Source: Petroclostridium xylanilyticum
Lineage (GTDB): Bacteria; Bacillota; Clostridia; SK-Y3
Length of the DNA stretch: 32,000 nt
Direction of reading: 5' to 3'
NCBI RefSeq assembly: GCF_002252565.1
Contig: NZ_NPML01000018.1
Span: 271,907 to 303,906 of the forward strand
The position numbers and the translations under genes were made by a program. The notes beneath the pieces are model-generated. The model worked only from the letters and a program-made list of their open reading frames with translations. It did no database searches and was not told the origin of the DNA. This document shows positions 1 to 32,000 of the stretch, in pieces. Each line of letters begins with the position of its first letter. Positions within the stretch are counted from its first letter, which is position 1.

Positions 1-452
1 AAATACCCCTGTAATTTGATGGCTTCTGTGCCAGTATGGTTCCCCAAATGTTTCTATATCTTCTTTGAAACACTCAGGGCAAAATCTAAAATACTTATTT
101 AAGGTAATGGAATTTGATATTAAACCTATTCTTATGTAGGAAACAGCACCCTCACCGTTTCTCATAGTTTGAATTATTTTTTTAGCACGTTCCTGAGGAA
201 TAAATGCTGCAAGAAAAGGAAATAAGGTGTGCTTAAAGATAAAGTATTCTGCTGTATATTTTGTATTTACAGGCATATTTTCGATTAATGCATCGAGTTG
301 TGTAGGCAGTTCCATTACTGCTATACAGTTCCTTGTTCCAAACAAGTCCTCAAAGTTATGAATTTCCTTTATGTTTCCACTTCGCATACAATAGCGTGCT
401 AACTACTATATAGTACTTCATCTGGATAAGGCACAGGAAAAAAGTTCACCAT
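1..452 (-). pseudogene. tniQ: TniQ/TnsD-family Tn7 target-selection protein, N-terminal ~150 codons. The 3' end lies beyond position 1. The frame is broken after codon 17.
   Basis: ATG at 452-450 follows GGAG (5-nt spacing) and overlaps the tnsC stop (ATGGTGA). It encodes MVNFFPVPYPDEVLYSS, the typical TniQ N-terminal motif, then hits TAG at 401-399. Shifting the frame by one nt at 402 continues LARYCMRSGN...FRFCPECFKEDIETFGEPYWHRSHQITGVF, open to position 1, with the TniQ/TnsD zinc-finger CxxC...H pattern. Confidence 0.65.
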
Positions 453-2137
453 ACCAACTCCATAGAAAAAATATCATCCTCAAAACTTATAATATATTCC
501 GCTTCCTTTAAGGACTTGTAAGCGCTTTTATTATCCTTTTTCCCCTGTTCAACAACAGTTCGGATATCAAGTGGATTTGCCGTACTCTGTTTTTCCTTTC
601 TTCCTTTTACCTTCCTTATTCCCTTTTTCTCTGGCTCTTCCTTCATGCCTTCATCTTTAAGCAGCGCCATCGCATCTTCCACCATGCCCTCTGCACTTAC
701 ATCCTGATTTTGAGAAAGCATGGTATCAATTATTTTCTGAGCCTTCTTAGCATCCATTCCTAAATCAACAAGTTTTAATACGGCTTCCTTTTTCTCCTCC
801 ATGAGGTTTTCCTGCTTCATTTTGTTTTGCCTTTTCTTTATTTCCTTTGCCCGCAAATCCAGGTTAATAGATTCTTTGGTTCGGGTTAAAAAGTCATCGA
901 AATCAATACCAGTCATGCAGATATCTTCATATTTAGCAATTTCTCTGATGTTGCCAGTCTTTAAGGCAGTCAGCATTGGCTGTACTAATTTTAAGTTTTC
1001 CTTCGCCGCCTTCCTAATAATATATGGAGTTATCTCTTCCTTTCCTGATGAAATGGCGTAGGCTTGAGCAATAGCATAGACTTTTTTTAATAAATCAGGT
1101 ATCCCCTGCGTTTCTTCATATAAAATACTGCTTATTTCAGGAGTAAAGGGAGTTTCTTTCCTCGTCCACTGGTAGTGCCATATAGAACTTACTAATAAAT
1201 CCCACACCTCATCTTTTTGAATCCTGTCGCATACCATATCGCCACCAAGACCTGACCCTCTTCGTGCCTGTCTGAAATCCCCCTGAAGTACCTTAACTGC
1301 CTTTGGGGTTCCCACTAAAATAACTGGCACCCCTACATTATTTACAAGGTTTACAAAGAAATTCAGCATTTTTTCGCTTCCTCCCGATTTAGCCATGCTT
1401 AAATGCTGGATTTCATCTATAATTAATATGCCTAAAGAGCAGTTTCTGACTACCTGATTCATCACCGTCATCATGGCATCTGCTGTTGCCCTTGTCCTCA
1501 TCATCTTTTGATAATAGTTGGTTCCCAATAGCCTGTCTATTTCTGAAAAAAATTCATACAGCAATCCCTTGATAGACCCGTCATGAGGACACTCTAATTT
1601 TACCCATACTACCTGATACGCTGAAAAAGGGATGCCTCTATACTCCGAATGAACAATAACTTGTGGATACATATTTAGTATACGCTTTAATGAAGATGTC
1701 TTCCCTAATCCCGATATGCCTATAAGAGTAAATCCAAAGGATGATGGATAAAATACGTCATCATCCTTTGAATTAACAGGATTCGTTCCATAGTAGTCTC
1801 TGCAAAAGCCCTGAGCCAGTTTACTTCCAAACGGATTTCGAAAAACATACCCCTGACGCAGGGCACGTGATATCTTTCTTTCCAGTTCTATGTTCATTGG
1901 TAAGGGCTGAAAGACTTGAAAGAGCCTGTCTACCATATAAATTCTGTAGTGGCTGTCCAACTTCCTTTCATTTTGGTGGTATTGAGGATAAAAAGCCAGT
2001 TTTTCTACCACTTTATGAGGAGAAAGAAGATTTGGAAGTGCTTCTATGAAAGGATTATCCTGATAATCTGGTATCACCTGTTCCTTATATTGTGCTTCTT
2101 CTGCCATGCTGCCATTAGGAATTATTATCTTCTTCAC
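446..2137 (-). CDS. tnsC: TnsC-like AAA+ ATPase, Tn7-family transposition regulator
   Basis: 563-aa ORF. Walker A is GISGLGKTS and Walker B is LGILIIDEIQHL. The N-terminal NPFIEALP motif is typical of TnsC/TniB. GTG start at 2137 follows GGAGG at 9 nt. It overlaps the tnsB end by 23 nt and the tniQ start. Confidence 0.85.
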   Translation of the reverse strand: MKKIIIPNGSMAEEAQYKEQVIPDYQDNPFIEALPNLLSPHKVVEKLAFYPQYHQNERKLDSHYRIYMVDRLFQVFQPLPMNIELERKISRALRQGYVFRNPFGSKLAQGFCRDYYGTNPVNSKDDDVFYPSSFGFTLIGISGLGKTSSLKRILNMYPQVIVHSEYRGIPFSAYQVVWVKLECPHDGSIKGLLYEFFSEIDRLLGTNYYQKMMRTRATADAMMTVMNQVVRNCSLGILIIDEIQHLSMAKSGGSEKMLNFFVNLVNNVGVPVILVGTPKAVKVLQGDFRQARRGSGLGGDMVCDRIQKDEVWDLLVSSIWHYQWTRKETPFTPEISSILYEETQGIPDLLKKVYAIAQAYAISSGKEEITPYIIRKAAKENLKLVQPMLTALKTGNIREIAKYEDICMTGIDFDDFLTRTKESINLDLRAKEIKKRQNKMKQENLMEEKKEAVLKLVDLGMDAKKAQKIIDTMLSQNQDVSAEGMVEDAMALLKDEGMKEEPEKKGIRKVKGRKEKQSTANPLDIRTVVEQGKKDNKSAYKSLKEAEYIISFEDDIFSMELVW

Positions 2138-4280
2138 CCTTCAGCACCTCCTTCTGCCTTTTAAAAAGCAACTGCAGGGTATTCATCCCTTCTTCAAAAT
2201 CTTCTTCATTAAATACGCTGCTGTCATAATCTCCTTCGTTATTTCCTAGTTTAAATGCTTCTTCCGCCCTTCTTGCTGTTTTTTCAATCTTCCTGTTTCC
2301 CCTTATGTTTTTTACCCTCTGCCTGTCGCTCTCTGCAGTACTTGTCTCCCTTTTATAATCTTCATCCGCCTGTTTTACGATATCTTCTATTTCTGCAATC
2401 AGTTTTGTTTTTGCTTGTGCCACCGAATCTTTACTTTTCTCTTTCTGCATTCTTTCTACCGCCAACAAATACTCTATTTCCTCAATTGCTTTATCTTTAT
2501 ATCTGGTACTGCTCTCTATTAAAAAACATTTCTCATATTCTTTGGGATTATCGCCACAGACATAAATGCAGTTCATATTGCGTGGGTCGTAACTTATCTT
2601 TACTCTCCACCTTCCATTTGTCCGTGCATTTGCAAATACATCATTTTTTAGCATGTTCGAAGATGCATAATACATATCTTTATATTTTATTCCTTTTTCA
2701 GTAACTACCGCTGTATCAGAAGGCATAAGGGCCAATTTAACAATGTCCTCCGATATACTCCGCAGGGTTCCTCCCCTGTTTGCAATTCCCCAGTTCCAAA
2801 GTTCAATGGGAATGCAGGGGACATCATCCTCCACCATCATCTCGTCCCGCTTATAGTAATCTAAGTGATAATAGTTATTGTGGTATAAAATGCACTTTAT
2901 CATAATCTGTGTAAACTGGTATAAATCAAGTTTTGCTTTCAGTCGGTAGTCCTTGTCCCCTCTTTCCCTGCCGTCTAAATCTACAGAACCAGGTAAAAAT
3001 GGCTTTACCCTCTCATTGGTAAGGCCAAAGAACCGTTCTACCGCCGATTTTAAGTCTGCACGGTATGGAGGTGTATTCTGCACTTTTATATTCAGCATGT
3101 TTATAAGGTTTTCAATATTTCCTCCTTCTAATTCCCCTCTATCAGCGATAATAGTCTCTGGTAAGTAGTGGACTGGCCAATCCTTTTCCTCTATTTCAAT
3201 ACCGTACTGCTTGCAGTATTCTACTTTATTCATAGTTGCATTTAAAAGCGCCATCATGGCACCAGTATAGGAGCCACTCTCCAGTCCTATATAGATTCCG
3301 CATATCATACGGCTAAACTTGTCAATTACTGCATAAATGGCAGGTCTGCCTATGACCCAGTTTCTATTAAACCTTGATACTAAGTAGACATCACCTACCT
3401 GGCAGTCTATTTCAAAAGTTCCAGGCTGCATTACTCCGCTTAAAGCACTTCCCGTTATGGCTCTGTACTGCTTTAGAAATTTCTTGTTGCTATAGCGGCT
3501 AGTTATCTCTTTTTTAATACTGCGCTCCTTCTCAAACCAATATCTGAACTGGCCAAAACTCGGAATCTCTGATTGAGGTTTTATGACAGGTATCTTTACG
3601 CCATTTTCTTCTTTAAAGCCGTCTGTAAAATATTCTTTCCTCATCAGTTCATATGTCAGCGTAAGAGAGTTTTTTGCTGTAGTGTAATAATATTTATTAA
3701 CAGCAATGCGGAAAATTCTTTTAATATCCTCGGTTACATTTACCCCTTCTCCATTTATGTCCTGATACTTCCTTGGCCTGCCCCTTTTGGCATTTCCAGC
3801 CTTCCTCTCTTTACCTTTTCCCCCGCAGTTCCTATAGTCTGGTATTAAGGCATTAGGTGTTTTCCCTCTTTTCCAGTACCGCTTAAGATACTCAAATACC
3901 CACAATTCACTTATATTATGAAATGCAGAAGCCTCACGAACTGCCTTCCTCCTGAAATGAGACTCAAAAATTTCTGGTTCGCAAGCCACCATATCCTTAA
4001 TCACTTTCCAAGCATTGTCCCTCATCTTTTTATGTTTTTCTGGAATATCTTCTTCTTTTAATATAACTGCAAGCGTGTCATCTTCTTTAATAACTGCCCT
4101 TCCATTTATCAGTGCACTATCTATGTCTGCAGTACTACGCAGATATGGGGCGCTGTTTTTATTAACATCAATAACATACACTAATTCTTCATCCATCCAA
4201 AGTACTCTTTCTATGCTGGTACTTTCACTTTCATCCTTCCATTCGATTAGCGAATTAACTGTATATTTTAACAACCTCAT
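2115..4280 (-). CDS. tnsB: TnsB-like DDE transposase (Mu/rve integrase-core family)
   Basis: Long ORF with an rve-type core (FEIDCQVGDVYLV, ADRGELEGG, KSAVERFFG). Start chosen at ATG 4280 (MRLLKYTV) behind AAGGAGGG, overlapping the tnsA end by 26 nt. The start could also be upstream, at up to 4358. Confidence 0.88.
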   Translation of the reverse strand: MRLLKYTVNSLIEWKDESESTSIERVLWMDEELVYVIDVNKNSAPYLRSTADIDSALINGRAVIKEDDTLAVILKEEDIPEKHKKMRDNAWKVIKDMVACEPEIFESHFRRKAVREASAFHNISELWVFEYLKRYWKRGKTPNALIPDYRNCGGKGKERKAGNAKRGRPRKYQDINGEGVNVTEDIKRIFRIAVNKYYYTTAKNSLTLTYELMRKEYFTDGFKEENGVKIPVIKPQSEIPSFGQFRYWFEKERSIKKEITSRYSNKKFLKQYRAITGSALSGVMQPGTFEIDCQVGDVYLVSRFNRNWVIGRPAIYAVIDKFSRMICGIYIGLESGSYTGAMMALLNATMNKVEYCKQYGIEIEEKDWPVHYLPETIIADRGELEGGNIENLINMLNIKVQNTPPYRADLKSAVERFFGLTNERVKPFLPGSVDLDGRERGDKDYRLKAKLDLYQFTQIMIKCILYHNNYYHLDYYKRDEMMVEDDVPCIPIELWNWGIANRGGTLRSISEDIVKLALMPSDTAVVTEKGIKYKDMYYASSNMLKNDVFANARTNGRWRVKISYDPRNMNCIYVCGDNPKEYEKCFLIESSTRYKDKAIEEIEYLLAVERMQKEKSKDSVAQAKTKLIAEIEDIVKQADEDYKRETSTAESDRQRVKNIRGNRKIEKTARRAEEAFKLGNNEGDYDSSVFNEEDFEEGMNTLQLLFKRQKEVLKGEEDNNS

Positions 4281-5112
4281 GCCCTCCTTTACCGCTTGTT
4301 TCAGGCAGGCGCAGTGAATAACCGCTCTCATTGAGATTGATAGGCTTATCCATATCAAGGGCTATCCTTTTTCCCGCAATTAAATGCTTAAACAGCAGTA
4401 ACCCTGCCCCCGCATCCAAGGAATAGTCCTTTTCAAATCTTGATATAATTTCCCTGATATTCTGCTGATTATCTATAAGCCTATATAAAAGTGCGTCTAG
4501 TAATTCATCAAAATCATCTTTAGAAAGCCCGTTGCAGTCGTCGGAAGTCATCGCCGAATGAATCCACTCTATATTTTTTGCCCTAACATCGTTGATGTCC
4601 TTATTTGTCACAATACCCCAGTTAATTCCTTTAGCAGTCCAGTATCTTCTTTCAATCTCCAGTTTTTCAATTGTAGTCTTTTTTGATAATTCCGATGCAT
4701 ATTTTATGCTTCTTGCAGCGAAATTCTTTTGTCCATCAGGATTTAACAGCGTAATTAAAAATGTTGTAGTTAATATGTAGGGTTCTTTTGTTTTCTTATC
4801 TATAAACTTATCCAGTTTTAAATCTGCAGTATCTTCCAGTACTGTCTCCAGGTCTAAAAGCGGATAATGTTCCCTAATATCTACTACTTTTTCTTCCCAG
4901 TCTAATAAATAAAAGTATTTCAATTGAGAGTCAGAGAAGAAGTGGTGTATTCGCTGTGTAGTCCAGCCAAATATCCTTGTTGCTCTTCCCATCGAAGGAT
5001 AATCTTGTATAGTAAGCCAGGGCTTATATTCCTTCCCTTCTCCCTGTCCCCTGCCTTCTTTTATCCATCTTTTTAACTTGTTTTCATCCCAATTTGTGTT
5101 TCTTTTGGCCAC
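4255..5112 (-). CDS. tnsA: TnsA-like endonuclease subunit of a heteromeric Tn7 transposase
   Basis: 285-aa ORF. GTG start at 5112 lies 7 nt after GGAGG. Restriction-endonuclease-like N-domain and the TnsA C-terminal motif (IEKLEIERRYWTAKGINWGIVTNKDI). It is first in the tnsA-B-C-tniQ order. Confidence 0.85.
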   Translation of the reverse strand: MAKRNTNWDENKLKRWIKEGRGQGEGKEYKPWLTIQDYPSMGRATRIFGWTTQRIHHFFSDSQLKYFYLLDWEEKVVDIREHYPLLDLETVLEDTADLKLDKFIDKKTKEPYILTTTFLITLLNPDGQKNFAARSIKYASELSKKTTIEKLEIERRYWTAKGINWGIVTNKDINDVRAKNIEWIHSAMTSDDCNGLSKDDFDELLDALLYRLIDNQQNIREIISRFEKDYSLDAGAGLLLFKHLIAGKRIALDMDKPINLNESGYSLRLPETSGKGGHEVVKIYS

Positions 5113-5129
5113 GCAAACACCTCCATATG

Positions 5130-5220
5130 TTAGGGATTAGAGACTATGGTTTAGGAATCAAGGATTAGTATAATCGTAATATCCCTTATGCCTTAAACCT
5201 TATCCCTAAACTCCTAAATT
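5130..5220. repeat. TAGGGA/TAAGG-rich imperfect palindromic repeat cluster (copy A) in the tnsA upstream region
   Basis: Plus-strand units TTAGGGATTAG and TTTAGGAATCAAGGATTAG face minus-strand units (CCCTTATGCC, CCTTATCCCTAAACTCCTAAATT) around a centre near 5175. The 13-mer TTTAGGGATAAGG (reverse complement of 5198-5210) recurs at 31004-31016. The arm 5183-5220 aligns with 31027-31060. Confidence 0.6.
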
Positions 5221-5230
5221 TCAAAATAAA

Positions 5231-5285
5231 AAATGCCACTGACTCCAAGACACCTTTTACTTAGATGTCTGTGTCAATGGCATTT
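5231..5285 (-). terminator. Hairpin with a T-tract on the minus strand, just outside the tnsA upstream region
   Basis: AAATGCCACTGAC (5231-5243) pairs with GTCAATGGCATTT (5273-5285), 12 of 13 positions, plus an inner AGACA/TGTCT pairing. On the minus strand the stem is followed by TTTTTATTTT. The plus strand has no T-tail. Confidence 0.5.
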
Positions 5286-5414
5286 AAACCATCTATGCTG
5301 TGTATTTTATTTTAACATAAAACAACTTTATTTTAAACGTCAAAATTATTGCTTGAAATGATATGTAGTAATCGGATAAGATTCCATACAATCTCGAACA
5401 TAAGGAGGTATTTT

Positions 5415-5606
5415 ATGAGGCATAGTGTTTTTAGAACTTTAAAACTGCTTATCTTGGGGAATATCTTTTTAATTCCTCTTTCCATTGTTGTGGAAAACCT
5501 TATCATTCGCTTAATTATCGGCTCTGTAGCAGGCATTTCATTTATTATGCTTCTATCCTTTATTACCAAAATTGAGGCTATATACACAAAAGACAAAAAG
5601 TATTGA
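5415..5606 (+). CDS. Small hydrophobic (membrane) protein, 63 aa
   Basis: ATG 5415 lies 6 nt after AAGGAGG. The product MRHSVFRTLKLLILGNIFLIPLSIVV...GSVAGISFIMLLSF has two hydrophobic segments. A clean terminator follows directly. Confidence 0.55.
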   Translation: MRHSVFRTLKLLILGNIFLIPLSIVVENLIIRLIIGSVAGISFIMLLSFITKIEAIYTKDKKY

Positions 5607-5611
5607 GTTAA

Positions 5612-5650
5612 AAGGCATTAGCAGGATATTATTCCCTAATGCCTTTTTTC
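5612..5650. terminator. Rho-independent terminator between convergent genes, probably bidirectional
   Basis: AAGGCATTAG (5612-5621) pairs with CTAATGCCTT (5636-5645) around a 14-nt loop, followed by TTTTT. An A-run upstream gives a U-tail on the other strand. Confidence 0.7.
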
Positions 5651-5655
5651 TTGCT

Positions 5656-6117
5656 TTAGTGAATAGTATTATCTATAATTTTGCAGTTCTTTATAAAATC
5701 CCAATACACTTTTATCTCATCTCCATCTAGCATCTCATAAATGCTTTCAATATATTCGTAAAACTCTTGATATGACTTTAAAATATATGGTTTCATCTTT
5801 GCTTGTAGATGCAGGAGTGAATTATTACAATACACACAATCCCGCAGAACTAAGAATTCTGCTACACTCAGTTCCATGTGAATATCATCTTCTCTGTCAT
5901 TGGCTACTGCTATACAAAGAAACAACTTTGTCCTTATAACCTCTGTATTGCTAATACCTTCTTGTATAGCAAGATTATCATACAATTCCTTCTCAAGATT
6001 TAGTACTTCCAGGTGTTGATTTATCTGTCTTACTAAATTTAATAACAACTTTTTCGGAATCTTTAGTGATATAGAGTCATTTATATATTTCCAATAAGTT
6101 TCTTCTCCATTCAGCAT
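5656..6117 (-). CDS. Hypothetical protein, 153 aa, no family recognised
   Basis: ORF with AAGGAGG 8 nt upstream of the ATG at 6117. AT-rich host-like codon usage. Confidence 0.6.
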   Translation of the reverse strand: MLNGEETYWKYINDSISLKIPKKLLLNLVRQINQHLEVLNLEKELYDNLAIQEGISNTEVIRTKLFLCIAVANDREDDIHMELSVAEFLVLRDCVYCNNSLLHLQAKMKPYILKSYQEFYEYIESIYEMLDGDEIKVYWDFIKNCKIIDNTIH

Positions 6118-6489
6118 TATAATAGTCCTCCTTACATTCTAAAATTCCATCTTTTTGCTTCTATATCATAAGAAGGATATTATAGGCATTTCAAGATTGT
6201 TTTGATTTAATCAAGTGCTACCACATCGTTTCACCAATGCCGCTGTCTTGAAATCCGATAATTAAATCCTTATAAAACCGCTAAATCTTATGAAAAAAAC
6301 AATCCGTCCATTTGATATCAAAGGCTTGCTCCAATTTTATATTTATTGAGTGATGGTATAACAAATACCGAAATTACCCATCTTTTCTTTTTTCACAATT
6401 TTTTATATAAAGTGTATTGATAAGTCAGTTAAAACAGAAATATTCAAAGTACTGTCAAAAATTAAACTCTTACTTTAGTATAACATACA

Positions 6490-6630
6490 AGTTTGATTTC
6501 ACTGCAATAACTCATTTTTATTAAGTTTTGCTAATAAATATACAGTTAATTCACCTTTATAAGCATTGAAATTAGTATAATTATTCTCATAATTTTCATA
6601 TTTTTGAGTTATTGCAGCAGAATCAAGTTT
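6490..6630. repeat. Inverted repeat pair flanking a ~90-nt AT-rich spacer
   Basis: 13-bp perfect arms at 6502-6514 and 6605-6617 (CTGCAATAACTCA / TGAGTTATTGCAG). Imperfect extension (TTGATT...) takes the arms to about 22-25 bp. Confidence 0.45.
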
Positions 6631-6699
6631 AGAGTATTTTTAACTAATATGATAACAAATCTTTATAAATCTAAATCTACGTCAATTGCTAAAATAATC

Positions 6700-6728
6700 T
6701 TGAAAAAACATCCATATATTAATACAAT
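6700..6728 (+). promoter_or_regulatory. Sigma-A-type promoter for the NYN-domain gene
   Basis: TTGAAA (6700-6705), 17-nt spacer, TACAAT (6723-6728), about 50 nt upstream of the start codon. Confidence 0.45.
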
Positions 6729-6777
6729 ATATCCATATTGTAGGTTTTTGAGAAATTATGACAGGAGGTATATGATT

Positions 6778-7563
6778 ATGAATAATAATGAATATGAAAA
6801 ATGTTTGAAAATGGTTAATGAGAATTTAAATGGTAATGTTGCCATATTCGTTGACTATGACAATATATATCACGGTTTAAGAAGTTTTGCATTAGATGCA
6901 AACAGTGACGAATATGATATTTTTAACTTACTTTGGCGATTATATAACCGTGATGTAGTGAGGGTATTTAGAGCATATGCGGATTATGACCAAATTAAGG
7001 TGTCTTTAAGAAATATCCAGCAAAAAAGAGTCCAAATTAGACATGTTTATGGTAATGGATTAGGAGAAATGTTTAGAAAAAATGCTTCAGATATTGAATT
7101 ATCAATAGATGCCATAGAAACTTGCTATAAAGATATATCCGTAAATACTTTTGTGTTTGTTACTACGGATAGTGATATGATACCAATAATGAGCAGAATG
7201 ATATATAAAGGAAAAAAAGTACATTTGCTGTATATTGGGGTAAATTCTTCACAATATCAGGATATTACACAGTATGCACATGTGTCTTATGACTTAGTAA
7301 ATATATTTGATATTAATACTGAAAGAGCAAAACCTGAATTTTGGAAAGATTCAGTATTAGAGCATATTAGTAATTGGTACTCTGACCCAAAAAACAAAGG
7401 CAAAATCTATGGTGCAAAATGGTTAAATGAAGATATGCAGCAAAAATTCCAAATGTCTCAAAAGTTGGCGAGCAGTGTCATTCAGTATTTGGAAGAAAAC
7501 AGGTTTATAACAAAAGAATTAAATACTGAAAAAGGTATTGAAGGCTATATAATAAATAGTTAA
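6778..7563 (+). CDS. NYN-domain (LabA/DUF88-like PIN-fold) putative RNase with a C-terminal helical, possibly OST-HTH-like region
   Basis: AGGAGG at 6763-6768; ATG at 6778 (9-nt spacing) or at 6772. NYN signature blocks are VAIFVDYDNIYHG, ASDIELSIDAIE and FVFVTTDSDMIPIMSRMIYKGKKV. Confidence 0.75.
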   Translation: MNNNEYEKCLKMVNENLNGNVAIFVDYDNIYHGLRSFALDANSDEYDIFNLLWRLYNRDVVRVFRAYADYDQIKVSLRNIQQKRVQIRHVYGNGLGEMFRKNASDIELSIDAIETCYKDISVNTFVFVTTDSDMIPIMSRMIYKGKKVHLLYIGVNSSQYQDITQYAHVSYDLVNIFDINTERAKPEFWKDSVLEHISNWYSDPKNKGKIYGAKWLNEDMQQKFQMSQKLASSVIQYLEENRFITKELNTEKGIEGYIINS

Positions 7564-7571
7564 AAAAAGGG

Positions 7572-7600
7572 TTGATTTTTAACTCTATTTTGCATATAAT
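7572..7600 (+). promoter_or_regulatory. Near-consensus sigma-A promoter with no downstream ORF
   Basis: TTGATT (7572-7577), 17-nt spacer, TATAAT (7595-7600), starting 9 nt after the NYN stop codon. Confidence 0.5.
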
Positions 7601-7606
7601 AATATC

Positions 7607-7720
7607 AAGAAATTAATGTTTCGATTTATTAATGTTTCGGTTTTTATTGTTTCGTTATTTTAAAGTTTCGAATTATTAAGATTAATAAAGGCTCTGTGTA
7701 TATAGAGCCTTTATTACATT
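7607..7720 (+). ncRNA. Candidate ~110-nt small RNA with four tandem GTTTCG-containing repeats
   Basis: It is bracketed by the 7572-7600 promoter and the 7683-7716 terminator. GTTTCG occurs at 7618, 7634, 7649 and 7665 (15-16 nt period) inside units such as TTAATGTTTCGATTT and TTAATGTTTCGGTTT. The only ORF is a 15-codon one without an SD. Confidence 0.35.
7683..7716. terminator. Rho-independent terminator, usable from both strands
   Basis: 13-bp stem at 7683-7695 and 7704-7716 (core AAAGGCTCT / AGAGCCTTT) with an 8-nt loop. A/T-rich flanks sit on both sides. It lies between the plus-strand candidate RNA and the minus-strand membrane gene. Confidence 0.6.
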
Positions 7721-7852
7721 TAGTTAGCCAATTTTGGTATCTTTATATTTGTACTTTGAGTCTTTATTCTCATTTTTTTAACTTTCTCCATATGGAACAG
7801 TTGTAAAACTAAATCCTGCTGTTCTTTTTAAGTTGCTTAACATACTTTAAAA

Positions 7853-8362
7853 TCAATGATAAAACCACTTAGTCGGCAATAAAAATGTCCACGGCATTGT
7901 AATAATAGCAATAGTAATTGCTACTTTTAATCTTAACTTCTTGTCTTCAATCTGTTTTTTAAAAGTAAATTTATAATTAAATACAAATATAAAAACTGCA
8001 GATATCAGCATGGAAAATATTATTATTGCAACTGCCGCAGGATGGCTAAATGGGTCATAATTTATTCCTGCAATCAATTCATTAGGTAATTTCAGGGAAT
8101 TTCCGACCGCCCCCAATAAAAATAGTATTGAAGCACCTATAATATCTGCTAAAAATCCAAATATCCAAACTTTTAATATGCTTTTCTTATAAAATGTTTT
8201 TAGGTTGTTTTGTACATTACCCAACCTGAACACGAAAAAGCAAACCATTATTACCAATGAATCAATGATAAAATTACCTATCAGCGTTATCATGATGACT
8301 GGAGGTAAAAACAATAAAAACCAAATTGGAAAAATTATATTGTATAATGTTATTTTTTTCAT
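7853..8362 (-). CDS. Integral membrane protein (about 5 TM segments), unknown family
   Basis: Start chosen at ATG 8362 (MKKITLYN) 9 nt after GAGGAG. The product is strongly hydrophobic throughout. Confidence 0.65.
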   Translation of the reverse strand: MKKITLYNIIFPIWFLLFLPPVIMITLIGNFIIDSLVIMVCFFVFRLGNVQNNLKTFYKKSILKVWIFGFLADIIGASILFLLGAVGNSLKLPNELIAGINYDPFSHPAAVAIIIFSMLISAVFIFVFNYKFTFKKQIEDKKLRLKVAITIAIITMPWTFLLPTKWFYH

Positions 8363-8469
8363 AAATTCTTTGCTCCTCAAATTATATTTTTCACTTTAGT
8401 TATCGGATACCTTTAATATTCTCAATACATATTGACAAATAACTTTTCCGACAGGAAACTGTATTTCAA

Positions 8470-9306
8470 TTATCTCGCATAACAATAAAGGCACTCATGC
8501 CCGCAACTCTGCCCACTATATGCTCCAATATCTCTTGACCTGGTACATCCGCATTCTTTTCTTTGCCCTGCATCTTTTGCATGTGAGGCTCTTTTCCCGA
8601 ACAATGCTTCAAGGTAGGCCCCGTCTATACAATGTCCCTTCTTCACCCCAGGTACTCCTTCAATGATGGGGCTGGTACATGTATAAATAGTAGTCCCATA
8701 TTTATCTGCAATTTCCACTAATTGGCTTACTAATTCAATCTGCTGTTGCTGTGAAGGAATTAAATAGGTAAACTTCGATGCTTTCATTCTTTGTTCCACT
8801 TTTTTATATAAGCAAAGAAAACTTATGGTACAACGATTGACTCCAAAGGAAGAAATATCCCTGCATAAAGCCTCAAACACCTTTAGCCTTGCTCTTTCAA
8901 AGTTATCTGGTGTCGGATTTTTCTCTCCCTTGATACTAAGAATGATAGGGTCAAATCTCCAGTTTATTTGCTTAGGCGAGTAGTTTCGAGCCAGTTGCTC
9001 CATCTGCCTCAGCGCTTCTTCTGTATCAACAACATTTGGTTCCAGGAATTTGGAGTAGCCCGTGATTGTAAACTGAAAGTACAGATTATACAGCGACAAA
9101 TATCCAGGGTTTTTAAGTACATTGGCAAACGACTTTGACCACAGGCATATGGAATGCACCCTTTCAGGAGACAAGTCTACCATATATGTTGATTTACTGT
9201 AAGGATTTTTTACCATTACATATTTATTTTTCAGACATTCCTGAAGCCAATCATAATAAAACGCAGGAATATCCGTTCTTCTGCTGCAACTTATTATCTC
9301 AAGCAT
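8470..9306 (-). CDS. DUF1848-family protein with a C-terminal Cys cluster
   Basis: Family-typical blocks: ISCSRRTDIPAFYYDWL, WRFDPII, CIDGAYL, and DAGQRKECGCTRSRDIGAYSGQSCGHECLYCYAR. Confidence 0.7.
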   Translation of the reverse strand: MLEIISCSRRTDIPAFYYDWLQECLKNKYVMVKNPYSKSTYMVDLSPERVHSICLWSKSFANVLKNPGYLSLYNLYFQFTITGYSKFLEPNVVDTEEALRQMEQLARNYSPKQINWRFDPIILSIKGEKNPTPDNFERARLKVFEALCRDISSFGVNRCTISFLCLYKKVEQRMKASKFTYLIPSQQQQIELVSQLVEIADKYGTTIYTCTSPIIEGVPGVKKGHCIDGAYLEALFGKRASHAKDAGQRKECGCTRSRDIGAYSGQSCGHECLYCYAR

Positions 9307-9370
9307 CGGTTTTGGATAATGCCTCCATAAAAAGTTTGTGTTTACGGTGTGTGTAAAATATTTAATACTA

Positions 9371-9616
9371 TTATTTTATATATCCGCCATGAAAAGACAA
9401 TCTATATATTTCAATACCACCAAAGCATATTGCCTCATTCCCGTTAAACTCAGATATATCTCCCTGCCATGAACATTTATAAACAAACCCATCCTGTTCA
9501 AATAAAGCAGGTCCTCTGAATGGGTTTTCAACAGGAACTGCCTTTAATGCACTTTTCAAGCATTTGCTGAATCCTGGCGGAACTTCATCAACGAGCATCT
9601 TCCCATAGTAATTCAT
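9371..9616 (-). pseudogene. DUF5680-like gene, C-terminal half, separated from its N-terminal half by the composite transposon
   Basis: Encodes ...YGKMLVDEVPPGF...IYRLSFHGGYIK. Joined to 24736..24504 with one TAATTCAT copy removed, it gives a continuous 156-codon ORF. Confidence 0.8.
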
Positions 9617-11323
9617 GTGTGAGTAAAATATTTGTGGGTGACATTCAGGAATGATTCCCCGACGAGGGTTGCGAACTTTTGTTCGCGACGCTCGTCGGGG
9701 CCACCAAGCGAAGCGCGGTAGAAAAAAGCAAATGTCATGCAAAAAGGACTCTCTCCCTGCTATGATGGTGATGACCAACATCCATAAAACAGGAGGGAGA
9801 GAGTCCATGAAACATCTTACCACAGAATGGCCTTTATTAAAAGAGCTGGAGGAACAATTAGTCAGAACTCTTCAAAAGGTGTTCGCTGTCTTGTTGGCGG
9901 CCCTTTTGGAGGAGATTGATCAACAACTGGCGGAAGCGCGGGACAAGCGCCGGTATCAGCTGAAAGACAAACGGCCGACCACGATCCAAACGCTGTTTGG
10001 AGAAGTGACGTTTCGACGGAACTACTACTATGATCGGCAGGCGGGGGCGTATACCTTCTTGCTGGATGCCGAACTGGGCTTTGATGGAGCGCAGTCGATC
10101 AGCCCTTGCCTCGAGGAAACGGCGGTCGAGTTGGCCGTAGAGTGCTCTTCCTACCGCAAAGCGGCCCGTACGTTGGAGTCGATCGTGGGGTATGCGGTCA
10201 TGAGCCACGAGGCGATTCGCCAACTGGTGCTGGAGGCCCCTGTCTCGCTGCACCACCCTGTTTCCAAACGGCACGGCCGAGTGCTGTTTGTGGAGGCGGA
10301 TGGGCTGTTCATTTCCCGCCAGGGGAAAGGGAAACGGGCGAAAGAAGAGAAAATCCTGGCGGTTCACGAGGGATGGAAACGAAACGGTTCGCAGCTCAAG
10401 CTCGTGAACCGGCGCCACTACCTCCATGAAGGGGTGGGAGACGTGTGGGAACGGTTTGAAGAGTGGCTGATGAACGAATATGCCTATGACCCGTGCCGGG
10501 ACCTTTTGATCATCAACGGCGACGCGGCGTCGTGGATCACAGCCTGCCGGGAGTATTTTGGAAAGCGAGCCTGCTTTCAGCTGGATCGATTTCATGTGGC
10601 GCGGGAGCTGCGCCAATGCCTCTCCGGCCATCCGCGTTGGCGGGAGGTGCGGAAGAAGCTGGCGAAACAAGACGAAGAGGGGCTTCTGGTGGAGCTGAAC
10701 AGCGCGGTCGGCACGTTGGGGGACGAAGGCAAAGAACAACAGCTGGCCGCCTTGATTCGCCGGATCGAGTCGATGCCGGGATGCATCCGGGACTATCGGG
10801 AGTGGCTGTCGGAGCAAGGGGTGGAGACGACCGGCATGCGTCCGATGGGCCACGCCGAGAGCGTGATGAGCCGGTTTGCGCATCGGGTGAAATCCCGCCG
10901 CAGCTGGAAAGACCAAGGGCTTCGGGCGTTTCTGAGGGCGATGGCAGCCCGAATCGACGGGATCGGGTGGAGAAAGGGACGGTGGGAGGAGCAAGAGCCC
11001 CAGTCGGCCGTCTCGGCCTCAACAAAGTCCAAGCGGATCGAACAGGCCAAACGGAAGGCCGGACGGTTATGGGCAGATGTGGTGCGTCAGAATCTACCGT
11101 GTCTGCAGCGGTCATCCGGGACGCCGATCCATCAAGCGTTGTCGGCGCTCCGGGATGGTGGTTGGGTGTAAAAAAATGGAATATCGTATCATCGCCTCAA
11201 GATGAGGGATGAGAGTCCGAAAGCGCTTACGATATTAATTCCTGAAAATGGTTCGCTAACTAGTGATTGACAACGCCCGTAGTGAACCGAAAAAATGTTC
11301 TCCACAAAGTCTTGACTGACTCG
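9617..11323 (+). mobile_element. ISLre2-family insertion sequence, copy 1
   Basis: Boundaries are set by where it diverges from copy 2. Imperfect terminal inverted repeats share the TTTGTGG..GA.ACATT core. A structured leader hairpin lies at 9657-9700. Confidence 0.8.
9807..11171 (+). CDS. ISLre2-family (UPF0236) transposase
   Basis: ATG 9807 lies 9 nt after AGGAGGG. N-terminal pattern LKELEEQL...TLFGEVTFRRNYYYD...FLLDAELG is typical of ISLre2/UPF0236 transposases. Confidence 0.75.
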   Translation: MKHLTTEWPLLKELEEQLVRTLQKVFAVLLAALLEEIDQQLAEARDKRRYQLKDKRPTTIQTLFGEVTFRRNYYYDRQAGAYTFLLDAELGFDGAQSISPCLEETAVELAVECSSYRKAARTLESIVGYAVMSHEAIRQLVLEAPVSLHHPVSKRHGRVLFVEADGLFISRQGKGKRAKEEKILAVHEGWKRNGSQLKLVNRRHYLHEGVGDVWERFEEWLMNEYAYDPCRDLLIINGDAASWITACREYFGKRACFQLDRFHVARELRQCLSGHPRWREVRKKLAKQDEEGLLVELNSAVGTLGDEGKEQQLAALIRRIESMPGCIRDYREWLSEQGVETTGMRPMGHAESVMSRFAHRVKSRRSWKDQGLRAFLRAMAARIDGIGWRKGRWEEQEPQSAVSASTKSKRIEQAKRKAGRLWADVVRQNLPCLQRSSGTPIHQALSALRDGGWV

Positions 11324-11454
11324 GGCCGGAGATTTGCCACCGGCTTCCTTCAGATTCTACCTCGCGGTAGAGACCCTTGCCTTAAGCTAATGGCTACTAC
11401 TGCCTTCGCCATTCGGGACTTGAACCCTATAGATAACGCCCATGCCGGGCGCAC
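11324..11454 (-). mobile_element. Group II intron (bacterial class C) 5' domain-I fragment, truncated by ISLre2 copy 1
   Basis: The minus strand reads GTGCGCCCGGCATGGGCG..TCTATAGGGT..AGTCCCGAA..GAAGGCAG..GCAAGGGT..GAATCTGAAGGAAGC..GGCAAA. This closely parallels my recollection of the Oceanobacillus iheyensis IIC intron 5' end. It starts 5 nt after a terminator-like hairpin, the hallmark IIC insertion context. Confidence 0.7.
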
Positions 11455-11459
11455 ATAAA

Positions 11460-11498
11460 GGCTGCCTCGACGGCAGCCGTGTAGAATAAATTCTACAC
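11460..11498 (-). terminator. Two tandem hairpins (terminator motif) immediately upstream of the intron 5' end
   Basis: GGCTGCC-TCGAC-GGCAGCC (11460-11478) and GTGTAGAA-TAAA-TTCTACAC (11479-11498). On the minus strand these are followed by TTTAT and then GTGCG. Confidence 0.55.
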
Positions 11499-11611
11499 GG
11501 TTCACTCAAAAAGCAATTTGTCAACAGCCCCTTCAATGGGTTCCTTTTTTGTTTGATTTATTAACAAATTTAATTAATCGCATTGCAAATTCCAATTATT
11601 ATTTAATCATT

Positions 11612-13227
11612 GTGCGTGTCAAGATTCAGTAGGTGACCCCCACACACTAGCGAATTTCATGTTTTAGGCAACAATTGGTAACTTCTTTGTAAGTACACGT
11701 AGCACGTACTTGACCCATGGCTCATCTGCTGCTGGGCCATACAGCGCCGGTAAGCTGGCTCGCAGCCAGGCGGCCGGATCTTGACCGGGTAGCCGGCCTT
11801 CGGCACGGATGGGCTTGTCCCCAGCAACACGGCGGATCAGTTCGGGTTGTGCCTGCCAGACCTGCCGTGCCACTTCTGACAACTCGCCGTTAGCCCGTGC
11901 TGCCAGCAGGCGTGCGAGATGGTCAGCCCCTGTATTACTCCAACGGGCCCCGTGCCGCTTCATCCGACGGGCAACATGGTGGAACACCTGGCCCTCTATC
12001 GTGCCAAGACGCTCTGCTACTTTCTTCTGGCAGATCCCTTCCCAGTTCCCTTGCAAGTATCGACGCAGTTTTGTTATTCGCTGGCGTTTAGCTCCTTTGC
12101 TCGCTCGCTCAGCGGCCACCAGAGCTTTTTCTACCTCTGCCCAGTTCTCCTCCACAAGAGCAGCACTTACTGCCTTGTACGCCGCCTCATCATGGCCCAA
12201 ACCCTCCAATAATGCCCGCCGCAAGTGGTAGGGGTCCAACTGGTACGTTGCCCCTGGGAAATACTCACAACCCAGCTTCACCCATGGTGCGCCGTCACCA
12301 CCTACGCAGCAGTTCTCTACGGCAGAAAGGTCCCACTGCCGCCCAAATTGGGCTACTGCTTGCTCCCAGAATACCCGTGCTTCCGCTACTCCGGTGACTA
12401 CCCGGCGTCCCTGCAAACTCTGCCTATGCGGCCCCATACTCACCTTCCGTTCATACCCTACGCCAATTTTTATCGCTAATTTCCTTCGTTCCTTACAATT
12501 GTTGCGGGCCGCCACCCATACCTCATCTGCTTCTACCCGCAGGCTCTGGCTCTTCCGTCGCGCTTCTGGCACTTCTCCCCGGTCAAAAACCGCCGAGCGT
12601 TCTTGCTCTACCTGCTCCGCAAGCCTTTTCCCAGCCTCTTGTGCCTCTTGCCACAGGCTCATCGCTTGTATGTCTACTGCACCCAGCGTTACCTGTTTTA
12701 GCCAGGCAGCTGCCCGGTGGTACGGCATCTCCGCCGCTGCTGTCACCGCCAACTCTGTCGTCCACGGCGACAAGCGTTGCCGTGGCGCCAGGCCCAATGC
12801 TTCATCCAACAGATACCTGCCTTCTCCTGTCTCTTGATCCCGATAATACCTCCGCTCCAGCGCCACTTCTCCAAATGGCGTCACTATAACCCGGGGTTTT
12901 GTATGTACGAGCTTCAGCTGCTTCCTGTTCCTATCTCGCATTAGTTGTTCGTCCAGATAATTGCAAGCTGTCACTAACAACTTCAACGTTATCTTTTGCA
13001 CCAACCGGTAGATACCTTTCTCTAGTTCTGCAAAATCCTGGTAAGTGGTTATTAATCGATACATTTCTCGTATGACTAGCAGGATAATCTCCACAATGTC
13101 GCGAATCATCCACATGAGACCTCACCCTCCTTGGCTATTGTGTTAGGGGTGGTTGCCTGAGGAGACAACCGGTGAGGTCTCTTTTCTATTTCCGCCTCAC
13201 TTTCTCCTACTGAAATTTTACACGCTC
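11612..13227 (-). mobile_element. Second, divergent ISLre2-family insertion sequence
   Basis: Terminal inverted repeats GTGCGTGTCAAGATTCAGTAGG and GAGCGTGTAAAATTTCAGTAGG match at 18 of 22 positions. 9-bp direct repeat TTAATCATT at 11603-11611 and 13228-13236. Confidence 0.8.
11664..13115 (-). CDS. ISLre2-family (UPF0236) transposase
   Basis: 483-aa ORF behind AAGGAGGG. FAELEKGIY...TPFGEVALERRYYRD...YLLDEALGL parallels the transposase of the flanking IS copies but is clearly a different sequence. Confidence 0.75.
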   Translation of the reverse strand: MWMIRDIVEIILLVIREMYRLITTYQDFAELEKGIYRLVQKITLKLLVTACNYLDEQLMRDRNRKQLKLVHTKPRVIVTPFGEVALERRYYRDQETGEGRYLLDEALGLAPRQRLSPWTTELAVTAAAEMPYHRAAAWLKQVTLGAVDIQAMSLWQEAQEAGKRLAEQVEQERSAVFDRGEVPEARRKSQSLRVEADEVWVAARNNCKERRKLAIKIGVGYERKVSMGPHRQSLQGRRVVTGVAEARVFWEQAVAQFGRQWDLSAVENCCVGGDGAPWVKLGCEYFPGATYQLDPYHLRRALLEGLGHDEAAYKAVSAALVEENWAEVEKALVAAERASKGAKRQRITKLRRYLQGNWEGICQKKVAERLGTIEGQVFHHVARRMKRHGARWSNTGADHLARLLAARANGELSEVARQVWQAQPELIRRVAGDKPIRAEGRLPGQDPAAWLRASLPALYGPAADEPWVKYVLRVLTKKLPIVA

Positions 13228-13238
13228 TTAATCATTAA

Positions 13239-13284
13239 TTAACACAATTTTAATACTCCATTGATATATGTATGTTAATATAAG
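13239..13284 (+). promoter_or_regulatory. PhoP-box-like tetrad plus -10 element upstream of ptxA
   Basis: TTAACA-caatt-TTAATA-ctcca-TTGATA-tatgt-ATGTTA are hexamers every 11 bp (13239-13277), followed by TATAAG (13279-13284). This matches the Bacillus PhoP TT(A/T/C)ACA-N5 direct-repeat architecture. Confidence 0.4.
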
Positions 13285-13304
13285 AAACAAGGGGAGGTGA
13301 CAAC

Positions 13305-14084
13305 ATGGTATTGGAAGTGGAAAATCTCACGAAGAAATTTGACCACCTGGTGCTGGATCATATCAGTTTTCAAGTTTCCCAGGGTGAGTTTGTTGTCATT
13401 CTGGGTTCCAGCGGCGCGGGGAAATCAACCTTGATGAGATGCCTGAATGGCTTGATGGCGCCTACCAGCGGAAAGGTTAGGGTCCATGACATCGAGGTGT
13501 GCAAAAAAAACCTTCACAAGATCCGTCAAAAAGTAGGTTTTATTTTTCAGAATTTCAACGTCATCGGGAATTTGACCGTGATGCAGAATGTGCTGATCGG
13601 CCTGCTGGGAACCAAATCGTTTTGGAACATTTTTTTCACCAAGGAAGAAAAAAAGATCGCGGAAGAAGCGATTGAACTGGTGGGTTTAAAGGACAAAATT
13701 TACACGCGTGTTGAGAAATTGAGCGGGGGGCAAAAACAAAGAGTGGCTATCGCCAGGGTGCTGGTGCAGAAACCCGATGTGATTCTCGCGGATGAGCCGG
13801 TCTCCAACTTGGATCCGGTCATCAGCCGGGAAATCCTCGATATTTTGCGGAACATCAACGAAAGCAAAGGAACGGTGGTCATTTGTAACCTGCATCAACT
13901 CGAATACGCAGTAGAGTATGGCCATCGGATCATCGGCATTCACAGCGGAAAAGTGGTTTTTGACGGCAACCCCCAGGTAATGCGGGAGCAAGACTTAGCC
14001 CGGATATATGGGGAAAAGTTTGTGCAAAACGAAATACGGAAGCCTAATCGATCGTTACTGAAAAGAGAACTAGTTCAAGTATAA
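13305..14084 (+). CDS. ptxA: PhnC/PtxA-type phosphonate/phosphite ABC transporter ATP-binding protein
   Basis: Walker A GSSGAGKST, signature LSGGQKQRVAIAR, Walker B ILADEP, and the PhnC-type NLHQLEYA block. GGGGAGG RBS. Confidence 0.85.
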   Translation: MVLEVENLTKKFDHLVLDHISFQVSQGEFVVILGSSGAGKSTLMRCLNGLMAPTSGKVRVHDIEVCKKNLHKIRQKVGFIFQNFNVIGNLTVMQNVLIGLLGTKSFWNIFFTKEEKKIAEEAIELVGLKDKIYTRVEKLSGGQKQRVAIARVLVQKPDVILADEPVSNLDPVISREILDILRNINESKGTVVICNLHQLEYAVEYGHRIIGIHSGKVVFDGNPQVMREQDLARIYGEKFVQNEIRKPNRSLLKRELVQV

Positions 14085-14099
14085 TGGAGGGAAGCGGAC

Positions 14100-14999
14100 A
14101 TGAAAAAAACAGGAGTATTGGTAATCATCACGACATTATTGATTTCTCTGTTGTCCGGTTGCGGCGGGGAGAAGTCTGGGGCAGGAGCGGCAAAATCGGG
14201 GATTGATCCGAACCCAGCAAAATTGAGGATAGCTCTTCTGCCCGACGAATCACCTTCCACGGTAATCAAAAACAATGAAGGATTAAGGAATTATTTGGCG
14301 AAAACTTTAAATAAAGAAATCGAACTCGTCGTAACGACCGACTATTCTTCGATGATCGAAGCGATGCGCAAAGGGCATATCGAGGTTGCTTATTTCGGGC
14401 CTCTATCTTATGTACTGCTCAAGCAAAAGATGGAAAATGTCGAGCCGTTCGCCGCCAAGCTCGATAAAGGGGCGCCCACTTATAACGCGGTAGTCATCGC
14501 AGGAGCGAATACGGGTATCGCCCAATTAAGCGACATCAAAGGGAAAACTGTCGCTTTCGGAGATGCTGCCTCCACCTCAAGCCATTTGATCCCGAAGGAA
14601 ATGCTTAAAAATGCCGGTTTGGAAGCGGAAAAAGACTACAAACAACAGTTTGTCGGAGCACACGACGCTGTAGCGATAGCTGTGCAAAACGGCAATGCCG
14701 AGGCCGGCGGGCTCAGCAAACCGATCTTTGATTCCCTCGTGGAAAAAGGCACTATTGATAAAAACAAGGTGAAGGTCATCGCAGTATCCAAGCCGTATCC
14801 AAATTATCCATGGGTCATGAACAGTGAACTCGATCCGCAATTGAAAGAATCGATTAAAAAGGCGCTGTACGATTTGAAGGACAAAGATGTCCTCAAGCCG
14901 TTAAAAGCCGAAGGTTTCGTGCCGATTACTGATAAAGATTTTGATGTCATTCGCGATATGGTAAAATCGCTTGGCATCGATCTGGAGGAGGTACAATGA
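14100..14999 (+). CDS. ptxB: PhnD/PtxB-type periplasmic-binding lipoprotein for phosphite/phosphonate
   Basis: Lipobox LLSGC after a signal peptide. PhnD-family blocks are LRIALLPDES, TDYSSMIEAMRKGHIEVAYFGP and IKGKTVAFGDAASTSSHLIP. Confidence 0.8.
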   Translation: MKKTGVLVIITTLLISLLSGCGGEKSGAGAAKSGIDPNPAKLRIALLPDESPSTVIKNNEGLRNYLAKTLNKEIELVVTTDYSSMIEAMRKGHIEVAYFGPLSYVLLKQKMENVEPFAAKLDKGAPTYNAVVIAGANTGIAQLSDIKGKTVAFGDAASTSSHLIPKEMLKNAGLEAEKDYKQQFVGAHDAVAIAVQNGNAEAGGLSKPIFDSLVEKGTIDKNKVKVIAVSKPYPNYPWVMNSELDPQLKESIKKALYDLKDKDVLKPLKAEGFVPITDKDFDVIRDMVKSLGIDLEEVQ

Positions 15000-15835
15000 G
15001 TGTAATCAATGCGTCGGCTGCTTCTATCAAATCGCACAGCGGATCAGTCTTGATGAACGGATGGTTTTTCATTATCCTGATCGGAGCGGTGTTAATCCTA
15101 GGCTCCTTGTTTTACACCTTGAATGTCAGTTGGGACTTGCTTGCTAACAGCAGAACGCTAAGCAATTTCATATCGACTGTCGGAGAAATGTTTCCGCCCA
15201 ATTTCGCCGTTGTGCCCACATTGGGGAAAGCGATCGTGGAAACTCTTGTAATGAGTGTTATGGCTACGATTCTTGCCGTTTTCTTATCGTTTCCTCTCAG
15301 CTTTTTGGCGGCGGAAAAAACATCGCTCCATCCCTCGGTTTGCTATATGGCCAAAGGCATATTTAACGCGTTGCGGACGATTCCTGAACTTATCATGGCG
15401 ATTATCTTTGTGGCTTCCGTCGGCTTCGGAATTCTTCCGGGAATTCTCGCGCTGGGAATCCATTCGGCCGGGATGCTCGGGAAGTTTTATGCGGAAGCGA
15501 TCGAAAAAGTGGACACCGGCTTGATCGAGGCGGTTGAGTCTTCGGGTGGATCGCGTTTTCATGTCATCGTCTTCAGCGTAATCCCTCAGATAGTAAGCCA
15601 TTGCATTGACTTTACTTTGTACCGGTGGGAATACAATTTCCGCGCCTCGACGGTCGTCGGCATGATCGGCGCGGGCGGAATCGGCTTTCAATTAATCACT
15701 TCTCTGCGGATCATGCAGTACCAAGATGTTCTTGCGATTCTTGCGGTTGTGTTTGTGATGGTGCAGTTGGTCGACGCGTTCGGGAATATGATTCGCAGAA
15801 AATTATTGTTTGGGGAGAGTGGTACAAACAGATGA
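14996..15835 (+). CDS. ptxC: PhnE/PtxC-type ABC transporter permease
   Basis: Multi-TM ORF whose start overlaps the ptxB stop (ATGA). PhnE C-terminal block YRWEYNFRASTVVGMIGAGGIGFQL. Confidence 0.8.
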   Translation: MSVINASAASIKSHSGSVLMNGWFFIILIGAVLILGSLFYTLNVSWDLLANSRTLSNFISTVGEMFPPNFAVVPTLGKAIVETLVMSVMATILAVFLSFPLSFLAAEKTSLHPSVCYMAKGIFNALRTIPELIMAIIFVASVGFGILPGILALGIHSAGMLGKFYAEAIEKVDTGLIEAVESSGGSRFHVIVFSVIPQIVSHCIDFTLYRWEYNFRASTVVGMIGAGGIGFQLITSLRIMQYQDVLAILAVVFVMVQLVDAFGNMIRRKLLFGESGTNR

Positions 15836-16842
15836 GCAGACCAAGGGTGTTTATTTCACACTGGATGCCGCAAATCGGTGTTGATATGATTAAAGAGTAT
15901 TGTGAAGTCGATTATTACGACGGGATAGAGCCTTTATCCAAAGAAGCCTTTATCGCTAGAGCCAAGAAGGCTGATGCGGTGCTCGCTTTCGTATGCGACA
16001 CCATTGATGAGGAAGTTCTGCAAAGCTGCCCGAACGTGCGGGTGATCAGCAGTTTCGGTAAAGGGTTCGATAATATTGATGTGGAAGCTTGTACCAGGCA
16101 CAATATACTGGTGACGATTAATCCCGATGCGCTGACGGAATCTACGGCGGATTTGGCGATCGGATTGCTCCTATCGGTTTCCCGCAATATTTTAGCCGGC
16201 GACCGTCATGTGCGCAACAGGGAATTTAAAGGTTGGCATGCGGTTCATTGTCTAGGCCGCGACTTTCATCATTCCAAGTTGGGGATCATCGGATTTGGTG
16301 CCATCGGCCGGGCGATCGCAAAGCGCGCCAAAGGCTTTGACGTTGAGATATCCTATTATGATGTTCGCAGATTTCCGGAAATGGAAGATCATCTGGGAGC
16401 GAGGTATATCGAATTGCCCGCACTGCTCAGCGAAAATGATTATGTGGTAGTGGCTGTCGATCTCCGGCCGGAAAACTATCATCTGATTGACCGGGAAGAG
16501 CTCGAATTGATGAAGAAGGATAGCTTTTTAATCAATATCAGCCGGGGATCGATCGTGAATGAGCAAGCCGTAGCGGAAGCTTTAGAGCAGGGCCGTTTGC
16601 GGGGATACGCTGCAGATGTTTTTGAGTTTGAAGATACGATTATCAAGAACCGTCCGTCGTATATTGCCGAAGCACTTTTAAGACAAGAACAGAAGACGGT
16701 ATTTACCCCTCACATTGGCACTGGCACCATTGAAGCAAGGGAAAGATTGGCTGTCTCCAGCGCCACTCAATTGCTGACTGCACTGCAAGGGAAAATTCCT
16801 TCCGGAGCAATAAATCAAATAAAACTCGACCCTATGATTTGA
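15832..16842 (+). CDS. ptxD: NAD-dependent phosphite dehydrogenase (D-2-hydroxyacid dehydrogenase superfamily)
   Basis: ATG 15832 overlaps the ptxC stop (ATGA). Rossmann motif GIIGFGAIG. GKGFDNIDVEACT, GYAADVFEFED and TVFTPHIGTG parallel my recollection of Pseudomonas stutzeri PtxD (LKGFDNFDVDACT, GYAADVFEMED, TLFTPHIGSA). Operon context with phnCDE-like genes. Confidence 0.75.
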   Translation: MSRPRVFISHWMPQIGVDMIKEYCEVDYYDGIEPLSKEAFIARAKKADAVLAFVCDTIDEEVLQSCPNVRVISSFGKGFDNIDVEACTRHNILVTINPDALTESTADLAIGLLLSVSRNILAGDRHVRNREFKGWHAVHCLGRDFHHSKLGIIGFGAIGRAIAKRAKGFDVEISYYDVRRFPEMEDHLGARYIELPALLSENDYVVVAVDLRPENYHLIDREELELMKKDSFLINISRGSIVNEQAVAEALEQGRLRGYAADVFEFEDTIIKNRPSYIAEALLRQEQKTVFTPHIGTGTIEARERLAVSSATQLLTALQGKIPSGAINQIKLDPMI

Positions 16843-16848
16843 TTATAT

Positions 16849-18734
16849 CTCACATTTCGCACCCTCTCGACAAAAATCGGGAGGATTTTTTTATCTTCCT
16901 GTCGAATAAAACCTTGGAATACAAGGAAAGCAAAGGAGTTTGCTCATCATGGACGTTCAAATTCGGGCCATTTATGAAAGTTCTTATTTGAATATAATAA
17001 GCGCCCTGTTCAAAGATCTTGACCTTCCTCAGTTGATTGATCGTCTCGTTCCCGTGGATCCGCAATGCCAAACTCGAGCCAGCGATATCGTCAAACTAAT
17101 CGTTCTGGATATCTTGAGCGGCCGGCAAGCGCTCGTTCATTTGGAACAATGGGCGCATGACATCGATTTGCCGAAGCTGATTCGGCCAGGACTGGAGCCG
17201 TCTTGGTTCAACGACGATGCCATCGCGCGTCATTTGGATCGCCTGTATGAGGCGAATATCCATCAAGTCCTTTCGTCTTGCCTCGTGCAGATCTACAAGA
17301 AAGAAGGCCTCTCTCTTCGCGTCTTCCACGCCGATACGACGGACAAGACCGTTTATGGCGCGTATGAATCGGCCTCGCCGGATGCCTTGCAGATTACGCA
17401 TGGCTACAACCGGCATCATCGTTGGCAAAAGCAGATCGGATTTGGGCTGATTGGCAACGAGGATGGCATCCCGTTTTATGGCGATGTACACGACGGCAAC
17501 CTGCCGGATAAGACGTGGAATCCCGAGGTGTTGTCCCGTGTGCAGAAACAGCTGAAGCAGGCGAAGATCGAAGATGAATGGATTTATGTTGCCGATTCTG
17601 CCGCCATGACGAAAGACACACTGGCGCAAACGAAGGCCGCCAACGCCTTTTTGATCACAAGAGGCCCTTCTTCGCTCCGGATCGTCAAAACCGCGCTGGC
17701 TAAAGCTGATGCCCAAGACACGCCGTGGAGCGATCCGTTCTCCTTAGCGGAGAAAAACGGAGCCACCTACCGGGTGTGGGAAACGACATCGACGTACGAA
17801 GGTCATTCGGTCCGGTTGATCGTCGTTGAATCCAGCGCGCTCGACCAACGAAAAGGAAAGACGCTCGAAAAAGAGCGAAACCAAGAAGCAGAGCTTCTTC
17901 GGCAGAAACAAACCCAGTGGGAAAGCCGTCTGTTTTCGTGCCGGGAAGACGCCGAACAAGCCCTAGCGTCTCTAAAGGCGTCCCTTCGTCTCCGGTTCCA
18001 TCGCGTCGAGGCGTCGGTCGAAGCGATCGTGCGTCCGAAAAAACGGCGCGGACGTCCGAAAAAAGGGGCGGAACCGGACATGGAAACGCTGTACGCCCTT
18101 CGCTTGAACGTGGAATTCGACCAAGATGCGTGGGAACAGGCGAGACGGAAAGCGTCCCGGTTTGTCCTTGTCACGACCGTTCCGGAGGAATGGAAAGGTC
18201 AACCGATGGATGCGAAAGAGATCTTGAAGTTGTATAAAGGCCAAATCTCGGTGGAAATGAACTTCTCTTTCTTGAAAGACCCGTTCTTTACGGATGAGAT
18301 TTACGTAAAAAAACCGGAACGGGTCGCGGTATTGGGCTATTTGTTTCTGTTGGCCTTGGCGATTTACCGCGTCTTCCAGCGCCGGGTGCGTCAGTTCATC
18401 ACCCCGGAACACCCATTAAAGGGCGCGGGAGGCCGGAAACTGACCCGACCGACCGGACAAGCGATTTTTCAATTGTTTTGGTATGTCAGAGTCGTCCTGT
18501 TGGAACTGCCGGATGGACGAATTCAACGCGCGTTAGGTCAACCGCTCACGTACGAGCAGCGAAGGATTCTGCAAGGATTAGGGATGGACGAGAGCATTTA
18601 CGTCTAATGGGATAAAGAACGACCAGCGATGGTAAAAAAAGGATACCATCGCTTTTGGTGTTGGTTTAAAAGTTATTCTAAAAAACTGAATAAAAAATCC
18701 TTTTGTTCCGCCCTACCAAGGTGCGAAATATGAG
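16849..18734 (+). mobile_element. IS1634-family insertion sequence (element 1)
   Basis: Terminal inverted repeats CTCACATTTCGCACC and CTCATATTTCGCACC match at 14 of 15 positions. 6-bp direct repeat TTATAT at 16843-16848 and 18735-18740. Confidence 0.8.
16949..18607 (+). CDS. IS1634-family (IS4-like DDE, DUF4277 N-terminus) transposase
   Basis: ATG 16949 lies 10 nt after AAAGGAG. 552-aa ORF whose length and layout are typical of IS1634-group transposases. Confidence 0.7.
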   Translation: MDVQIRAIYESSYLNIISALFKDLDLPQLIDRLVPVDPQCQTRASDIVKLIVLDILSGRQALVHLEQWAHDIDLPKLIRPGLEPSWFNDDAIARHLDRLYEANIHQVLSSCLVQIYKKEGLSLRVFHADTTDKTVYGAYESASPDALQITHGYNRHHRWQKQIGFGLIGNEDGIPFYGDVHDGNLPDKTWNPEVLSRVQKQLKQAKIEDEWIYVADSAAMTKDTLAQTKAANAFLITRGPSSLRIVKTALAKADAQDTPWSDPFSLAEKNGATYRVWETTSTYEGHSVRLIVVESSALDQRKGKTLEKERNQEAELLRQKQTQWESRLFSCREDAEQALASLKASLRLRFHRVEASVEAIVRPKKRRGRPKKGAEPDMETLYALRLNVEFDQDAWEQARRKASRFVLVTTVPEEWKGQPMDAKEILKLYKGQISVEMNFSFLKDPFFTDEIYVKKPERVAVLGYLFLLALAIYRVFQRRVRQFITPEHPLKGAGGRKLTRPTGQAIFQLFWYVRVVLLELPDGRIQRALGQPLTYEQRRILQGLGMDESIYV

Positions 18735-18748
18735 TTATATAATTGCGC

Positions 18749-18782
18749 AAAAGGTTGGACGTGTGATCATCCGGCCTTTTTT
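18749..18782 (+). terminator. Probable original ptx operon terminator, displaced by the IS insertion
   Basis: AAAAGGTTGG (loop of 12 nt) CCGGCCTTTTTT. The stem has two G-U pairs. Without the IS it would lie 8 nt after the ptxD stop region. Confidence 0.4.
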
Positions 18783-18860
18783 GGCTCCGCGAAAGTTCAT
18801 TGTTTAAATTATACAGCTTTTTTATAAGTTCCTTTAATAAAATGCTCTATTTTATTAATA

Positions 18861-19775
18861 TTACATTCCGCCGAATTTAACACGCACATATTCCATAAAG
18901 GTGTATGCGGCAAGGGATTGCGACATCGTTTTATCGAGGACCAAATAAAAATTTCGACGCAAATGGATTCCCTTGATCTTAAGAATTTGCAATGTCTTCA
19001 ATTGCAGTTCTTTACGAATTGCGAATCTCGACAAAATGGAGAAACCTATTCCCGATTCGACCGCGGCTTTCACCGATTCGGTGTTGCCCAATTCCAAAAC
19101 CACATTTAATTCTTCAGGATTCAAATCGATCTTCCTCAGGCTTTCGTTAATGACCTGGCGTGTTCCGGAACCAGGCTCTCTTAGGATGAGAGGCAGCGAA
19201 AATAAATCATGAGGTGTCAGCACCCCTTTACTAGCGAGCAGGGGGTGCTGATTTTGTGTGGAACTGATGACAACCAGCTCGTCCTCAAGAAAAGGGTAAC
19301 TTTCAATTTCCGGGTTAGATACCGGAGCTTCCACGAAACCGATATGAATCTCCTGCTTCAATAATTGCTCCACGATATGGAGGGAATTGCCGATTTTCAT
19401 CCGCAGGTTAACCTTGGGATAGTCGAGCTTAAATATTCCCAGCACATACGGAAGAATATGTTCTCCGATCGTTGTGCTGGCCCCTATAAATAAATCGCCA
19501 TGAATGGAATTTGAAAGTACTGTCAGTTCCTTTTCCGCGTCATGAACGAGTTGAAAGATTCTCTCCGCGTATCTCAGCAGAACTTTTCCATAATCGGTCA
19601 ATTTGATTGTTCTTGTCGTCCTTTCAAATAACTTGACTTTCAAGGCTTCCTCCAGCTGCTGGATTTGCAAACTGACCGAGGGCTGGGAAAGATGAAGTAT
19701 TTTTGCAGTTTCTGAAAAATTCCGTTTGGTTGCTGCGATATAAAACACGCGCAAATGATCCAGATTCATTGTCAT
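18861..19775 (-). CDS. LysR-family transcriptional regulator, possibly PtxE-like
   Basis: N-terminal HTH (LRVFYIAATKRNFSETAKILHLSQPSVSLQIQQLE) and a LysR substrate-binding domain. It sits next to the ptx genes, convergent with them. Confidence 0.8.
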   Translation of the reverse strand: MTMNLDHLRVFYIAATKRNFSETAKILHLSQPSVSLQIQQLEEALKVKLFERTTRTIKLTDYGKVLLRYAERIFQLVHDAEKELTVLSNSIHGDLFIGASTTIGEHILPYVLGIFKLDYPKVNLRMKIGNSLHIVEQLLKQEIHIGFVEAPVSNPEIESYPFLEDELVVISSTQNQHPLLASKGVLTPHDLFSLPLILREPGSGTRQVINESLRKIDLNPEELNVVLELGNTESVKAAVESGIGFSILSRFAIRKELQLKTLQILKIKGIHLRRNFYLVLDKTMSQSLAAYTFMEYVRVKFGGM

Positions 19776-19972
19776 TACTCCTGTCCTTCTTTTTACCTAT
19801 CCAAAGTATAGTCCTTAAGTGTTAAAGCTGGATAAAATAAGAAAATTCATTTAACCCCTGAATCCGTGATAGTTCTTCTGTGAAAAAGAAGAAAAAGAAA
19901 GGAAATCGCATCTCCGATGGTGAATTTTAAAGGAACCATGAATGATCCACTTTCACCTGCGAGGTGCTACAT

Positions 19973-20080
19973 ATGAGAATCCAATTCACCCAATCTAAGG
20001 AAATTCTGTTGACTACGCATGCTGGCCTGGCCACCGTCGGCGCCTTGCTTTCCCATACCCGATTGCCGCAGCGTCTCAAT
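19973..20080 (+). pseudogene. IS1380-family transposase, N-terminal 36 codons, cut off by the IS1634 insertion
   Basis: MRIQFTQSKEILLTTHAGLATVGALLSHTRLPQRLN continues in frame at 22010 (RSTVKGMENPIHSHGDV...) once 20081-22009 is removed. Confidence 0.65.
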
Positions 20081-22004
20081 CCCGAGTTCGACAGTTGCTA
20101 GGTAAATGAAATGCCCGTCATCCCTTGAGTAGACTGGATTTTCGGGCATTCATACGCAAAATGGCGTGTATCTATGCTCCAGGGTGGATTTCGAGGAACC
20201 TTGGAGGAGCTTCAATCCCAAGCGTATCAAAGGTTTTCCGTTGTTTGGCCGTCAGTTCCGTAGTCTGGTAGACGTCTCCGTTTTTCGAAGAAAAATGTCC
20301 GAGACCGATGCGATCCAGTTCCTTTCGCACGGCTGCCCAGGTCTCGCCGGTTTCCACTTCGACGATGCGCACGAGCAACAGGGCCAGCCAACAAAGCAGG
20401 ATATGCGCCCGAATGCGTTCTTCCAGGCGATGAAACATCGGGCGAAGTTCCAGGGTCGTCTTCAATGTACGGAACGCATCTTCCACATCAATGAGTTGCT
20501 TGTAGCCAAGCGCCACGTCTTCTGCGGATAACGTGTCATCCGAAGTCCGGATCAAATACTTGCCGTCATACTTTTCGGCCTCGCGTATCGCTTGCTTATC
20601 CAGCTTCAGCGTTCCATCCTTGAGCTGGCGCAAATATTTGCCGTAGGTCGGATGGGAACGCAGCTTACACGCCGCCTTCGTATGGGCGTGACCGCCCAAC
20701 GGCTTCAGTTCGTCCAACTCCGCTTGCAGGCGCTCGATCATCTGTTCACGGCGAAGACGATCCCGTTCGGCTTCTTTGGGGTTGTACACCAAGACATAGC
20801 GCTTGCGCGCTTCGCCGTCGCCGATGACGATGTCTTTGACCTGCAGGTTTTCTCGCACTTGGTGGTATCGCCCTTTCCGGCTCATCGCGGCCTCCGTCGT
20901 TTCTTTGCCGGATCGCATTTTTTCCCCGACGATATAATGGCCGCCTGTACGCTGCAACGTGCGCAAATTGTCTTCGGAGGAGAACCCTCGATCCATGACC
21001 GTAATGACTCTGCCCAGTTTCCATCCGACCAGGTCGCGTTTCACCTGCTCGACGACGGACATATCCGATGTATTCCCCGGCCATACCCATGAACGGATCG
21101 GAATGCCTTGACGAGTGACCGCCAGTCCAATGACCACCTGAACCAGATCCGGGCGTTTGTCCTTCGAAAATCCCTGCTTGCGCAAGGAGTCGTCTTCCGG
21201 CACATCGAACGGATCGACTTCGAAGTAGGTGGAGGTGGTGTCGAAGTAGAGCAAATCGACCTCCAGATTCAGTAAATCCGAGACGGAGCAATATACCTGA
21301 ACCTCCAGCTCCGATTGAACCTCCAGCAGGTCGTCCATCGCCCGGTACAGTTGCTGGCTGTTCACTTCCCTTACGCCCGGCAGGTACACATCGTCCCTTA
21401 CCCAATCTTCCATCGCCAGCTTGCTGGAAGGGTTCAGCGCGCGATTGGCCACCATGGCGAAGATCAGGCGTTCGATGGACGTTTGATGTTTGCGATCCGC
21501 GAACAGTTTTTCAAGGATGGCATCCAGGCCGATCTTGTGCCACAGTTGATGAAGCAGCCAGGCTCCACCCAAGCGTTTGCAGGACTGAAAGAGGAACTCC
21601 GCCGTCTGGCCGATCGCATGTTGCGCCTTCAGCGCCGCTTCCGGCGTCAGGTAACGAGAAATGCTTTGCACCAGGCGCTCCAGGACGGAGCGATCAACTT
21701 CATCTTCCCGGCCGAACGAGTAGATGACCTTGGCTTTGGCGTGTTTGGCGACGGGATCCCATACATTGTGCGCCAGCTGGAGGTAGGCGGTCGTGGATCC
21801 ATTTTTATTTTTACGAGAGACGCGACGAATATACATGCCTATATATTACCACAAATAACCCATATTTTACAAGAGTAAAAATACGAAAGCGTGTGCCTAT
21901 GGAAAAATGAGATTTTTTCTAGCTCCGCTCACAGAAAACCTTGCTGTTATGGGATTCTTGATTTTCTATATGCCCAAAAATGCCGATTTACTGTCGAACT
22001 CGGG
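20081..22004 (-). mobile_element. IS1634-family insertion sequence (element 2), nested in the IS1380 remnant
   Basis: Perfect 15-bp terminal inverted repeats, CCCGAGTTCGACAGT at 20081-20095 and its complement at 21990-22004. 5-bp direct repeat TCAAT at 20076-20080 and 22005-22009. Confidence 0.85.
20172..21836 (-). CDS. IS1634-family transposase
   Basis: 554-aa ORF starting MYIRRVSRKNKNGSTTAYLQLAHNVWD, the characteristic IS1634-family N-terminus. Confidence 0.8.
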   Translation of the reverse strand: MYIRRVSRKNKNGSTTAYLQLAHNVWDPVAKHAKAKVIYSFGREDEVDRSVLERLVQSISRYLTPEAALKAQHAIGQTAEFLFQSCKRLGGAWLLHQLWHKIGLDAILEKLFADRKHQTSIERLIFAMVANRALNPSSKLAMEDWVRDDVYLPGVREVNSQQLYRAMDDLLEVQSELEVQVYCSVSDLLNLEVDLLYFDTTSTYFEVDPFDVPEDDSLRKQGFSKDKRPDLVQVVIGLAVTRQGIPIRSWVWPGNTSDMSVVEQVKRDLVGWKLGRVITVMDRGFSSEDNLRTLQRTGGHYIVGEKMRSGKETTEAAMSRKGRYHQVRENLQVKDIVIGDGEARKRYVLVYNPKEAERDRLRREQMIERLQAELDELKPLGGHAHTKAACKLRSHPTYGKYLRQLKDGTLKLDKQAIREAEKYDGKYLIRTSDDTLSAEDVALGYKQLIDVEDAFRTLKTTLELRPMFHRLEERIRAHILLCWLALLLVRIVEVETGETWAAVRKELDRIGLGHFSSKNGDVYQTTELTAKQRKTFDTLGIEAPPRFLEIHPGA

Positions 22005-22009
22005 TCAAT

Positions 22010-22796
22010 CGCTCCACCGTGAAAGGAATGGAGAACCCGATTCACAGTCATGGCGATGTCATGACCAGCTATCTTGGCTTGCTTTGCCAAGGCAAAAGCG
22101 ACTTCGACCACATCGAACCTTTCCGAAAAGATCCCGTATTCCAAACCTGCCTCGGTGTCCGCAAGGTGCCGTCAAGCCCGACGCTCCGTCAGCGTCTGGA
22201 TGCCGCAGCTCAAACGATGAATGCCAACTGGAACGAGATCCTGCTTCAAGAATCCGCCGATCTGATTCGAAACGTAAAAGCACCTGTAACCGGACTGACA
22301 GCAGGCGAGCATACGGTGATTCCGCTGGATATCGATGTCTCTCCGTTCGATAACTCCGGTACGAAAAAAGAGGGTGTTTCGTTGACCTACAAAGGCACGT
22401 TCGGCTACGCCCCCATTTTCGCCTACCTCGGACAGGAGGGGTATAGCGTGAATGTGCAGCTTCGGGAAGGCAGCACGCACAGTCAGAAGGATGGCGCTGA
22501 TTTTCTGCGCGAAAGCATCCAGTATGCCCGGCGCATCACGAAAGAGCGCCTTCTCGTGCGGATGGATTCCGCTCACGACAGTCTGGAAAATCTGCAGGTG
22601 TGTCATGCTGAGCCAGAGGTCGATTATATCATCAAGGTCAATCTGCGCAATACATCCAAGGAAAGTTGGCTACGGATCGCCGAAGACAAGGGCATGGCCT
22701 GTGAGCAGCGCCCCGGCAAGACGGAATACATGGGCGTGATCGCCTTTCCCGAAAAAGGCTTCGATCAAGCCCTTCGTCAAGTGTTTCAAGTGATCG
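22010..22796 (+). pseudogene. IS1380-family transposase, central part, 3'-truncated by ISLre2 copy 2
   Basis: GLLCQGKSDFDHIEPFRKDPVFQTCLGVRKVPSSPTLRQRLD is an IS1380-type block. The ORF runs straight into the IS end at 22797. Confidence 0.65.
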
Positions 22797-24503
22797 GTGT
22801 GAGTAAAATATTTGTGGGTGACATTCAGGAATGATTCCCCGACGAGGGTTGCGAACTTTTGTTCGCGACGCTCGTCGGGGCCACCAAGCGAAGCGCGGTA
22901 GAAAAAAGCAAATGTCATGCAAAAAGGACTCTCTCCCTGCTATGATGGTGATGACCAACATCCATAAAACAGGAGGGAGAGAGTCCATGAAACATCTTAC
23001 CACAGAATGGCCTTTATTAAAAGAGCTGGAGGAACAATTAGTCAGAACTCTTCAAAAGGTGTTCGCTGTCTTGTTGGCGGCCCTTTTGGAGGAGATTGAT
23101 CAACAACTGGCGGAAGCGCGGGACAAGCGCCGGTATCAGCTGAAAGACAAACGGCCGACCACGATCCAAACGCTGTTTGGAGAAGTGACGTTTCGACGGA
23201 ACTACTACTATGATCGGCAGGCGGGGGCGTATACCTTCTTGCTGGATGCCGAACTGGGCTTTGATGGAGCGCAGTCGATCAGCCCTTGCCTCGAGGAAAC
23301 GGCGGTCGAGTTGGCCGTAGAGTGCTCTTCCTACCGCAAAGCGGCCCGTACGTTGGAGTCGATCGTGGGGTATGCGGTCATGAGCCACGAGGCGATTCGC
23401 CAACTGGTGCTGGAGGCCCCTGTCTCGCTGCACCACCCTGTTTCCAAACGGCACGGCCGAGTGCTGTTTGTGGAGGCGGATGGGCTGTTCATTTCCCGCC
23501 AGGGGAAAGGGAAACGGGCGAAAGAAGAGAAAATCCTGGCGGTTCACGAGGGATGGAAACGAAACGGTTCGCAGCTCAAGCTCGTGAACCGGCGCCACTA
23601 CCTCCATGAAGGGGTGGGAGACGTGTGGGAACGGTTTGAAGAGTGGCTGATGAACGAATATGCCTATGACCCGTGCCGGGACCTTTTGATCATCAACGGC
23701 GACGCGGCGTCGTGGATCACAGCCTGCCGGGAGTATTTTGGAAAGCGAGCCTGCTTTCAGCTGGATCGATTTCATGTGGCGCGGGAGCTGCGCCAATGCC
23801 TCTCCGGCCATCCGCGTTGGCGGGAGGTGCGGAAGAAGCTGGCGAAACAAGACGAAGAGGGGCTTCTGGTGGAGCTGAACAGCGCGGTCGGCACGTTGGG
23901 GGACGAAGGCAAAGAACAACAGCTGGCCGCCTTGATTCGCCGGATCGAGTCGATGCCGGGATGCATCCGGGACTATCGGGAGTGGCTGTCGGAGCAAGGG
24001 GTGGAGACGACCGGCATGCGTCCGATGGGCCACGCCGAGAGCGTGATGAGCCGGTTTGCGCATCGGGTGAAATCCCGCCGCAGCTGGAAAGACCAAGGGC
24101 TTCGGGCGTTTCTGAGGGCGATGGCAGCCCGAATCGACGGGATCGGGTGGAGAAAGGGACGGTGGGAGGAGCAAGAGCCCCAGTCGGCCGTCTCGGCCTC
24201 AACAAAGTCCAAGCGGATCGAACAGGCCAAACGGAAGGCCGGACGGTTATGGGCAGATGTGGTGCGTCAGAATCTACCGTGTCTGCAGCGGTCATCCGGG
24301 ACGCCGATCCATCAAGCGTTGTCGGCGCTCCGGGATGGTGGTTGGGTGTAAAAAAATGGAATATCGTATCATCGCCTCAAGATGAGGGATGAGAGTCCGA
24401 AAGCGCTTACGATATTAATTCCTGAAAATGGTTCGCTAACTAGTGATTGACAACGCCCGTAGTGAACCGAAAAAATGTTCTCCACAAAGTCTTGACTGAC
24501 TCG
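22797..24503 (+). mobile_element. ISLre2-family insertion sequence, copy 2 (identical to 9617-11323)
   Basis: Constant offset of 13180 bp to copy 1. All six-frame ORFs translate identically in both copies. Confidence 0.8.
22987..24351 (+). CDS. ISLre2-family (UPF0236) transposase
   Basis: Identical to the 9807-11171 product. Confidence 0.75.
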   Translation: MKHLTTEWPLLKELEEQLVRTLQKVFAVLLAALLEEIDQQLAEARDKRRYQLKDKRPTTIQTLFGEVTFRRNYYYDRQAGAYTFLLDAELGFDGAQSISPCLEETAVELAVECSSYRKAARTLESIVGYAVMSHEAIRQLVLEAPVSLHHPVSKRHGRVLFVEADGLFISRQGKGKRAKEEKILAVHEGWKRNGSQLKLVNRRHYLHEGVGDVWERFEEWLMNEYAYDPCRDLLIINGDAASWITACREYFGKRACFQLDRFHVARELRQCLSGHPRWREVRKKLAKQDEEGLLVELNSAVGTLGDEGKEQQLAALIRRIESMPGCIRDYREWLSEQGVETTGMRPMGHAESVMSRFAHRVKSRRSWKDQGLRAFLRAMAARIDGIGWRKGRWEEQEPQSAVSASTKSKRIEQAKRKAGRLWADVVRQNLPCLQRSSGTPIHQALSALRDGGWV

Positions 24504-24736
24504 TAATTCATCCCCCATATGGGCTTTTGATTTTCAAATACCACTTCTTCACCAATAAAATCAGCACTCCCGAAGTAAGAGTCTATGTACAGTAAATCCC
24601 CTTCACCATAATGTAAATCCTTTGAGTTCGGTCTTGAAGATGCAGAAAGAACTCCGTCCCTGGCATATGTATTCCTTTTTGCTCTGACCAGAAATCCTTT
24701 CAAAGCCAATTCTGTGCAGTTCATTGCCTTCGTCAC
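24504..24736 (-). pseudogene. DUF5680-like gene, N-terminal half
   Basis: (M)TKAMNCTELALKGFLVRAKRNTYA...KPIWGMNY ends at the TAATTCAT duplication and continues at 9616. Confidence 0.8.
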
Positions 24737-24751
24737 CCTTCCTGTTTATTC

Positions 24752-25012
24752 TCACTCTTTCTTTATTCTTTTTTTAATCATTGAAATAGTAATCAATGCT
24801 GTCCCAATTATAAGCAGGCTTAAGTACATAAACAACTGAAATGGTCCACTGCCAAAATGACTGAATGGATATGGTCCATTTATAATCCAAATATATCTTT
24901 CATAATTGCCATGAATAAAATAATATAAAATTATCGGACTAATTGTAAAGATAAATTCTAAGCCCAGCAAAAAATCAGATATATATTTTATTGACGAGTA
25001 TTTCCCCATCAT
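24752..25012 (-). CDS. Small membrane protein, about 86 aa
   Basis: ATGATG at 25012/25009 lies 5 nt after AGGGGG. Two or three hydrophobic segments. The stop is 15 nt upstream of the DUF5680 start. Confidence 0.55.
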   Translation of the reverse strand: MMGKYSSIKYISDFLLGLEFIFTISPIILYYFIHGNYERYIWIINGPYPFSHFGSGPFQLFMYLSLLIIGTALITISMIKKRIKKE

Positions 25013-25071
25013 CCTGCCCCCTTGCACCATAAACACATAAAATAAACATTACATAACATTAAAGAATGACT

Positions 25072-25290
25072 TTACCAGTCATTCCATTCATCAAAGCCTT
25101 CCCTTGCACCTGTAAAGAAAAACTCTGTATGCCTGCATTTAGGGCAGACATATACGTCAAAAGTCAAATGCTCTTCAATATCAAATAATGCTCCCAATAT
25201 TCCCCTATTATTATCCTGGGAATCAAAGCGGTATTCTTTCAGATACTTCATTTGCTCTTTACACCTTAAACACTCAAACTGTTTTTCCAT
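25072..25290 (-). CDS. Zinc-ribbon protein, 72 aa
   Basis: CLRC...CPKC pairs (CxxC-N36-CxxC). GGAAGGAG RBS 9 nt upstream. Confidence 0.6.
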   Translation of the reverse strand: MEKQFECLRCKEQMKYLKEYRFDSQDNNRGILGALFDIEEHLTFDVYVCPKCRHTEFFFTGAREGFDEWNDW

Positions 25291-25452
25291 TTTAAGTTAG
25301 ACTCCTTCCACTTTATTCACATTAAAATCATTCTATTTTTAATTATAATATAAAATGCTTATATCCGTGCTATTTTACAGTTATATTTTTATTTTTTATT
25401 TGACGTGTAAAGAATAGCATATGTTTCATTCGTCCTAACGTCTAAGAGTGCT

Positions 25453-25671
25453 TTATCCAATATAATTCCCCATGTCTTTCTTTAAATCATCAATATTTCT
25501 ATAGTAACAATATATAAAAGTATCATTAATACCATCTTCACTATTTTCTATACAAAGATTTATTCTATAAAATATATCCAGCCGCTCATCAAAGCCTTTA
25601 TCAACTTGCACGCCATTAAGTATAAAAGTTTCCAATACTGTAAAATTCCCAAAAATCGTTACGCCCTTCAT
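25453..25671 (-). CDS. Hypothetical protein, 72 aa
   Basis: ATG lies 7 nt after GGAGTG. No family recognised. Confidence 0.45.
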   Translation of the reverse strand: MKGVTIFGNFTVLETFILNGVQVDKGFDERLDIFYRINLCIENSEDGINDTFIYCYYRNIDDLKKDMGNYIG

Positions 25672-25781
25672 GGTTAATCACTCCATTCAGTTTTTATTTG
25701 AAGGTTATTATATAAATAGTACCTGTAAAATCAACATTTGGAGTGATTTTTTATAAATCAGTTTCCTAAATCAAAATCAAC

Positions 25782-25842
25782 ATTATTATCAAAAAAGGTT
25801 CTAGTAGCCAACTCATATACTAAAACCTTTTTTGATAATAAT
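25782..25842 (-). terminator. 19-bp perfect-stem hairpin immediately after the KAP NTPase stop codon
   Basis: 25782-25800 (ATTATTATCAAAAAAGGTT) is the exact complement of 25824-25842, with a 23-nt loop. The stem ends 2 nt from the stop codon at 25845. Confidence 0.55.
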
Positions 25843-25844
25843 TG

Positions 25845-28800
25845 TTAATCTTCAGTTCCTGTTTTAGAATATTTCTCAATAATGTCTTTAAATTCACTTT
25901 TATTTATACCACGCATTTTATATAGTCCAGAATTAATAAGTACGTAAATTGCTTTCTCTCTTATCTCTTCATTATTTTTAGCAATATTATATAATATCTT
26001 CGCTAACTTATAACTCATTCCTCTTGGAAATTTTTTTTGATTATAATACAAAGTTAATGTGTCAAGTGCTGCTTTCTTTTGAGCCAATCCGCCTTCAAGT
26101 AAATAAATAAAAGTATTATTAATAATATCATTTGTTTTATTTGCTACTAAATACTTATTATTATCTTTTAATGCAACAAATAGTTGAAGTAGGTTATTAA
26201 TTTCAATTTCTGATGAAGTGTTTTTAATCTTGTCCTCTATTAGTGAATAATAATACATTCTTTCTTCTTCACTATCTATTTTCTCTGATACTGTATTTAA
26301 AGTATATTGATATTTATTATCAACCTTACCCTCTATAAAGAGTTTAATAGTGTTTTCCCTTACACTTCTTTCATTAAACAATAAGTTATTGAACACATTC
26401 TTCTGAACTTCCTTTTCGAATATTGAATACATAGATAAAATAATTCTTAATTCAACATCTTTATTAGTAAATTCCAACTTTGAAGTTATCTCGCACAAGT
26501 TATTTATTTTGTCAGTCATGTTAAATTTTTTATTAATAAAATTAAATACCGCATCTAAAAGTTGATTTATAGTCTCACTTCCATAGTAAATTAATATTTC
26601 AATAATCTTTTGAGGGTTATTATTTATCTCTTTACAATCTTTTGAGATAATATTGGATAAAATTCTTTGTCTAATATTATTATCAGATAATATAGTATAA
26701 TTTTGGATAAACTGCTTAACAGCAAAATCATATATTAGATTACTTTCTATTTTACTTAAAATACTAGAAAAATATTGATTTTTTAAATCATCAACATTAA
26801 ATAAATGCATTAAATCATTATATATAGTATAGGTTAGTTTAATAATTTCCTCGTTCACAGGATTAGGGTTCCTTTGTTGAGAATTTGCTATATAAATCAA
26901 ACTATTTGACAATTGATTTATTTTATCAGGTTCTATTATGAATGAGCATTGCCTTAGTAACGAATATAAAAACTCCATTATGTTTTTATTAATTTGATTG
27001 TTTTGATTATTTAATAAGTTCAGTATGTTTTGCATAATAGTATTTCTTTGTGTAGAATTAATATATTCTTTTACACCATTGATGTATTTAACTAAATATT
27101 TGCTACTATTACTTGTTATTTCTAAAGAATTTATAACTTGTACTATATTTTGAACTATTCTATCAATGTTTCCATATACTTTAACAATTTCACAAACCGC
27201 ATTTATATAACTTCTTATAAATAATTCTTTTTCCTTAACATAATATTCACATAACCTAGTAACTAGTTTCATCTTACTTTCATTATCAATTTTATATTCT
27301 GCCCCAATTTTTATTATCAATTTGAATATCTTATTACATGTATCTTCATCTTTCCATTTATTTGCTTCCAATGATAAAGCATCAACTATGTTTGTTGCAT
27401 ATTTGCTTATATCTTTATCCAAATTTAGAATACTATCTAAAATTTCAATACAAGTAGATGATAATTCCGAATTATCATCATTTATATAATTTAGTATTTT
27501 TTCAGTTAATAAGTTATGATTATCATCAACCAACTTTTCGCTAATATTTAATAAATACCTTGATATTATCTTTTTATCATCCTCTGAGTATTCTTCTTTA
27601 AAATCCATTATTGTTTCAAAAATATCTCCCGAAAAATATTTTTCTAATGATTTTTGGTTATCATTTATCTTACTAATTATCCGTAGTACTTCTTTATAGT
27701 CTTTTTCATATAATTTAACTAAAACTCTGTCCAAGAGGTTAATATTAAATGATAAATTACTATTCATGCAAATAGTATTCAATACATTATTCGTATAATT
27801 TAAATTATCTAGTGCCAGCGTATTTACATACTCATTAATTATATCGGAATAGTAGTTGTAATGCTCGGTTATACTAATATAATTCACAACGCCATTTATA
27901 CTAAACTGTTTTATATTATTTTTATATTGCTGTATCTTATTTAGAATAATACTGGCAAATTGGTACTTAATTTCTTCTGGAATTAACCTAACAATATTTA
28001 AATCGGATAGGCTACTAAGAATATTTATCATATCTAAGTTTTCGTATTTATCTATTCTCAGTAATAAATTATTAAATATTTCGATTCTTTCAGCATGAGA
28101 CTTAGTCTTGTTTATTTCAGTGACAAAACCATTAATATCTTTATTAATTATTAAATTCTCAAGATTCTCTACATATTCATCAGAATAAGAAATATTTAAC
28201 ATGTCTTGAGATAAATAAATATAAGTTTTAATATGCTCACGTGAAACAATATAATTGCTTGTATAATACAAGTACTCTATTGCTTCTTTAAACTCATCCT
28301 TAACTCTAAACTCCTGCTCTTCTTCAACACAATAATATTTACTTAAAATATTAATTTGGGACTCTTCAAAGTCATTATCTCCTCTTCTTACTCTCTCAAC
28401 GTATTCTAATAATCTATTATTATTTACTAAATCATAATAAAGTTGTGTAAACTCCGTCTGCAATACAGTTATTTTAGCCAGAAATTTTAAGTCCAATGTA
28501 AAATTTGCACTAAAATAATTATCTTGTAGTCTTTTTTTAAAAATTTCGTATAACAAAATAAAGTTATTTAATAGTATTTTTACTTTTCTTGGGCTCATAA
28601 CATTTTTATAAATTAGAACATGAACAATCTCCTTTAATTCTTCTTTAGGAACATCTATATCTATACTACTTAGCAATTTAATTGCGTAGTCTCTAATTTT
28701 TTCTTGTCTAAATGGAGGTATAGTCAATTTGATTTGAAAGATTTTATCTAAATAATCTGTATCATCTATTTTTTCTTCAATTAGGGCTTTTTTCAAAACT

Positions 28801-29627
28801 GCATCATCACAGGCAATAATAAAAATACAATTTTTTATATTCATAAACGTTTTTATTGTCTCTAATACTTCAATGACTTTTTTGCTCTGACATCTATCCA
28901 AATCATCAACAAAAACAATAATTTTATTATTATTTTTGACAAAATTATTTATAAGTTTTTTAAATGACTTTTCAAATTGCTCTAAACTCTCTAAGTTTTC
29001 ATTTGACTTTGTTATTGTTACATTGGAAGTATAGTCTTTCAATATTTTAACTACATAATAAATAACCCCAACAACAATAGCATTGAAAAATAACGGTATT
29101 GACATTTGTCCTTCTATATGAAGCCATTTAAATAAAAATAAATAAAAAATCACTTCAGCAATTAATATTATAATAGATGAACATAGCAATCCTTTAAACA
29201 TTTCCTTAATGCTTTTTTTAAGGTTACCTTCACTTTTTAGAAATGACTGATTATTTATCTGTCGATTTCCTTTTATATAAAGTGATTCTATCAATTCATC
29301 GACAGGCTCGCCCGTTTGTTTTGCTACTTCTAGAAGAAACTTTCTTTTTAAAGATATAGGCTCATTTGAATATTTCCAGCATTCAAACATAACTGTTTTG
29401 TATTTCTTTGAATTATCGATTCGATTTTTTAATAAGTTTATAATTGTAGTTTTTCCGACTCCCCACTTCCCAAATAAACCAATATTTAATTGCTCATTTT
29501 GACAGTTGTCAATAATATTCTTTATAACGTCCACATAGTGTCTATGACCGAATTCATCACCATTTATATTTCCTATTGGCTCATCAACAAAGACTCTAAT
29601 ATTATTATCTATTTTTGCGTCTTTCAT
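25845..29627 (-). CDS. KAP-family P-loop NTPase with a membrane insert and an ~850-aa helical-repeat C-terminal extension
   Basis: Walker A GKWGVGKTT, FECWKY block, two hydrophobic helices inserted in the NTPase domain (LLCSSIIILIAEVIFYLFLF, IPLFFNAIVVGVIYYVV), and Walker B IIVFVDDLDRC. The remainder is an N/I/K-rich helical repeat region. Confidence 0.8.
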   Translation of the reverse strand: MKDAKIDNNIRVFVDEPIGNINGDEFGHRHYVDVIKNIIDNCQNEQLNIGLFGKWGVGKTTIINLLKNRIDNSKKYKTVMFECWKYSNEPISLKRKFLLEVAKQTGEPVDELIESLYIKGNRQINNQSFLKSEGNLKKSIKEMFKGLLCSSIIILIAEVIFYLFLFKWLHIEGQMSIPLFFNAIVVGVIYYVVKILKDYTSNVTITKSNENLESLEQFEKSFKKLINNFVKNNNKIIVFVDDLDRCQSKKVIEVLETIKTFMNIKNCIFIIACDDAVLKKALIEEKIDDTDYLDKIFQIKLTIPPFRQEKIRDYAIKLLSSIDIDVPKEELKEIVHVLIYKNVMSPRKVKILLNNFILLYEIFKKRLQDNYFSANFTLDLKFLAKITVLQTEFTQLYYDLVNNNRLLEYVERVRRGDNDFEESQINILSKYYCVEEEQEFRVKDEFKEAIEYLYYTSNYIVSREHIKTYIYLSQDMLNISYSDEYVENLENLIINKDINGFVTEINKTKSHAERIEIFNNLLLRIDKYENLDMINILSSLSDLNIVRLIPEEIKYQFASIILNKIQQYKNNIKQFSINGVVNYISITEHYNYYSDIINEYVNTLALDNLNYTNNVLNTICMNSNLSFNINLLDRVLVKLYEKDYKEVLRIISKINDNQKSLEKYFSGDIFETIMDFKEEYSEDDKKIISRYLLNISEKLVDDNHNLLTEKILNYINDDNSELSSTCIEILDSILNLDKDISKYATNIVDALSLEANKWKDEDTCNKIFKLIIKIGAEYKIDNESKMKLVTRLCEYYVKEKELFIRSYINAVCEIVKVYGNIDRIVQNIVQVINSLEITSNSSKYLVKYINGVKEYINSTQRNTIMQNILNLLNNQNNQINKNIMEFLYSLLRQCSFIIEPDKINQLSNSLIYIANSQQRNPNPVNEEIIKLTYTIYNDLMHLFNVDDLKNQYFSSILSKIESNLIYDFAVKQFIQNYTILSDNNIRQRILSNIISKDCKEINNNPQKIIEILIYYGSETINQLLDAVFNFINKKFNMTDKINNLCEITSKLEFTNKDVELRIILSMYSIFEKEVQKNVFNNLLFNERSVRENTIKLFIEGKVDNKYQYTLNTVSEKIDSEEERMYYYSLIEDKIKNTSSEIEINNLLQLFVALKDNNKYLVANKTNDIINNTFIYLLEGGLAQKKAALDTLTLYYNQKKFPRGMSYKLAKILYNIAKNNEEIREKAIYVLINSGLYKMRGINKSEFKDIIEKYSKTGTED

Positions 29628-29698
29628 AATCTCCCTGACCCCTTTGCTAATATAACTTATATATTATTTAATTTGACATTAATCTTCCATTTCCTCTT

Positions 29699-29810
29699 TT
29701 ATCCACAAAATTTTTCAACAAAAACGGGATTTTGTGGAGAATATAATAAAAATCAGATGCTACATTGCCTTAATTTGATGCAATAAGCCCTTAAAAATTG
29801 TCCACAAAAC
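29699..29810. promoter_or_regulatory. Three (T)TCCACAAAA motifs (DnaA-box-like) in the divergent KAP/recombinase intergenic region
   Basis: TTATCCACA at 29699-29707 is a perfect DnaA-box consensus. An inverted copy TGTGGAGAA lies at 29733-29741, and the two form a 10-bp inverted repeat (29702-29711 with 29729-29738). TTGTCCACA at 29798-29806. TATAAT at 29742-29747. Confidence 0.35.
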
Positions 29811-29915
29811 TTTTTAGTCTCCTTTTTAAGCCTGAAATCAACCTGCTATATTAACTTGAAATTCACCTTAGATATTCTTAAAATCATGGTAAAGTTTATG
29901 GAAAGGAGTTTAGTC

Positions 29916-30806
29916 ATGGATACGAAGGAATATTACTTGGATGCTTTTGTAGATTATTTAAATAAAAGCGATAAATCATCTGGTACCATATTAACCTACA
30001 CTGCCAATATCAAAGGCTTTATCAAATACTACGTTGAATCATATGGTGAGGAGTTTATCCCAGAAAATGTAATCATGATGGACTTAAGGAACTATCGAAA
30101 TTATCTCCTGAATATCAAGCGTCAAAAAGCATCTACTATTAATAATAAGATTGCTTCGCTAAAAGAATATTTTTTCTTTTTAATGAGTAATAGCATTATT
30201 AAAACTAATCCAGCAGAAAATCTAAAGAAAATACGAACCAACAAACCTGTTGCTCCAAAAAGTTTTTCTGACACTGAATTTAAGAAAATTAAGCGATATG
30301 TATATAGAAGTCAAAAGGATTTATGGATAGTAGTTTTTGAGTTGTTATCTAAAACTGGAGTCAGAGTAAGTGAACTTATAAATATCCGCCTTGCTGACAT
30401 AACCATAAATGAACGTTCTGGAAATCTAAGAGTTATAGGTAAAAACCAGAAAGAAAGGAATATTCCTCTGCATTTAGATGTCAGAAAAGCAATTACTGCA
30501 TATATGGAAGTTAGAGATAGAATGTCCATATCATCTGATTATCTTTTAATAAGCGAAAGAAAACGACCCTTTACCCGTTCTGGAATCTTTAAAATGCTAA
30601 AGCGTTGGGAAAACGACACGAATATTAAAATTCACCCTCATATGTTCAGGCATCACTTTGCAATTCAAGTTCTTAACACACCCAATGCTGATATCAATAC
30701 TGTACAGTACCTCTTAGGACATGAAAGTATAGAAAGTAGCGCTATTTATCTTAAAGTGAGACAGGAGGATTTGGAAGAAAGTATTAATGCTATATCAGAT
30801 TATTAG
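29916..30806 (+). CDS. Tyrosine recombinase/integrase (XerC/D-like)
   Basis: ATG 29916 lies 7 nt after AAAGGAG. An N-terminal SAM-like core-binding domain is followed by catalytic blocks GVRVSELINIRLADI, HPHMFRHHFA and LLGHESIESSAIY. Confidence 0.85.
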   Translation: MDTKEYYLDAFVDYLNKSDKSSGTILTYTANIKGFIKYYVESYGEEFIPENVIMMDLRNYRNYLLNIKRQKASTINNKIASLKEYFFFLMSNSIIKTNPAENLKKIRTNKPVAPKSFSDTEFKKIKRYVYRSQKDLWIVVFELLSKTGVRVSELINIRLADITINERSGNLRVIGKNQKERNIPLHLDVRKAITAYMEVRDRMSISSDYLLISERKRPFTRSGIFKMLKRWENDTNIKIHPHMFRHHFAIQVLNTPNADINTVQYLLGHESIESSAIYLKVRQEDLEESINAISDY

Positions 30807-30833
30807 AAACAAATTTATCTTTAGTTTCAGACT

Positions 30834-30863
30834 AAAAAACAGGCTCATATTGCCTGTTTTTTG
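30834..30863 (+). terminator. Rho-independent terminator of the recombinase gene
   Basis: AAAAACAGGC-tcatatt-GCCTGTTTTTT. Confidence 0.75.
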
Positions 30864-30998
30864 CTATCTATAATACTTACTATTTTCTTTTCATAATGCT
30901 TATTATTGCAGAAACGCTTACAATTGTGATGCATACTATAAGGCTTACTATTATATATTTCAAATTCTCGACCTGCTTTCTGTACACTTCATAATGTA

Positions 30999-31060
30999 AA
31001 GGATTTAGGGATAAGGGGTAAGTTTGACCTTATGCTCTTATCCCTCCTTTACTCCTAATT
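30999..31060. repeat. TAGGGA/TAAGG-rich palindromic repeat cluster (copy B)
   Basis: GGATTTAGGGATAAGGGGTAAG-tttg-ACCTTATGCTCTTATCCCTCCTTTACTCCTAATT. The arms GGGATAAG and CTTATCCC are complementary. The right arm aligns with 5183-5220. Confidence 0.6.
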
Positions 31061-31062
31061 CT

Positions 31063-31263
31063 CTAACTATGCTGTTTTATCACCTTCCACTCTCTCATAT
31101 TGTCTTTCATAATAAATGTCGTTACTACAGCAAAAGGTATGACCGCAAGCCATCTGTATTCATAAAATAATTTCTGAAACAAGTAAAAAAGGAGAAAGAA
31201 TGTTGCGTATCCTACCATTGTAGGTATAACTATGTTAAAAATTATATTTAATCTCTTTTTCAT
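31063..31263 (-). CDS. Small membrane protein, 66 aa
   Basis: ATG 31263 follows AGGGAG. There are two hydrophobic segments. An upstream cTGACA-N17-TACTAT promoter sits on the minus strand at about 31288-31316. Confidence 0.55.
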   Translation of the reverse strand: MKKRLNIIFNIVIPTMVGYATFFLLFYLFQKLFYEYRWLAVIPFAVVTTFIMKDNMREWKVIKQHS

Positions 31264-31440
31264 CAATAATCAACTCCCTTCTTCATCTATATAGTAGCGC
31301 GCACAAAGAAATTTGTCAGGTCCAAACTTATAAAATGTTATGCATTTGTAATAAAATCCAATAAAATTTTGTCGCCTTAAAACACTTTCAATTCCTTGAA
31401 ACATATGCCTTTCACCATCTTAACTAATATACATATATAA

Positions 31441-31512
31441 TTAATAGGGTTTAGGGAGCATAAGGTGCTAAAGGGTAATAGGAGTAATAGGGCTTATAGG
31501 GACGATAGTAAT
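31441..31512. repeat. TAGGGA/TAAGG-rich repeat cluster (copy C), inverted relative to the right arm of copy B
   Basis: ATAGGGTTTAGGGAGCATAAGGTGCTAAAGGGTAATAGGAGTAATAGGGCTTATAGGGA. GAGCATAAGGT (31456-31466) is the exact complement of ACCTTATGCTC (31027-31037). Confidence 0.6.
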
Positions 31513-31530
31513 CTAATAAGATTTTTTATT

Positions 31531-32000
31531 CTATTCGATGTTAAATACCATTTTCTTTAGTTCGTCTATACTGCAAATGCTGGTTACATTCTGAAGCCAT
31601 TTCATTAAAGTGTTCTCATTCTTTTGTCCTGCTATAGCATAGTAGATGTCATCAGGTAGGACATTAAATTTCTCTAAAAGTATTACCATAATCGATTCCC
31701 GCATTCCTTCCTTATTCCCTTCATCCCTAATCCTTATTCCTACCTCTGTATCCATGAGATATTCCTTTAAAACCTCAACCCCTTGTTTACCTATTAATCT
31801 CGATATAATTTCTGAAATTACTGTTAAGTACGTTATACGTTCTTCTTCGTCTTTCATTCTCTCTAATAAGGACATAACCTTCAGCAACACTTCATTAAAA
31901 GGTAAGGAATTCTTCATAAATGGAAGAAATACCAGGCTCAGTTTATCTCTACCATCAAGTAGACAACCTGAACTAATTTTTTGGCTAAGTTCCTCATATA
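31531..32000 (-). CDS. Rpn/YhgA-like putative transposase-nuclease, C-terminal (DUF4351-like) part. The 5' end lies beyond the window.
   Basis: The frame stays open upstream of the listed Met to position 32000 (...YEELSQKISSGCLLDGRDKLSLVFLPFMKNS...). The tail ILLEKFNVLPDDIYYAI...SIDELKKMV resembles Rpn-family C-termini. Confidence 0.45.
   Translation of the reverse strand, partial: YEELSQKISSGCLLDGRDKLSLVFLPFMKNSLPFNEVLLKVMSLLERMKDEEERITYLTVISEIISRLIGKQGVEVLKEYLMDTEVGIRIRDEGNKEGMRESIMVILLEKFNVLPDDIYYAIAGQKNENTLMKWLQNVTSICSIDELKKMVFNIE

Follow-up and report, generated by a model that had tools for sequence, protein, structure and literature searches.

A probable composite transposon bounded by ISLre2-family insertion sequences and carrying a predicted phosphite operon in Petroclostridium xylanilyticum

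Organization of the locus

The window analyzed, a 32,000-nt stretch of the chromosome of the oilfield anaerobe Petroclostridium xylanilyticum, contains an 11.5-kb block lying between two copies of an ISGsp3-like insertion sequence (IS) of the ISLre2 family, copy 1 at 9617–11322 and the identical copy 2 at 22797–24502, both on the plus strand and each encoding a 454-aa transposase (CDS 9807–11171 and 22987–24351). Scored against the ISLre2 equivalog model NCBIfam NF033529, the transposase reaches 347.9 bits (cut-off 200), and it matches Pfam PF06782 at 629.9 bits. As originally predicted, positions 9617–11323 and 22797–24503 form a direct repeat of 1707 bp with 100% identity, which ends sharply at all four junctions; the IS itself, however, is 1706 bp, because nine further copies end in ...GACTC with A, C, T or G as the next base, and the last common base (G at 11323 and 24503) belongs to the flank. 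Only with the 1706-bp end are the imperfect terminal inverted repeats (IRs) of ∼30 bp (20/30, 5′-G...C-3′) in register and closed by the conserved terminal C of the family; five plasmid copies confirm the ends. With the IS end so placed, the target site duplication (TSD) is therefore 9 bp, GTAATTCAT, at 9608–9616 and 24503–24511, rather than the predicted 8 bp, although TAATTCAT is indeed present on both outer flanks (9609–9616 and 24504–24511). The 9-bp repeat is confined to the outer flanks, the inner flanks being mutually unrelated. The IRs, terminal C and 9-bp direct repeat fit the definition of the ISLre2 family (Guerillot et al., 2014; PMC3942029).

The element interrupts a minus-strand host gene, of which the 5′ part (24503–24724, ATG at 24724) and the 3′ part (9371–9616) lie on either side. 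Joining the flanks and removing one copy of the duplication restores the unbroken ORF that had been predicted (...QKPIWGMNYYGKMLVDE...), 152 aa from the ATG or 156 codons from an upstream GTG, which matches Pfam DUF5680 (E = 1.4e-33). The empty site, proposed at the outset as a check in relatives, was found in at least six JGI metagenomes, on contigs in which both flanks are 99.7–100% identical and an intact 152-aa DUF5680 gene carries a single GTAATTCAT; on two of these (L013 and L014) the matches to the two flanks overlap by exactly these 9 nt. Their carriers are near-identical environmental strains, and 13 genomes of thermophilic Clostridia have more divergent versions of the empty site. 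A tendency to insert 13–17 bp upstream of sigma-A promoters has been reported for the ISLre2 family; no such promoter was seen at that distance at the DUF5680 insertion site. The block is GC-richer (51.3%) than its flanks (35.1% and 27.9%), as had been noted; the P. xylanilyticum genome has a GC content of 37.2% (PMC11318147).

Next to copy 1 lies the 5′ remnant of a group II intron (11323–11454, minus strand), which begins with GUGCG at 11454; GTGCGCCCGG comes after a terminator-like hairpin. The match to Rfam RF02001 (42.4 bits; D1D4-3 5′ segment at 11371–11324) is real only in the 5′ ∼46 nt, and neither an IEP ORF nor D5/D6 is present in the remnant. At the other inner junction, copy 2 truncates a plus-strand IS1380 transposase gene, whose N-terminal part (19973–20081) and middle part (22011–22796; NF033539, 199 bits, model positions 43–292 of 419) form a continuous frame once a nested IS is removed. 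Both elements thought to be cut at the inner junctions do adjoin the IS copies, but the intron is represented by 131 nt only. The expected donor arrangement was likewise found on one side: in L107, an intact 419-aa IS1380 transposase spans the copy 2 insertion point, continuing ...CAAGTGATCG|TACGGACG, whereas in the donors the intron is already a remnant of ∼155 nt that adjoins a truncated IS21 istA and exceeds the segment in the window by only ∼12 nt.

Four further ISs lie inside the block (tnp2, IS1634a, IS1634b and the truncated IS1380), which the original prediction had left unresolved. The first, tnp2 (11612–13227, minus strand; CDS 11664–13115, 483 aa), is a second, distinct ISLre2-family IS of 1616 bp (NF033529, 305.3 bits; IRs 20/30) with a 9-bp TSD, TTAATCATT, at 11603–11611 and 13228–13236, and its transposase shares only 29.6% aa identity with that of the bounding IS. 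The AT-rich, hairpin-containing native sequence at 11455–11611, upstream of ptxA, was contiguous with 13228–13304 before this insertion; it is 100% identical in L022, L023 and L106–L108, in all of which it runs directly into 13228. IS1634a (16849–18734, plus strand; CDS 16940–18607; NF033559, 314 bits) lies at the ptxD stop codon within a 6-bp TSD, TTATAT, and is missing from L022, L023 and L111. IS1634b (20082–22004, minus strand; CDS 20172–21836; NF033559, 409 bits), an unrelated member of the same family, is nested in IS1380 within a 6-bp TSD, TCAATC (20076–20081 and 22005–22010), its boundaries having been set against L023, where 20081 joins the sequence at 22011 directly. Clean empty sites are known for tnp2 (in L023), IS1634a and IS1634b.

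The predicted phosphite operon

Judged by its sequence, the "metabolic operon" originally proposed to have been captured horizontally is ptxABCD, a phosphite transporter/dehydrogenase operon that is intact and accompanied by a LysR regulator. On the plus strand lie ptxA (13305–14084, ATPase; TIGR02315, 296.5 bits, cut-off 266.1), ptxB (14100–14999, binding protein; TIGR01098, 235.7 bits, cut-off 112) and ptxC (14996–15835, permease; TIGR01097, 265 bits, cut-off 216.7), all three of the same length as the donor genes and with 4–10 aa differences, and together predicted to encode a phosphite/phosphonate ABC transporter. They are followed by ptxD (15832–16842, plus strand), encoding a 336-aa candidate NAD-dependent phosphite dehydrogenase, and by a convergent, ptxE-like LysR-family gene (18861–19775, minus strand; Pfam HTH_1 and LysR_substrate) whose 304-aa product is identical to Paenibacillaceae WP_027093490.1. 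The NCBI name of the ptxD product is only "NAD(P)-dependent oxidoreductase."

Pseudomonas stutzeri WM88 and Ralstonia sp. 4506 have ptxABCDE operons for assimilatory phosphite oxidation (structures 4E5K and 6IH2). Their order of ATPase, binding protein, permease, D-2-hydroxyacid-dehydrogenase-family enzyme and LysR regulator is shared here, although in this Firmicute lineage the LysR gene is convergent rather than co-directional. Phosphite dehydrogenases are the best solved structures for PtxD (6IH2 at 5.9e-80, also 4E5K and others), accounting for the top three PDB matches and eleven further entries, although similarity to the characterized enzymes is moderate (272 bits to 6IH2). The catalytic Arg/Glu/His are conserved, the PtxD-specific active-site Lys in GKGFDN is present, as are both diagnostic indels in a pattern unlike that of glyoxylate reductases, and plasmid homologs annotated as phosphonate dehydrogenase share 42–45% aa identity. 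These features argue for PtxD activity. PtxABC would then import phosphite, which PtxD would oxidize to phosphate with NAD+ under the control of the LysR protein, and the system should enable the recipient to use phosphite as a phosphorus source.

It seems improbable that the dehydrogenase is instead a glyoxylate/hydroxypyruvate reductase and the transporter one for an organophosphonate or other oxyanion, so that the cargo would not serve phosphite oxidation. The best NCBIfam match of the dehydrogenase is glyoxylate reductase PRK13243 (294 bits, under its cut-off), the Pyrococcus glyoxylate reductase scores only slightly below 6IH2 (260 versus 272 bits), and the LysR protein and PtxB match "selenium metabolism-associated" and putative selenate-binding models, respectively; against this stand the active-site Lys, the indels and the PDB matches, a gene order and content that agree with ptxABCD(E), and the lack of any C-P lyase or phosphonatase gene with the operon.

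Source and assembly of the element

IS-free cargo with 99.2–100% identity is found in Paenibacillus naphthalenovorans and Cohnella thermotolerans, in keeping with the original proposal that the block was mobilized from another genome. Many contigs carry the right IS copy alone, inside IS1380, and the IS1380–copy 2 junction recurs in at least eight metagenome contigs; no donor arrangement with the two copies together was found, and the JGI metagenomes lack the junction between IS and intron. The Bacillales-like thermophilic donor envisaged earlier also gains ground, a thermophilic or thermotolerant Bacillales source being supported because plasmid-borne copies in Geobacillus and Parageobacillus are 95–98.7% identical to the bounding IS over its full 1706 bp and the nearest relatives of the operon are in Paenibacillaceae. 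The ISGsp3/ISLre2 elements of Geobacillus share the ends GTGTGAG...GACTC and the 9-bp direct repeat, and G. zalihae pJS1-2 carries an independent simple insertion with a perfect 9-bp TSD; in P. xylanilyticum, by contrast, the IS resides in a strictly anaerobic member of the Clostridia and is paired around 11.5 kb of mobilized DNA.

The ancestral block would have resembled that in Paenibacillaceae, with a truncated IS21 istA, the intron 5′ remnant, ptxABCD, the convergent LysR gene and IS1380. Simple insertions would then have accumulated, in a single thermophilic Firmicute donor or in several: IS1634b into IS1380, IS1634a at the ptxD stop codon, an ISGsp3-like IS into IS1380 as the right copy, tnp2 77 bp upstream of ptxA and, last, a second ISGsp3-like IS into the intron remnant as the left copy. 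Using the two outermost IRs, IRL from copy 1 and IRR from copy 2, the Mutator-like DDE transposase would finally have moved the whole unit into codon ∼83 of the DUF5680 gene, which lies in a low-GC accessory island, with duplication of 9 bp. We infer this insertion order, as well as an entry vector and a single transposition, not recombination, as the final step.

Movement as a unit and comparison with known elements

The locus is thus best read as a 14,886-bp class-I composite transposon, a reading that we consider likely, although insertion of one IS and subsequent homologous recombination would be formally indistinguishable from unit transposition. In such a two-step route, a lone ISGsp3-like IS would have entered the DUF5680 gene with a 9-bp duplication, and a circle of IS plus cargo, supplied by a plasmid or by looping out of a donor composite, would have joined it by homologous recombination, leaving IS–cargo–IS within the old duplication. 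This would yield exactly the structure seen, including the complete identity of the two copies. Recombination between copies is clearly common for this IS, four of the five Geobacillus plasmid copies lacking a TSD and two sharing swapped flanks, an exchange seen among L116, L117 and L118, and circularly permuted or tandem-looking module arrangements exist (L107). It would, however, require that a foreign IS be acquired twice independently rather than once, and no lone-IS allele was present among the alleles found at the site, all others being empty; overall, this route appears unlikely.

A second insertion of the same cargo bears on this choice. Metagenome contig SRR28822788_1773 carries a 12,777-bp unit extending from the outer IR of tnp2 to the right IR of the bounding IS and flanked by a 9-bp repeat, ACCATCATC, a match expected by chance with a probability of ∼4e-6; on its inward-facing side, tnp2 still has the TTAATCATT of its earlier insertion, and the left IR of the bounding IS, which matches the tnp2 IR at 18/30 positions, is deleted. 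An empty site for this insertion was searched for and not found. Since the unit is TSD-flanked and its ends are non-identical, it cannot have arisen by recombination with an identical IS already resident at the site, which suggests repeated unit transposition with different pairs of ends. The arrangement recalls ISEcp1-type mobilization with a surrogate end, the unit being bounded by the right IR of the IS itself and a similar, non-cognate IR 12.8 kb away. Here, however, the surrogate end is the true IR of another, related IS of the family rather than a chance sequence, and the transposase family differs; the evidence for the present case is a single 9-bp direct repeat.

Least probable is an assembly artifact in which one IS resides in the DUF5680 gene and IS-flanked cargo from elsewhere or a plasmid was threaded between collapsed repeats: a 1.7-kb exact repeat is beyond short-read resolution, five metagenome contigs stop at IS ends (L004, L007–L009 and L011) and an independent contig covers the left outer junction (L011) but not the right, yet the window comes from a 478,887-bp contig of an isolate genome, an 11.5-kb IS-bounded segment without a replication gene is implausible as a separate replicon, no alternative outer flanks were found for the IS–intron junction, and the structure conforms in every respect to a real insertion, the TSD being on the outside only.

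As a composite transposon, the element is of a well-documented, ordinary kind. It resembles Tn5, Tn9 and Tn10 in having one IS in two copies, inserted independently before acting jointly, around unrelated cargo, with the TSD outermost and a precise empty site; it differs in the family of the bounding IS (ISLre2; Mutator-like, p-MULT3), in the direct orientation of its copies and in the four other ISs inside. No composite transposon bounded by ISLre2-family ISs was found described in the literature searched. The chlorate-reduction composite transposons of Proteobacteria (Clark et al., 2013, cited in PMC10746228), often plasmid-borne, also carry a niche oxyanion-metabolism operon spread across taxa inside IS-bounded units of variable IS content, whereas the IS families, cargo and phylum differ here.

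Bounding insertion sequences and target site

The cargo is bounded by two ISGsp3-like copies of an ISLre2-family IS in direct orientation (copy 1 on the left, 9617-11323; copy 2 on the right, 22797-24503), which are identical over 1707 bp with identity stopping at all four junctions, as the original prediction had described. The length of 1707 bp holds for the shared identity but not for the IS itself, because other copies, in metagenome contigs and on five Geobacillus plasmids, end ...CTTGACTGACTC and are then followed by varying bases; the shared final G thus belongs to the flank, which leaves 1706 bp for the IS (9617-11322; 22797-24502). The duplication first read as 8 bp (TAATTCAT) is present on the outer flanks, but is therefore 9 bp long, GTAATTCAT (9608-9616; 24503-24511). 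Only with 1706-bp ends do the left and right inverted repeats (IRL and IRR) agree in register (20/30) within an element reading 5'-G...C-3', with the terminal cytosine of the family (PMC3942029).

The 454-aa transposase exceeds the cut-offs of the NCBIfam ISLre2 equivalog NF033529 (347.9 bits versus 200) and of Pfam PF06782 (UPF0236; 629.9 bits versus 24.3), and the RefSeq entry for the exact protein is named 'ISLre2 family transposase'. Along its whole length the IS DNA shows 95-98.7% identity to Geobacillus and Parageobacillus plasmid elements annotated as 'ISLre2-like element ISGsp3 family', and among the 533 members of the 90% protein cluster of the transposase the named ones are almost all Geobacillus. 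ISLre2-family elements encode Mutator-like DDE (p-MULT3) transposases, form circular transposition intermediates, carry IRs of 18-39 bp whose terminal cytosine is conserved, generate direct repeats of 8 or 9 bp and tend to insert in one orientation, 13-17 bp ahead of sigma-A promoters, a tendency stated for >20% of sites and so not strictly defining for the family (Guerillot et al., 2014; PMC3942029). Duplications of 9 bp accompany the composite, tnp2 (a second, different ISLre2-family IS in the cargo), the insertion in metagenome contig c1773 described below and the G. zalihae pJS1-2 copy (perfect). Promoter-targeted insertion finds no support at the composite or at tnp2: no sigma-A promoter lies 13-17 bp from the tnp2 insertion, and the sole promoter-like site near the composite starts 30 nt from the IS end and occurs at chance frequency. 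No IRR-IRL circle junction was seen in any contig.

The sequence GTAATTCAT occurs on the outer flanks only, the inner flanks reading GGGCCGGAG... and ...AAGTGATCG. Joining the flanks minus one copy of the duplication gives an unbroken minus-strand ORF (...QKPIWGMNYYGKMLVDE...) with a match to Pfam DUF5680 (E=1.4e-33), in agreement with the earlier claim that an uninterrupted gene is restored, and the compositional step that had been remarked upon amounts to 51.3% GC in the block versus 35.1% and 27.9% in its flanks. The empty allele proposed as a check exists in at least six JGI metagenomes. Contigs retrieved through the neighbouring DUF1848 protein and a 92-aa neighbour match window positions 29128-24503 plus 9616-4944 at 99.7-100%, in alignments that overlap by exactly 9 nt, and in them the 152-aa DUF5680 gene is intact and GTAATTCAT occurs once (L013, L014, L102-L105). 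More diverged empty sites (72-95% nucleotide identity) are found in Thermoanaerobacterium saccharolyticum, Lutispora thermophila, Caloramator, Fervidicella and others. The left outer junction is independently present in one Logan contig (L011); for the right outer junction, queries with the truncated DUF5680 N-terminal ORF and the 92-aa neighbour gene returned empty-site contigs only, and comparison of the host flanks with plasmids gave no useful match. The host, P. xylanilyticum, degrades xylan and comes from an oilfield; its genome (NPML00000000) measures 3.86 Mb at 37.2% GC. Six proteins of the window are exact RefSeq P. xylanilyticum proteins, five of which have consecutive accessions (WP_094549734 to ..746), on a contig of 478,887 bp. 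That the structure is an assembly artefact is highly improbable for an isolate genome.

Left of the target island, Tn7-like tnsA, tnsB and tnsC genes (TnsA_N/C, Mu-transpos_C and AAA_22/TniB domains) occupy window 446-5112 on the minus strand. A 67-69%-diverged version of tnsABC and the adjacent 153-aa gene lies at 12684-16528 of metagenome contig L012, beside a DUF1848/DUF5680 block whose identity to the window is 99.3% to one side of the insertion site but only 83% to the other; this one-sided drop and the diverged tnsABC indicate that the target island is itself mosaic and mobile. The right flank (25845-30806; 22-28% GC) has genes for a 1260-aa P-loop NTPase of the KAP family and for a tyrosine integrase and, together with an NYN-domain gene (6604-7563), looks like an accessory or defence-type island, which is also found in L. 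thermophila and T. saccharolyticum at 85-93% identity.

Donor arrangements and order of insertion

Between the IS copies lie the ptx genes, a LysR gene and unrelated or diverged ISs. From the left, a 131-nt 5' remnant of a group II intron (11454-11324, minus strand, GUGCG at 11454) is followed by native AT-rich sequence upstream of ptxA; by tnp2 (11612-13227), a complete IS with its own 9-bp duplication TTAATCATT, whose transposase shares 29.6% aa identity with the bounding one; by ptxA, ptxB, ptxC and ptxD (13305-16842); by the IS1634-family element IS1634a (16849-18734; target-site duplication (TSD) TTATAT); by the convergent LysR gene (18861-19775); and, from 19973, by an IS1380 transposase gene that is split by a second IS1634-family element, IS1634b (20082-22004; TSD TCAATC), and cut short by IS copy 2 at position 292 of the 419 in the model.

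In a genome scan with a concatenated PtxD and DUF5680 query, PtxD was 98% aa identical in Paenibacillus naphthalenovorans PR-N1 and Cohnella thermotolerans DSM 17683, the next matches (64-67%) being Paenibacillus alkalitolerans, Ammoniphilus and a Clostridia MAG. The P. naphthalenovorans (L022) and C. thermotolerans (L023) contigs are 99.99% identical to each other and match window 11320-11611 at 100%; directly after 11611 they continue with 13228-16839 at 99.2%, with a single TTAATCATT and without tnp2, and directly after 16839 with 18735-20081 at 99.9%, without IS1634a, followed by IS1380 without IS1634b. A Logan contig (L107) carries IS1634b and an intact 419-aa IS1380 reading across the copy 2 insertion point (between ...CAAGTGATCG and TACGGACG), so that IS1380 does continue beyond the copy 2 site, as a donor arrangement had been expected to show. 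The junction of the IS1380 fragment with the IS is present in at least eight metagenome contigs; an exact search for it gave 0 matches in genome_contigs, a collection apparently without the P. xylanilyticum locus, and an exact search of JGI metagenomes for the IS-intron junction likewise gave 0. All intermediates were recovered except a donor carrying both IS copies. The right flank of contig L003 was rejected as a continuation of IS1380, since the intact gene in L107 continues otherwise.

The intron is reduced to GUGCG and about 130 nt of domain I, with no D5/D6 match and no RT ORF in the window or the donors. Matches to the Rfam D1D4-3 model (RF02001) at window 11286-11371 and at L023 2012-2168 are nominally full length (1-170) and above the gathering score. 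The first straddles the IS junction and is genuine over its 5' ~46 nt only; the 3' half of each is unrelated sequence (the IS end in the window, istA coding sequence in L023) that was aligned so that a helix could be closed over a large deletion, and such matches are to be read with caution. An intact group II intron in Cohnella, suggested by the full-length match, was rejected because its 3' half is an IS21 istA coding region. This istA, on the plus strand of the donors, is homologous to B. thuringiensis istA until residue ~457, where the alignment collapses; in the donors, then, istA was already truncated and lay against an intron remnant of ~155 nt. IS copy 1 inserted 6-12 nt within that remnant, and the statement in the original prediction that an inner junction cuts a group II intron is thus formally correct, although the intron was not intact. 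Two terminator-like hairpins (CCGTGTAGAATTTATTCTACACGG, GCTGCCGTCGAGGCAGC) lie at window 11455-11530 (minus strand), directly 5' of the intron GUGCG. The same layout is typical of bacterial class C group II introns, which home downstream of terminators.

The locus was probably formed by stepwise IS accretion and a single unit transposition: ISs would have accumulated one after another around the ptx block in thermophilic Firmicute donors, and the unit from the IRL of copy 1 to the IRR of copy 2 would then have transposed once into the DUF5680 gene of P. xylanilyticum. The donor is predicted to read TATTCCTCGGGCCGGAG joined to GTGTGAGTAAAATA at the left junction and GACTGACTC joined to AAGTGATCGTACGGACG at the right. 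Three hallmarks of a composite transposon are present, namely an identical IS pair around cargo without transposition functions for the ends of that IS, a duplication on the outside only and an empty site that differs by the unit plus one copy of the duplication. One-step transposition, recombination at a lone IS and assembly artefact are mutually exclusive readings of the structure. Insertion of a lone IS followed by homologous integration of a circle of IS plus cargo, the main alternative, would produce an identical final structure, and recombination between IS copies is evident on Geobacillus plasmids; the intermediate is, however, unobserved and the second event in c1773 would be left unexplained, which makes this course unlikely.

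The block common to P. naphthalenovorans and C. thermotolerans is 7.2 kb (truncated istA, intron remnant, ptxABCD, lysR, IS1380) and lies on short contigs ending in repeats; its 99.99% identity across two genera indicates that it has also been exchanged recently among Paenibacillaceae, where, at 46% GC, it may be foreign too. The gene order of L107 (SRR10854626) is lysR, IS1380 interrupted by IS1634b, 88-aa and 93-aa ORFs, a truncated IS21 istA and ptxABCD, and that of L110 (JGI 3300010340) is ptxD, IS21, DUF6431, lysR and IS1634b; the two orders look circularly permuted, which suggests a tandem array or a ~14-kb circular module in some communities. In contigs L003 (1-320) and L004 (1-30) homology to the window begins exactly at the ptxA ribosome-binding site (13293), upstream of which there is a GC-rich PBP_like_2 binding-protein gene and not the AT-rich promoter region; these contigs carry a recombinant version of the operon with the downstream IS set unchanged. 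Several bioreactor or sludge contigs have ptxABCD flanked by IS21 elements.

The phosphite cargo

For PtxA, PtxB and PtxC the scores lie above the cut-offs of TIGR02315, TIGR01098 and TIGR01097, which model phosphonate/phosphite ABC transporters. The ptx genes overlap or abut (14996/14999, 15832/15835), with genes for a PhnCDE-type transporter directly upstream of the dehydrogenase gene. The best solved relatives of the 336-aa dehydrogenase, currently annotated only as 'NAD(P)-dependent oxidoreductase', are phosphite dehydrogenases (6IH2, 5.9e-80). Its score against phosphite dehydrogenase (272 bits) is close to that against Pyrococcus glyoxylate reductase (260 bits), and the protein could on that account be a glyoxylate reductase, so that the cargo would not be a phosphite operon. 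This is quite unlikely, as the dehydrogenase has the PtxD state at all three features that separate PtxD from the reductases: the active-site Lys of GKGFDN (Val in the reductases), absence of a 4-residue insertion ahead of a conserved Trp, and a FEFEDTIIKNRPSYI segment missing from the reductases. The Trp and the catalytic Arg, Glu and His are kept. The glyoxylate reductase alternative touches the function of the cargo only and is therefore independent of the three structural readings.

In the dissimilatory phosphite cluster (ptx-ptd), ptdC/F/G/H/I stand beside ptxDE (PMC10746228). No such ptd gene was found between or around the ptx genes, where every ORF of 80 aa or more within the block was accounted for, and the five cargo genes are intact relative to the donors, with LysR identical. 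Because of these PtxD features, the lack of ptd genes and the intact genes, the cargo is taken, from homology and context, as a putative assimilatory ptxABCD(E)-type phosphite system. Beside IS1634a, the window (16836-16848) differs from C. thermotolerans (L023 6005-6016) by a 5-bp TGATT duplication and one substitution, through which the PtxD C-terminus reads ...LDPMI in the window versus ...LDPRII in the donors.

A probable second unit insertion and its implications

The metagenome contig SRR28822788_1773 (c1773; 21,368 bp) has flanks of 42-46% GC and therefore derives from a host other than P. xylanilyticum. Its cargo ends at the tnp2 outer IR on the left and at the right IR of the IS on the right, and the same 9 bp, ACCATCATC, stand outside both ends. 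The old TTAATCATT is still present on the inner side of tnp2, which indicates that a whole unit of 12,777 bp moved. A 108-bp deletion (L002, i.e. c1773, 9827/9828, corresponding to window 22705/22814) has taken 91 bp from the end of the IS1380 fragment and, at the left IR, 17 bp from the start of the IS; the IS copy in c1773 is no longer able to move alone. The tnp2 outer IR agrees with the IRL of the IS at 18/30 positions, compared with 20/30 for the two IRs of the IS itself, which suggests that the IS transposase used the tnp2 outer IR as a surrogate left end. An exact scan of JGI metagenomes with the left flank gave 0 matches, and the restored 140-aa protein, used as a homology query, brought up no allele other than the interrupted one of c1773; because no empty site was found, the second event rests on the 9-bp repeat (chance ~4e-6). 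The empty site would read TTTCCTAAAACCATCATCTTAAAATGATGATC. As a putative second TSD-flanked unit insertion of the cargo, c1773 supports activity of the unit.

It is tentatively proposed, as a possibility somewhat short of probable, that the ptx block is a promiscuous phosphite-utilisation transposon that passes between thermophilic and thermotolerant Firmicutes living in oil reservoirs, composts and digesters, and that it is repeatedly moved by any bracketing pair of ISLre2-family ends, including the non-cognate pair of tnp2 IR and ISGsp3-like IR (transposases ~30% identical) once the left end of the IS itself was gone. If so, Mutator-like prokaryotic transposases would accept ends that are heterologous or surrogate and would mobilise units >12 kb, cargo capture would be documented for the ISLre2 family for the first time, and a route would exist for a strict anaerobe to gain assimilatory phosphite oxidation from aerobic Bacillales. 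Neither a ptx-bearing nor an ISLre2-bounded composite transposon turned up in literature searches. Composite transposons with metabolic operons are already well known, among them the chlorate-reduction elements (Clark et al., 2013, cited in PMC10746228), and their general understanding is unchanged. The interest lies in the complete reconstruction, in a phosphite transfer from Bacilli to Clostridia, that is, across two bacterial classes, and in the possible use of heterologous ends. The record of this operon capture is unusually complete, with empty site, IS-free ancestor, one-IS intermediates and final composite all in public data, and it indicates that ISLre2-family (Mutator-like) ISs can serve as composite-transposon arms. 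Probable assimilatory phosphite oxidation in an anaerobe from an oilfield, as well as in several communities of thermophiles, bears on reduced-phosphorus cycling. The locus also leads to natural PtxD variants from thermotolerant hosts, which are wanted for cofactor regeneration and as selection markers.

Other contexts of the bounding IS were also encountered. In L010 (SRR28876213; 2057-2214) its right end is fused to the tnp2 interior at 12677, with 100% identity beyond (window 12677-12833), a junction that arose either when the IS inserted into a copy of tnp2 or when the window arrangement lost 1.35 kb next to the IS, and three contigs have a different right flank (GCGAAGGAC...). Among three Geobacillus plasmids of rep_cluster_349, the IS of pGt35 (L118) has the left flank of the pGARCT (L117) copy and the right flank of the pJS1-2 (L116) copy, and only the pJS1-2 copy has kept its 9-bp duplication; these swapped flanks are direct evidence of recombination between copies of the bounding IS.

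Follow-up and report, generated by a model that had tools for sequence, protein, structure and literature searches.

The KAP family of P-loop NTPases was reportedly described by Aravind et al. in 2004. Transmembrane helices within the P-loop domain characterise the subset of the family formed by prokaryotic members and Kidins220, and a topology on the cytoplasmic face of the membrane is established for the family. The eukaryotic member Kidins220/ARMS scaffolds signalling proteins, and PifA-dependent exclusion of phage T7 by the Pif system of the F plasmid is accompanied by membrane damage. A 2026 study found four KAP NTPases with diverse C-terminal regions of unknown function to protect against phages, and EF_KAP, the one stand-alone KAP-fusion defence protein tested mechanistically, depended on Walker B as well as on its C-terminal region and reportedly acts without abortive infection (PMC13552941). 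Among defence genes, Tmn encodes a transmembrane NTPase (bioRxiv 10.1101/2022.08.21.504612), and defence systems are abundant in the cargo of Tn7-like elements (PMC8649781).

The 32,000-nucleotide stretch of Petroclostridium xylanilyticum DNA analysed here (the window) carries a gene for a KAP-family NTPase of 1260 aa (Table 1) that, likened to EF_KAP and the validated KAP proteins by architecture and description and not by sequence, most likely represents another member of the recently validated class in which a single KAP NTPase protein defends against phages, and not a new kind of system. The gene is real, intact, and under purifying selection, with an ATG start preceded by a GGGAG ribosome-binding site, a chance probability of 7e-60 for 1260 codons free of stops (calculated from the composition of the gene, A 0.43 and T 0.33, at which a stop is expected every ~10 codons), and dN/dS values of 0.18-0.33 against orthologues that align over the full length at 33-95% identity. 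Its GC content was 23% compared to 36-60% in the surroundings. The sequence-level statements of an earlier note on this DNA (the open reading frame, KAP assignment, motifs, hairpins, recombinase, and Tn7-like genes) all held on checking.

Table 1. Features of the KAP gene and its surroundings, with positions counted from the first nucleotide of the window.
Feature	Position	Strand	Evidence
Complete gene, 1260-aa KAP-family NTPase	25845..29627, stop codon included	-	ORF list, chance probability, dN/dS, orthologues
KAP_NTPase P-loop domain, residues 30-362	28542..29540	-	Pfam PF07693
Walker A GKWGVGKT, residues 53-60	29448..29471	-	motif search
Two-helix hydrophobic hairpin between Walker A and Walker B, residues ~142-197	29037..29204	-	Kyte-Doolittle
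Walker B IVFVDDLDRC, residues 237-246	28890..28919	-	motif search
Proximal helical module, residues 366-500	28128..28532	-	identity, PADLOC PDC-S20 match, invariant columns
HEAT/ARM-like alpha-solenoid, residues 501-1260	25848..28127	-	AlphaFold2, Foldseek
Hypervariable patch of solenoid, residues 761-840	27108..27347	-	differences vs P0001, dN/dS
Conserved 5' region of KAP module	29628..29723	-	sequence; conserved across loci
Long AT-rich hairpin, starting 3 nt past stop codon	25782..25842	-	fold and complementarity
72-aa ORF	25453..25671	-	accompanies KAP gene in close clade
Tyrosine recombinase, divergently transcribed	29856..30806	+	Phage_integrase E=2.6e-33 and SAM-like N-terminal domain
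Tn7-like tnsA (4255-5112), tnsB (2115-4358), tnsC (446-2137)	446..5112	-	Pfam TnsA N and C domains, Mu-transpos_C, TniB/AAA_22

Features shared with the EF_KAP class include a single gene, membrane helices, a KAP NTPase with an intact Walker B, a C-terminal region without a recognisable domain, and a location beside recombinases on mobile DNA in Bacillota, and the window protein likewise combines a single-polypeptide architecture with the lack of a conserved partner gene. [quoted passage not shown] The expectation that the gene is not an obvious member of the commonly listed systems stands in part, as PADLOC and NCBIfam matches were at the domain level only, while validation of the class against phages by 2026 makes it less new than supposed.

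Assignment to the KAP family was judged by a whole-domain profile match, a Walker A of the form GxxxxGK[ST], a Walker B of the form hhhhDDxDR, and transmembrane helices within the domain, all of which were found, the helices by prediction. The Pfam KAP_NTPase profile matched over positions 3-292 of 293 (E=2e-39; 136.1 bits against a cut-off of 20), and Walker A residues G53, G56, G58, K59, and T60 plus Walker B residues D241, D242, L243, D244, R245, and C246 were invariant in the nine sequences compared. By sequence the P-loop NTPase is intact, with Walker A and Walker B catalytically complete. The two-helix insert that the earlier note had described within a full KAP signature was recovered between the two motifs as hydrophobic segments at residues ~142-172 and 174-197 (Kyte-Doolittle maxima 2.59 and 2.04), and as helices at 132-168 and 177-200 in a full-length structural model whose head was of low confidence (pLDDT 40-70; pTM 0.45). 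The position of this hairpin was kept in 9/9 clade members and in most remote giant KAP proteins, and the hairpin itself was the least conserved segment of the protein (20-48% identity in distant orthologues), with no polar or glycine pattern conserved among the aligned orthologues. The few residues between the two helices form a connecting loop so short that it leaves no room for an extracellular sensor.

The profile searches confirmed the Pfam family and returned domain-level matches in PADLOC, the best among defence proteins being PifA (E=1.5e-28), which is also a KAP-family NTPase that acts as a single-protein exclusion factor on a mobile element. Identity with PifA was rejected, as the match was limited to the NTPase part (positions ~158-322 of 720) and the tails are unrelated. 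A tblastn search of plasmids gave no match covering ≥80% of the query, and its organism summary held no Escherichia among the named genera (7 of 17 genera were not named). QatA of the QatABCD system shares a KAP-type NTPase core (PADLOC E=2.6e-21) and was rejected at 97.4 bits compared to an NCBIfam equivalog cut-off of 600; neighbours encoding QatB, QatC (QueC-like), or QatD (TatD) were absent from the window and from every orthologous locus. Tmn (Gao et al. 2020), a KAP/YobI-like protein, resembles the window protein in being stand-alone, in having two transmembrane helices inserted past Walker A, and in its alpha-superhelical regions, for which a role as interaction surfaces has been proposed. 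It is known, however, from enterobacterial plasmids on which Gabija adjoins it, whereas genes of Gabija, Septu, and PrrC are all absent here. A Tmn/YobI-like identity was rejected since YobI-ATPase (PF20693) had no Pfam match to the window protein at E≤1, while matching some remote relatives such as P0009; no Tmn-named model was matched in PADLOC 2.0.0, a set that may lack a Tmn model. The PADLOC candidate PDC-S20 aligned residues 23-477 with profile positions 18-434 of 464 (E=4.4e-23), such that the NTPase plus the proximal module equals a whole PDC-S20-type protein. The score was modest (80 bits), however, and PDC-S20 is a candidate only, of ~460 aa without the solenoid, making the window protein 2.7 times longer.

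The tail of the protein comprises two regions with different conservation. The proximal module was conserved at the same level as the NTPase head, with 45-49% identity in P0007 and P0008 compared to 21-32% in the distal tail, and contained an invariant-rich loop at ~452-489 (…YI.LSQD..N..Y.DEYVE.L) that was poorly modelled (pLDDT <50 at residues 455-481). Together with the PDC-S20 alignment, this conservation moves the border proposed in the earlier note: a long helical tail exists, but the NTPase module extends to residue ~480-500 instead of 400 and the solenoid measures ~760 aa instead of ~850. No significant Pfam domain was found past residue 362 and the tail, rich in I (12.9%), N (12.7%), L (10.3%), and K (9.0%), had no match in the PDB by sequence. 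The structure prediction that had been proposed for it yielded a confident all-alpha, HEAT-like solenoid of ~55 helices (AlphaFold2, mean pLDDT 84.2), with best Foldseek matches to SF3B1, CAND1, karyopherins, and condensin HEAT subunits (E~1e-7) at a TM-score of ~0.25 denoting the generic HEAT fold; neither the model nor Foldseek indicated an enzyme fold in the tail. The solenoid evolves about twice as fast as the head (dN/dS ~0.2 versus 0.11), and its hypervariable patch, when compared with the 95%-identical P0001, holds 17 of the 59 differences. In three comparisons dN/dS in the patch was ~0.5, and in the one with L007 dS was elevated as well, pointing to a recombination tract.

The gene is flanked by signals of its own. 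The terminal hairpin (arms 25782-25806 and 25818-25842, 25 nt each and 96% complementary, with the span given as 25-32 bp) folds as RNA at -33.4 kcal/mol (z=-9.8; 0/200 shuffles folded as well), agreeing with the strong hairpin reported earlier, and is followed by a moderately U-rich tract, making it a probable intrinsic terminator that a GC-based terminator scan missed because it is AT-rich. Its core was kept with G·U changes in L007, L001, and L009 and was absent from distant orthologues. The 5' region, kept in L007, L008, L028, L001, L009, L029, and L030, contains the GGGAG, a promoter-like ATGTCA…TATATT, and a tandem TTTTGTTGA/TTTTGTGGA repeat; all three TTTTGTGGA copies of the window lie within 29702-29809, and DNA homology to L001 and L009 ends at 29723. 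The 72-aa ORF has a promoter-like site of its own (25734-25707) and 72-78% amino acid identity in L007, L028, L029, L030, and L009. It carries an in-frame stop in L009 (pseudogene), is absent beside distant orthologues, and is probably dispensable to the system.

Comparison of the neighbourhoods revealed the KAP gene to be the sole element common to ~10 differing mobile or defence arrangements, many of them on short metagenomic contigs, and it alone was shared by the window, L005, L006, L009, L028-L031, and L032. With its own conserved promoter region and terminator, the gene is stand-alone, as had been suggested. The adjoining recombinase was only 39-43% identical to those beside the KAP gene in L001, L009, L007, and L028, despite 83-95% identity between the KAP proteins of the compared loci, and by this divergence it appears to be a positional neighbour from the mobile island and not a co-evolving partner; the adjacency described earlier is correct, but the link is positional only. 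A similar revision applies to the mobile context: IS and Tn7-like elements are present, with UPF0236 and DDE transposases between the tns genes and the KAP gene, but the IS elements form one recent composite insertion (9617-24503) unrelated to the gene. The tns genes are the conserved far anchor of the island, with 72-78% amino acid identity to L009 and L001 and the same order and orientation relative to the KAP gene. Tn7-like TnsABCD(E) genes occur in most arrangements, and the tyrosine recombinases are swapped between loci. In the window, L009, L001, and L028-L030 the KAP gene sits in a variable island abutting the Tn7-like element, upstream of tnsA in the window and L009, while it follows tnsD in L004/L032 and tnsE in L006, a position matching Tn7-like cargo; attempts to locate the transposon ends found none. 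Recognised defence genes beside orthologues encode bSEFIR (1e-53), dGTPase (9e-74), DruE (1e-104), HEPN RiboL-PSP, and DUF1848. The neighbourhood survey placed no orthologue in a housekeeping context, all occurring in mobile islands with Tn7-like elements, recombinases, IS elements, and defence genes, so that the housekeeping outcome named in the earlier note as refuting did not arise.

From this genomic context and the precedent of related proteins, a role in defence or conflict is probable. The best explanation, with a rough probability of 0.5, is an immune or conflict factor that consists of one membrane-tethered NTPase protein and travels as cargo of mobile islands. The hairpin would anchor the protein on the cytoplasmic membrane face and the solenoid, a putative recognition or scaffold region, would bind a protein or complex of the invader, much as solenoids of the karyopherin or CAND1 type wrap around theirs. 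Binding and hydrolysis of NTP by the KAP domain would turn solenoid binding into an output: driven by NTP, the protein may capture, remodel, or disassemble the bound invader component at the inner membrane. Such a non-abortive block is favoured over other outputs, if only tentatively, since the protein contains no nuclease, protease, TIR, or other effector domain and its least-conserved hairpin fits an anchor better than a pore. An output of this kind has earlier been put forward for the KAP NTPases as a group and agrees with the findings on EF_KAP. The PifA precedent, membrane-damaging and abortive, runs against this output.

That precedent underlies the strongest alternative, an abortive output in which invader recognition leads to NTP-dependent oligomerisation and the hairpins form a leak or pore that collapses the membrane potential and kills the cell. 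The membrane hairpin is the only non-globular element able to act directly, no other effector domain is present, PifA was the best defence match, and membrane damage accompanies PifA-dependent T7 exclusion. Nevertheless, the weak conservation of the hairpin, its tiny loop, and its lack of a polar or glycine pattern are as expected of an anchor and the PifA alignment is confined to a fraction of that profile, making the alternative unlikely. The abortive infection suggested in the earlier note found no specific support, being neither supported nor refuted, and EF_KAP was reported as non-abortive (PMC13552941).

A service to the mobile element itself, whether in inter-element competition, by keeping out rival plasmids, ICEs, or transposons, or in maintaining the transposon or choosing its target at the membrane, is less likely still. 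Most distinct clade arrangements carry or abut Tn7-like tns genes, the L006 gene begins 52 bp past tnsE in the same orientation, and no relatives were found in viral contigs or phage genomes. However, L005 lacked tns genes in the 14 kb examined, and the position of the gene relative to tns varies (0.05-6 kb, upstream of tnsA or downstream of tnsD/tnsE) in a manner typical of cargo and not of a core transposition gene. To our knowledge, canonical Tn7 transposition needs no such protein, which also argues against this role. The cargo of Tn7-like elements is, moreover, generically defence-rich (PMC8649781).

The least probable reading is a non-conflict scaffold that organises a host membrane complex, like Kidins220/ARMS in eukaryotes, while hitch-hiking on mobile DNA, for HEAT solenoids are generic protein-binding scaffolds and the remote relative P0009 adjoins RND metal-efflux genes (a context that also speaks against the proposed immune role), but this is very improbable given the extreme rarity and patchy distribution, the GC contrast with the surroundings, the lack of a conserved partner gene in any neighbourhood, the close contexts that are all mobile or defensive, and a copy whose inactivation by IS21 marks the KAP gene as dispensable.

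Returning to the membrane-tethered immune or conflict factor, the complete tail was confined to 3 clusters (50% identity) among 1.84 billion representatives, a rarity that fits accessory cargo; a clade of three clusters provides little statistical power. Two remote groups of ~1300-aa KAP proteins have the same length and the same hairpin position as the window protein, namely gA (with P0009, P0010, and P0027 as examples) and gB (including Pseudomonas aeruginosa and Paenibacillus agilis), with the gB proteins annotated merely as "KAP family P-loop NTPase fold protein". In a profile-profile comparison the gA tail proved homologous across 802 columns (99.8% probability, E=4e-28), although at an identity of only ~13% that went undetected by HMMER, and the relation of gB to the clade is weak (84.6% probability). 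The genes for the remote giant proteins likewise lie in conflict-type contexts: next to restriction-modification and integrase genes, next to genes for a ROCO protein or a Schlafen-like helicase, or within a VgrG/PAAR/SUKH locus. The KAP proteins of ~1250-1360 aa, comprising the clade, gA, and possibly gB, could constitute one widely scattered and unrecognised superfamily of membrane-tethered immune receptors, a rather doubtful proposal in which a karyopherin-like solenoid would wrap a specific invader protein, the KAP domain would act as a mechanical membrane switch, and the low-GC clade would have specialised as cargo of Tn7-like elements and the adjacent variable hotspot.

The KAP gene is real. 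Its 1260 codons run without interruption through DNA of ~23% GC (45-61% in mid-window), although at its own base composition a stop would be expected every ~10 codons (P of 1260 stop-free codons = 7e-60). The intact giant ORF and KAP signature described in the earlier note were borne out by both Walker motifs and by Pfam, whose KAP_NTPase profile matched residues 30-362 with 136 bits (E=2e-39; cut-off 20). Between the motifs lie two strongly hydrophobic segments (~142-172 and 174-197), a few residues apart, in agreement with the two-helix membrane insert predicted there. The sequence-level statements of that note were all confirmed.

Features of the KAP gene, its protein and the compared loci (window positions unless a locus or residues are named)
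Feature	Locus	Position	Strand	Remark
KAP ORF, 1260 codons without interruption	window	25845-29627	-	from ORF list
Walker A GKWGVGKT	KAP protein	from residue 53		
Walker B IVFVDDLDRC	KAP protein	from residue 237		
NTPase core	KAP protein	residues 1-140, 201-365		42-58% identity, two most distant orthologues
Hydrophobic hairpin	KAP protein	residues 141-200		20-29% identity, two most distant orthologues; lowest sequence conservation
Proximal helical module	KAP protein	residues 366-500		45-49% identity, two most distant orthologues
Distal tail	KAP protein	residues 501-1260		21-32% identity, two most distant orthologues
Tyrosine recombinase	window	29856-30806		divergent from KAP
Recombinases beside KAP, other loci	L001; L007; L009; L028	103-1011; 1-852; 8842-9756; 252-1124		
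72-aa ORF	window	25453-25671	-	follows KAP in all close-clade loci
Variable slot (72-aa ORF to 153/169-aa gene)	window	5656-25452 minus composite insertion		Zn-ribbon protein, small membrane protein, DUF5680, DUF1848, 175-aa protein, NYN protein
Variable slot	L009	14160-15296		AadA_C-type nucleotidyltransferase
Variable slot	L028	5590-9886		1353-aa NTPase-like protein; weak NPHP3_N/STAND-like P-loop
Variable slot	L029	4301-6213		second tyrosine recombinase
Variable slot	L030	4436-5080		
NYN-domain protein	window	6604-7563	+	low-GC island
DUF1848 protein	window	8470-9306	-	low-GC island
Tn7-like tnsA, tnsB, tnsC	window	446-5112		
UPF0236/ISLre2-type IS copies	window	9617-11323 and 22797-24503		
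8-bp target-site duplication TAATTCAT	window	9609-9616 and 24504-24511		flanks composite insertion
DUF1444 gene	L032	532-1287		0.85 kb upstream of tnsA
DUF1444 gene, homologous	L009	1918-2667		14 kb upstream of tnsA

The full-length orthologues P0001-P0008 were 95, 90, 83, 82, 63, 60, 39, and 33% identical to the KAP protein, and whole-gene dN/dS was 0.33, 0.18, and 0.18 against the 95, 83, and 60% orthologues, respectively. The NTPase head displayed a dN/dS of ~0.11 and the distal tail 0.19-0.23 against the 83 and 60% orthologues, compared to 0.25 and 0.52 against the 95% orthologue. All clade members, and most of the remote giant KAP proteins, have the hydrophobic hairpin in the same position. 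The PADLOC candidate defence profile PDC-S20 was covered nearly end to end (positions 18-434 of 464) by residues 23-477, such that the NTPase module effectively reaches ~480-500. The densest invariant run outside the NTPase motifs spans residues ~452-489 (window ~28161-28274), including Y452, S457, S462, E464, K467, Y469, I470, L472, S473, Q474, D475, N478, Y481, D483, Y485, V486, E487, and L489. In both structure models this run falls in a segment of low confidence that is partly non-helical, and it may be a hinge or interaction motif.

The tail, claimed in the earlier note to be a helical array whose structure should be predicted, was modelled with AlphaFold2 (residues 361-1260) from a 9-sequence alignment as a HEAT-like solenoid of ~55 helices with a mean pLDDT of 84.2. 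A sequence search of the PDB with the tail gave no match, and Foldseek against the PDB returned HEAT-type solenoids only (SF3B1, CAND1, karyopherins, and condensin HEAT subunits) with E ~1e-7 but TM-scores of ~0.25, which at the level of the model is generic repeat similarity with no enzymatic fold. In a model of residues 1-1200 the solenoid was still confident and the head poor (pLDDT 40-70, pTM 0.45), such that head-tail packing is left out of the interpretation; the order of secondary structure elements in this low-confidence head fits a P-loop fold plus a helical hairpin (132-168 / 177-200). Of the 59 positions at which the protein differs from P0001 (95% identical), 17 fall within solenoid residues 761-840. 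Positive selection on this patch was rejected, as its dN/dS is ~0.5 rather than >1 and dS is raised too; recombination or relaxed constraint is the more economical explanation, and the patch is possibly a recombination tract.

Among 120 listed KAP homologues, HMMER detected the tail only in P0001-P0008, and single-sequence and HMM searches gave no tail matches in the other 112. When 1.84 billion cluster representatives were searched exhaustively by profile, 16 matched in total at E≤0.001, and just three clusters at 50% identity had the whole tail. Two sources have names: Haloimpatiens lingqiaonensis KCTC 15321, whose complete chromosome (NZ_CP172402.1, ~163.7-167.5 kb) encodes a KAP protein with 83% identity, and a Clostridiales MAG (protein 100% identical; DNA 98.4% across window 24593-30805). 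Four more KAP loci came from metagenomes. No relative was present in the viral contigs searched, and plasmid and phage searches gave NTPase-level matches only. Profile-profile comparison alone revealed more remote relatives among other large KAP proteins: the tail was remotely homologous to the tails of group gA (~1300-aa proteins; 802 columns, 99.8% probability, E=4e-28), partly homologous to group gC (first 300 columns), and weakly matched to group gB (84.6%), which includes Pseudomonas aeruginosa and Paenibacillus agilis proteins. “KAP family P-loop NTPase fold protein” is the only annotation of the remote ~1350-aa proteins at loci L033-L036. The P. aeruginosa gene (L033-L035) adjoins a Schlafen-group-3-like helicase near prophage lysis genes, that of P. 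agilis (L036) lies within a VgrG/PAAR(DUF4280)/SUKH-3 polymorphic-toxin-type locus, and the genes for two further remote giants adjoin a restriction-modification system and integrase (P0010) and a ROCO protein and rve integrase (P0027). These contexts are of conflict type; P0009 adjoins metal-efflux genes instead.

The KAP gene was the sole gene conserved across the neighborhoods compared. In the close clade (the window, L007, L008, L009/L001, and L028-L030) a common module of ~4.25 kb extends from 96 bp 5' of the KAP start to the end of the 72-aa ORF (window 25470-29723). A recombinase on one side of the gene had been reported in the earlier note, and a divergent tyrosine recombinase was indeed always found there in the same position and orientation. 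Loci that share 83-95% identity in KAP share only 35-43% in their recombinases; a functional partnership was rejected since the alleles have been swapped (39-43% identity versus 83-95% for KAP). The breakpoint of homology between the two genes is intergenic, around window 29723-29856. The 72-aa ORF had no family match, and as an obligatory partner it was discarded, since in L009 of Haloimpatiens an in-frame stop makes it a pseudogene and distant orthologues lack it as a neighbor. Its N-terminal half is strongly conserved (VTIFGNFTVLETFMLNGVQVDKGFDERLDIFYR).

On the other side of the KAP gene is a variable slot of 0.65-4.5 kb with different content per locus, closed by a conserved 153/169-aa gene and followed by tnsA-tnsB-tnsC-tnsD where the contig extends that far. 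The 1353-aa protein in the L028 slot had no match among defence models, and the DUF1848 protein of the window matched PADLOC “RTasDUF1848 (DRT)” (E=6e-54) with no adjacent reverse transcriptase. In L009, a distantly related NYN-like gene comes directly after tnsD. The window also holds, between tnsA and the 153-aa gene, a small hydrophobic ORF (~5415-5610, +) with a strong AGGAGG ribosome-binding site, followed by a perfect 12-bp hairpin terminator (5610-5647), a stretch with ~70% DNA identity in L001 and L009.

Of the IS and Tn7-like elements that the earlier note had placed around the gene, the tns genes are present, and the IS elements proved to be an unrelated recent insertion. UPF0236-type and DDE transposases lie between the tns genes and KAP, in a 14.9-kb composite-transposon-like insertion (9617-24503, GC 45-61%) that has a 1707-bp UPF0236/ISLre2-type IS at each end, the two copies being direct and 100% identical. 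The insertion carries ABC-transporter genes, a LysR regulator, a second UPF0236 transposase, and DDE IS elements. In silico removal of the insertion restored a 156-aa ORF matching DUF5680 over positions 1-104 of 104 (E=1.4e-33), compared to positions 1-29 only for the truncated ORF. Prior to the insertion, a distance of ~5.8 kb separated KAP from tnsA within a single uninterrupted low-GC island; the IS elements were rejected as part of the KAP module. Within the insertion, a DDE_Tnp_1_4 transposase ORF (21980-22834, +) covers profile positions 54-249 of 435 only and ends where the second UPF0236 IS copy begins (22797), such that one IS has apparently been inserted into another.

The survey of orthologue neighborhoods suggested in the earlier note yielded mobile and defensive contexts (tns, bSEFIR, dGTPase, and DruE). 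In L004/L032, tnsABCD is followed by bSEFIR (E=1e-53), DUF3908, and then KAP; in L006, KAP starts 52 bp past tnsE; and in L005 its neighbors on the two sides are a HEPN RiboL-PSP protein and a defence-type dGTPase (E=9e-74). In metagenomic L031 (37-7373), an IS21 element (IstA/IstB) cuts KAP at ~residue 751; just past it come a weak HNH-like protein and a DruE helicase fragment of Druantia type (E=1e-104). By its position, KAP is on the cargo side of the Tn7-like element in L032 and L006. In two related Tn7-like elements, those of L032 and L009, a DUF1444 gene stands upstream of tnsA in the same orientation and may be the TnsD attachment-site gene; in Haloimpatiens (L009) the recombinase-KAP island separates it from tnsA, a difference in spacing indicating that the island there occupies a hotspot beside the Tn7-like element. 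Tn7-like ends were sought in the DNA preceding tnsA with repeat finding, short-word BLAST, and inspection, all of which gave only noise.

The claim of a strong terminal hairpin also held. A 25-nt inverted repeat starts 3 nt past the KAP stop codon and folds as RNA into a ~32-bp stem (-33.4 kcal/mol, z=-9.8; 0/200 shuffles fold as well). Being AT-rich, the stem escaped a consensus terminator scan, which had no hit at the stop codon; repeat search and folding recovered it. Within the 96 conserved bp 5' of the KAP start are a tandem TTTTGTTGA/TTTTGTGGA repeat, a promoter-like sequence, and a ribosome-binding site. TTTTGTGGA occurs three times in the 32-kb window, against 0.62 copies expected over its full length, and each copy falls in a 108-bp stretch of the recombinase-KAP intergenic region (29702-29809). 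Orthologous loci keep the proximal tandem pair TTTTGTTGA-N4-TTTTGTGGA, which may be an operator or recombinase-binding site.

KAP-type components of defence systems include QatA and PifA. Every tested defining feature of the KAP family was present in the protein, as was every tested feature of the class of stand-alone KAP NTPases with a region of unknown function, to which it is likened by architecture. It fell outside the PifA family (only profile positions 158-322 of 720 align), the QatA family (97 bits versus a cut-off of 600, with no qatBCD genes), and the YobI/Tmn-like family (no PF20693 match), where Tmn is a transmembrane NTPase defence gene (bioRxiv 10.1101/2022.08.21.504612); to PDC-S20 it is related only at the level of the module. 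Phage protection in E. faecalis is conferred by four KAP NTPases whose C-terminal regions are unrelated, and it depends on Walker B and the C-terminal region; the stand-alone fusion protein EF_KAP was reported to be non-abortive (PMC13552941). From such experiments on other KAP proteins and the mobile and defensive contexts, we infer a defence or conflict role for the KAP gene. The protein is most likely a new, rare addition to the KAP NTPase defence factors that consist of a single protein and vary in their C-terminal regions; it stands out because its HEAT solenoid is very large and its gene is repeatedly linked to Tn7-like elements.

The gene is autonomous, and its product combines a conserved proximal module with a fast-evolving HEAT solenoid that has no effector fold. 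Its KAP NTPase is catalytically complete in its motifs, and the predicted membrane hairpin leaves no room for an external sensor. The solenoid would bind an invader component at the inner face of the membrane, and NTP-driven capture or remodelling of that component would be the output. This output is favored because the hairpin evolves like an anchor and an effector domain is lacking; the same anchor-like evolution argues against the main rival, in which the output would be a PifA-like abortive membrane leak.

The KAP gene represents no new category of system. Confirmation of a defence function would add to the newly validated KAP NTPase defence class a member whose C-terminal module is far larger and structurally interpretable. 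The ~760-aa HEAT solenoid, with its confident model and defined hypervariable patch, is tractable for the questions of what KAP-fusion proteins recognize and how a membrane-embedded NTPase transmits a signal. Confirmation would also flag a set of ~1300-aa KAP proteins, including some of Pseudomonas aeruginosa, in which current defence models register the NTPase domain only, and would add another cargo type to the Tn7-like elements in Clostridia.
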